Source: a virus
DNA: 42,572 bases
Virus record (IMG/VR): IMGVR_UViG_3300032132_000001
Coordinates: 1 to 42,572 of that record
Direction: 5' to 3' (one strand)
In this document: positions 1 through 42,572 of the stretch, piece after piece
How the letters are laid out: each line of letters begins with the position of its first letter
Position numbering within the stretch: the first letter of the stretch is position 1
Notes under the pieces: generated by a model
What the model was told of the DNA's origin: nothing
Database searches by the model: none
The model's input: only the letters and a program-made list of their open reading frames with translations
Position numbers and translations under genes: made by a program

Positions 1-520
1 GGAGGTCGTCCAGCGCGGCGAGGGGGCTTCCGCCCGTGCCGAAGTCCGACGTCGCCTTGGCGAGGTTGGTGCGAATCTGAGCGCTCGCAGAACGAGCCTT
101 CAGCTGCGCGTGATTGCTCTTCGCCGCCGTCACCTTCGCCTTGGCATTCTGCAGATTCTTCCGCAGATTGTTGACGATGTTCTGGTTGCGATCGATGTCC
201 TTGGTAAGGGCATCGACCCGGGCCTGAGCCTGGCTCTTCTGGACCAGCGCTTCGCGGGCGTCGTCAGTGTTGTTCGCCTTCGCCGCCTTGGTGGCGATGT
301 TGTTGAACTTGTTGACTTCCTCTTCTGAGGAATCCCGCTGCTTCTCCAGCTTCTTGTTTTCCGCCATGAACTTGGCGATGTTCACTTGAAACTTGGAGAT
401 CTCGGTCTCGGAGTCCTCGATGGCGAACTTACCATCCCGGACGGGATCCGCGATTGACTGCGCGGCATCGTCGCGCTTGCCACGGATCCAGTTCATGATG
501 CTCTGTGTCAGCGATGCCAC
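1..520 (-). CDS. PspA/IM30 (ESCRT-III-like) family protein, YjfJ-like; runs off window start
   Basis: Manual translation from GTG at 520 (TAGTG overlap with the upstream stop): MASLTQSIMNWIRGKRDDAAQSIADPVRDGKFAIEDSETEISKFQVNIAKFMAENKKLEKQ...AAKANNTDDAREALVQK...LKARSASAQIR. This shows the PspA pattern: DP motif, coiled coil, DxAREAL, LKAR. Not in the supplied ORF track. Confidence 0.85.
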   Translation of the reverse strand, partial: MASLTQSIMNWIRGKRDDAAQSIADPVRDGKFAIEDSETEISKFQVNIAKFMAENKKLEKQRDSSEEEVNKFNNIATKAAKANNTDDAREALVQKSQAQARVDALTKDIDRNQNIVNNLRKNLQNAKAKVTAAKSNHAQLKARSASAQIRTNLAKATSDFGTGGSPLAALDDL

Positions 521-1299
521 TAGTCGTCGCTCCCACCGGAGTCGTCCGACCCGGAATCGTAGGAAGAGGAGTCCGACGAAGACGACGTGTCCTCGGTCGT
601 GACGGACGAGGTAACCGGCTCGCGGTTCTCGTTGTTGTCCTCGTTGTTCTCGTTGCCTGCGGTACAACCACAGGTCGAGCTGTGAACGTGCTCTTCCGTG
701 GTGTTCTCGAAGGTCTCGTCGAACGTACTGGCGAGGATAGCCGCGCCGACGATCACCAGATCGGTGATGTCGTCTTCGTTGTTGTCCTCGTTGTTGACGC
801 CCACGGTGCCACCCGTGGTCTTGCGGATGATCGGCTTGTTGCCATCAGCCGTGGCGACCCGAAGCTCGCCACAACCCACCGCGAGGATCTCGCGGGTGCC
901 GAGCAGGGCGGAGAGCAGCGAGTCCATCGCGGACTCCAGTTCGCTCTCCTGGAAGTCACCCAGCGGCACCGTGTCCGTCAGGACGATGGGCCAGTTGTTG
1001 TGGTTGTCGTCGTCCGCATCATTGTTGGTGATGATGCCGAAGGCGAACGGCTGGAACCGGGTGAGGGTGTTGGCGTCGAGACAGGCCAGGAAGAATTCCT
1101 GCTGGTTCTTGATGCGCCCCAGCGTGGTGATCTGGCAAGTAACTGCCAGATTGTTATCCCCGCTGATGTTGAGAACGGCGGTGAAGGGGTTCTCAGAGGT
1201 ACCGATCTTGACAGCAATGAAGCCATCATTCAGTACCGCTTCGAACCCCAGGTTCTGCAGGGAGTTGAAAATCTCCTGCAGGTTGTTGAGATTGGTCAC
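520..1299 (-). CDS. YjfI/DUF2170-like (CesT/YbjN chaperone-fold) domain plus long acidic low-complexity tail
   Basis: The N-terminal ~135 aa has an alpha/beta pattern (FFLACLDAN...PFAFGI...IVLTDTVPL...ELESAM) like T3SS-chaperone-fold proteins. It is adjacent to PspA, as in yjfI-yjfJ. The C-terminal half is D/E/N/S-rich. Confidence 0.55.
   Translation of the reverse strand: MTNLNNLQEIFNSLQNLGFEAVLNDGFIAVKIGTSENPFTAVLNISGDNNLAVTCQITTLGRIKNQQEFFLACLDANTLTRFQPFAFGIITNNDADDDNHNNWPIVLTDTVPLGDFQESELESAMDSLLSALLGTREILAVGCGELRVATADGNKPIIRKTTGGTVGVNNEDNNEDDITDLVIVGAAILASTFDETFENTTEEHVHSSTCGCTAGNENNEDNNENREPVTSSVTTEDTSSSSDSSSYDSGSDDSGGSDD
629..795. repeat. 20-bp intragenic direct repeat TCGTTGTTGTCCTCGTTGTT (encodes NNEDNNE twice)
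   Basis: Identical copies at 629-648 and 776-795. Confidence 0.8.
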
Positions 1300-1301
1300 G
1301 G

Positions 1302-1958
1302 TTAGGATCCCATCAGTTCGATGTCATTCGTGCCGATTGTACAACCCTGGAGAAAGCGCACGAATCCTCCCTCTGGGTTATCCTGTTCGTCTGGGTCCGG
1401 GGTGACACCACCGAGTTCGATGATGATGCACTCAGGATTTTCAACGTTGTTGTCAGCCATGTACTCAGTCACCTGAGCAAAAGTCTGTTCACCAACGATT
1501 TCGCCAAACTTGGTACCGAGTTCGGTGACGAACTCCACTTTTCCTTCTTCCTTCGTATCGCTCTCGATGACTTCTTTATATGCCAATTCAGCCGGCACGA
1601 AGTCATCGACATCTTGCGGTTCCTCAAAGAGCCAGGTAACCCCGTTGTTCACGAGATCACCCCTACTGGCTGATTCGAAGTCGTCAGGTTCGAACATCAC
1701 CTTGATGTCGAACGCGTCTTCCACGATCAGGAGGACCAGAGAGAGGTTGTACATATTCTCTTTGAAGTCTACAACGATCCACTCGCAGAGCCCCTCTTGC
1801 TCTTTGATGCGAGTGACGTCAGATACGGTGAGGTCCAAGCCCCGCATTGCTTGGGCTCGCTTACCGAGCAGATCAGAAATAGTCTGCTCATCGGTAAGCG
1901 TGATGATGTCACCCTTCTTGATTCTAGTCCAATGGGTGACGCTTCCTTCCTCGATCAT
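1302..1958 (-). CDS. Acidic soluble protein of the PspA/DUF350 cluster (possibly YjfK/DUF2491- or DUF4178-like)
   Basis: Start moved to ATG 1958 behind GGGGG; beta-rich acidic sequence. The family guess rests on gene context only. Confidence 0.5.
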   Translation of the reverse strand: MIEEGSVTHWTRIKKGDIITLTDEQTISDLLGKRAQAMRGLDLTVSDVTRIKEQEGLCEWIVVDFKENMYNLSLVLLIVEDAFDIKVMFEPDDFESASRGDLVNNGVTWLFEEPQDVDDFVPAELAYKEVIESDTKEEGKVEFVTELGTKFGEIVGEQTFAQVTEYMADNNVENPECIIIELGGVTPDPDEQDNPEGGFVRFLQGCTIGTNDIELMGS

Positions 1959-1966
1959 GTGACCCC

Positions 1967-2632
1967 CTAGTGGGTGTTGTTGAGCGCCATTCCGAAGACG
2001 ATGGCGATCAGGAGACACATGAAAATCATACCGATGAGGAACCCGCCCCCACCTCCGCTACTAGTATGGTGCACCCTAGTACTTGGGGTATCATAGTAGT
2101 AGTGATGGCGGCTCATGAGTGAGCCCATCATCGCCGCATCAGCCATCGCGTTGTAGGCGATCCACGACCCACTTGGTCCCATGTAGCCGTAGCCGCCATG
2201 GTTGACATTGTAGGTGACGTTGTACGACCTCCCGCCCGAACTGTACGTCTTGGGGATGTGGTTGGGGCGAGTCTTGGGCTGGGTCTTGTACGACGAGGTG
2301 TACTGCTTTGCGTACTTCTTCTTGAAGCCAGTGGTGGCGGCAGACTTGTTCTTGTACGCCGTGCCACCCTTCTTGGCCGCTTCGTAGCGCTTCTGTTGAG
2401 CAGAAGAGCGCTTGGGGGCAGAAGGTGTTGTCCGCTTGCTTGAGGACGAGCGACTGCTGTTCCAGCGCGAAGAGCGGGACGAAGAAGGTTTGGAAGAACT
2501 CCGTGAGCCCCAGGAGCGGGATGAGCTTCGACCGCTTGACCGGAACCCTCCACCCCTGCGCGCGAACGCGTCCTCAGGAATGAGGATGAAGACTGACAGG
2601 AATAAGGCTACTGCTACGAGATACTTTCTCAT
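1967..2632 (-). CDS. Exported/membrane protein with signal peptide, R/S/G/K-rich low-complexity region and C-terminal TM helix (possible YjfM-like role)
   Basis: MRKYLVAVALFLSVFILIPEDAFA|RRGGG signal peptide, AAMMGSLM segment, C-terminal hydrophobic helix FLIGMIFMCLLIAIVFGMAL. Confidence 0.7.
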   Translation of the reverse strand: MRKYLVAVALFLSVFILIPEDAFARRGGGFRSSGRSSSRSWGSRSSSKPSSSRSSRWNSSRSSSSKRTTPSAPKRSSAQQKRYEAAKKGGTAYKNKSAATTGFKKKYAKQYTSSYKTQPKTRPNHIPKTYSSGGRSYNVTYNVNHGGYGYMGPSGSWIAYNAMADAAMMGSLMSRHHYYYDTPSTRVHHTSSGGGGGFLIGMIFMCLLIAIVFGMALNNTH

Positions 2633-2642
2633 CGTTCTCCCT

Positions 2643-3566
2643 CTAGTTCGCAGCAGCCGCAGCTGCGGACACTACGGGATTGGCGATTGCCATGGCCGAC
2701 GCGAATGCGATCGACAGGCAGACAAATACAGCAGCGGCAACCGCACCTGCTCCCGCGTTCTTGTCGTTAGCGACTTCGTGGGAGAGAGAAGAGGCGGGCA
2801 GGAAAGCCTTATCTACGATGATGCGGGTGATGCACAGCATACCCGTACCAAAGGCGACCATCACTAGAGTTGTGATGATTTCCTCACCCAGGACTGAGCT
2901 TGCGCCCATCAGGCCGGAACGAATGATGATTCCGATGCCGACCAGGAATCCGCCGAAGCTAAGACCCGCAGCAGCATTGTCGTCATCCTCGATGACTTTG
3001 TGGATGTCGTAGTCGGTGATCTTCTGGAAGACCAGACTTCCGACTATCAGTGCAGCCTGGCCAATACCCCAGTAGATCACAAGATCTCGAAGGGAGTTGG
3101 TGAAGGTGGCGGATTCTCCGCTCAGCGCACCGTTGATGACCAGACCTGTTGCAACGCAGGAACCACCGACCACGAAGGCCGTGCCCAGATTGCGATCTGT
3201 AATCATCTCTTTCTGGATGCAGAAGTGAGGCAGCACCGCTTTGTCATTCACCCAGATGCTGGCACGGATGAGGACGATTGCGATTACTGTGTAGATAGCG
3301 ACATTCAGGATGTCGCTATTGAACTCTTCGGCACCAGCACCGAAAGAAGCTCCAGCCATCGCAATCGTGACGCCGATGTAATACAGCGCCAGATGGAGCC
3401 CGAAAGCTGGGTTGTCTTTTGACGTGAGCTGCTCGTTGAAATTGTAGCTCGTGGTCTTGTCGTAGAGGTACTTCGCCAGTAGCAGTCCGAAGAACCATAC
3501 CCCAAAGTATGGCAGGACGCTAACTATCCGTCCACCGGTCGCGGCGGCGGCATCATATGCCCACAT
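2643..3566 (-). CDS. DUF350 (YjfL-like) multi-pass membrane protein with four repeats
   Basis: Four N-x-(A/G)-type repeats followed by TM helices (KDNPAFGL, DRNLGTAF, DDNAAAGL, DKNAGAGA). AAGGAG RBS before ATG 3566. Confidence 0.8.
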   Translation of the reverse strand: MWAYDAAAATGGRIVSVLPYFGVWFFGLLLAKYLYDKTTSYNFNEQLTSKDNPAFGLHLALYYIGVTIAMAGASFGAGAEEFNSDILNVAIYTVIAIVLIRASIWVNDKAVLPHFCIQKEMITDRNLGTAFVVGGSCVATGLVINGALSGESATFTNSLRDLVIYWGIGQAALIVGSLVFQKITDYDIHKVIEDDDNAAAGLSFGGFLVGIGIIIRSGLMGASSVLGEEIITTLVMVAFGTGMLCITRIIVDKAFLPASSLSHEVANDKNAGAGAVAAAVFVCLSIAFASAMAIANPVVSAAAAAAN

Positions 3567-3597
3567 GCGCTTTTCTCCTTGTTGAAAAAGCCGAGGC

Positions 3598-3605
3598 TCA
3601 GATAC
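3598..3605 (-). promoter_or_regulatory. Candidate promoter element GTATCTGA
   Basis: The same 8-mer occurs in intergenic DNA at 10679-10686, 17586-17593 and 18999-19006; GTATCT also lies at 37101-37106 before the tRNAs. Confidence 0.35.
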
Positions 3606-3633
3606 CGCGCGAACCATGGAGATGGGAGTGCGC

Positions 3634-4071
3634 CTAGTAAAACTCGTCCTGCTCCTTCAGAAACAGGGGAATACCTGAGAACAGAAAATCTCCCCACCCC
3701 TTTTCACAGCTGTCCCACTTTTCGAATGTGAGATCAAACTCTCGGGAAAATTTCCTTGCACCTTCCATCGCCTCCTCTGTAGGCCAGGCAGTTCCACAGC
3801 AATCGTTTCCTGTGCGGTGTGTTTTACACTCAATTCCGAGTATAGTGTCACCTCCAAAAGGAAAGTATCGAACGCTGCGCACTTCGGTGATGTTGGGCCC
3901 GATAAGCTCGTTTGCTCTGCTCCACAATTTGTCACAGTAAGAGTCACGAGCACCACGCACTTCTCGGTAAATTGGTAGGACCCTTCCAACGATACCAGGT
4001 GCTGTGCTCAAAAGAGTCAGTAGTAAATCTTGATAAGAAAGGGAACGGATCTTTTGTTTTTCCATAGCCAA
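3634..4071 (-). CDS. Hypothetical protein
   Basis: 145-aa ORF fitting the co-oriented gene array. Confidence 0.6.
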   Translation of the reverse strand: MAMEKQKIRSLSYQDLLLTLLSTAPGIVGRVLPIYREVRGARDSYCDKLWSRANELIGPNITEVRSVRYFPFGGDTILGIECKTHRTGNDCCGTAWPTEEAMEGARKFSREFDLTFEKWDSCEKGWGDFLFSGIPLFLKEQDEFY

Positions 4072-4202
4072 ACCTAAACTATGAGACTTAGCCGTTTATT
4101 CGAATCGGCTGGCCATTGGTCATCCTGGTGGCTCCAAAGAGGAGCGCACCGAGGACGACCTCACATTCTCCACTCGGTCGAAGAAGGAGAATGATGCATG
4201 GG

Positions 4203-4994
4203 CTAAGAAGATGGGACTCGCAGGCAAGGAAGGTCGAGTTCCCAACGATTGATCTTCCCCTTCTTCCTCTTCTGTAGAATCCGGATAGGGTTCGGCCACA
4301 TATTATCAGGGTCACAGTTGCGCCGATGGTTTGAGATCCCAGGTTGGCTCTTGTAGGTGTTACCGCATTTGTAGCACTGGAGAGCGTCGAAGTTCCTGTC
4401 GAAGTGCGCCATTACTTCATAGTACTTGCTTAGCCTGCACCGGATCGCAACACCCATAGCCACTTCTGGGATAGATGTAGTGCTCATATGCATTACTGCT
4501 TCATCGAAAGAGTTAGCAGCAACATATGCGCCAGTCACACACCTGGTGACATCCTTAATTTGTTCCTTGTACCAGAGATCAGGGTCATGGCGCAAGGCGA
4601 TTTCAGATATCTGAGCCCCGTTACATCGCCTCAAGAAGCTGATACAATCGAGTTGCGCTAGAGAAGCATGTCGTGCAACGAGATGAACCTTCTCATCTGG
4701 GACTCTCTTGAAGATGCTCTCAATTGCATCTCCTCTTCTCCATTCGTGATTGTTATCTGGGAATTGGAGGAACTCCAAGACTTCGACAGTGAAGGAGTCA
4801 TCGTCAAATTGGAGATGTCTACCCAATTCTCGAATGCAGCTTTCAACTACAAAATACTTCAGATATTTGGGATGCTCTGTTAGGATTCTACCGAGCATCT
4901 GACCGACCAAAGAGATCACAGCGTCGCCGAAGTAAGGCTGTGGATCGAAACTCGGGTCAGACAGAAGCTCCTTGATAGCCGCAGTTTTGCTCAT
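4203..4994 (-). CDS. Hypothetical protein with N-terminal SDPxFDP motif and C-terminal C2HC zinc finger
   Basis: LLSDPSFDP; CYKCGNTYKSQPGISNHRRNC; TAATG overlap with the upstream gene. Confidence 0.75.
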   Translation of the reverse strand: MSKTAAIKELLSDPSFDPQPYFGDAVISLVGQMLGRILTEHPKYLKYFVVESCIRELGRHLQFDDDSFTVEVLEFLQFPDNNHEWRRGDAIESIFKRVPDEKVHLVARHASLAQLDCISFLRRCNGAQISEIALRHDPDLWYKEQIKDVTRCVTGAYVAANSFDEAVMHMSTTSIPEVAMGVAIRCRLSKYYEVMAHFDRNFDALQCYKCGNTYKSQPGISNHRRNCDPDNMWPNPIRILQKRKKGKINRWELDLPCLRVPSS

Positions 4995-5416
4995 TATGTC
5001 ACCAGATGCTTGAGAGCTTTTATGAAAGCCTCTCTATGGTGTGCTACCAGCTTCTTCCGATTGGGAAGATGCACGATCTTGAAATCCTCGATTCCAGGAT
5101 CGGGGACGTCGTCTACGTCCACATTATAGTAGCCTTCTTCGTTCCCAATGGCCCATAGTCTATTCTGCAGGGCTCGTGGGAGATGTTTATATTCCCCTTT
5201 CTTGTTCTTTGTGCCAGTTATTGCTAGCACGAAGATATCTGAATCAGGGGTGGATGGATCTACAGTTTCTAAGTCCATCACACCCACGATTGAGATCATC
5301 CTGACCCGAATGCTATAACTATATTGGTGGTCAGCTTTGGGGAACCATTGCTGTAATCGATGTCTCGATTTGCTTTTATGGAGGGGGAGGGAACTGCTAT
5401 ATTGGAGTAGTTTCAT
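4994..5416 (-). CDS. Hypothetical protein
   Basis: ORF abutting the next gene; ATG 5416 follows GGGGG. Confidence 0.65.
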   Translation of the reverse strand: MKLLQYSSSLPLHKSKSRHRLQQWFPKADHQYSYSIRVRMISIVGVMDLETVDPSTPDSDIFVLAITGTKNKKGEYKHLPRALQNRLWAIGNEEGYYNVDVDDVPDPGIEDFKIVHLPNRKKLVAHHREAFIKALKHLVT

Positions 5417-5433
5417 ATGGACCCCCACTTACC

Positions 5434-5446
5434 CAACGTGCCACGG
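5434..5446 (-). promoter_or_regulatory. Conserved intergenic 13-mer CCGTGGCACGTTG, copy 1 of 5
   Basis: Exact copies at 5434, 14306, 21086, 32685 and 37120. This copy starts 1 nt after a TAA. Confidence 0.8.
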
Positions 5447-5447
5447 G

Positions 5448-5843
5448 TTAGTAGGAATAGGTGAGAGTTTCTTTGATATTCTTCTCGCATTCCTCGATAT
5501 TGTTGATATCTCCGCAGTCATCGTCGTCTTCCATCAGGCGACCACCCTTGATGAAGAATTCGTATTCTTCGTGCATGCAACCCCCGCGATCATCTGGGTG
5601 CTCATAGACGATTTCTACACGTAGGACAGGGCCACGGGGGTCTTCACCTGCCGGATGCACTTCGTAATCGCAGCGCTCCGCATACCATCCGGAGTCACTT
5701 TTCCCAGTTTCGACCGCTAAATGTTGAAGCTGTTCCATCCTGGGATCGCCATCGTTAAGCAGCAGCTTCTTCTGGTATTCTAGGACGCCCAGCTTGCTAC
5801 GCGCTTCCTTGATCTGTTCCTCTAGTTCTTCCAGTTTGCTCAT
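5448..5843 (-). CDS. Hypothetical protein with N-terminal coiled coil
   Basis: ATGA overlap with the upstream gene. Confidence 0.7.
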   Translation of the reverse strand: MSKLEELEEQIKEARSKLGVLEYQKKLLLNDGDPRMEQLQHLAVETGKSDSGWYAERCDYEVHPAGEDPRGPVLRVEIVYEHPDDRGGCMHEEYEFFIKGGRLMEDDDDCGDINNIEECEKNIKETLTYSY

Positions 5844-6616
5844 TTCGCCTCTTCTAGCACACTATCGGTTAGAACGATATCATCTTCCACCATATCGCCA
5901 TTGGGGAGAGTGATAGTAACCTTGAGGTTGATTTCTGCAGTCATCTCTAGGTTCACATCGCCGTAGATGGAGTCATACTTGCGGAATTGATGGCACATCG
6001 TCTGTTTGATGCGGTCCACGCCTTTGACGAACTGGTCGTGGTAGTGGGTCTGTGGAACCTCGTTGATCTGCCTTCGAAGCTCGGGTCCGAAGTCAATGTC
6101 TGGGTCACCCAGGTCAATGTCAAGTTCAAGGTGGGGCCTGTGTCTATACCCTCCCCTCGGCTTCTCCTTACTGACTCCCATATAGACTTTCAAAGTCTGG
6201 CCGATAATCCCAATATAGGTATGGTCTTCAATCATACCACCTTCATCAGGGACATGCTTCTTATCGTAAGGCTTTACACCAAAGACCGGCATTGCCCAGC
6301 CCATCGCCTCGGCAACCTTGAAGAGTAGGTTCTTATTCAGATCCTTCCTTGCAGCTTCCTGCGAGATCCTGATCTTGCAACTGCGCAAGTGAATTTTTAC
6401 GCTCTTGAATTCTCGCTTACAGTATTGGCAGGTGCGCTCGTCCTTGCTGCGACGGTGAGCGCGGACGACCTCTAACTCTTCAGAGGTAAGCTCGTATGGG
6501 TTCTTGTGTTTGTACTCAGGGATCTGGAGATGGCCCTTGATCTCTTTATGGAGATCAAAGACCACACTGCGCATCTTGTGGATAAAGTCGGTGTCTGGAG
6601 TGTTCCTTTCAGCCAT
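5840..6616 (-). CDS. Hypothetical protein with C2HC zinc finger
   Basis: CQYCKREFKSVKIHLRSC; start is 6616 or 6631. Confidence 0.7.
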   Translation of the reverse strand: MAERNTPDTDFIHKMRSVVFDLHKEIKGHLQIPEYKHKNPYELTSEELEVVRAHRRSKDERTCQYCKREFKSVKIHLRSCKIRISQEAARKDLNKNLLFKVAEAMGWAMPVFGVKPYDKKHVPDEGGMIEDHTYIGIIGQTLKVYMGVSKEKPRGGYRHRPHLELDIDLGDPDIDFGPELRRQINEVPQTHYHDQFVKGVDRIKQTMCHQFRKYDSIYGDVNLEMTAEINLKVTITLPNGDMVEDDIVLTDSVLEEAK

Positions 6617-6618
6617 TT

Positions 6619-7749
6619 TTATTTCTTGCATTTGAGGCAGAGGTATTCTCTACCAGAGCGATCGACCACTGCTGTAATCTTGGGAATGACGTCGTTAGAG
6701 CGGATAACCATCACCCGATCTCCGATAGCGACGTCTAGCTGCTTAATATAGTCGAGGTTGTTGAGGGTGACTCGGGCGATTGTCGCGCCAGCGAGATTGA
6801 TAGGCTCGACTTCAGCTACCGGGCACATACGACCAGTAAGACCGGCCTGCCAGGTGATATCGTTGATCGTGGTGATCCCGCCCTCAGATTCGAACTTAAT
6901 AGCGAGCGCAGCCTTAGGCCGACCACCCACCATGCCAAGCTTCTTGTGAAGGGAGAGATCGTTACAGTCCACGACCAGACCGTCGATGAGATAGTCCAGC
7001 TTGTCACGCCGGTATTCCTCAAATCGATCCCACAGATCATCGGGTGTCCGCTTGTCGAAGAACCGTGCATAGGTCACGTGCTGGAGGCCGAGCTGTTGGA
7101 TCAGCTTGAACTCGTCCAGCTTCGTCTTCAGCCCAGGAACTACAGCCTGGAACCAGACGACCTTGAGATGTACGACGAGATCGTTGTCGCCCCTCTTGCC
7201 CTTCTTGTCCCTCGCCTTACCTGCTGCTGCGTTCCGGCAGTTCCGGTAGCCGAGAGGTACGAAGTGCTTGTTGAAGAGCGACTTCTCTAGCAGAATCTCA
7301 CCACGCAGTTCACCAGTGAATCTTGCATCTAGATCCTCCTTGATGTTCTGCATCTTGATGAAGTTGGGTGTGATATTCTCACCCTCGGCGCCGTTCCCTC
7401 GGGTGACGGCGTGGATGAGCTTTCCCTTCTTGTACGTTGCCACGATGGTGATCCCATCGAGCTTCTCGCTGAGGATGAGGTCACCCTTACCCTTGGCCCA
7501 CTTCAAGAAGTCAGCCTTCTCGTCGTGCTTCACCTTGGCAAGGGAACCGATAGTGCGCGAGTGCTTCTGCACGGGCCACACGGTGACCTGCACCGGGGCA
7601 CCTACGACCTTGAGAAAAGCGTTGGTGGGATCTAGCTTCTCTAGCTCGTCACGGAGTGTGTCGAACTCCGCGTCGTCCATTACGGGGCTGCCAGCATAGT
7701 ACGCATTGCTGGCGTCAGTCAGGGTCTTGACTAACGTTTTAATGTCCAC
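6619..7749 (-). CDS. ligA: NAD+-dependent DNA ligase, core only (Ia + adenylation + OB; no complete Zn finger, HhH or BRCT)
   Basis: AYY..P.MDDAEFD (domain Ia), SEKLDG (motif I), TRGNG.EGENIT, ELRGEI, NCRNAAAG, IDGLVV, ALAIKF, WQAGLTG..PVA, RSNDVIPKI. Ends CLKCKK-TAA at 376 aa. Confidence 0.92.
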   Translation of the reverse strand: MDIKTLVKTLTDASNAYYAGSPVMDDAEFDTLRDELEKLDPTNAFLKVVGAPVQVTVWPVQKHSRTIGSLAKVKHDEKADFLKWAKGKGDLILSEKLDGITIVATYKKGKLIHAVTRGNGAEGENITPNFIKMQNIKEDLDARFTGELRGEILLEKSLFNKHFVPLGYRNCRNAAAGKARDKKGKRGDNDLVVHLKVVWFQAVVPGLKTKLDEFKLIQQLGLQHVTYARFFDKRTPDDLWDRFEEYRRDKLDYLIDGLVVDCNDLSLHKKLGMVGGRPKAALAIKFESEGGITTINDITWQAGLTGRMCPVAEVEPINLAGATIARVTLNNLDYIKQLDVAIGDRVMVIRSNDVIPKITAVVDRSGREYLCLKCKK

Positions 7750-8452
7750 GTAGTTTCTCCTTCATCTTCGCAGAGTGATCCACGATCAGTTGTACGATTT
7801 CACCAACCCGATCTTGAATTTTAGCCAGCGGCAAAAAGACGGGCTTCATCGATGGAGTGTGGTGATTGTAGTATTGGTTTACTGGCTCGGCAGATACCTC
7901 TACCTGCTTTGCGGGGCGAGTTGCTATCTTGATCTCTAATTCGCTATAATAATGGTTCCCGTCCCACTCTTTCCGATTCGGACGTGCGCGGAACGTGGAT
8001 TTGAACATATCGCCTCCTGCGCCCCAACCTTTTCCTTTCAAGGCTTCCATCACAGCTTGGCGAGCAAGGGGGAGAGGTTTATGACCTTCATCCCATTCTT
8101 TCAGCCCAGCGGGCCGCTTGTGTGAAACAAGCACCTCTCCGCCTTCGGCGTACATCACCCCGTAGATCTTTTTGCCATCTTCTTCTAGCACTAGGCATCT
8201 AGACCAGTTGGATCCTCGGTTTCGTAGGATCGTAAAACCTGACTCGCGCAGCGTGTCGAAGATTCCACGTTTTATGGTGATCCCAGTAACTTCAGTGCCG
8301 AGGAACGCACAATTAAAAGTGCGCACCATGTGTACAAACACTTCTGGAGAGTTGACGAATTTGTTTACAGCCCAGTGGTCCTTGAACGGAAAGTTGACCG
8401 CAGTTAGAAACTGATCTGGATCGAACTTCGGATCCGAGAAGTAATCATGCAT
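7739..8452 (-). CDS. Hypothetical protein with N-terminal SDPxFDP motif
   Basis: MHDYFSDPKFDPDQFL; overlaps both neighbours by a few nt. Confidence 0.7.
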   Translation of the reverse strand: MHDYFSDPKFDPDQFLTAVNFPFKDHWAVNKFVNSPEVFVHMVRTFNCAFLGTEVTGITIKRGIFDTLRESGFTILRNRGSNWSRCLVLEEDGKKIYGVMYAEGGEVLVSHKRPAGLKEWDEGHKPLPLARQAVMEALKGKGWGAGGDMFKSTFRARPNRKEWDGNHYYSELEIKIATRPAKQVEVSAEPVNQYYNHHTPSMKPVFLPLAKIQDRVGEIVQLIVDHSAKMKEKLRGH

Positions 8453-8705
8453 CAGGTTTGCTTGCTATATGAAACTTCATTACAGGGACGATACCAGTCT
8501 CGTCACAAGCTGGACACCCTGTAGACACCACTCCATCGCAGTATTGGACGAGAAGCGCTGTATTCCCGCACTTCTCACAACCAAGCAGTACTGGATGCCA
8601 TTGATCGTGCTCACCTTGGGAGTGAGCACATTCGGGATCCTCACACGAGTTTACCCCTTTCTCCCTAATGTCCTCGTCAACGTCTTCTCTGTACCGTGGT
8701 TCCAT
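8445..8705 (-). CDS. Small Cys-rich (zinc-binding) protein
   Basis: CEDPEC, CEKCG, CPACDETG. Confidence 0.65.
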   Translation of the reverse strand: MEPRYREDVDEDIREKGVNSCEDPECAHSQGEHDQWHPVLLGCEKCGNTALLVQYCDGVVSTGCPACDETGIVPVMKFHIASKPDA

Positions 8706-9106
8706 TAGTCTCTCACGTTGATCCCGCTGCGTCGCAGGGCGTTTACCAACTCGCCTACGATTCGTTTGGTTATGCTGTTGTGCCTGTTGGGATCTGTGGA
8801 TCCCTTATGGCATTTATTGCACTCTCGTAGTCCTGACAACACCGAAGATCGCAACCGCTGTCGAGACAGCTGTTTGGCTGTCGCTTTCCATTCTTGATAC
8901 AAGCGGTTGATCGCCCAAGGGAGCGCGTAATTGCTCCCTTTGGCGTCATCCGGGAATGTAGCCATGATCTCTTCGAGTTTGTGCAGAGTCTCTTCATTAA
9001 AGGTACTCCACTCAAACTCGTCGTGATCTAGATATGGCCTAAGTTCCGAATCCGAGCCTGGGGTTGGGAGAGGACTCGGAGTTGGCTTGCCATCCGAGTG
9101 ATTCAT
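8705..9106 (-). CDS. Hypothetical protein (start uncertain; overlaps AAA 3' end)
   Basis: ORF fills the gap, has a TAATG junction at 8705 and contains CNKC. Confidence 0.5.
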   Translation of the reverse strand: MNHSDGKPTPSPLPTPGSDSELRPYLDHDEFEWSTFNEETLHKLEEIMATFPDDAKGSNYALPWAINRLYQEWKATAKQLSRQRLRSSVLSGLRECNKCHKGSTDPNRHNSITKRIVGELVNALRRSGINVRD

Positions 9107-10649
9107 CGCCCATGTATTCCTGAGACACCTGATCGAGTGCTTTGTGCGGATCCTCTCCAAGCTTTACCTTCACAGCCACATCTTTCAATGTAGAGGCGAT
9201 GTGGCTCCCTAACACAATGTCAGGGTTGAATGTGGTGCGCACAAGATCGTTGGCGTCGAACTGTTCAGTTAGATTGTAGCGGTCGAGATAGAACTGAACG
9301 ATGTCCAGCTTCAACTGACCTTCGGGAGGGCCAAACTCAATACACATCCCCAAGCGACCAGGGCGGAGGATTGCCCTGTCGAACCGCTCAGGATAGTTTG
9401 TAGTTGCGACGGTGATGACGTCGTATTCCTTATCTCCGTCCAGCACATCCAGCAGCAAGGAGATGAAACGAGGACTTTCACTATCCCAACCTAACCCATC
9501 ACGCCTGACCTGGATCCCGTCCATGTCTTCGCAAACGATGATGTTGGGGCCGATCTTCTCCAGCCACGGGTAAATCTGGGCGAGGAAGCTCGCGGGCAGA
9601 TTGCTCACAAAGAATACTGTCGCCTCGCCGGCCACATCCTTGACGAGCTGGGTGATAGAAGCTGTCTTTCCTCCGCCTGGGAGTCCGTACAAGATGAGAC
9701 CCATCTTGCGTTCTCCTTTGCTGAGCTTGTCCCAGTTCCTCACCACTTTCTTGATGTGGTCGAACCTCTGCTGCTTCTGCTCGTCCAAGAGCGCAGGCTT
9801 GTCGGGGATCCCTCGGATAGTAAAGGAGAGATTGCCGTGCGAATCCGCGTCCACCTTGGTGATCTTGTTCTTGAACAAGCAATGCTTGAAGTAGAGCTGT
9901 GAGAATTCGTCGATGATCTTGGTCATGTCGTTTTTGGTTGACGTGACCAGGTAATCGACCAATGATGCGCTAGGCGTGGAGCTTTCCTTCCCCTTCTCGG
10001 TTGGGATGCCGAGAAGGATGAACACATCTCCCGAATCAAGTCCTACTCTGTAGACTCTGGCTAACTTGATGTGCTTTACTTCATCCCCCTCTTTCCACGA
10101 GATGCTCTGGTCGCTAGACGCGGACCGCATTGGGCTGAACATGATCTTGCCCGATGGTGAGTGGAAGAACACGCCTTCAGACACCAAAGGCTCACCTGCT
10201 GTGCTGAGAAAGTGAGCCTTATCTGCGTCTGTCAACCAGGGTTCTATCTGGTTCTTGTTGTAGTCGCCTTTGAGCTTGAGATATTTGGAGAGGAGAGTCT
10301 TGACAGCGATACGTTTCTTGGAAGCTCGTTCGTACTTGAGCTTCTCCATGTGTTCTCTCTGAGCTTTTAATTCCCCCTTCATGGCTTTCATAAGGAAGGA
10401 AAGCCCAGCTTCGTAAAGGTTACCGAACTGAACGCCCATCACATCATAGAACTGATCGGGGGTCAAACCCCATTCAGCTAGTGAGTCGATGAGCTTTCGT
10501 TTTTCGGCTCGATTCAGGTCTTTTCCAAGCACGACACGGGCGCGGAAGGCGTCCATGACCTTCGAGCGCACCTCTTCTCTTTGGTCGAAATCCTCGTCAG
10601 CGATTTGCTGGAGTTGTTCTCTGAGCTTTTCTTTGGAATTTTCCGACAT
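9039..10649 (-). CDS. AAA+ ATPase (classic clade) with uncharacterised N-terminal region
   Basis: Walker A GLPGGGKT, Walker B IIVCEDMD, sensor TTN, second region of homology DRAILRPGRL, C-terminal LGF, GAGGAG RBS. Confidence 0.9.
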   Translation of the reverse strand: MSENSKEKLREQLQQIADEDFDQREEVRSKVMDAFRARVVLGKDLNRAEKRKLIDSLAEWGLTPDQFYDVMGVQFGNLYEAGLSFLMKAMKGELKAQREHMEKLKYERASKKRIAVKTLLSKYLKLKGDYNKNQIEPWLTDADKAHFLSTAGEPLVSEGVFFHSPSGKIMFSPMRSASSDQSISWKEGDEVKHIKLARVYRVGLDSGDVFILLGIPTEKGKESSTPSASLVDYLVTSTKNDMTKIIDEFSQLYFKHCLFKNKITKVDADSHGNLSFTIRGIPDKPALLDEQKQQRFDHIKKVVRNWDKLSKGERKMGLILYGLPGGGKTASITQLVKDVAGEATVFFVSNLPASFLAQIYPWLEKIGPNIIVCEDMDGIQVRRDGLGWDSESPRFISLLLDVLDGDKEYDVITVATTNYPERFDRAILRPGRLGMCIEFGPPEGQLKLDIVQFYLDRYNLTEQFDANDLVRTTFNPDIVLGSHIASTLKDVAVKVKLGEDPHKALDQVSQEYMGDESLGWQANSESSPNPRLGFGT

Positions 10650-10731
10650 CTCGTCTCCTCGACGGCTTCTGAAGCCGGTCAGATACAGGCGTGTCGGACC
10701 ACCTCGCAGATTCTACTAATTTCATAGTGAT

Positions 10732-11313
10732 CTACTGTTTAATAGTCCAGCCATCCGCACCAGAGCGCCACTTGTACTTGTACCAAAGTGGGTTCTGCTT
10801 GCTATCGGTCAGATTTCCAAGGAGCTTAGAGTCCAACTTCTTCAAGACGATTCCTTCACTGCTCGGATCTTTCTTTGTCTGTTCGAAGAAAGCCTCATAC
10901 CCTGATGTGGTGGTCTGGGGCAACCGAAGTAGGGGGCTACGGTTGTGACGCATGATCTCTTGTACCATCTCCCATCGCTCGATTTCAGGCAAGCGGCCCA
11001 TCCACTTGTCTCCCCACCACAGCACGCCGAACAGGTAGATCATCTCGGGGCCAGTATAGTTGGGGCGACGTTTCATCCACTCACCATCTAGCACGCTGCC
11101 AGATGGAATGGGAAGATTAGCAATGGCAGTGGTGAAATCGAAGGACACGGGAAGCTTCTTCTGCTGCCGTGACCAAAACTCGATGTCATCATGCTCGTTC
11201 ATGACGATTAGGCATCGCCAGCCGTCGTGCTTAGACTGTGCCAGATACTCTCCATCTCGACAGATGGAGAGGGAGTTAATCTCTAGTGGTTTATCAGGAT
11301 AGCGCCATCGCAT
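10732..11313 (-). CDS. ATP-dependent ligase-like covalent nucleotidyltransferase, catalytic domain only (no OB domain)
   Basis: Motif I QSKHDGWR, III VLDGEW, IIIa YLFGVL, IV EGIVLK, V WYKYK; 193 aa. Confidence 0.85.
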   Translation of the reverse strand: MRWRYPDKPLEINSLSICRDGEYLAQSKHDGWRCLIVMNEHDDIEFWSRQQKKLPVSFDFTTAIANLPIPSGSVLDGEWMKRRPNYTGPEMIYLFGVLWWGDKWMGRLPEIERWEMVQEIMRHNRSPLLRLPQTTTSGYEAFFEQTKKDPSSEGIVLKKLDSKLLGNLTDSKQNPLWYKYKWRSGADGWTIKQ

Positions 11314-11314
11314 A

Positions 11315-11983
11315 TTACACCACCAATCCGATATTGGCTAGCACCTCGTCTAGGTTGTTGATTCTAAACGGGTCTAGTTGATATTGCTTGTCCAGGGACA
11401 GGTTGCCATTGCTGTCCATCTTCCAGTCACCCTTGATCGGCTTGAGAGTCTTGAGATCGAGCATGAACCTGATCTCACCATAGCAGTACTCCCACTGCAC
11501 CCCGTTATCTGCGCAAGCGAACTTCCCTTCAATGACCCCATAGGGTGCATCGTATTCGGGGTCGCTCAAGATCTCGTGGTCACCTAGTTTGGTCAGCTTG
11601 TACGAGATGCGCTTACACTTGGGCTTCTCAACCTTCTTGCACTTGCGATGTTCTTTACATTCCTTGCGGATGCTGTCAACATAGTCTTGGATCTGCTTTT
11701 TACTCCAGTTGTATTTGCTGACCTCCTTCTCTTTCCGCACAGCATAGTCGCAGTGCTTAGGTGTGCAACCTTTATGGTTACACTTAGTTTCTCTAGTGCG
11801 CACCAGACACGGCCTATATCCACAAGTCCTGTGCCTGCAGAATTCTGACTTCCCCTTGAGCACTGCAAACCCCAAGAACTTGGCGGTAAACAACATGCCA
11901 CTGGAGTGTTCGTGTTGGAAGAACTCCCCGTTCCCAGCTTGGAGACGGGGATGGTTCCTCACTTTAGTCCGACCTTTGGCCAT
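11315..11983 (-). CDS. Cys/His-rich hypothetical protein, CxHxxCGY paralogue family
   Basis: CRHRTCGY...EILSDPEYD...FMLDLK, matching 32702-33205 and 36124-36567. Confidence 0.7.
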   Translation of the reverse strand: MAKGRTKVRNHPRLQAGNGEFFQHEHSSGMLFTAKFLGFAVLKGKSEFCRHRTCGYRPCLVRTRETKCNHKGCTPKHCDYAVRKEKEVSKYNWSKKQIQDYVDSIRKECKEHRKCKKVEKPKCKRISYKLTKLGDHEILSDPEYDAPYGVIEGKFACADNGVQWEYCYGEIRFMLDLKTLKPIKGDWKMDSNGNLSLDKQYQLDPFRINNLDEVLANIGLVV

Positions 11984-12600
11984 TATTGCCTCAGTAAGAT
12001 CTGCTTCAAGGCGGGGTCGTCAGTCAGCAACATCTTCAACACGAACGAGTGCCCCATCTTGCGCTTCGGATTGTTCAGGACATGGGTCAGATCCTGACCC
12101 TTCTTGTCGTGGTCGTAGCCATCGAAATCTCGGAAGATCAAGTGGGTTTGGCTCTGGTATAAACCCTGCAGCTGCGTCCATCCCGCCGTCTTCTGGACGG
12201 CTTCGGCGTAGAGCGGGGCGTAGATCTCCTTACGGGCGTCGATGTACCCAAGCTTACGTCCGTCCCACCAGGCGTGAAGGGGCTTCTTGCCCCGGCCCAT
12301 TGGAAATCGGATGGCCTTCGGGTTCTTGATCCCCTTATCCATCCAGTCCCAGAACGTCTGGGTGGGGTTACCGCTCTTGTCGGCATGGACTGCGTACAAC
12401 TTGGTGAACTGCCACCCGTTCTCCATGTTGAGAGCGGTGTGCTTTCCGTAGAGCGGGCACGGCCCGATGACGAATGGGCTTAGGTCGAGCTGCCAAGCAG
12501 CTGGGTGGGATGGCTTACCACCAAAGCAGGTGTTGATGACCGTTGCGTTGGTCGTGTCTACTTTTTGTCGGAATCCGACGACTTGAATCCGGGCAGGCAT
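11983..12600 (-). CDS. DUF6939-like protein, possibly NADAR-fold ADP-ribose processing enzyme
   Basis: LSPF, ENGWQFTK, PMG, LGYIDARKEIYAPLY and GHSFVL motifs, recalled from this family; not verified by search. Confidence 0.5.
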   Translation of the reverse strand: MPARIQVVGFRQKVDTTNATVINTCFGGKPSHPAAWQLDLSPFVIGPCPLYGKHTALNMENGWQFTKLYAVHADKSGNPTQTFWDWMDKGIKNPKAIRFPMGRGKKPLHAWWDGRKLGYIDARKEIYAPLYAEAVQKTAGWTQLQGLYQSQTHLIFRDFDGYDHDKKGQDLTHVLNNPKRKMGHSFVLKMLLTDDPALKQILLRQ

Positions 12601-12860
12601 TGCTCAGCTCGATATAGGATGTATTCGTGGTCGAAGAAGAACGAGACTTCTCCGTTGGATAGATAGGCCCCATCTCCTGGCTCAACCTGACAATTCCAGC
12701 CCCATGCTTTGTCTCCATCGTCTATGATAGGGATTGTTGCATAGAGCATGGTTTCGATCAGGCTCTGATCCTTCCAGGGGAGCTTGCCTAGAAGGCTGAA
12801 ATCCAGGCGGGCATAGCTTATCCCGCCTTCTTTCCACCACTCAACAGCCGCAGTTATCAT
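12558..12860 (-). CDS. Hypothetical protein
   Basis: 100-aa ORF in the array. Confidence 0.55.
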   Translation of the reverse strand: MITAAVEWWKEGGISYARLDFSLLGKLPWKDQSLIETMLYATIPIIDDGDKAWGWNCQVEPGDGAYLSNGEVSFFFDHEYILYRAEQCLPGFKSSDSDKK

Positions 12861-13506
12861 CGTTGCAACAGGTCTTCTTTTCTTTCGGTTCCTCGGGTTC
12901 TTCTTCCGGGGGCTCTACCTCTTCCTCGATGAAAGTGGCAATACTCGGGCAATGTTCGCTCTTCCACTCTGTCAGAGCGACCTGATAGTGCCTAGTTTCA
13001 ATGGGCATCGGGCCGAACTTGGCCTCGTACGCGGCTTTGAACTGCGCTTCCAGCTCACGCTCGTGCTGCTGATCCTTGTCGTACTCCAGGCTGGCTTCCA
13101 AGACCGCTTGGAAGTCGGAGAAGGTCCCGCCACTGTCGATGTACTCGTACAGGTTCTTCAGCTGCATCGCTGCCGTCTTCGTGTCTCCACGAGAAATGGA
13201 GTTCAGAGCGGTCATGAGCGGATAGTCGCCCGCTTCCTTCTCTAGTTCCTCGGGGATCCCGACGCGCCGCCTTACTTCCTCATAGACCAGAGGAAGTTGG
13301 TCGTACAGCTCGTCCGTATCGGTGAGGTGGTAATACCTGCGACCGCAGCTGCAGTAGACCACACGAAGCTCTAGCTTCTCCACCTTTGCGAACTTGCGCA
13401 TCTTAGCTTTCAGTTCGAAGACTTCGTGCATCTTCTTACTGTCGATTTCTCTTGGCTCTAGATCCTTATGCCAGACCTGTTGGCCACAGTCGCAAGTGAT
13501 GTTCAT
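12841..13506 (-). CDS. Hypothetical protein with zinc-ribbon-like CxCG pairs
   Basis: CDCG...CSCG; TAATG junction. Confidence 0.75.
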   Translation of the reverse strand: MNITCDCGQQVWHKDLEPREIDSKKMHEVFELKAKMRKFAKVEKLELRVVYCSCGRRYYHLTDTDELYDQLPLVYEEVRRRVGIPEELEKEAGDYPLMTALNSISRGDTKTAAMQLKNLYEYIDSGGTFSDFQAVLEASLEYDKDQQHERELEAQFKAAYEAKFGPMPIETRHYQVALTEWKSEHCPSIATFIEEEVEPPEEEPEEPKEKKTCCNDDNCGC

Positions 13507-14282
13507 TAGTCGCTTTTCCAGTGTTGGTTGATCTCGTGAATCTGCCGCAGATGCAGCGTGATCCCCGGATAACTCTTGATTTTCTTCACACAGAACGGGC
13601 AGCGTACCCCGCTATCCTTAGGGATAGACGAGGATTGCCTGATATAGGCAGCTAGTTCCTTTGAGTGGAAGTCGTTAAGCGCCCTGAAAAGGTGCGCCAA
13701 TAGCTTGACTTTCTCTTGGAGCCGCATTCTGTTGATCGCCGCTTTGCGGACATTCATGGTGTCCTTTGGATGGTGGGCGACCTTTCGAATAAACTCATGG
13801 TCAGCAGGCAGGTCAGTGAGGGCAATAATAGCAGCGCTCTCAGGGATAGGCCATTGCTTGCTTTTTGTGTACTCCCACATCTGGACGACAAAATCTGGAT
13901 CCATCTTGGTGGGATTGCTTGCTAGCCCATCCCAAGCTGCGTGCATTCTATCCCCATCTAGTGTAGACAACCAACCTTCCACCATTGGTTGGTCAACATA
14001 CTTGGCGATAGTCTTTACTGCCCCCGTATCCATCCTATGAGCTTGCTCTGCCAACTTCCGAATCAGTGTTGGGTTGTTGTGCTTCTCAAGAGCTTCCCGA
14101 ATATCCTTAGCGTACTGGCTCCAGAAAATGTTGATTGCCAGTTGTTCATCGTACTCGAACAACAACAATGGGGGCAAGGAGACGATCAACTTACTAAGAA
14201 CATCACGATCAGCTTTATGGATCGCAACATAGGTCAGAAAAAGCTCTGGGTCGAAATCGGGATCGGATAGTACATTGGACAT
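13506..14282 (-). CDS. Hypothetical helical protein with N-terminal SDPxFDP motif and C-terminal C2H2 zinc finger; probable paralogue of 4203-4994
   Basis: VLSDPDFDP; CPFCVKKIKSYPGITLHLRQIH; GGAG RBS. Confidence 0.75.
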   Translation of the reverse strand: MSNVLSDPDFDPELFLTYVAIHKADRDVLSKLIVSLPPLLLFEYDEQLAINIFWSQYAKDIREALEKHNNPTLIRKLAEQAHRMDTGAVKTIAKYVDQPMVEGWLSTLDGDRMHAAWDGLASNPTKMDPDFVVQMWEYTKSKQWPIPESAAIIALTDLPADHEFIRKVAHHPKDTMNVRKAAINRMRLQEKVKLLAHLFRALNDFHSKELAAYIRQSSSIPKDSGVRCPFCVKKIKSYPGITLHLRQIHEINQHWKSD

Positions 14283-14295
14283 TATCGTCTCCGGG

Positions 14296-14327
14296 GGTGG
14301 GGACCCAACGTGCCACGGGTCCCCACC
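14296..14327 (-). promoter_or_regulatory. 11-bp perfect hairpin whose loop carries the conserved 13-mer (copy 2)
   Basis: Plus strand GGTGGGGACCC-AACGTGCCAC-GGGTCCCCACC. Confidence 0.8.
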
Positions 14328-14335
14328 TTTTTATA

Positions 14336-14881
14336 CTAGAGGGTGATCTTCACCTCGTTCTCACTTTCGAAGCGAGCCTCAACCTCCTTGCGCTTGGCGT
14401 CCAGCAACTTCTCCAAGCTCATGAAGCCGAACTCCATCACGTCCGACATGTTGAAGAGGAGAGCGAGGCGACGAGCCTCATCCAGCTTCTTCCGCGCCTG
14501 GGCGACGGACCACAAGCTGTTCTTCTCCCAATCCTTCTTGTCCTCTAGCTCAGCGAGCTTCTCCTCCTGTTTCTGGAGACGGGACATCAAGGTCTCCTTG
14601 GACTGTGCGATGAGATGCTGGAAGGCATCCTTGCACGCGTCGTCCAGAGCCTTCTGGTCGGAATCATCGAACTTGAGGATCCGGTATCGGATCCGCATGT
14701 TCTTCTCTTCCTGGATCTCCTTCAAGATCCGCTCCACGTCGTCCTTCATGGACCAGTGGATGAGGTAGACACTCCACGTCATCGGGAGGCAGTATCCCTT
14801 GATCTGACGCCGAAGCTTGTTGTAGACACTCCGCTGGGTTACCGGAACGTCGTAGCACAAAACACCCATGGGCTCAGCCAT
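14336..14881 (-). CDS. Cas2/VapD-like (PaaX/ChrB-N-type ferredoxin fold) domain fused to a coiled coil
   Basis: VLCYDVP...YNKLRRQIKGY...WSVYLI matches the Cas2-like pattern hhxYDh...K.R..LKxY....SV(F/Y). GAGG RBS. Confidence 0.6.
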   Translation of the reverse strand: MAEPMGVLCYDVPVTQRSVYNKLRRQIKGYCLPMTWSVYLIHWSMKDDVERILKEIQEEKNMRIRYRILKFDDSDQKALDDACKDAFQHLIAQSKETLMSRLQKQEEKLAELEDKKDWEKNSLWSVAQARKKLDEARRLALLFNMSDVMEFGFMSLEKLLDAKRKEVEARFESENEVKITL

Positions 14882-14895
14882 GATAACCTCTTCAT

Positions 14896-15591
14896 CTAGA
14901 AGCTAATGGTGACCTCAACAGATTCTTCAACCTGCTCTTGGTCTTTTCGCTTCGCATTTCGGAGCTTAGACTGCTCCTTTGAGTAAGCCTTTTGGCAAGG
15001 CTTACAACGGGTGACCTGGTGAAGGTCAGCCTTATGACACTCACGTTCGGTGCCACAGTCTGCACAATCGATGATCCAGACTTTCGGTTCGCCCTCTTTT
15101 TGTCTTGCAGTGGGATTGGGGCTTACCCACGGCTTCTTTTCTTTCTTGACCCGCTTCTTTTTCTTCGGTGCTTCTGAAGTGGTTGCGGGTTCGTATACCT
15201 CCCTCGGCTTGGTCTTGGGCCGGCTCACGATCCTGTGAATGAGGATACGGGATCCAGTCTCACTTGCCGGGTTAAGTTCAGATTCTTCGACGGTGATTTC
15301 GCCTGGATCGAAATGCCTCAGGTACTTGTCCCTGGGAAATTCGAAGGCAATAATCGGAGCGTCGATATCGTTATGTTCCTCCAGCAGAGTCTTAGCCACA
15401 GGATCTGCATAGATCACGTCTATAGAAGCCAGCTGCTTTCCGCTCATGTACTTCACATCCTTAAACGTATCAGATGTGCAGCACCAAACAGAAGCTGGCG
15501 ACCCGGCAAACGTGGTTGGATTGCCGAGTGCATAGACGTAGTGGTGTTTCTCCTGGAAGAGTGCAACGAGTATTTTATATCGCTTTTGCAT
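14896..15591 (-). CDS. Hypothetical protein with Lys-rich linker and C-terminal C4 zinc ribbon
   Basis: CADCG...CKPC; GGAGAG RBS. Confidence 0.7.
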   Translation of the reverse strand: MQKRYKILVALFQEKHHYVYALGNPTTFAGSPASVWCCTSDTFKDVKYMSGKQLASIDVIYADPVAKTLLEEHNDIDAPIIAFEFPRDKYLRHFDPGEITVEESELNPASETGSRILIHRIVSRPKTKPREVYEPATTSEAPKKKKRVKKEKKPWVSPNPTARQKEGEPKVWIIDCADCGTERECHKADLHQVTRCKPCQKAYSKEQSKLRNAKRKDQEQVEESVEVTISF

Positions 15592-15599
15592 GCTCTCTC

Positions 15600-16190
15600 C
15601 TAGAGTAGGTCTCCATCAATTTCATCGATATGCTCGGTCTCACAGTACCGAACATATGCCAACATTACATCTCCTACCTCCTTCATCAAGTTGGGATCAG
15701 CTAGTGCATATGGCTCATTTATGCGGAGCCCGTGGTGTTCAGCGTTGGTTGCTGGCTGGATGGTGAATCGGATGGCCTCCTTACGGTGATGCATCTTGAT
15801 CGTAGCGTAAGTGTTATAGATCATCCTGGACTGATTGCCACTCCAGCATTCCTTCATGTCGCGATTGACGATGGTGAGATCGGACCCAACCAGACGGGAA
15901 CCACGCCAGGTGGCGGTCCCCGTCACGATGAAGTCGCTCCATTTCAGCCCAGCCGACTCGATGCCTTCCAGCAGGACGGCTTTCATGATACGGATTTCTC
16001 TCAACCCCTGCCGTCGCTTTGGGTTATCGTAGGTCTCTACTCCTGTGACCTCAGCCTGGTGGATCTTGACAACTCGACCACCGTGCTTGACTCGGACGAA
16101 CCGGTTTACTAAATGGGACCTAGACCAGTCACTCTGGTCCCCCTGGACTTCGATCTCCAGCTGGAGCCTAACGATCGACTTCTTGTGCAT
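15600..16190 (-). CDS. Hypothetical protein
   Basis: AGGAG RBS; 196 aa. Confidence 0.7.
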   Translation of the reverse strand: MHKKSIVRLQLEIEVQGDQSDWSRSHLVNRFVRVKHGGRVVKIHQAEVTGVETYDNPKRRQGLREIRIMKAVLLEGIESAGLKWSDFIVTGTATWRGSRLVGSDLTIVNRDMKECWSGNQSRMIYNTYATIKMHHRKEAIRFTIQPATNAEHHGLRINEPYALADPNLMKEVGDVMLAYVRYCETEHIDEIDGDLL

Positions 16191-16294
16191 GGAGACTCCT
16201 TTTGATGGTGTTTTCGGGCCGCTTCTCAGCCTATCTGTGAAATACGACAGCCGAGGACTATTGGGTGTGCGCGCTCACCGCCTTCGAGGCGGGC

Positions 16295-16657
16295 TCACGA
16301 TATGGTCTCGTATCTCTCCATAAACTTCCTAAGGAGTCCCTTGAAGTCGGGATGGAGGAAGTGGAGATGCAAGGATGAAGGATGGGATCCTTCATCTGGG
16401 GTTACGGGGGAGCGGTTGATCTGAACTATCAGCTGATCAATAGCTATCAGATATCGATTATGTATAGTACGAAATGATAACCTAGTCTGCTGATATCGAT
16501 GCTTCCCATTTGGGATCTGCAGGTTGTACAACTGCAAACACACCAATTGCAGTGGACTCCACTGGATCACCGGTCGCTGGGTGCGATCTAGATCAGACCA
16601 ATGAAAATCAGCAGGATATCGCATAACAAAGGGCTCCGGGCGAACCCGGAGCCCCAT
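16295..16657 (-). CDS. Possible hypothetical protein (alternative start 16624)
   Basis: AAGGAG precedes ATG 16657, but a terminator-like hairpin overlaps the first codons and the region is palindrome-rich. Confidence 0.35.
   Translation of the reverse strand: MGLRVRPEPFVMRYPADFHWSDLDRTQRPVIQWSPLQLVCLQLYNLQIPNGKHRYQQTRLSFRTIHNRYLIAIDQLIVQINRSPVTPDEGSHPSSLHLHFLHPDFKGLLRKFMERYETIS
16625..16654 (-). terminator. Rho-independent terminator-like hairpin
   Basis: Minus strand GGGCTCCGGG-TTCG-CCCGGAGCCC followed by TTTGTT. Confidence 0.65.
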
Positions 16658-16739
16658 TCTCTCCTTGCACGTACCCGCACCAGCTTAGACATGTGCGACC
16701 TATTGGTCACGTATTCAATGCTGGGTATAGGGTTAAGAG

Positions 16740-17450
16740 TTACGCTGGCTTGAGGGCCGGCTTGTACGGCTTGACGATGCCCTGGTCCATGACCTCCTGG
16801 GCCTTCTCCCGCACTTCGTCGTTGACGGAGCGCTGCTGATGGAAGGCGTCGGTCGGCGCGATCTTCTGCGTGACTTCGAAGTACTCACCGAAGACGTCGC
16901 TGCCGAAGGTCTCCACGAGCTTGCCGACGAACTCCGGGTCCTCCAGAGCTTTCGCAGCGACCTTGACTTCGCTCTTCTTGACGAAGAACTCGTCGTAGCG
17001 GTCACCGAAGGTCTCCTGCAGATCCTCTTCGAACTCGGTGCTGATGGGTGAGTACTGGTTCTTGGTGCTGACGACCACCATGCCGTCGATGGCTACCGAC
17101 GATTGGAATTCGCCCTTGGCGCACTCTTCCAGTCGCTTCTTCTCGGCCTCTGGGATGATCTGAGCTTCGGCCTGAGCCATCCGCGCCTTTGCATCCTTGA
17201 GATCGGCGTGAGCATCCTTCCACTGTCCGATGACGCCCTTCTCTGCGATACCTTCGATCTTCACCGACTTGGTGAGTTCGGGCGACATCTTGTCGCTGAG
17301 ATTCTCCAGCTCTTCCTGGAGCTTCTGGGCGCGATCAGGGATGATGGGAGCGACCAGCGTTGGAATGCTGACGTCCGGGGTTTTGGATTTGGACTTCTTC
17401 TTGGACTTGGGCTTCGCAGCCTTGCCCAACATATCATTAAGGTCTACCAT
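16740..17450 (-). CDS. Hypothetical protein with basic N-terminus and high-GC3 codon usage
   Basis: GAGGAG RBS; 236 aa; preceded by a structured leader. Confidence 0.8.
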   Translation of the reverse strand: MVDLNDMLGKAAKPKSKKKSKSKTPDVSIPTLVAPIIPDRAQKLQEELENLSDKMSPELTKSVKIEGIAEKGVIGQWKDAHADLKDAKARMAQAEAQIIPEAEKKRLEECAKGEFQSSVAIDGMVVVSTKNQYSPISTEFEEDLQETFGDRYDEFFVKKSEVKVAAKALEDPEFVGKLVETFGSDVFGEYFEVTQKIAPTDAFHQQRSVNDEVREKAQEVMDQGIVKPYKPALKPA

Positions 17451-17480
17451 TGTCTCCTCGTTGCTATCGATAGGTAATAA

Positions 17481-17578
17481 TTCGGGCGAGCCGGCGTGGC
17501 CCGCCCGAAAAGGGAGATTGGGAGAGGTGACGGCCTCTCAGAGGTGGGAGATACCTCTGGCGACCAGAACGGTCGCCG
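17481..17578 (-). ncRNA. Candidate structured RNA/leader with four consecutive hairpins
   Basis: GGCGACC/GGTCGCC, CAGAGGT/ACCTCTG, GAGAGG/CCTCTC, TTCGGGCGGGCC/GGCTCGCCCGAA. Confidence 0.4.
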
Positions 17579-17604
17579 TCGTTCTTCAGATACCTGCAGG
17601 GGGC

Positions 17605-18984
17605 TTAATCCCTGCAACTTAGCTGGATCTTTCGGCCCCACGGGGGCTCAACATCGGTGTTGATGCACCATAGGACAGGGAACGGGGGAGGTTCGGGGAA
17701 TCCTGCGTATCCATCAGTCAGGATGATGTTCACCCGGCCAACCACGCTGTGTTCGATGATACCATTGATGGCGATGTCGAAGCTCGTTCCTCCTCGTCCG
17801 TGGATCTTGATTTTCCTCCAGTCGCCACGGTGGTAGATATCGATCGCCTGGATCGCGTGGTCGAACTGTACCACGGTGATCTTGAACTTAGCGCTCATCG
17901 ATTCGATTTCTGCGAAGAACTGTTTGATCAGTTCATCTGAGACTGACCCTGAAGTGTCCACCAGCAGGGTGAGCGGTACACTTGCGTGATTGCTCTTGCC
18001 AGGGACCCCGAAGGTGTCGTGGCGTCGGCTTCGGCGGGCGTACGTCTTGCGCTTGCCTCCCAGCTTGCGCCCCACGTACTGCTTCAGTTCCGACTTCCAG
18101 TTGACCTGTGGGTCCTTGAGGGCTTCGATTGCTCCCACCAAGTGCCCTGGGATGTCACCAGCAGAGGTGGACTGCTGCACCATATCCCTGACGACTTGTC
18201 GTGCTTCGTCAGAGTCCGCAGTGGAGGTGTCCCAGATCGAGTGGTCGTCAATCAGCACGCCGTCGAGGAAGTCACCCATACCACCAGCACAGGCGTCACA
18301 TCCACCGCCCTTCTGCTTGTCTTGGTCTCCTTGGCCTCCACCCTTCTGGCCCTTGCCCTTCTTCTGGCCTCCGCCTCCACCCTTGCCATCTACACCTCGT
18401 CCACACTTGGGGCACTTGATGTTCTCTCGTGCCCATTTGTAGACCTCTTCAGAACTAGACTCTTGCGGCGGTCCGTTCTTGGTGGGGAAGTAAACCGCCT
18501 CACCATACTTCGGCTTGCCCTTCGCGTCTAGCTCGTGTTCCCCATCCTTGTTGAAGATCGGAATAGGTGGGAGCTTCTTGATGCGCGGCCTCTCCTTGGG
18601 GCCGTTGAGTACGGCATCGCATGACCAGTTGAACAGTTCTGGGTGCTTGGTGCCACCACGTACGATGTGCATACGTACCACATGCTCCACCTCGTGGATC
18701 AGCACGGCGATCAGCGCGTTATTCTGGGCATCCGTTCGGTTAGCAGCGATAGCTGCCACGAACAACGGGCTCCACAGGCACTCCACACGGCCACCAGCCA
18801 TCATCCGGACGCCCATCGTGGGCACTTGGCGCGATTCTTTCCAGTCGATGAGTGAACACATGGTGCCGTACCACGGCTTTGTGGTGAGCAACTTACACCT
18901 TGCGTTCATTAGGATCTCGCCAGCCTCATCTACTGCCGCTTTCGCGTCTTCGATTGAGGGCGGCGTGTATTTCTTGTCAGCCAT
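17605..18984 (-). CDS. DUF2201-type metallopeptidase + VWA domain protein (MoxR partner)
   Basis: HEVEH zincin motif, CPKC...G/K/Q-rich linker...CDAC, MIDAS DTSGS, GRGGTSF, ILTDG. Confidence 0.9.
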   Translation of the reverse strand: MADKKYTPPSIEDAKAAVDEAGEILMNARCKLLTTKPWYGTMCSLIDWKESRQVPTMGVRMMAGGRVECLWSPLFVAAIAANRTDAQNNALIAVLIHEVEHVVRMHIVRGGTKHPELFNWSCDAVLNGPKERPRIKKLPPIPIFNKDGEHELDAKGKPKYGEAVYFPTKNGPPQESSSEEVYKWARENIKCPKCGRGVDGKGGGGGQKKGKGQKGGGQGDQDKQKGGGCDACAGGMGDFLDGVLIDDHSIWDTSTADSDEARQVVRDMVQQSTSAGDIPGHLVGAIEALKDPQVNWKSELKQYVGRKLGGKRKTYARRSRRHDTFGVPGKSNHASVPLTLLVDTSGSVSDELIKQFFAEIESMSAKFKITVVQFDHAIQAIDIYHRGDWRKIKIHGRGGTSFDIAINGIIEHSVVGRVNIILTDGYAGFPEPPPFPVLWCINTDVEPPWGRKIQLSCRD

Positions 18985-19030
18985 CGTTCCTCCGCTTCTC
19001 AGATACCTGCGGCAGAGATTATTTGTACCG

Positions 19031-19951
19031 CTAGAGCGATTTGCTCACATGCTTCGCGATCCATTTCTTCTGCTTGGCGTCTAGTGGGTATGGTCTACAA
19101 CGAAACTTCACAGTCTTCACATTGTCTTCTGGTGATAATGCAGTTCCACGAGGGGTATCTACTGTGTACTCATGCACACGGTAGTAGATGTCGTTGTAAA
19201 CCACGAATAGATCACATCTATTTTGTGCGAATAGGACTATGAAATCGGAGCAAGGGTCAGCTAGTTGTTCTTGGTTGGGAGGCTTCACCGTAAAGATAGT
19301 ATTACCATCGACCTCTTGCCAGCCCTTTAGCAAGCCCAACTTACCCTCACAAGTCCTGCTTGCCTTTCCTGAGGGCTCATAGGTGAGATCAGACATGCTA
19401 ACTGGACGATGATATGAGGCTGGTTTTGGTAACCTTGACTCTTTACAAGCTGCAATACCATCGTCCATTAGTGCGAAGAGCCATTCTATCGTTTCCTGTG
19501 GAAGGTCTAGCTTAGCCACAATAGCGAATTTCTGCTTCTTCCTGTTCTTGATGGCGATTACGCCATAGAATTCAGCATCCTTGTAGATCAGAGTGTTCCT
19601 ACCATTCTGTGCTAGATACAAGGTGTTGAATTCACCGATATCAGGATATGGGACCTTAGTTTGACGATGGACTTTCTCTACCGTCCATCCCCAGCACTGA
19701 GGCCCCTTAGTACGATACCCATTACTATCTAGTATGTCCACCCGAATGCTGGATAGGGTATAGGTCGGGCCGACGTCATTGTTGTGGAAGAATCCGAGGA
19801 CTCCAGGTTTGAAGATCTCGGAATGCTCACCACCAATCTGTTCGATCTCGGTTATTTCGATAGGATGGAAACTGAAACCGATAGCGGCTGCCCTCGGGGG
19901 CTTGGGCAGCCTATTCCAGGTATGGTTCCAATTGGCGTCTGCCATACTCAT
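19031..19951 (-). CDS. Hypothetical protein (AT-richer)
   Basis: ATGA overlap at 19948-19951. Confidence 0.7.
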   Translation of the reverse strand: MSMADANWNHTWNRLPKPPRAAAIGFSFHPIEITEIEQIGGEHSEIFKPGVLGFFHNNDVGPTYTLSSIRVDILDSNGYRTKGPQCWGWTVEKVHRQTKVPYPDIGEFNTLYLAQNGRNTLIYKDAEFYGVIAIKNRKKQKFAIVAKLDLPQETIEWLFALMDDGIAACKESRLPKPASYHRPVSMSDLTYEPSGKASRTCEGKLGLLKGWQEVDGNTIFTVKPPNQEQLADPCSDFIVLFAQNRCDLFVVYNDIYYRVHEYTVDTPRGTALSPEDNVKTVKFRCRPYPLDAKQKKWIAKHVSKSL

Positions 19952-20979
19952 GCAGTGTCTCCCCAATCTAGATCTGCCAGGCCAGGCATCTCAGTGTATC
20001 CGTAGTCCTTGATAGGAAGAGATTTACGTGCAGTGATCTTCTTCTTTCCCTGCTTGGTAAAGGTGTCCACGATCTTCTTGATCACGTTACCTTCTTCGTT
20101 GCGGACATGTTCCCCGGACTTCACCAGGAACTCCTTGTCCGGGTCGGAGAACTTGCCCTTTACCTTCTTGGCAGGGCCTTCTAGGAGCTGCTCGGTGTCG
20201 AAGTAGTGGAGGGGCTTGGACTTGATGCCCTTTGCTCCTCTCTCCCTCGCCGCTGCCCAGATCGCCTCAGCAACCGACCAACGCTTCTCTTCCAGCTCCT
20301 CGATGGTCTCGCAGCCTGCTTCTTCCTCAGGCTTAAGGAACATCGGCATCGCCATCGCACGAGTCCAGATGCCGGCCTCGGAAAGCTCCTCGATCAACTT
20401 CAGGCGACGCTTGACTGATGGTGTGCGATCCTCCCACACTTTCTTCAGTTCCTCATCCAACGTCGTGATCGTGATCTCGGCCTGCAGACACTTCAACTCT
20501 TTCAAGAGTTCCAGATCCTCCAAGATGAGTGGAGATTTGGTGACGATACTGATGGCCCACAGTGTACCATGGTCTTCTTGCTCTTCCAAGAATGCCCTTA
20601 GCACGTTGTGCATTAGACCCACGTCTTCCATGTCCAGGCCGTGCCCCTTTTTGGGGTATTGTTCGTCGGTTTTGATAGCCTTGATCATTCTGGGGTGGTA
20701 CACCTCAGACGCAACACCAATCTGGACACGGCGAAGGTGAAGCGGGAGGGTGCGCAGCTTCGCGAGCTGTCGCGCGAGCTTCTTGGCGATCTTGGCTTTG
20801 TACCCCATCGTCTCACCTAGGGTGGACGACTGGTTGAAGGGGAAACTTCGCAGATAACAGTATCGACAGTTGAAGAGACAGCCGATTGCAGGGTTGCAGG
20901 TGTAGGGAAAGTTGTAAGTGTTGACCTTACTTTGGCGAGTAAGGGCGGGGCTAGTCCCCTTAGACTGAAAAACTTCCAT
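19948..20979 (-). CDS. Radical SAM protein, spore photoproduct lyase (SplB)-like superfamily
   Basis: NPAIGCLFNCRYCY, IVTKSPLI, TITTLD...PSVKRRL; GGAGG RBS. Confidence 0.85.
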   Translation of the reverse strand: MEVFQSKGTSPALTRQSKVNTYNFPYTCNPAIGCLFNCRYCYLRSFPFNQSSTLGETMGYKAKIAKKLARQLAKLRTLPLHLRRVQIGVASEVYHPRMIKAIKTDEQYPKKGHGLDMEDVGLMHNVLRAFLEEQEDHGTLWAISIVTKSPLILEDLELLKELKCLQAEITITTLDEELKKVWEDRTPSVKRRLKLIEELSEAGIWTRAMAMPMFLKPEEEAGCETIEELEEKRWSVAEAIWAAARERGAKGIKSKPLHYFDTEQLLEGPAKKVKGKFSDPDKEFLVKSGEHVRNEEGNVIKKIVDTFTKQGKKKITARKSLPIKDYGYTEMPGLADLDWGDTA

Positions 20980-21068
20980 GTTCGCCTCCTGTTTGCGGAT
21001 ATTTCTTGGATACAGCGCCCCGAGGGCATCCCAACCCAGACATGGATTATCCCCTAGAGTGGGGATAG

Positions 21069-21104
21069 TGGGAGCCGTGGCGACTCAACGTGCCACGGCT
21101 CCCA
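21069..21104 (-). promoter_or_regulatory. 13-bp hairpin containing the conserved 13-mer (copy 3, 21086-21098)
   Basis: TGGGAGCCGTGGC/GCCACGGCTCCCA stem. A second hairpin (TATCCCC/GGGGATA) follows at about 21047-21067. Confidence 0.75.
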
Positions 21105-21110
21105 GGGGGC

Positions 21111-22439
21111 CTACTTCTTGCCCCAGGCCACGTCCTGCATGAGGTCGGCCAGGTCCTTACGCTTGTTCAGCGCACCCATCCAGCCGAGACCGCCACCCAA
21201 GTCGCCGGTCTGCTTGAACCGCAAGGCGATCCGTCGCAGGTTCTCGTTAGAGATAACCGACGCACCCAAGCTCTGAGTCTCCTCACCCACCAGCTGACGA
21301 CCGAGCATCACCGCCAGGTCTCGGTCACGCTGTGCGCACAGCCACTGCATGAAGTCCAAGACGTTCTTGACGATCTTCTTGTCGCTGCTGTGCTCCCGCG
21401 CGTTGCTCACGATACCCCACGTGAGACCGGCGAGCTGCGGGCGCTTCCACTTGCTGAGCTTGCTGGAGAACGGGGTCACACCCCGATCCAGGATATCCTT
21501 CGGCACCACTTCCGCCGAGAAGCTGAGGTAACCACGCGCCAGGCCCTGACCAACCAGGCCGGCAATGACTTCCTCGTACACATCCCGTACATCCTGCGGG
21601 AGGTCGTCCGAGTCGGAGATCACGGCCTCGACACGGGCCACCATATCCCACGCACGGGGCGAAGGCTTGATGGTGAATCCGTAGTCACCCTTGATCTCGC
21701 CCATCAGGTTCTTCTTGTCGAACCCGACGAACTGCAAGATACGGTCAGCCTGCTCACCGTACTTGCCGACCATGTACTCCGTCCAGTCCTGCGCCGCAGC
21801 ATCACCACCAACGGTGACGTTCAGGTGGCAGAACCGGTCGAGGAATGCCTCATCGGTGAAGTTGTTGACGACGTAGTTGCCGCCTTCCGCGTTCATGTAG
21901 TTACCAGCACAGGCGATCATCCAGCCTGACGGTACGGTGTACATGCCCACAGCGCGGTCCAGCACGAGCTGGAAGCTAGCCTGCAGCACGTCATCTTCCG
22001 AGCGGTTGATCTCGTCCAGGAACGCGATCCCCCGGTGCAGGTCGATGTCCACGCTCTTGCACTTGGGGCATTCTTCCGGCAGCTCACCAGTCAGCTGGTA
22101 GTCGCCATTCTTGCCGAACTTCTCACCGCATTCGCAGCAAGCATATTCACCATGCGGCAGCTCTGCCGGGGGCAGGTACCGGGTGACATGGTTGCCGTAG
22201 TCATCTTCGTGCTTCTCGGGCAAGCCACGGATGTCGGGCGCTTCACACTGGCTCAGGCGCAGGTCAATGAACCCCCACTTGAGCTTGGAGGGATTACCAT
22301 CGCGGAGGCGGTGGAAGTTCTCCGTCGTGATCTGCTTGACGCCCTGTGACTTGCCGATGCCACGGTGACCCCAGAGCATAGGGGTGACACCGGCTGCACC
22401 GCACAATTGGACGGCGAGCTTCGCTTTCGAGATATTCAT
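21111..22439 (-). CDS. MoxR/dynein-related AAA+ ATPase with zinc-ribbon insertion
   Basis: Walker A GHRGIGKS, DLRLSQ...DIRGLP, Walker B FLDEINR, AGN, AFLDRF, PSPRAW; insertion CCECG...CPKC. Confidence 0.92.
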   Translation of the reverse strand: MNISKAKLAVQLCGAAGVTPMLWGHRGIGKSQGVKQITTENFHRLRDGNPSKLKWGFIDLRLSQCEAPDIRGLPEKHEDDYGNHVTRYLPPAELPHGEYACCECGEKFGKNGDYQLTGELPEECPKCKSVDIDLHRGIAFLDEINRSEDDVLQASFQLVLDRAVGMYTVPSGWMIACAGNYMNAEGGNYVVNNFTDEAFLDRFCHLNVTVGGDAAAQDWTEYMVGKYGEQADRILQFVGFDKKNLMGEIKGDYGFTIKPSPRAWDMVARVEAVISDSDDLPQDVRDVYEEVIAGLVGQGLARGYLSFSAEVVPKDILDRGVTPFSSKLSKWKRPQLAGLTWGIVSNAREHSSDKKIVKNVLDFMQWLCAQRDRDLAVMLGRQLVGEETQSLGASVISNENLRRIALRFKQTGDLGGGLGWMGALNKRKDLADLMQDVAWGKK

Positions 22440-22503
22440 ACTTTCTTACTCCTACATCTATTACGGACCAGCCTCAACGGCGAGCTGAGATTGCTCATCA
22501 TCT

Positions 22504-22534
22504 AATAACCCTGCAGGTTACTCTACTGCAGGGT
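22504..22534 (-). terminator. Hairpin (possible terminator) upstream of the MoxR gene
   Basis: ACCCTGCAG/CTGCAGGGT stem followed by TATT. Confidence 0.4.
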
Positions 22535-22562
22535 GTTCGATGGCCTTGCGAAGCTTTATGTC

Positions 22563-22988
22563 CTAGGGACCAGACGGTTGCTGCTGTTGCGGGATATTTA
22601 CCAGGTGACGGCAGTTAGGATAAGTGGAGCAGCCCCAGAAGGGCCCACGCCGACCAGTCCTGTAAACCATCGCCGAATTGCACTGTTGACATACGGGAGC
22701 CTGCAGACCATTTGGCGGCGCAGGGTTGGTATGGGGTTGGCTCGGAGCCGGTGTCTGAGCAGGAGCCTGTGGAGCGGGTTGGGTGAAAGCTGGTTGAGGG
22801 GGACCAGCCGGTCGCAACGCGGCCTGCTTCCTATCCTCTCGGTACCTCTCGGCCCTGAGCAGCTCCAACCCAGCGACGAATAGCGCTGTGGTTTGTTCGC
22901 TTGGGAGAGCCAGCTGCGTGTGGAAGTGAGTGTAGAGATTGGCGAGTTCAGTGAGGAACTCTTTCTCACTTGTGATTTCGATTGGCAT
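22563..22988 (-). CDS. Protein with topoisomerase-type C4 zinc finger
   Basis: CQQCNSAMVYRTGRRGPFWGCSTYPNCR after a P/Q/A-rich linker. Confidence 0.85.
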   Translation of the reverse strand: MPIEITSEKEFLTELANLYTHFHTQLALPSEQTTALFVAGLELLRAERYREDRKQAALRPAGPPQPAFTQPAPQAPAQTPAPSQPHTNPAPPNGLQAPVCQQCNSAMVYRTGRRGPFWGCSTYPNCRHLVNIPQQQQPSGP

Positions 22989-22989
22989 A

Positions 22990-23298
22990 TTAGCCTCCGA
23001 ACCTATCTTCCCACATTTCCTCTTGTTCTTGGATACGCAGGATTTCGTGTTGTAGATGGTAGACTCGTAGGAGCCTCATATCGTTCTCGATGGAGGCTCT
23101 TAGAATATAGCCCTTCCCATCACATCCACCACAGGGTAGGAATGATTCGAATAGATCCATGAACTGCCCCTTGGTTCCTTTACAGGTGAGGCAAGTTACC
23201 CTGCGTGCGACCAGCTCTACTGTTCTTGTGTGACCTGGCTTTCCAACCCAAATATTAGTGGCTGGGTCAATCCACATATCGAACTTGATCTTGTCCAT
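22990..23298 (-). CDS. Small protein with DnaJ-type CxxCxGxG zinc motifs
   Basis: CLTCKGTKG...CGGCDGKG. Confidence 0.7.
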   Translation of the reverse strand: MDKIKFDMWIDPATNIWVGKPGHTRTVELVARRVTCLTCKGTKGQFMDLFESFLPCGGCDGKGYILRASIENDMRLLRVYHLQHEILRIQEQEEMWEDRFGG

Positions 23299-23311
23299 GG
23301 CCTATTCCGGC

Positions 23312-23707
23312 CTAGCTATTTATAGCTTCTTCCCACAGATCAAACCTGTCCAGCATCTGCTTAGCTAGGCGTCTATTGTGAGCTATCCACTTTCTTAGGT
23401 TGCTCACTAAATGTTCTATTATGATTTCTTTGCTGCGGGGATCGGCTATCTGCACCTCGATCTCCGCCTCCCCCACCTCTGTCGCATAGGGAGTCCTGAA
23501 GATGATTAGATCTTCCTCGGCGTTCCCTTGCTCATGGAGAGTGATAGAGGTGGTTTGCTCATCGATCTCGTACATCGTAAGGATATGCGCCGGCCCCTGA
23601 AACGCGATACCAGGGAACCGTTGATTCACTTCCTCTACGATCTCACGGATGTACTCCGCTTGCACCCTATGGTTTAGGGATTTCCAATGGTCGGGGTCAT
23701 CGGCCAC
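23312..23707 (-). CDS. Hypothetical protein
   Basis: TAGTG junction; 131 aa. Confidence 0.65.
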   Translation of the reverse strand: MADDPDHWKSLNHRVQAEYIREIVEEVNQRFPGIAFQGPAHILTMYEIDEQTTSITLHEQGNAEEDLIIFRTPYATEVGEAEIEVQIADPRSKEIIIEHLVSNLRKWIAHNRRLAKQMLDRFDLWEEAINS

Positions 23708-24006
23708 TAGACTTCTCGGACACGCCGAACATGTTCGAAGAAGACGTTGACCTGATCGATGTAGTCGGTGCTCTCTTCGCCCTCTGACGTGATCTCGATC
23801 ACAGTACAGTTGTCGTTCCGCTCTACAACTTGGGAGACCCTGTAAGTGCGACCCTGGTGTTCTAGATGGCCTGCCAATACACCATCCTTATTACCCATCA
23901 CGATCTTGGCGAATTGGGCTAGTAGATTCTCTAGCTCTTCTACTTCTTCCTTCATGCACTCCACAACCTTCAACTTTCGTGGAGTGGCGGTTGCATCATT
24001 CGTCAT
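23707..24006 (-). CDS. Hypothetical protein
   Basis: GGAG RBS; fits the array. Confidence 0.65.
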   Translation of the reverse strand: MTNDATATPRKLKVVECMKEEVEELENLLAQFAKIVMGNKDGVLAGHLEHQGRTYRVSQVVERNDNCTVIEITSEGEESTDYIDQVNVFFEHVRRVREV

Positions 24007-24130
24007 CGTGCTGTCTCCTTAATTGTTTTCTTCTTTCAACTTCAATGGGGGCACCGATGCCCACTACCACCACTATAAGGAGAAATAGGGCTACCCATAG
24101 GTAGCCCAGAATTTGACTAAGCGTCTCCAT
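23996..24130 (-). CDS. Small single-TM membrane protein (44 aa)
   Basis: METLSQILGYLWVALFLLIVVVVGIGAPIEVERRKQ; fills the gap between neighbours. Confidence 0.55.
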   Translation of the reverse strand: METLSQILGYLWVALFLLIVVVVGIGAPIEVERRKQLRRQHDDE

Positions 24131-24707
24131 CATCACCGTCAGCCGGCTGCGGGAAGGACGGAGATGGGACAGCAGCTGCCAGATCGTCCAGGAGGTCGCC
24201 GTCGTCATCGTCGTCATCGTCCCCGTCATCGAAGACAGGAGCAGGTGCCGGCGCTGGCGTGGTGACACCTTGATGACTATACGGGTCTCCCGTTGTCGGG
24301 TGGTAGAGCCAGCACCCGCTTGGGGCACCAGCCATCTGTACCATCGTACGAGCGTATGCCGGTGCCTCTCGGATGACGGCATCGTGTACCGCATCTCGCA
24401 TCGTGGTGTGACGTTGGTCACCACCCCGATTCTGGACTTCCTTGCTCACGTCGTACGCGGTGAACATCTTGTCGGCGTCACGCCATTCGGCGATGACTTC
24501 TTCTACCAGGCTGAGGTTGTCGTTATGAATCATTGTCTCGTTGTGAAATACGGGAGGGGTGATCTTGACTTCACCCTCGTCGAGTTGTCGGTGCAGTTCA
24601 TTCAGTTCGTGCCAAGCTGCATCGATATGGTTCCAAACAACATCTGCATGCTCTGCTGTCAGGGAACTTAGGAGGTTACACATGACGTGTTCAACAGTTT
24701 CTCGCAT
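24117..24707 (-). CDS. Hypothetical protein with acidic/Pro-rich tail
   Basis: 196-aa ORF with high-GC3 codons. Confidence 0.75.
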   Translation of the reverse strand: MRETVEHVMCNLLSSLTAEHADVVWNHIDAAWHELNELHRQLDEGEVKITPPVFHNETMIHNDNLSLVEEVIAEWRDADKMFTAYDVSKEVQNRGGDQRHTTMRDAVHDAVIREAPAYARTMVQMAGAPSGCWLYHPTTGDPYSHQGVTTPAPAPAPVFDDGDDDDDDDGDLLDDLAAAVPSPSFPQPADGDDGDA

Positions 24708-24710
24708 TCG

Positions 24711-25058
24711 TTACTCGTATTCCTCTACCACGGTAAGGGACCCATGTCCATCAATGCTTTGGGCGAATAGGTAGTAAGTTCCTTCGGAGGTAATCATCTT
24801 ATGGACCATGCATTCTCTCCGATCTTCAAACTCACAACCGGCTATTCCTTCGCTAAGTTCTGCGGTACGCTCCGCGATTTTTTCGGGTGTATCCAAGTAC
24901 CCTTCGTCGATCTCTTCTTGGATCCACTCTTTGAGAGCTTGAGCATCAGGAGGGAAGGCCAAGTATTCAGACCTGCGGAGTTCTTCGGTGTCCTCACTAT
25001 AACCAATTGGTTCGAAGCTGAGGATCTCACCATGAGGGACTGCTTCTCGTAGTTTCAT
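24711..25058 (-). CDS. Hypothetical acidic protein
   Basis: GAGGAG RBS; TAATG junction. Confidence 0.7.
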   Translation of the reverse strand: MKLREAVPHGEILSFEPIGYSEDTEELRRSEYLAFPPDAQALKEWIQEEIDEGYLDTPEKIAERTAELSEGIAGCEFEDRRECMVHKMITSEGTYYLFAQSIDGHGSLTVVEEYE

Positions 25059-25369
25059 TATTCCTCCTCTTCAAACAGGTCCGTCTCATCCTTGAGGTAC
25101 TGAATGTACTCTTCTAGAGTGTAGACTCGGAACACCTCGAAATGAGTAGACTCAGCTTCCTCTACGCGGATATTGAGTTTTTCCACTAAAGCCCTAAGCT
25201 CGTCCCACTCGTCAATCAGAGCTTTTACGATCAGATCAAGATCTGGGTCGAAGAAATGGATCCTATCTGGTGGGTCGATCCACTCGCCTTCCATTGCGTA
25301 GTGGATTTCAGCTGTGGGCCAGGTACGATGTCCTGGCTTCTTTTTTGCTTGTTTAGTTTTCTTGGCCAT
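25058..25369 (-). CDS. Hypothetical protein
   Basis: Start MAKKTK at 25369, just after the PNKP stop. Confidence 0.65.
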   Translation of the reverse strand: MAKKTKQAKKKPGHRTWPTAEIHYAMEGEWIDPPDRIHFFDPDLDLIVKALIDEWDELRALVEKLNIRVEEAESTHFEVFRVYTLEEYIQYLKDETDLFEEEE

Positions 25370-25370
25370 C

Positions 25371-26303
25371 TTACCCCTTGAAGAATTCCTCGGCGTCGAT
25401 GTACTGGAATCCGAGGCGCTTGGCGAAGGTCTTGTCTGTGGTCTGGTCACCTACGTAGATGCACTTACCTGGATTGAGCTTGTGCTTCTCGATCAGGAGT
25501 ACACCGAGACCAGATTGAGGCTTGCGACAGTAGCAGCGAGGCGGGACGTTGTGATCACAGAAGTGGTACTCGATCTGCACCCCAAGCTGGCGGTTGGTCT
25601 CCTCAAAACATGCCACGGCATCCTCACGAGTCAACTGACCCCGTGCCACACCGGACTGATTTGAAACACCAAGCATCAGCCGATCACCGACGAGCTTCTC
25701 GATCACCTTACGACCAGGCAGGAGCTTCACCTCGCTCGGCTTGGTGGGGAACTTGAGCTTCTCGTGGAGCGAGGTGCGAAGCGTCTCATCATAGTCAAAG
25801 ATGACAGCTTCAGTCTTGTACCCTAGGGAGCGACGGACGAACTTGACCTTCTCGATCTTGTCGAACCCCTCACTCTTATCGGGCTTCTCGAATTCCTTCT
25901 TGTACTTGAAGATCACGGCGATGGGGAAGGTGTTAGGACACTTGATTCCCTTCAGATCTTCTGGTGCACAGAAGATGCGCCCGTGCTTCTTGTACATGCG
26001 GTGCAGCGCGTTAATCTGCGCGTCTTCCGCTGAGGTCGCGACCCAGATGCAGCGGATCGGGATGCCCGCTTTCCGGCAGGCGTCGATGAACGGCTTCCGC
26101 ACCTCTGCCGTGGGGAAGAGGTTGTCGAGTACGACGGATTCGCCAGCTTTCAGCGCCCCGTCGAGGTGAGGGAGGAGTCCGACGATCTTGCCGCCGATCT
26201 TATCCCGGTTGAGGTGGACATACCCCTTGTCGATGAGTTCTTGGGAGTGGGAGGTCTTGCCGCTGGCGGGAAGACCGATCACCATCACTGCCTCTTGGGT
26301 CAT
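25371..26303 (-). CDS. Polynucleotide kinase/3'-phosphatase-like bifunctional enzyme (P-loop kinase + HAD IIIA)
   Basis: GLPASGKT, NRD, VLDN, R.PF in the kinase half; FDYDETL, VSNQSG, CRKP..G, YVGD...D in the HAD half. Confidence 0.85.
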   Translation of the reverse strand: MTQEAVMVIGLPASGKTSHSQELIDKGYVHLNRDKIGGKIVGLLPHLDGALKAGESVVLDNLFPTAEVRKPFIDACRKAGIPIRCIWVATSAEDAQINALHRMYKKHGRIFCAPEDLKGIKCPNTFPIAVIFKYKKEFEKPDKSEGFDKIEKVKFVRRSLGYKTEAVIFDYDETLRTSLHEKLKFPTKPSEVKLLPGRKVIEKLVGDRLMLGVSNQSGVARGQLTREDAVACFEETNRQLGVQIEYHFCDHNVPPRCYCRKPQSGLGVLLIEKHKLNPGKCIYVGDQTTDKTFAKRLGFQYIDAEEFFKG

Positions 26304-26665
26304 TCTGTTTCTCCACAGGCAAGGTGCCACACCTTGCCTTTGATGTCTACGGTATCAGATCCTGCTTTCACAGGCTCATCACATCCGGGGCAGTTACCCC
26401 AACAGTCGCAAACCGCTTCGCCCCCACCATATGCTGGAGGGATTTCCCTATGAGGCTTGTCGCAAGTGGTACACCACATGAACGGGCCGTTCCCACAGGA
26501 ACTACAACCTACGTGAGGGCACTTATTTTCTCGCATCTCAGCGAACCAGGATTGCGGCAGCTCACAGCTGGAACATTCCCTTTCTCGGTCGTTATCGTTG
26601 TTCCCACAGTTAGTGCTATCACATTCTGCAAACGATTGACCACAGCTCTGGCACCCTTTAGTCAT
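26300..26665 (-). CDS. Cys-rich multi-zinc-finger protein
   Basis: Multiple CxxC pairs and WHLAC; ATGA junctions. Confidence 0.7.
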   Translation of the reverse strand: MTKGCQSCGQSFAECDSTNCGNNDNDRERECSSCELPQSWFAEMRENKCPHVGCSSCGNGPFMWCTTCDKPHREIPPAYGGGEAVCDCWGNCPGCDEPVKAGSDTVDIKGKVWHLACGETE

Positions 26666-27654
26666 TTGCTTGCTGCTTCCTGTTCTTCCATCTTCCTGTT
26701 ATGAGTTTCCATCGCTTTTAGGCCGTCTTCGGTGGGTACGACCTCGCCGCTGAAGTTATCCACCATCCAGTCAATCATCCGATGGAAAAGCTCTTCCCCG
26801 CCTTCCCCGATAGGCAACTTCACAGTCGCCTTCACCATATTCCTTCTCGGCTTCACCATCCGGCGGTTCGTTTCCTCTTTGCCCCAAACGGTGAATAGAA
26901 GTTTAGACTGCCTGGTGATGCGGATGTGGTCCTTCCCGCTCTGGGCGATTTGGAACGTTCTTTCTGGGGTGCCGTATCTAGAGATCTGCTCAGAGATTTT
27001 CACCAGAGACTCTGCTCTCTCATCGAAGCCTAGCTCTTTCTTCTGGTCATCCACCTTTAACGTTACGCCCGCTCTACGCTGTTCTATCCACCACTTCTTG
27101 AAATCCTTGCGGATCTGGACAACAGCCTGCACTACCTTGGCCTTCTTGGGTGCGATCTTCTGTTCACCGGAAATCTGCTTGAAATCCTTCTTATGCCATT
27201 CTTTGCGCCAGAAGTCAATCGTATCTTCCAGAGTCCAGTCGTCGTCTACAGCATGATGGAGGCTGAGATCCCATTCAAGGGTGTTGTGGCCCTTCCAGTG
27301 TCGGCTGATTTCGAAGCACAGACCTCTACCTACATCGATGAATCCGTAGATTTCCTTGGACTGCATCTTCTTGTGCCAGGTTTCCTCTAACACCTGCGAT
27401 AGATTCTTCCCTGTCTTGGAATGGATGTGGTGAGCGTTACGCTCTAGGAACTTCGGCCTAGCAGACATCAAACCCATAAAGAATTGCGGGTCGAAGGTGA
27501 GTCGCTTCCACACGCCAGGATTCCTGGCGAAGAACATGAAGTGGTCTGCTAGCGCAATGGGGTCGAACTCAGGGTCGGCGATGACTTCATCTAGGTCACC
27601 GCTATCTGCGGCTTTCTCTCGCCTTTTGTCTATATCAGGATCGATTTGGGACAT
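26662..27654 (-). CDS. Hypothetical protein with ADPxFDP motif near N-terminus
   Basis: EVIADPEFDPIAL; 330 aa. Confidence 0.75.
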   Translation of the reverse strand: MSQIDPDIDKRREKAADSGDLDEVIADPEFDPIALADHFMFFARNPGVWKRLTFDPQFFMGLMSARPKFLERNAHHIHSKTGKNLSQVLEETWHKKMQSKEIYGFIDVGRGLCFEISRHWKGHNTLEWDLSLHHAVDDDWTLEDTIDFWRKEWHKKDFKQISGEQKIAPKKAKVVQAVVQIRKDFKKWWIEQRRAGVTLKVDDQKKELGFDERAESLVKISEQISRYGTPERTFQIAQSGKDHIRITRQSKLLFTVWGKEETNRRMVKPRRNMVKATVKLPIGEGGEELFHRMIDWMVDNFSGEVVPTEDGLKAMETHNRKMEEQEAASK

Positions 27655-27979
27655 TTCTTTCCAGTATCCATTCGGAGAGGACAGCTGCGAGGAGCTGGTT
27701 TACCTCTTCGAGATGTTTCAATTGTTTTCTATAGGTCCGCTGATTGGTCTCACCTTGGCTCCAGCCAGAGACGTAGAAGCGATCATTAGACCACCAGAAC
27801 TTGCCCGCCATCCCGTACCGCCCACCGAATCGGAACTCCCTGGGGGCGCCATGGTAGTCTTGGCAGAAAGCATGGGTGAACTGATCCTGATCGACCTGAC
27901 GAGGGGAGGCATCGCAGTGGTCAATCAAGATATCGTAGATCTTGCGGGCGACGTGCTCGGGGAGGTGCCGCTTTTCCAT
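27635..27979 (-). CDS. Hypothetical protein
   Basis: EFRFGG..G.AGKFW motif; TAATG junction. Confidence 0.7.
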   Translation of the reverse strand: MEKRHLPEHVARKIYDILIDHCDASPRQVDQDQFTHAFCQDYHGAPREFRFGGRYGMAGKFWWSNDRFYVSGWSQGETNQRTYRKQLKHLEEVNQLLAAVLSEWILERNVPNRS

Positions 27980-28272
27980 TATCGGAGCTTCTTGAGTGCC
28001 CGGCCGATTGCGATGGTGCGACCCAGCCGCTTGCAGAAGTTGTCCTTCTTGGAGCAGGCAGCGACCCCAACGGCCAGCGGCTCTTCTCCATCGACTCTAG
28101 ACTTGATTGATGGATAGATCTTGGCGACCGTCAGCTTGGAGCTGCGTTCCACCATTCGCCTGGAGACTAGCCCCTCAGTCGCGGCACGATCACGCTTGGC
28201 GTCATCTTCCATGTCCACGTAGAAAATGTGAGCCCAACGAGACTCACTACCATCTTGTGTCAGTTCGATCAT
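27979..28272 (-). CDS. Small phage protein with C-terminal AxCxxxDxF...GRxIAxxRA motif
   Basis: GVAACSKKDNFCKRLGRTIAIGRAL, a motif I recognise from phage hypotheticals. Confidence 0.7.
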   Translation of the reverse strand: MIELTQDGSESRWAHIFYVDMEDDAKRDRAATEGLVSRRMVERSSKLTVAKIYPSIKSRVDGEEPLAVGVAACSKKDNFCKRLGRTIAIGRALKKLR

Positions 28273-28405
28273 CGAAGAAACCTCTTTCTGGTGTAGCTTT
28301 CTTTTTCTCTTTCCAGGGATAAACTGTCACACCCTGGACTTGTACGTCGTACCCCTTGCACCCGCAAAGGAGCAAGAGGATGAGGAGAGCTGCCTTCTTT
28401 AGCAC
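28247..28405 (-). CDS. Small predicted lipoprotein (52 aa)
   Basis: Manual translation MLKKAALLILLLLCG|CKGYDVQVQGVTVYPWK..., with a lipobox-like LCGC. Below the ORF-track size cutoff. Confidence 0.55.
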   Translation of the reverse strand: MLKKAALLILLLLCGCKGYDVQVQGVTVYPWKEKKKATPERGFFDDRTDTRW

Positions 28406-28692
28406 AGGTATCCGCCAACGTTGTATGCGAAGATCTCAACTACGTTGAGGATGGGGTCCTTGTAGTCCTCGCACATCACCCCATCGCTCGCATCCCAACC
28501 CAGGCAGTCCACGAAACAGATCTTGGGGTGGCGTACGTGACTGCCCAACCTGGACTTGTAATCCTCGTACAGCTCTTGGACGTCTTTCTCGTTGATCGGG
28601 ATGAGGGTCCAGACCACCGGGATTTCAGTATCCCCGTTGTGGGGATTCTTCTCTTGTGAGAGCTTGATTAGGTAGTCGTCGTCTAGTTTCAT
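28399..28692 (-). CDS. Hypothetical protein
   Basis: ATGA junction at 28689-28692. Confidence 0.65.
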   Translation of the reverse strand: MKLDDDYLIKLSQEKNPHNGDTEIPVVWTLIPINEKDVQELYEDYKSRLGSHVRHPKICFVDCLGWDASDGVMCEDYKDPILNVVEIFAYNVGGYLC

Positions 28693-28925
28693 ATCCACAC
28701 CATATCGCTGGTAAAAGTAGCCCACTCGATCTTACCGTGCGGGTCGATACCCTCGATGCAGAGCTGACCACTTGCTAGTTCCCAGCGGACTCCACTATTA
28801 GTCTGGCCGAAAGTCCAGTCACCTGCCGATTTCGGCTCACGAGCGGATCCATCGCAGATCCAGAAAGCGCCATCGTCGGCACCACACTCGATCTTGGCTT
28901 CGTTTAGGGCTTCTGCGAAAGTCAT
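28689..28925 (-). CDS. Hypothetical protein
   Basis: ATGA junctions on both sides. Confidence 0.6.
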   Translation of the reverse strand: MTFAEALNEAKIECGADDGAFWICDGSAREPKSAGDWTFGQTNSGVRWELASGQLCIEGIDPHGKIEWATFTSDMVWI

Positions 28926-29311
28926 TCTGCCCATCCATCTACGGTAAGAATCGGACCGGCGGTGAGCCTTGGGTGATATCCACCGCGATCAGCTCCGTCT
29001 GGGTCCGCTTCCAAATGGCCGATGTCGTCGGGGTCGATACCCATCCAGCGAAATTGCTGCTCTCCGAGGTCCACTTTGGTCAGGATGGTTCCACCGAACC
29101 ACAAATTAGCCTGGAGCCCGACGATCCTTCCTTTTTCGATAGTCGGCACGATGCCCAGGCGGTTGAGTTTGCCGGCCATCGTATCTTCTGCAGGCTGCCA
29201 TAGTTCAGTAACACTCAGAGACTTGACAGGGAAAGCCTTATCGATCGCGTCCTCTAGATTAGAGGGCCTAAGGTGGTGCTCATTTTCAATCCGCACTTGG
29301 AATCGTTGCAT
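28922..29311 (-). CDS. Hypothetical protein
   Basis: Starts 1 nt after the PARP stop. Confidence 0.65.
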   Translation of the reverse strand: MQRFQVRIENEHHLRPSNLEDAIDKAFPVKSLSVTELWQPAEDTMAGKLNRLGIVPTIEKGRIVGLQANLWFGGTILTKVDLGEQQFRWMGIDPDDIGHLEADPDGADRGGYHPRLTAGPILTVDGWAE

Positions 29312-29312
29312 C

Positions 29313-30605
29313 TTAGTTCCCGAACTGGATCAGGTACATCGGGTTGATCTGCCCCGTCCTGTACACGATCATCTCATTGTTCATGACACCGCTCTTATTC
29401 GCCTTCGCGAACGTTGAGTCGTACCCCGCTTTGGGGAGGCGCTCGCTGTAGCTCTTCGGGACGTAGTGCTTGCCCATGGCGACCTCGTTGAGGAACATAA
29501 AGCAGCTGCTATCTTTTGCTCCACCCCAATAGCCGTAGGCATAGTTCAGCGACTTGGTGGACTGGTCGCTGAAGTAGACGCCGTTGCCAAACATCCGGCC
29601 CGTGCAGTGGGCAGCGTTGCTGGGTGGGATGTAGAACCCGCTCTTGAGGATGGAGAGGAGGTTGGCCGCTCGGGTTCCGTGCCAGAGCCGCATGATCTTG
29701 CCAACCTTACGACCGTCAGCCTCGAAAGCTTCAGCCATTGCAGTGATGCTCACCGCGTAGACCTTCTTGATCTTGAGGTGGGCGCAGGCATGGCGTCCTT
29801 GGAGCGTGGACTTGTACAGCTTCTCCAGTGGTCCAACCACCTTCTTGTCTGCGACGAGATGGAGCGAGACGTCGAACACCTTCGGAGCCGACCTCTTGGC
29901 CTTCTTGTCTTGCTTCTTACGCGCATCAGCTACCTGGTCCAGAGCCGTAGCAAGGGAGTCCAGGAGGTCGTTCTGCTGACGCATATGCTCCAGCGTGCCC
30001 ATGTCACGCCGTGGGCTGAACTTCTTCATCCCGATATCGGTTGGGATGATGCGCATGTAGTCGCCGCACAGGGTCAGGTACGGCTTACTGGTGATAGTAT
30101 CCTTGGCGACGTAGCCCGAAATCTTGCCAAGCAAAACTCGCGCCTCATCCAGCCCGTCTTGGGTGATGACACCCAGCGGGGTGGAGAACACACCAGTTAC
30201 CGCATCGTACGTGATGTTGGCGTTGCTGGTGATATTGTGGATGTTGACTTTGGACAGGTATCGGACCAGATCATTCGTCTCCTTGCAGGACGTATCGATC
30301 TGATCTACTGCCAGCTGGGTGAGATTACCGACTGGCTTCGCTCCCGCCTTGTCTCCACCCTTCGTACCCGACACCGTTCGTTGGTGAGTGTACCCTTTCT
30401 TCAGCTTGGACTTGAGGAGCTTGTCCAGCTTCCCCTCACCGGCACCAGAGTGAGTCTTGCTTTGGCCGTTGGCTCCAACACGACCCCACTCTACATAGAG
30501 ATCATCGTTCTCGTAGAGTGTTCCATGCCAGAATTTGTTGGAGTTCTTCTCGATGTTATCGACGTAGATTAGTCTCTCTTCACGCAGTACTTTGCTCATT
30601 GTCAC
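29313..30605 (-). CDS. Poly(ADP-ribose) polymerase-like protein: WGR + regulatory helical + PARP catalytic domains
   Basis: SNKFW...EWGRVG (WGR); TPLGVI...YMRIIP (helical regulatory domain); LWHGT, GRMFGNGVYFS, KSLNY, NNEMIVY (H-Y-E triad). Confidence 0.92.
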   Translation of the reverse strand: MTMSKVLREERLIYVDNIEKNSNKFWHGTLYENDDLYVEWGRVGANGQSKTHSGAGEGKLDKLLKSKLKKGYTHQRTVSGTKGGDKAGAKPVGNLTQLAVDQIDTSCKETNDLVRYLSKVNIHNITSNANITYDAVTGVFSTPLGVITQDGLDEARVLLGKISGYVAKDTITSKPYLTLCGDYMRIIPTDIGMKKFSPRRDMGTLEHMRQQNDLLDSLATALDQVADARKKQDKKAKRSAPKVFDVSLHLVADKKVVGPLEKLYKSTLQGRHACAHLKIKKVYAVSITAMAEAFEADGRKVGKIMRLWHGTRAANLLSILKSGFYIPPSNAAHCTGRMFGNGVYFSDQSTKSLNYAYGYWGGAKDSSCFMFLNEVAMGKHYVPKSYSERLPKAGYDSTFAKANKSGVMNNEMIVYRTGQINPMYLIQFGN

Positions 30606-30684
30606 CAGTTCCCTTATGCGGTTATTTCGCGACGGGCGTGGAGCCCGGTTTTTGAATACGAGCCAGCTGCAATTATTAGCAGAA

Positions 30685-30769
30685 TGGTGAGGGTGGGGGG
30701 ACTCGAACCCCCAATCCTTTCGGCAAGGGATTTTAAATCCCCCGTGTATACCAATTCCACCACACCCCC
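30685..30769 (-). tRNA. tRNA-Leu(UAA)
   Basis: Acceptor GGGGGTG/CACCCTC, anticodon arm GGGGA-TTTAAAA-TCCCT, long variable arm, GTTCGAGTC, encoded CCA. Confidence 0.93.
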
Positions 30770-30779
30770 AGATTATAGA

Positions 30780-31076
30780 TCAGGGGTGTAATCGTGTGAT
30801 GAATTCTTCTATTAGAATTCGCACTTTCTGGCGAAGGATAGGGAGATCATTAGAATCCTTCGGGATGAAATCTAGGCGTTCTTCGTGGATTTCTCGTCCA
30901 GGGTCTCCAGTGTCGTGGCCCCAGACCACCACGACTGGAACACCATCTTTGTATTCCACTCGTACGTTGATGTCTTCCATCGAAATGATTTTTGCAGCTT
31001 CGATTAGCGCAACCTCTCCCATGGAGATGCCTTCTCCAACTTGGAAGATCTTGGCGGTCCACATTTCTTGTTTCAT
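30780..31076 (-). CDS. Hypothetical protein
   Basis: ATGA junction. Confidence 0.6.
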   Translation of the reverse strand: MKQEMWTAKIFQVGEGISMGEVALIEAAKIISMEDINVRVEYKDGVPVVVVWGHDTGDPGREIHEERLDFIPKDSNDLPILRQKVRILIEEFITRLHP

Positions 31077-31450
31077 CGACGGGCTCGGGATTTGCCAGCC
31101 CTTATTGGCGGCTTGGTTGTATGGCGATCCCACTTTCCCTTCTTGATCGCCTTCTCGATTTTCTGGGAGAGTTTAGGGTCCTCTAGGCCAATTTGAATGC
31201 CAGGTCTAGTGGTGACGAAGATCTCTTTCCTTCCAATCACCCAAATGATCTTGCATTCTTTCCAGGTCGGCTTCCCACTGATCTTCACACTTTCATCTTT
31301 CTGGATTATGCAACACACCCACGTGTCGCCATGATTATCCAGTTTGGCGTTAGTATATGCGATCTCCAGTCCCTTCTTGTCCTCCAGAGTTTGGATGACA
31401 TCACTAGTAAGGGTCTTGAAGACGTAGTTGTTGAATTTCTGTTCGCTCAT
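31073..31450 (-). CDS. Hypothetical protein
   Basis: TAATG junction. Confidence 0.65.
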   Translation of the reverse strand: MSEQKFNNYVFKTLTSDVIQTLEDKKGLEIAYTNAKLDNHGDTWVCCIIQKDESVKISGKPTWKECKIIWVIGRKEIFVTTRPGIQIGLEDPKLSQKIEKAIKKGKWDRHTTKPPIRAGKSRARR

Positions 31451-32352
31451 TAGTCCAGGGATAGGGAGTTTAGCTTATCGCGCACTTCTCGCAGCGTACT
31501 TGCTAAAATACCCTCGTCGTACACGCACTTTTCTAGGGAGCCGAAATGTGTCTCCAGGCACTGCATTAACAGTGCCTTGATCTTTGACTCATCCGGTTTA
31601 TGTGCCAGAGCGCTTTTGTAGTACAGCTCCTCCAGCAGCGGCTCCTTGTGTGCGAAGTAGTCGTAGATTCGCTGCTCTTTCCACTCACCACGCCTGATCT
31701 CTTTGAGCGTTTCCCGACTGCGCTCAAGGTCTAGGTCGTAGCCTTCTAGGATTTGCTCAACCTCGTCCATCAGACGTACGATGTGGTAGGCGAACTTGAC
31801 GTCGTAGCCGAATTTCTCCACCAAGTCCTTGCGCTTCCCTTCTTTCGGGGTCTTGATGCGCATCTTGTGCATCTGGCTCTTAGCGTAGCCACGGAACTTG
31901 TGCCAGCAACCCTTGTGCAGGAAGAGGCGTCGGTTGTCCCGAAGAAGCTGTCCGATCTGCGTCATGTGCCGAATGCAGCGCTCGGGGACGAAAAGCGCGT
32001 CCACCATGTTCGGGTTGTTCTCCATGCAGAGCTGGAAGAACTTGATGATGCTGTAGACCGTGAGGTCGTACTCGCAACCCTTCCCACCTGCCGCCTGTGG
32101 GTCGTTGATGTGGTGCTGCTGGTATTGTTCGAATCGCTGCTTCTGGCGACCGAATCCCTGGATCTCACCACGAAGATGAGGGAATACCTCAGTCTTCTCT
32201 GGGATACAGAACCCGTACATGTCCACATCCGAGTTATCGGAAGAGACTCCATATGCCACCGACCCCATCTGACACAGATAGTGGACGTTGGTGGGGAGCC
32301 ACTTAGGTGGCGTGATCAGCTTCTTTTGCGCCAGATCTTGTACTAGGTTCAT
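31450..32352 (-). CDS. Pol-beta-superfamily nucleotidyltransferase, RlaP/YcgL type
   Basis: GSVAYG..SDNSDVDMYG, KFFQL...NPN, KFAYHIVRL, L.EIRRGE. Confidence 0.85.
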   Translation of the reverse strand: MNLVQDLAQKKLITPPKWLPTNVHYLCQMGSVAYGVSSDNSDVDMYGFCIPEKTEVFPHLRGEIQGFGRQKQRFEQYQQHHINDPQAAGGKGCEYDLTVYSIIKFFQLCMENNPNMVDALFVPERCIRHMTQIGQLLRDNRRLFLHKGCWHKFRGYAKSQMHKMRIKTPKEGKRKDLVEKFGYDVKFAYHIVRLMDEVEQILEGYDLDLERSRETLKEIRRGEWKEQRIYDYFAHKEPLLEELYYKSALAHKPDESKIKALLMQCLETHFGSLEKCVYDEGILASTLREVRDKLNSLSLD

Positions 32353-32674
32353 CGTCTTGCCTTAGATGCTCAATAGGAATACCACATGGGGTGCAATCTG
32401 GACAAGGACCGTTTCCTTCCCAATGTCCTATGCGTCCACCGCCAGCAGATTGTGAGATACGAACAGAGCGAGTTCCCCCACACGTGTCACAATCACTCGG
32501 ACCCGGATCTCTTCTCTTCTCTTTCAACTCCTCCCCACACCAGGGGCAGAATCGGAAGGGTGTACCATCATACTGCCACTTGAATCCGCTGCGAGCGGAT
32601 TGTAATTGGATGGGAGCATTGAGCTTAGGAAGGGTCTCCTTCCAATCACTACAAGTACAATCTACTTCAGCCAT
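32303..32674 (-). CDS. Cys-rich zinc-binding protein
   Basis: CTC, FRFCPWCG, CDTCGG, CPDC; GGGAGG RBS directly after 13-mer copy 4. Confidence 0.65.
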   Translation of the reverse strand: MAEVDCTCSDWKETLPKLNAPIQLQSARSGFKWQYDGTPFRFCPWCGEELKEKRRDPGPSDCDTCGGTRSVRISQSAGGGRIGHWEGNGPCPDCTPCGIPIEHLRQDDEPSTRSGAKEADHAT

Positions 32675-32684
32675 CTTACCCTCC

Positions 32685-32697
32685 CAACGTGCCACGG
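32685..32697 (-). promoter_or_regulatory. Conserved 13-mer, copy 4
   Basis: Lies between a TAG (32702) and the RBS of the next gene. Confidence 0.8.
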
Positions 32698-32701
32698 CAC
32701 G

Positions 32702-33205
32702 CTAAAGTTCGGTCCCAACCGCTTTTCTCAGTTCTTCGTAGTTCCTGCAGAGTTTAGGGTCGAGTTGCTTCAACCCCTGCGCAGTCCGACGTACTCCGGC
32801 TTTTTCCTTGTTCTTCGGTCGGCCCCCTTTATAGTACGGCTTCCAGGGGCCAGAGATGAAGTCGTCGCTTTTCATGTCCAACATGTAGTGTCTTGACATG
32901 ACTTGGTTTGGATCCCAGCCGGCGATGTCTCCACCGATGAAGATCTCCAGCTTGAGATACGCGAAGATTCTATCCACCTCGGGATCGGCAACAATCTCGG
33001 CGGTCATCAGTGGGAAGATCTCCATCTGACATTGGACCAGGCTGTCGTCTACCCACCGGTTTGGTGCGACCGACTTTCCTTTGTATCCACAGCCTTTGTG
33101 CCTGCACTGTATGTCCTGGGGCTCCAGCTTATAGTGAAATCCCCGGAGGGTTGCATCTAGGATTAGGGAGTAGGTACTTGCTGTGAGGAGCTTTTTGTCT
33201 GGCAT
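32702..33205 (-). CDS. Hypothetical protein, CxHxxCGY paralogue family
   Basis: CRHKGCGY...FPLMTAEIVADPEVDRIF...YMLDM. Confidence 0.7.
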   Translation of the reverse strand: MPDKKLLTASTYSLILDATLRGFHYKLEPQDIQCRHKGCGYKGKSVAPNRWVDDSLVQCQMEIFPLMTAEIVADPEVDRIFAYLKLEIFIGGDIAGWDPNQVMSRHYMLDMKSDDFISGPWKPYYKGGRPKNKEKAGVRRTAQGLKQLDPKLCRNYEELRKAVGTEL

Positions 33206-33211
33206 AGGCTA

Positions 33212-34084
33212 TCACATCCAGTTGTGTTCAGGGGTCATCTCCGTCAGGTCAGCTTCGAAGAACTCTAGATCCTCGACGTTCCCGTCGATTGACTTGGGGT
33301 CAGACATCTCGATACCCCATAGGTCTAGAAAGTCCATCTTGTTGTACTTGACCAGGGTGGGTGCGTCGATGACCAGCTTGCCAGGGTATTTGTGATGGGT
33401 GTGGAACCAGGTCCTATTGATCGGTTCTCCCACTGGGCGTCCGTTCTGACCATAGTATACATCACCATAGGCGATAGCAACCACGGCTCCAGCATTATTG
33501 CCCAACTTGACCAAGTTGTCTCGCAGATACTGCATATAGTTGCCGTCTTCTGCGATCATGATGATCGAGTTTCCGACGATATCAACCACCTGGTATCCTT
33601 TCTGGTTCAGTTTGGGACCCTTAGCCAATTGGTGGAGATCTTCCAACCGTACCATGACAGTGTTGTCTACTTTCAGCTTGTTAGGGAACAAGCCAGGGAA
33701 GTTGATAGTCACCACATAGCATTGGATCGCAGGCTGAACGTTGGCCTCATCTGCCATCCTGTTCTTAGCCCGATCGATACCCTCTGCCACTTTGTCATAG
33801 CCGATTTCATGTAGGATATCCGCTGGCCCACCAGGCCAGACAAATCCACCCTTCCATGGGTAGGTGGGGAAACGTGTCAGCCCCCAACCCCAACTGGAAG
33901 AACAAGAAGCCGTGAAAGACCTCTCGAAGATGACGTACGGTTGGGACCAGTGTTCTCCATCGGGGATGAGAGCAATGATCTTACTCTCATCCCCGAAAAT
34001 CGACTTATTTTCGAAGTCAGAGTGCGGATGCCCCAGAGAACCTTCTAGAATCTCACCCGCAGTCTCGAAGTTGAATTCACCCAT
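33212..34084 (-). CDS. Hypothetical protein
   Basis: TAATG junction at 34084. Confidence 0.7.
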   Translation of the reverse strand: MGEFNFETAGEILEGSLGHPHSDFENKSIFGDESKIIALIPDGEHWSQPYVIFERSFTASCSSSWGWGLTRFPTYPWKGGFVWPGGPADILHEIGYDKVAEGIDRAKNRMADEANVQPAIQCYVVTINFPGLFPNKLKVDNTVMVRLEDLHQLAKGPKLNQKGYQVVDIVGNSIIMIAEDGNYMQYLRDNLVKLGNNAGAVVAIAYGDVYYGQNGRPVGEPINRTWFHTHHKYPGKLVIDAPTLVKYNKMDFLDLWGIEMSDPKSIDGNVEDLEFFEADLTEMTPEHNWM

Positions 34085-34938
34085 TACACGTAGTATTCCT
34101 CTGGTAGGGGATCGCCAGTCCTCAGTTCCTGCCACCCCTTGAAGTGAGTGTCACGCCAGATGATGAGCTTGTCGCTCTTCCACGCCTTCGCCCATTGAGC
34201 ACGGTACTTGCGCTTCCAAGCGCGGTAGAGAGGAACGTCCACATAGTGGTCTACGATCTTGTCCCCGAAAGCGTGGGTCTTCAGCGTGTTGATCACGTTC
34301 TGACGCACACCTTGATACAAGCAGGTCAGACCAACACATACCTCGTCCACGCCGACCGCAATTAGATCACGGGCTAGCGTTTCTACCGCCCGATCCGACA
34401 AGAGAGGGATGGAGGGGGAGACGTTGGCGACCACGAACACGCCCATCTCCTTGAGACGCCAGATAGCCTGGAGTCTCTCACCGTTCGTCACCTTCATCCG
34501 CTCGACGTGCTGACGGTCCTCTTCCAGGTACGGAGAGATCGTGAAGTGCACCCGACCACGAGGGAGGAGAGCAATGAGGTCCGTGTCTTCCACGACGCTC
34601 GGGGAGCGGGTGAAGATCCCGACCTTGGTGATCTCGTCCTTCTTGGCGAGAGATTGCAAGATCGTACGGGTGATGCGAGCCTTGCGCTCGACAGGCTGGT
34701 ATGGGTCACAGTCAGTGCCGATGGCAATCTTACCGGCAATGTCTGCGGAGAGGATTCGGTCAGCGACGTTTTCCCTCTCGTGGACGAACGTACCCCAATC
34801 CATTGGTGCGATGCTGCGCACGTAGCAGTACGAGCAGCCGTAGGTACAGCCGACGTACGGATTACAGCTGTGGTCGTATGCGGTGAATCCCGTCTCCCGG
34901 AAGAGAGCAGCGTGGTTTACAACCGATTTGATTTCCAT
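34084..34938 (-). CDS. Radical SAM protein, SplB-like superfamily
   Basis: NPYVGCTYGCSYCY, IGTDCDPYQPVE, IFTRSP..D, ERL. Confidence 0.88.
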   Translation of the reverse strand: MEIKSVVNHAALFRETGFTAYDHSCNPYVGCTYGCSYCYVRSIAPMDWGTFVHERENVADRILSADIAGKIAIGTDCDPYQPVERKARITRTILQSLAKKDEITKVGIFTRSPSVVEDTDLIALLPRGRVHFTISPYLEEDRQHVERMKVTNGERLQAIWRLKEMGVFVVANVSPSIPLLSDRAVETLARDLIAVGVDEVCVGLTCLYQGVRQNVINTLKTHAFGDKIVDHYVDVPLYRAWKRKYRAQWAKAWKSDKLIIWRDTHFKGWQELRTGDPLPEEYYV

Positions 34939-35717
34939 TATTCGCCTCCTGCGGCAGTCGTCTTCAGCGTCTTGGTCGTCTCACCATGGTAGAGCCCTTG
35001 CAGCTCCACTACACAGCACCCTTCAGGTTCTACTTCTTGATTGACCTCTTCCACCATGTCAGAGTAGATCGACTCTGCCGCCGCTAGAGTTGTAGCGATC
35101 TTGACCTTCTGATCGAACATCTCACCGTACTCTTCCCATTCGGTGCGGACGATGGCATACATGTCCGGGTGGACTGTCGCCGGATCGCGCCTCTCTGGGT
35201 GATCCGGGTTGAAATCTGCCTGGTCGTACTTCTTGTAGTAGCTGTGTTCCCAATCTGGCCTAGGAACAGGGAGGGACCCAGCACCTTGAGCTTCGATAAG
35301 AAGTTCTTCGAAATCGTTGAATTTCGAATGTTCAGGATCAGACCATTGCTCAGGCACCTTTCCTCCCATCACCCGCTCAATGAGATGCCTTGCATTTGGG
35401 ACGATGGGATAGTCGTGGTTGTTAGAGGCGTAGTTTGTCCTCTCAGTTCCGAGATGCTTGAACCCGTTGTAGTGACCAGACAACTTGACAGCTGTCTTGG
35501 TTTTCCCATCTACGATCTCATGGACCACGAAGTTGCTCATGAGATCGTTCGTCTCTGCGAGAGTCATCAACACTCGCATCATGGACAACTTGTTTTTGAA
35601 TGTCCACATTCGGCAGGGCTGAGCGCTGCCGCCTCTACTCTCTGATGGTTTCTTGATGAGTAGCACGACGCTACCATCGACCATCTCACCAGCAATATCA
35701 CGCCAAGGAGCGGGCAT
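34938..35717 (-). CDS. Hypothetical protein
   Basis: GGAGG RBS; 259 aa. Confidence 0.75.
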   Translation of the reverse strand: MPAPWRDIAGEMVDGSVVLLIKKPSESRGGSAQPCRMWTFKNKLSMMRVLMTLAETNDLMSNFVVHEIVDGKTKTAVKLSGHYNGFKHLGTERTNYASNNHDYPIVPNARHLIERVMGGKVPEQWSDPEHSKFNDFEELLIEAQGAGSLPVPRPDWEHSYYKKYDQADFNPDHPERRDPATVHPDMYAIVRTEWEEYGEMFDQKVKIATTLAAAESIYSDMVEEVNQEVEPEGCCVVELQGLYHGETTKTLKTTAAGGE

Positions 35718-35725
35718 TATGCCTC

Positions 35726-36127
35726 CTAGGTCCAGTGGAGGCTGTGGCCTCCAAGCTTTTCGATGCGATTGAAGATTGGATCAAGACGCAGAGCGTCCTT
35801 CTTGGTACCCTCATACATCGCCGTATCCCGACCGATGATGAGGTCTACCAGCTTCTGATCGAATTCAGGGATGACGAAAGAAGCGCCGAAATTGTAGACG
35901 ATCCCGCCGTCATACTTCCGCAGCACCTTCTCGGGCTTACCCCGGTCGTCCCCATAGAGGTTGATCTTACCAAGCCAACACTCACCATGGTCTTTGACCA
36001 TTGCCATGACGATCTGGCGGGACGCGTCATTGATGTCAGGGTCCGCTTCTGGCAGACAGCCGTTGAATCGAAGGTGGGGGAGCATGAGATTGGTCAACCT
36101 CCCCACCGCTTGGGATGTATAATTCAT
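35726..36127 (-). CDS. Hypothetical protein
   Basis: ATGA junction. Confidence 0.7.
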   Translation of the reverse strand: MNYTSQAVGRLTNLMLPHLRFNGCLPEADPDINDASRQIVMAMVKDHGECWLGKINLYGDDRGKPEKVLRKYDGGIVYNFGASFVIPEFDQKLVDLIIGRDTAMYEGTKKDALRLDPIFNRIEKLGGHSLHWT

Positions 36128-36567
36128 AGAGCCCTCTTGAGTGCTTCCATCATGATGTCGTAGTTTGGATATTGCGACAGATCACGGGGAACCAAAATAC
36201 CGGTGTACCCTTCTTCCAAAAGCCGACTTTTAGCTAGGCCGTAGAATTTAGATTCTGCTAGGTCGAACATGTACGTGGTGCCAGTGAATTCGTCATCTTC
36301 ATCGTAATGTTCACCTCTTGCGATAAGCATTTCTAGGAAGATTCGTCCGACGTTTGGGTCTGCCAGCTCAGATTCTGTTAGGACTGGGAAGAATTGTAGA
36401 GTACAGTCTACTTTGGGATGCACTTTAGTCCACGGACCAGTCTGCTTTTCATAACCACAACAGTGGTGCATACACTTTCCGGTTGGTGAAACGAAACCGT
36501 AGAAAGATCCGGTTTCTGCTCTCTGGATAGCTTTCCTAAACGGAAGATCTAGGATTATTTGTTCCAT
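36124..36567 (-). CDS. Hypothetical protein, CxHxxCGY paralogue family
   Basis: CMHHCCGY...FPVLTESELADPNVGRIF...YMFDL. Confidence 0.7.
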   Translation of the reverse strand: MEQIILDLPFRKAIQRAETGSFYGFVSPTGKCMHHCCGYEKQTGPWTKVHPKVDCTLQFFPVLTESELADPNVGRIFLEMLIARGEHYDEDDEFTGTTYMFDLAESKFYGLAKSRLLEEGYTGILVPRDLSQYPNYDIMMEALKRAL

Positions 36568-36583
36568 CTGTCACTCCGGACAT

Positions 36584-36614
36584 ACAAATGGCCCGGCAGG
36601 GAAGCCGGGCCATT
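36584..36614 (-). terminator. Terminator-like 11-bp hairpin
   Basis: AATGGCCCGGC/GCCGGGCCATT immediately after two small ORFs; weak U-tract. Confidence 0.5.
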
Positions 36615-36617
36615 ATG

Positions 36618-36749
36618 TTAGCAGGATTGGACGAGGGTAATCGCCAACATCACCAAGAATCCAGCAGAGAGGCCGAGGAAGGCGCTCAAAGAGAAGTCTA
36701 GGATATGACGTTGGGGATCTTCATCTCGATGTTTCTTTCGGTGTCTCAT
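36618..36749 (-). CDS. Small membrane peptide (43 aa)
   Basis: MRHRKKHRDEDPQRHILDFSLSAFLGLSAGFLVMLAITLVQSC; TAATG coupling. Confidence 0.5.
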   Translation of the reverse strand: MRHRKKHRDEDPQRHILDFSLSAFLGLSAGFLVMLAITLVQSC

Positions 36750-36847
36750 TAGTCGTCAATTACTATATGGCACACCAGGCACGCTACCAGTCCTACCAAA
36801 ATGTCGTCGGTGATGAACCAAAACGCAATTCCGACTAGGATTGACAT
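36749..36847 (-). CDS. Small hydrophobic peptide (32 aa)
   Basis: MSILVGIAFWFITDDILVGLVACLVCHIVIDD; AGGAG RBS. Confidence 0.5.
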   Translation of the reverse strand: MSILVGIAFWFITDDILVGLVACLVCHIVIDD

Positions 36848-36864
36848 TACTGCTCCTGGGTGGG

Positions 36865-36941
36865 TGGTAGACCGGGTGGGAATCGAACCCACGACCTCCA
36901 CTTTATAAGAATGGCGCTCTTACCGACTGAGCTACCGGTCC
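36865..36941 (-). tRNA. tRNA-Ile(UAU)
   Basis: GGACCGG/CCGGTCT acceptor, anticodon arm CCATT-CTTATAA-AGTGG, GTTCGATTC, A73, CCA. Confidence 0.9.
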
Positions 36942-37014
36942 AAGTTGGGAGCGGTAGCTCCCAAATTAGCTCGGTATTCGTATTCGTGGATGTGGGTGGG
37001 TCATGGTTTATGTT

Positions 37015-37091
37015 TGGTGGGCCGTGCAGGACTCGAACCTGCGACCAACTGGTTATGAGCCAGCCGCTCTAACCAACTGAGCTAACGGCCC
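37015..37091 (-). tRNA. tRNA with CAU anticodon, most like tRNA-Ile2 (lysidine type); elongator Met not excluded
   Basis: GGGCCGT/ACGGCCC acceptor with paired G1-C72 (not an initiator), CTCATAA loop, overall resemblance to ileX-type tRNAs, CCA. Confidence 0.88.
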
Positions 37092-37119
37092 GCTCCCTTT
37101 AGATACGCGGGGTCACACC

Positions 37120-37132
37120 CAACGTGCCACGG
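37120..37132 (-). promoter_or_regulatory. Conserved 13-mer, copy 5 (21 bp identical to copy 1 context)
   Basis: ACCCAACGTGCCACGGGTTAG at 37117-37137 and 5431-5451; about 28 nt upstream of the tRNA pair. Confidence 0.8.
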
Positions 37133-37133
37133 G

Positions 37134-37382
37134 TTAGCCGTGTTTCTTGTATTCCTCTTGCCAGAGTCGAGCACCATCAGGATGTTCGATGGCCATCATT
37201 GTGATGTCATCGGGAGGATCGCCCTTGAAGACTTCATCTACGTCGCAGTCTCGACCGTTGAACTCGGCCCAGACCGTGCATTCGTATTCGTCTCCATCTT
37301 CGTTCTTTCCCGCCACCCTGAAGGTGATCCCATCTTGATCAGCTTTCTCGCTCTTGATGGAATCAATCGTTGGTTTGCTCAT
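37134..37382 (-). CDS. Hypothetical acidic protein
   Basis: Start MSKPT 1 nt after the upstream stop. Confidence 0.6.
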   Translation of the reverse strand: MSKPTIDSIKSEKADQDGITFRVAGKNEDGDEYECTVWAEFNGRDCDVDEVFKGDPPDDITMMAIEHPDGARLWQEEYKKHG

Positions 37383-37383
37383 A

Positions 37384-37869
37384 TTAGATGCCCTGTTCTT
37401 TGTAATCACCAGCCAGTGTGCAGAGAGATGCAGCAGTATTGAACTCATTATCGAAGTCGAAGTTGACAGCACCGGACACGGGACGATCATAGTCGATGCA
37501 GGCCAAAACCTCATGTCGTAGAGTCTCAGCCATCAACTCGGTCAATCCTTCTTTCCCTAGTTTGCAAACCTTCTCAACCACCGGGCGGAGCTTTTCAAGA
37601 TCGATAGATTGGATGAAGTTGCCTTCGCTGCAAAGGACACAAACTGCACCCCATCTCTTTGCAGCATCCTCTACCATCCTCACTTCGATCACAGCGTGGC
37701 AGAGGACGTTGTCATATCCATCTGTGACGATAATGACACCATCTTCCTGTGGGCGAAACCCGATCTCACCTTCTCCAACTGGCAAGATCCAGTCACCTGA
37801 GGCGGAGTTGGTGCGCACCGCCTTCTCGATCTCTTTCCTGATCGTTTCAGCTTGGTTTATATCGCTCAT
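37384..37869 (-). CDS. Hypothetical protein
   Basis: ATGA junction. Confidence 0.7.
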   Translation of the reverse strand: MSDINQAETIRKEIEKAVRTNSASGDWILPVGEGEIGFRPQEDGVIIVTDGYDNVLCHAVIEVRMVEDAAKRWGAVCVLCSEGNFIQSIDLEKLRPVVEKVCKLGKEGLTELMAETLRHEVLACIDYDRPVSGAVNFDFDNEFNTAASLCTLAGDYKEQGI

Positions 37870-38351
37870 GCTTGCTCAAAGATGTTCTTCAGGTCGCCGG
37901 TCTGGCTGCGGTGGAGAGTGTGCACAACACGGAACCCCATGTTATTCTCGTCATCCGGCTCTTTTGGGCCGTATTGATCACACTTGTGAGTCTTACGCCA
38001 GGCGTCCTTCTGCTCGTCGGTCAGCTTCCCTTCCACGACACCGACAAACGTCTCAGCATCATGACCACGGTACATGGTGACGACGGTGACCTTAGCCGGT
38101 TCGAAAGGAGGTCCTTCCTGCCACTCGTTGGTCATACCCCATTCGGCTGAGTCGTACCATGCTTGCTCGTCCCCACGGGAGACGACCACCACCACACGAG
38201 CGTGAAGACCTTCTTCAGTGATCTCGGTGAGACCAAGCTCGTTCCCTTCTTGGTAGCCGCACTCCTTGTGCGGCTCCTCTTTCGTGATGAGGACCACGCC
38301 ACGTCCTGGGTGATAAGGGATCCAATCTACGAGGTCTTGTGCTAGGGTCAT
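37866..38351 (-). CDS. Hypothetical protein
   Basis: ATGA junction; GGAG RBS. Confidence 0.7.
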   Translation of the reverse strand: MTLAQDLVDWIPYHPGRGVVLITKEEPHKECGYQEGNELGLTEITEEGLHARVVVVVSRGDEQAWYDSAEWGMTNEWQEGPPFEPAKVTVVTMYRGHDAETFVGVVEGKLTDEQKDAWRKTHKCDQYGPKEPDDENNMGFRVVHTLHRSQTGDLKNIFEQA

Positions 38352-38908
38352 TGTTTCTCCGCATAAAAATCTGCGATGGTCTGCTTTACCTTGGAGATTG
38401 ATGCCTTCTCCACGGCTCGCATCTCACGCTGGATACGGCGTCGTTCTACCTTCAGCTCGTTTCGCCTGTCTTGCAGCTCTTGGATGCTGGAATCCTTGAG
38501 AGCATAGACCAACCGATCGAAGAGTCTAGGAAGATCCTGGAAAGGAACCGACATATTATCCAGATGAAGGCTATTTAGGGCGGGCCGAACATGGATCATA
38601 AAGGACTTGGTAGGATGGTGCGTAGGTGTGAAATTCACCGTAATCCAGGAATAGAAATCGTTCTCGGGTAGCCCAAGGTGCCGAGGTTGGATATGCAGAT
38701 AGATGCCGTGGTGATTAGGGGCACCTACAACCGAATCCTGGCCTTCCACTGGTAGGTCATATTTAGAGATAATCTCATCTAGGACCTCTTTCGCTTGGTC
38801 GGTAGAGGTGCGCACGGCACTCTCCCTCTCCATCTCCGTCTTCCGACGCTGGAGATCGTCGATCTGTCGTTGAAGGTCTTGTGGGTTCTCTTGATTTACG
38901 TCGGTCAT
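38348..38908 (-). CDS. Hypothetical protein with terminal coiled coils
   Basis: TAATG junction. Confidence 0.7.
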   Translation of the reverse strand: MTDVNQENPQDLQRQIDDLQRRKTEMERESAVRTSTDQAKEVLDEIISKYDLPVEGQDSVVGAPNHHGIYLHIQPRHLGLPENDFYSWITVNFTPTHHPTKSFMIHVRPALNSLHLDNMSVPFQDLPRLFDRLVYALKDSSIQELQDRRNELKVERRRIQREMRAVEKASISKVKQTIADFYAEKQ

Positions 38909-39216
38909 TAGTCTGTTCTGATTCGGGAGAGGTCGGGGTTCAGCCCGCTCTCGACTGTTACGATCAGATTCGCTTTGAACCCCTTCTTCTCAATCCAAGG
39001 CACCATCTTCTTCCAGAAGAGATTCTTGGCGTTGGGGCGGGAGCAAGTATAATGGCGACACCCGATGTAAGCACCCGCCTGCTGGCTGAAAGCGAAACCC
39101 CACGACTTCTTCTTGTACCCGCGATAAGCAGGAATCCTGCCGTACCAGACGGTGATCTCCGTTTCGGACGGATTCTCACCCATGTCGATAAGCTCTTCGT
39201 AGGTTGGTTCAGTCAT
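38908..39216 (-). CDS. Hypothetical protein
   Basis: TAATG junctions. Confidence 0.6.
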   Translation of the reverse strand: MTEPTYEELIDMGENPSETEITVWYGRIPAYRGYKKKSWGFAFSQQAGAYIGCRHYTCSRPNAKNLFWKKMVPWIEKKGFKANLIVTVESGLNPDLSRIRTD

Positions 39217-39455
39217 TAGAATCCCCAAAGCCCACCTTCTAGCTGCTTCCCCATCTCTTCGATGGTGACTACGTTCTCCTCGCTATCAACGTAGTCCCTA
39301 GCCAGCTCGATGGGCGTGTCGGGAGGATACTTGGCGGAGAGATATTCGTAGAGAGCTTGATCGCCCGTTACCCAATGGAAGGAGAAGTCCTTCCCCTTAC
39401 CTTCGGTGATCTCGATTTCACCTGAGCTGAAATCGAGGAGGAGTGCTTGGATCAT
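39216..39455 (-). CDS. Hypothetical protein
   Basis: ATGA junction. Confidence 0.6.
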   Translation of the reverse strand: MIQALLLDFSSGEIEITEGKGKDFSFHWVTGDQALYEYLSAKYPPDTPIELARDYVDSEENVVTIEEMGKQLEGGLWGF

Positions 39456-39658
39456 TTTCCACTCTTCTTGATCACGACGATGTCGTCGTACTCATCGACT
39501 TCCAAGACTGTGTTGACAGACAGTGAGGTGTCGAACCCCTCGCCAGAAATCACTACCTCTTTGTCGAGGGAGACTGTCTCGCTGGTTTCCAGTTCTCGTA
39601 GCCCGTCGTCTAGTTCGCCGATTTCAAGGAATACCTTGAGGACTTCTCTGAGAGTCAT
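39452..39658 (-). CDS. Small hypothetical protein
   Basis: Start MTLREV at an ATGA junction with GGAG RBS. Confidence 0.6.
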   Translation of the reverse strand: MTLREVLKVFLEIGELDDGLRELETSETVSLDKEVVISGEGFDTSLSVNTVLEVDEYDDIVVIKKSGK

Positions 39659-40068
39659 TGTTCTTCTCCGCTCCCATAGCAGTATGGACAAGGTGCGAGT
39701 TCTTCTTTCCCACCACCTGTCATTCTCTGTGGTCGCCCTCTTGGGTCGCGATCCGCACGAGTTTGTACTGGATCTTCTCCGGTTCCTTTGCACCGTGGAC
39801 AGAGTTTTCCCTTTTTCACCTCTACCGCAACCGGCTTCTTACCGTTGAATTGATCTTGCATGTACTGGTCGAAATAAGACAGGTCATCGCCTAGCCCCAT
39901 CTCGATGATGGCGTCCACAAGCGGGTCACCCAGGTACTTTCGGATGTCTTCCCAGCTTCCGGTGTGTTGATGAAGATCATAGGCGGTGAACTTCTGACCG
40001 TCGATCACCCACCCAAAATCCTCTGGGCAACTGCCGTTGCTCCAGCCAGAGATGTAGATGGTTTTCAT
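39655..40068 (-). CDS. Protein with DnaJ-type CxxCxGxG zinc finger
   Basis: CPRCKGTG...CPYCYGSG. Confidence 0.75.
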   Translation of the reverse strand: MKTIYISGWSNGSCPEDFGWVIDGQKFTAYDLHQHTGSWEDIRKYLGDPLVDAIIEMGLGDDLSYFDQYMQDQFNGKKPVAVEVKKGKLCPRCKGTGEDPVQTRADRDPRGRPQRMTGGGKEELAPCPYCYGSGEEQ

Positions 40069-40316
40069 TATTCCCTCATCTTATCTCGAACAGCATTAAG
40101 CAGCCCACGCTCCCGGCGCTTCAGTCTCATGACATTGGCTCTTGGGCCGTGAATGTACAGCATATCACCATATGCTTCATAGTAGAACACTGTACATTCA
40201 TCGATCTCCCATGCCGTCCTCATCGTGCGAGATTCACCACCAGAGCTTTCGAAGAAATGGAGCGCTCGATCTGTTACGGGATTTAATCTATCGGTAAGAT
40301 CAGAGTGTCTGGGCAT
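40068..40316 (-). CDS. Hypothetical protein
   Basis: Abuts both neighbours. Confidence 0.6.
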   Translation of the reverse strand: MPRHSDLTDRLNPVTDRALHFFESSGGESRTMRTAWEIDECTVFYYEAYGDMLYIHGPRANVMRLKRRERGLLNAVRDKMRE

Positions 40317-41384
40317 TTATCCGTTGATTACGGGGAAGACCGGGCAGGCCCTCTTGTTCGCGAACAGGGCGCTCCTGAAGTGCTGGGCAGCTGGAGAGTT
40401 CCAGATGTCCCGCACGAAGTCGTCGCACTCTAGCACGTTGACCGACATCCAGCCGTGTTCCTTCTCGGTGAAGGAGCAGTGCCAGTAGTCGCCGGTTACG
40501 TTGATGTAGGAAGAGAATACCGAGGCTTCGCATCGCTCCGTAGAGGTCAGCATCATCCGCTTCATCTCGTCAGGCAAGTCCATGTTAATCATGGCCTGCT
40601 CAAACTTCGGAGCCGAGCAAGAGTCGAAACCGAAGCGGATCTCGTTGTCCAGGCAGAACCGTACCAGCTTCTGGTACTCTTCCAGGGGGAGAGGGGTGAA
40701 GCCGTTCGCACCACGACCCTTCGGCTTGAGGCCGAGGAAGACGATGGCGTTCATCTCCGCAAGACGTGGGTCGTGCAGACGGTCGTGCAGCACTTCGTGT
40801 GCGTGCTTCAGCGTCCGGTCCGAGATCATGAGGTGGATGTTGGTCTGCTGGAGGCCATGGTCGGTGAACCACTTCACTCCCCTATAGCAGACGCTTGGAT
40901 CCTTCTCATAGGCGGAGATCGCCACGGCACCAATCACCTTGACAAACTCCTTGACCAGATCCTCACGCAGGTCCATACCGGACAGGGTGAAGTTAGGGGC
41001 GATGCCCTGCTCTCTGGTGTGCCAGAGGATGTCCATGAACTCAGGGTTGGCCTCGATGCCACCGATACCGAAGGCGATCTGCGTGAGGCTGCGAGGCATC
41101 TTCGCAAGCAGCTTCTCAAACGTCTTCAACGTCATGTTGATCGGGGCAGACGTTTTATTGTTCTTGTAGCAGAAATTGCAGGCGTCAGGACAGCCGTGCT
41201 TGGAGATCTCCAGGTCCATAATCTCCGGAGCCGGGGCCTCCTGCGGGTCCTCTTCCAACATGCCACCCCACCGCTCGAAATAGCCAGTGACCTTATCGAA
41301 GTTGTAGTTGTACTTGGGAGACCGGAAGATCTTGACCCTTCCGGTCTCGTGGACGTGCTTGTTTACTTCAGCTGTTGTCTGCAT
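40317..41384 (-). CDS. Radical SAM protein with C-terminal SPASM/twitch-like domain
   Basis: DLEIS..CPDACNFCY, QIAFG, KPKGRG, GFDSC, CEA...YINVTG..HCSF, CPVF. Start placed at MQTTAE (41384). Confidence 0.88.
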   Translation of the reverse strand: MQTTAEVNKHVHETGRVKIFRSPKYNYNFDKVTGYFERWGGMLEEDPQEAPAPEIMDLEISKHGCPDACNFCYKNNKTSAPINMTLKTFEKLLAKMPRSLTQIAFGIGGIEANPEFMDILWHTREQGIAPNFTLSGMDLREDLVKEFVKVIGAVAISAYEKDPSVCYRGVKWFTDHGLQQTNIHLMISDRTLKHAHEVLHDRLHDPRLAEMNAIVFLGLKPKGRGANGFTPLPLEEYQKLVRFCLDNEIRFGFDSCSAPKFEQAMINMDLPDEMKRMMLTSTERCEASVFSSYINVTGDYWHCSFTEKEHGWMSVNVLECDDFVRDIWNSPAAQHFRSALFANKRACPVFPVING

Positions 41385-41745
41385 AGCTTTCCACACGTTC
41401 CTTGATTTCGCTATATGCTGTGTCCGACGAACTTGGAACCCCTCCACTTTTATAGGCATTCCATTCGATCCAGCGTAGGCCGACGAACTCAGGCCCTTCA
41501 CACAGGCACTCTTCCTCGTCTGGATGTGCCTTGTGCCATTCATCGCAGACTGAGTTTAGCTTCTGCTTATAGCGCTGAAACGTGCTTTCTAGAAGCGTCG
41601 TTAGATCAGCAAGCTCGCTACTGGTGACAGCGATCGTGTGGCACTCTTTTTGGATGTGATCGTCTGCAGCGTACCCACGACATCGTTCAGCGATTTGCTC
41701 ACAAAAGGCTATTACAATGGTATTTGGTTCAGCTGTTGTCTGCAT
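41367..41745. repeat. 18-bp direct repeat ATGCAGACAACAGCTGAA (minus strand) at 41367-41384 and 41728-41745
   Basis: Both copies are exact and both span a stop/start gene junction. Confidence 0.85.
41368..41745 (-). CDS. Hypothetical protein bounded by 18-bp direct repeats
   Basis: Begins MQTTAE and ends ADNS; see the repeat feature. Confidence 0.65.
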   Translation of the reverse strand: MQTTAEPNTIVIAFCEQIAERCRGYAADDHIQKECHTIAVTSSELADLTTLLESTFQRYKQKLNSVCDEWHKAHPDEEECLCEGPEFVGLRWIEWNAYKSGGVPSSSDTAYSEIKERVESYADNS

Positions 41746-41890
41746 CTTGATTCACTTTTGATGGTGGCAGAGCGCTAGATGGAACATCGTTGCACTCAAC
41801 ACACTTATTGCACATCTCACATGGGCCGAAAGATTTAGAGATACCTTGAGGCCAACCATGCTTTACTCTGCATTCTTCGCAGTAGAACAT
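41729..41890 (-). CDS. Small Cys-rich protein (53 aa)
   Basis: Manual translation MFYCEECRVKHGWPQGISKSFGPCEMCNKCVECNDVPSSALPPSKVNQDADNS; TAATG junction. Confidence 0.65.
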   Translation of the reverse strand: MFYCEECRVKHGWPQGISKSFGPCEMCNKCVECNDVPSSALPPSKVNQDADNS

Positions 41891-42291
41891 TATTCCTCGA
41901 CCCCCTCCATTGCCGCGATGATCTTCACCTCGATCTCGTTGGGAACGAAGTCGGGATCAGGCAGCTTTTCTTTCCACTCCTCAAACTGCCTCTTACAAGA
42001 GTCAGTGATAGTGAAACACTTCGGGCAGATGTACCGCTCGAATCGGTACATCTCTCCAGTGAAAACTTCCACATCTTGGCTACCGGTGTCTACGCCGTCT
42101 TCGTTGCCGAAGACCTCACCACAAGGGCAACAAAAGTGAGTTTTACCACAATCGTCGCAAAGCCCAGACATGGGGGGTTCCCAATCATCTCCGGTTCCGC
42201 CTCGTGCTTCTACATCATATAGTTTGGTGCACCAGTCGCAGAGGAAGCTGGCGCTACTAGAGTTGGAAACGAATCCACGTCGATTTTTCAT
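41890..42291 (-). CDS. Phage 'MKxRxGFVSNSSS' family protein, Cys-rich
   Basis: MKNRRGFVSNSSSASF N-terminus; several CxxC pairs. Confidence 0.8.
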   Translation of the reverse strand: MKNRRGFVSNSSSASFLCDWCTKLYDVEARGGTGDDWEPPMSGLCDDCGKTHFCCPCGEVFGNEDGVDTGSQDVEVFTGEMYRFERYICPKCFTITDSCKRQFEEWKEKLPDPDFVPNEIEVKIIAAMEGVEE

Positions 42292-42572
42292 TAGTGGTGA
42301 TTTATTCTGATATGGGGTAGCTTACGGAATAGGTTGCCATGCTCCATGCAAGCACCCATTCCACCACCGTTGTCATGGATTTCCCATACGCGCAGTTCTG
42401 CGTCTTCGTTCTGAGCTAGGAACACAGCAGCGAGGCGAGCTGCGGCTTCTGTTCTGACGAGGTCCTCTTCTTCCCATTTCGCGCGCCATGCTTCTGAGCC
42501 GTATTCGGCCTTTTCATCGTCGTTGTCGTCCCAGAAGTCTGGCTTGCCTTCGAAGCCACCTCGTGCGATTTC
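42291..42572 (-). CDS. 3' end of a hypothetical protein (runs off window end)
   Basis: Open frame EIARGGFEGKPDFW...MEHGNLFRKLPHIRINHH ending in a TAATG junction. Confidence 0.7.
   Translation of the reverse strand, partial: EIARGGFEGKPDFWDDNDDEKAEYGSEAWRAKWEEEDLVRTEAAARLAAVFLAQNEDAELRVWEIHDNGGGMGACMEHGNLFRKLPHIRINHH

Follow-up and report, generated by a model that had tools for sequence, protein, structure and literature searches.

The window analyzed here comprises the first 42.6 kb (42,572 nt) of a circularly assembled 395-kb jumbo myophage that is uncultured. It raises the question of why one short sequence recurs directly behind stop codons, always in the same orientation, and what reads it. 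For uncultured giant phages such a question carries some weight: what is annotated in them is almost entirely protein, and how they programme transcription is obscure. No close relative of this phage was found in IMG/VR, in a phage collection or in a set of 5.8 billion proteins.

A repeated, mostly intergenic sequence confined to one gene block

A preliminary description of the window had reported five exact, co-oriented copies of a 13-mer, each shortly downstream of a stop codon. All five copies of CCGTGGCACGTTG were recovered, on the minus strand and at the distances from the stop codon given in Table 1. Their recurrence is non-random: with up to two mismatches allowed, there were 8 matches versus 0.92 expected, and 8 matches were reached in none of 100 shuffles. 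Since the minus strand also carries the genes of the window, the copies point in the direction of transcription. In four of them the match continues to ...GTTGGG, and 21 bp, CTAACCCGTGGCACGTTGGGT, are common to copies 1 and 5. The structural contexts described earlier for copies 2 to 5 were correct as well (Table 1).

Table 1. Copies of the repeated element and neighbouring features in the window. Distances from stop codons are to the exact 13-mer.
Feature	Position	Strand	Exact 13-mer	Nt from upstream stop	Context
Copy 1	5433..5446	-	5434-5446	1 (TAA)	CCGTGGCACGTTGG, CACG subclass; next ORF start 4 nt (GTG) or 16 nt (ATG) downstream
Copy 2	14305..14318	-	14306-14318	17 (TAG of Cas2-like gene)	Loop of 12-bp hairpin (about 14296-14327); GGAG and ATG 22 nt downstream
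Copy 3	21085..21098	-	21086-21098	12	Ends GTTGA; 5' half forms the first arm of a hairpin of 12-13 bp (about 21070-21103); upstream of radical-SAM gene
Copy 4	32684..32697	-	32685-32697	4 (TAG)	3' GG merges into GGGAGGG; adjoins GGAGGG-N5-ATG; ATG 9 nt past motif
Copy 5	37119..37132	-	37120-37132	1 (TAA)	27 nt before tRNA-Met(CAT) and tRNA-Ile(TAT)
tRNA-Met(CAT) and tRNA-Ile(TAT)	36865..37091	-			Pair downstream of copy 5
Weaker copy CAGTGGCATGTTGT	11890..11903	-			Hairpin 5' of motif; the motif's ATG, opening a 193-codon frame, may be a start codon
Weakest copy CCGTGGCATGTTTT	25605..25618	-			Within 319-aa ORF; possibly an internal site or a match by chance
Copy GGGTGGCATGTTGG	41255..41268	-			5' part of 408-aa radical-SAM-type ORF; in-frame reading G-M-L
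Different, second signal GTATCTAA (motif C)	37099..37106	-			12 nt after copy 5, 7 nt before tRNA-Met 5' end

A scan of the full genome, a check proposed in that description, enlarged the unit. The repeat is a degenerate 14-base element, cCGTGnCAYGTTGG (motif A), with about 33 copies, and the five exact 13-mers are joined in the window by weaker copies at 11890, 25605 and 41255. At a PWM score of at least 16, 33 sites fell on the minus strand versus 1 on the plus strand (binomial p = 4e-9), and 32 of these 33 lay inside one co-directional minus-strand block, which runs from 89.4 kb through 0 to 377 kb. Motif A is therefore specific to this block. The proposed genome-wide control signal is indeed non-random, strand-specific and mostly intergenic, but its extent is limited to these 109 kb, where the minus strand is the coding strand. 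No site lies upstream of a plus-strand gene, and the other minus-strand block, at 140-180 kb, is without sites. At least 21 of the 33 sites were found at gene boundaries, versus a non-coding share of the DNA of at most 20% (p = 6e-8), and about 8 copies lie within coding sequence. Among 10-11-mers, motif A is the most over-represented genome-wide, second to the tRNA T-arm. Its subclasses are contiguous by position, with the CACG form running from 37 kb through 0 to 390 kb and the CATG form occupying 41-89 kb. The block itself holds accessory genes (PARP, ligases, a PspA module and radical-SAM enzymes), ORFans and 13 tRNA genes.

Three separable intergenic signals occur in this one genome: motif A in one block, GTATCTrA and CAAAnATA. 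GTATCTrA stands exactly 5-6 nt before ATGs that lack a Shine-Dalgarno sequence in 14 of 53 cases; therefore, start-codon-proximal initiation seems usual in this phage. GTATCTrA is spread genome-wide in non-structural regions, and CAAAnATA lies upstream of late-type genes.

Base composition and geometry of motif A

Column counts were taken from 29 sites picked by the pattern GTG-n-CAYGTTG, in which GTG, CA and GTTG are constant by construction; mismatch-tolerant scans returned the same sites with the same conservation. Only the single column that separates TG from the hexamer varies freely (G 20, C 4, T 3, A 2 in the 29 sites), while the third hexamer base is a pyrimidine (Y). A G follows the hexamer in 29/29 sites, where the pattern fixes it, and a second G follows in 22/29. 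Every site that scores at least 16, those recovered with mismatches included, contains the hexamer CAYGTT, whose second base is A and whose sixth is T. As in an extended -10 element, TG stands exactly one base 5' of the hexamer, and this A and T would occupy -11 and -7. Three hairpin variants (CCGTCCCATGTTGG) are without the TG. The 29-site column counts revealed no conserved -35 element upstream. The hexamer is not TATAAT-like, CATGTT agreeing with TATAAT at 3/6 positions and CACGTT at 2/6. Hairpins accompany roughly half of the motif A sites. Because they use different registers from copy to copy, it is the sequence and not the fold that is conserved, as the preliminary description had held.

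A candidate promoter class without a -35 box

The layout TGn + xAxxxT + GGG fits a -35-independent promoter of the sigma-70 family. Of the readings considered, we find it most likely, at about an even chance, that motif A is an undescribed promoter class and not an operator or a processing site; this reading was absent from the preliminary description. The copies are observed, as are their strand, block restriction, intergenic bias and geometry, whereas promoter function, start site and the identity of the reading sigma are inferred. Motif A would form the centre of a promoter specific to one class of genes and independent of a -35 box, and its reader would be the host RNA polymerase together with the sigma factor of the phage or with an alternative sigma of the host. 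Taken as an extended -10 element, cCG-TG-n-CAYGTT-GG(G/A) would place TG at -15/-14, the unconstrained base at -13 and the hexamer's C, A and final T at -12, -11 and -7. The hexamer would be followed by a G-rich discriminator such as sigma region 1.2 contacts; this region is known to read GGGA placed right after a -10 element (PMC3526302). Transcription would start about 5 nt past the 14-mer, and the roughly 30 sites would restart it every 2-5 kb along the 109-kb one-directional block. Because the intergenic spacers are tiny, the promoter would often be fused to the terminal hairpin of the preceding gene, and the G-rich 3' end of the motif would double as a Shine-Dalgarno sequence for read-through transcripts.

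Several observations support this promoter reading, among them the placement of GTATCTrA, the absence of a phage RNA polymerase gene in the searches detailed below and the single sigma factor of the phage. Consensus sigma-70 promoters were not enriched in the motif A block (1 versus 4.4 expected; 10 versus 12.5 expected). The first motif A site of the block, at 89441, comes after a strong terminator at 89710-89678. A start 6-8 nt after the hexamer would suit most copies, and the one predicted at 89441 coincides with the A of the ATG, but other copies conflict with it. The low agreement of CAYGTT with TATAAT (2-3 of 6 positions) and the G and T fixed in the fourth and fifth hexamer positions (-9/-8), which are atypical of a -10 element, count against a promoter, as do the copies within coding sequence and the strong hairpin directly 3' of the copy at 395176. 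The copy at 55047 stops 1 nt short of the tRNA-Leu(GAG) 5' end, so that initiation 7 nt past the hexamer would lie within the tRNA. At 46393 and 75933 translation of the next gene probably begins at the motif's own ATG, and about seven copies have a well-placed GGAGG upstream of the predicted start, leaving leaders of 0-5 nt; these points again count against a promoter.

The phage encodes exactly one sigma-70-family factor, which is oddly built: it has regions 1.2, 2 and 4, and most of region 3 is absent. Its -10-reading helix is FSTYATWWIKQTIRK. Counted in an alignment to primary sigma, it carries Arg at the position of sigma-70 T440, a residue that we take to help read -12, and Y and S where sigma-70 has H455 and E458. 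Region 3 normally reads the TG. Since most of this region is absent and Y and S replace H455 and E458, reading of the TG by the phage sigma is uncertain. If the phage sigma does read motif A, it would offer a test case of a minimal sigma specifying a -35-less promoter with a non-TATAAT hexamer, and it would define a regulon of the accessory genes named above and the 13 tRNAs.

Alternative readings of motif A

Motif A might instead act at the RNA level, as the site of an endoribonuclease or RNA-binding protein, of phage or host, that punctuates a polycistronic transcript. Its role would be to separate cistrons, or to serve translation of the next gene via re-initiation or short-leader mRNAs. 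We regard this as unlikely, even though the motif is found on the transcribed strand only, between stop and start codons and also between tRNAs, 1 nt before the 5' end of one tRNA and 5 nt after the 3' end of another. It often adjoins GGAGG-N5-9-ATG or holds the start ATG, several copies lie in hairpin loops, and a Cas2/VapD-like gene adjoins copy 2. The intergenic variation (C/T at positions 2 and 9, any base at 6) also fits a mini stem C2:G10, G3:Y9, U4:A8 with a GnC loop. However, a 3-bp stem is unstable alone, and the single-stranded part varies, with the whole motif in the loop at 14305 but no more than its ATGTT at 83214, 85548 and 86587. An Rfam search gave no match, and no nuclease is tied to motif A. 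Copies in coding regions would moreover cut their own mRNAs, the TGn/A/T/GGG geometry would go unexplained, and the block would still be without recognisable promoters.

One specific non-promoter form, a punctuation element read as a single strand and consisting of this mini hairpin followed by UUGG, seems quite improbable to us. It would be recognised in RNA or in the non-template DNA strand, where a hypothetical phage factor would process, pause or re-load the expression machinery. If this were true, operons would be punctuated at about 30 cistron boundaries of the 109-kb early block, a mode undescribed for lytic jumbo phages; more generally, failing a promoter role, motif A would represent a novel type of cistron punctuation. 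Whether promoter or punctuation, motif A marks transcription-unit boundaries, which is useful in annotation. The antitermination, RNA-processing and recombination-cassette roles suggested in the preliminary description are conceivable but gained no positive support.

There is a small chance that motif A is a stoperator-like or other asymmetric DNA site, bound by a phage protein that acts as a roadblock repressor or an activator, with the block as one regulon. An asymmetric 13-14-bp site in about 30 copies, in one orientation relative to transcription and in short intergenic spaces, is what has been described for the stoperators of Cluster A mycobacteriophages (PMC6550527, PMC9283540), and restriction to one block would suit the silencing or activation of one temporal class. 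Against this, no other transcription unit carries motif A, and this applies to the minus-strand block at 140-180 kb as well. A tyrosine integrase (PF00589) was not found in a search that detected its positive controls, there is no sign of a temperate lifestyle, and no phage repressor is assigned to motif A. The block would also still need promoters, and the consensus type is not enriched.

A slighter chance attaches to a promoter for a cryptic phage-encoded RNA polymerase that starts at the conserved GG, as in the T7-type TATA/GGGAGA. Every transcript would then carry a GGAGG ribosome site or a 2-3-nt tRNA leader, which would resolve the conflicts of the sigma model at tRNA-Leu (55047) and with the Shine-Dalgarno sequences; the conserved sequence does extend as far as GG(G/A)(G). 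For several ORFs, 700 to >2600 aa long, no matching family was found, and the search with PF00940 gave no match but was run without a positive control. However, these unassigned large ORFs lie mostly among structural genes. No T7-type, two-barrel or multisubunit RNA polymerase gene was found in the phage, DxDGD occurs in no large ORF, and Pfam and PHROGs searches of the ORFs of at least 650 aa returned no polymerase. The phage carries a sigma factor, and therefore use of the host polymerase is implied.

A footprint of recombination or mobility, either short homology that shuffles cassettes or nicking or homing sites, is very improbable: the contiguous CACG and CATG subclasses suggest local copying, the 21 bp common to copies 1 and 5 include the stop codon and the block is ORFan-rich, but 14 bp is short for homologous exchange, flanking homology ends at 16-21 bp and recombination would be secondary to an expression function, as with the PeSLs considered below.

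Comparison with known systems

The preliminary description had likened the repeat to the stoperators of phage L5. Cluster A stoperators (L5 gp71 family) resemble motif A as asymmetric intergenic sites of about 13 bp in one orientation. The analogy breaks down over distribution and lifestyle: stoperators are spread over the whole genome and both arms of a temperate phage and serve an immunity repressor, whereas motif A is confined to one block, does not cover all transcription units in both directions and occurs in a phage with no PF00589 integrase.

An ops/RfaH-type antitermination site was rejected on the lack of any match to a NusG/RfaH paralogue (PF02357) in the phage; a host factor is possible. 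Sigma-54 (-24/-12) arrays share with motif A a -24 half-site, TGGCAC/TGGCAT, in 20/29 of the regex-selected sites, and a position before accessory genes. In the other 9/29 of these sites, the GG that is invariant in sigma-54 promoters is replaced by GC, GT or GA (TGCCAT, TGTCAT, TGACAT). There is no TTGC/GC element 10 nt downstream, and TTGG follows after 1 nt instead of 5, so this class was rejected too.

The PeSL cassettes of T4-type phages (PMC2839356, PMC4122927) come closer. PeSLs unite a promoter with a stem-loop and have been proposed as drivers of shuffling (PMC4122927), and like motif A they are intergenic motifs repeated through a part of a large myovirus genome that is rich in ORFans and whose genes run one way; the frequent fusion with stem-loops and the local sequence subfamilies of motif A are also PeSL-like. 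PeSL promoters, however, combine near-consensus -35/-10 sigma-70 elements with a defined stem-loop, whereas motif A has no -35, a non-consensus hexamer and hairpins that are inconsistent or absent, which places it outside this class.

The extended -10 promoters read by the primary sigma of Thermus (PMC3526302) share with motif A the TGn, the A at position 2 and the T at position 6 of the hexamer, the G-rich sequence after it and the lack of a -35, and both lie upstream of genes and co-oriented with them. They differ in the hexamer itself, which is TATAAT-like in the extended -10 promoters and CAYGTT, with an invariant G/T at -9/-8, in motif A.

Strand bias and distribution of the motif

The five exact 13-mers of the preliminary description were recovered at its positions, all on the minus strand and therefore co-oriented with transcription, since the genes of the window are also on this strand. 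Copies 1 to 5 lie 1, 17, 12, 4 and 1 nt after stop codons, and their hairpin, ribosome-site and tRNA contexts agreed with the earlier account. With up to two mismatches, the window contained 8 matches against 0.92 expected, a number reached by no shuffle. Genome-wide, allowing up to one mismatch gave 11 matches to the 13-mer, none of them on the plus strand, and 0 to the reversed-pattern control. The minus strand carried 29 occurrences of the pattern GTGnCAYGTTG, the plus strand a single one. For a 14-column weight matrix, the corresponding numbers were 33 and 1 at a score of at least 16, with a clean gap above noise (35 and 3 sites at score 12), and the strand bias was significant (p = 4e-9). 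The resulting consensus is cCGTGnCAYGTTGG followed by G or A; no sequence is conserved upstream of it, so there is no -35 box. The tRNA T-arm excepted, this motif (motif A) is the most over-represented 10-11-mer of the genome. The shorter core CAYGTTGG without GTGn added mostly antisense-coding noise.

Gene blocks occupy both strands of this genome. With the single exception of 174293, within a gene, all minus-strand sites fell in one block of accessory, ORFan and tRNA genes running downwards from 89.4 kb, across the origin, to ~377 kb, and none of the plus-strand genes had the motif upstream. The control signal proposed earlier is thus strand-specific and biased to intergenic DNA as expected, but its supposed genome-wide spread gives way to one minus-strand block. 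Two subclasses, CACGTTG (7 copies, see table) and CATGTTG (at 41-89 kb), are each positionally contiguous.

Non-coding DNA makes up at most 20% of the block, yet at least 21 of the 33 sites lie at the boundary of a gene or tRNA (p = 6e-8); about eight are truly intracoding. A frequent full spacer runs from a stop codon through 0-5 nt to the motif, then to GGAGG and an ATG 4-9 nt past the motif. Among the coding copies, including the one plus-strand site, 7 of 9 are in the frame reading (R/S/G)-G-M-L. This frame is the least costly of the three because the others encode P-W-H-V or V-A-C-W; such a preference is expected for a nucleic-acid signal overlying coding sequence. Roughly half of the intergenic sites involve the motif in a hairpin. 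Because these hairpins use different registers, it is the sequence and not the fold that is conserved, as the preliminary description had maintained.

Coordinates of motif copies and other features of the genome
Feature	Position (strand)	Remarks
Motif copy 1	5433 (-)	CACGTTG
Motif copy 2	14305 (-)	CACGTTG; inside hairpin loop
Motif copy 3	21085 (-)	CACGTTG; 5' arm of hairpin
Motif copy 4	32684 (-)	CACGTTG
Motif copy 5	37119 (-)	CACGTTG; CCGTG part is 3' arm of upstream hairpin; 27 nt ahead of tRNA-Met
Motif copy	55047 (-)	CCGTG part is 3' arm of upstream hairpin; 3' end 1 nt from 5' end of tRNA-Leu(GAG)
Motif copies	59014, 80007 (-)	CCGTG part is 3' arm of upstream hairpin
Motif copies	74443, 87545 (-)	inside hairpin loop
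Motif copy	81820 (-)	begins 5 nt past 3' end of CUA tRNA
Motif copy	84229 (-)	hairpin upstream
Motif copy	390483 (-)	CACGTTG
Motif copy	395176 (-)	CACGTTG; hairpin adjoining downstream
sGTATCT(A/G)A in window	1819-1826, 3598-3605, 10679-10686, 17586-17593, 18999-19006, 37099-37106 (-)
Gene downstream of copy 2	13509-14282 (-)	opens with MSNVLSDPDFDPELF
CUA (amber-reading) tRNAs	81839-81914 (-), 290758-290830 (+)
Terminator, 15-bp stem	89678-89710	after the 119-aa gene; then box TTTCTATAGA
119-aa gene heading the block	89736-90095 (-)	visibly GC-rich, unlike its surroundings
tmRNA, phage-borne	172239-172624 (-)	tag GETNVLSLDAFRAPARIAA
Large terminase	245643-249056 (+)	locus L019; split by intein with LAGLIDADG homing endonuclease
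895-aa protein	265478-268165 (+)	locus L021; major-vault-protein shoulder and repeat domains (Pfam E = 8e-25)
Sigma-70-family protein	304216-304923 (+)	locus L010; 235 aa

A candidate class of promoters

Over 34 kb of the block, consensus -35/-10 promoters were as rare as chance predicts or rarer, so another signal must start transcription there. From geometry and context alone, we judge the chances that the motif is a class-specific promoter to be even. Its bases would correspond one by one to those of an extended -10 promoter needing no -35 box, with TG at -15/-14, the sole freely variable column at -13, and a hexamer CAYGTT offering A at -11, T at -7 and, at the weakly read -10, the tolerated Y. 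GG(G/A) would then occupy the place of the GGGA discriminator element, which is recognised by sigma region 1.2 (PMC3526302). Transcription would start ~5 nt past the 14-mer; this predicts 0-5-nt leaders in about seven genes, and the start predicted at 89441 coincides exactly with the A of ATG. The site at 89441 is the first of the block and follows a strong intrinsic terminator (89710-89678). The density of ~30 sites per 109 kb is typical of promoters in the early or accessory regions of large phages, and motif A is specific to the accessory and tRNA block.

The motif would be read by the phage sigma or by a host alternative sigma. Exactly one sigma-70-family protein is encoded; it has regions 1.2, 2 and 4 and almost no region 3, its region 4.2 recognition helix is conventional-looking, and among PDB entries it is most similar to primary sigma and RpoS. 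Residues were assigned by eye, counting along the printed PDB-match alignments. The -10-reading helix, FSTYATWWIKQTIRK, retains the aromatic residues and Q437, and carries Arg in place of T440 and Lys in place of R441. Tyr and Ser stand at the positions of H455 and E458, the TG readers of sigma-70. Since changes at Q437 and T440 move the -12 specificity of sigma-70 from T to C, Arg at the T440 position would suit a hexamer starting with C.

Several other identities were rejected. Sigma-70 consensus promoters are not enriched in the block, with TTGACA-N-yAnnnT sites few and scattered. For sigma-54, the spacing is wrong and GG is not invariant, the likeness to TGGCAC being superficial. A MotA-box-like activator site with a fixed-distance -10 would need a consistent TAnnnT or GTATCT downstream, which was not found (distances of 1, 12, 17 and 23 nt). 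A start-codon context is true of some CATG copies only, the ACG copies continuing into stop codons, and a search for known RNA families gave tRNAs only.

Competing explanations

Five points count against a promoter. The hexamer is far from TATAAT, a start 7 nt past it would truncate tRNA-Leu at 55047, the ATG of the motif is very probably the start codon itself at 46393 and 75933, a well-placed GGAGG would be excluded from transcripts starting at the motif, and a strong hairpin immediately follows the 395176 copy. Because of these points, three rivals stay alive. An RNA-level punctuation signal would suit the strand and position of the motif, and wobble pairing would accommodate the variation at its positions 2 and 9, but the structural presentation is inconsistent and no nuclease is linked to the motif, making this reading unlikely. 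We consider a stoperator-like DNA site rather improbable: the motif matches the description of such sites (PMC6550527), in line with the analogy to phage L5 drawn earlier, while the block restriction and the absent lysogeny genes fail their defining features. Slightly less probable still is a promoter of a cryptic phage polymerase starting at GG, which would resolve the tRNA and ribosome-site conflicts; none was found in the genome, neither a T7-type polymerase nor beta or beta' domains, and the DxDGD motif is absent from all large ORFs. The genome search also found no NusG paralogue and no tyrosine integrase. A recombination role, proposed as a secondary one for PeSL cassettes (PMC4122927), would be at most secondary here and is very improbable, even though local copying is suggested by the contiguity of the subclasses and by the 21 bp that copies 1 and 5 share.

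Other intergenic signals

There appear to be three or more classes of signal in this genome. Independently of motif A, sGTATCT(A/G)A occurs in 53 copies genome-wide, co-oriented with genes on both strands throughout the genome outside the structural block at 205-262 kb. Of the 53 copies, 14 sit exactly 5-6 nt ahead of an SD-less ATG, among them the ATGs of a Rossmann-fold gene and of the gene for DNA polymerase III alpha, and the signal also lies 7-10 nt upstream of three tRNAs. It has the look of a start-codon-proximal promoter or of an initiation signal for leaderless-type mRNAs; given this placement before SD-less starts, short leaders would not be out of place in the phage. The third word is CAAAnATA(G), a marker of late-type genes on the plus strand. 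As CAAA[ACT]ATA(G) it is enriched upstream of them at 180-340 kb (52 plus-strand and 23 minus-strand copies), possibly as a late-promoter-like element; it recalls the T4 late promoter, TATAAATA.

The low-scoring sites 83214, 85548 and 86587 (CCGTCCCATGTTGGGACGG) belong to a separate 38-nt intergenic repeat family with 6-7 copies at L098:4620-10472 (genome ~83.2-89.0 kb), built of a GC-rich hairpin, GCCCGnCCC-loop-GGGnCGGG, and then TTAGCCTGTTGGAA. A related set ends in TAGTTGACA. The tRNA and small-ORF spacers of L096 and L097 (~43.8-68.2 kb) are full of degenerate GGYRCGGY or GGTRAGG repeats, e.g. ggtacggctcg...ggtgcggtgagg. The box TTTCTATAGA recurs after the hairpin that follows the 395176 copy. 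The SDPxFDP N-terminal peptide of the preliminary description appears again in several spacer-proximal ORFs, such as those near 27635 and 8445.

The phage and its relatives

The window covers bases 1-42572 of an IMG/VR virus record of 395,473 bases, with a GC content of 50.6%; a 127-base overlap between the ends of the record shows the assembly to be circular. The phage, a myovirus, encodes a tail sheath, a baseplate spike and an intein-bearing large terminase, together with DNA polymerase III alpha subunit, ribonucleotide reductase, a vault-protein-like gene, a tmRNA and 41 tRNAs, two with a CUA anticodon. We saw no sign of TAG recoding, the long ORFs being intact under the standard code. The LAGLIDADG intein is likewise present in many distant jumbo-phage relatives; major-vault-protein domains are unusual for a phage. 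Isolated phages are only distantly related (sheath identity no higher than 43%, across part of the protein), and the best relatives of the terminase in a set of 5.8 billion proteins reach ~44% identity. Searches with a 442-aa neighbour gene, the sigma, the terminase and the sheath gave no relative above ~44% identity, and an ESM Atlas search with a 1019-aa orphan protein matched nothing. As a clue to the host, the ribonucleotide reductase gene was uninformative, matching short MAG contigs at 37% identity.

Comparison with known systems

A text search of the literature for the motif returned unrelated primers and sequences only. In IMG/VR, the exact motif gave 66 single chance matches and no contig with several copies; five further jumbo contigs (309-394 kb) showed no enrichment of it, and G003, a distant 369-kb relative, had no analogous long over-represented word. 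The motif is undescribed in the searchable literature. Its consensus is new, as possibly is the sigma that reads it, and we regard the finding as real and useful. Functionally, the motif's nearest counterparts are extended -10/GGGA promoters and the composite cassettes of T4-type phages, which combine promoter and terminator.
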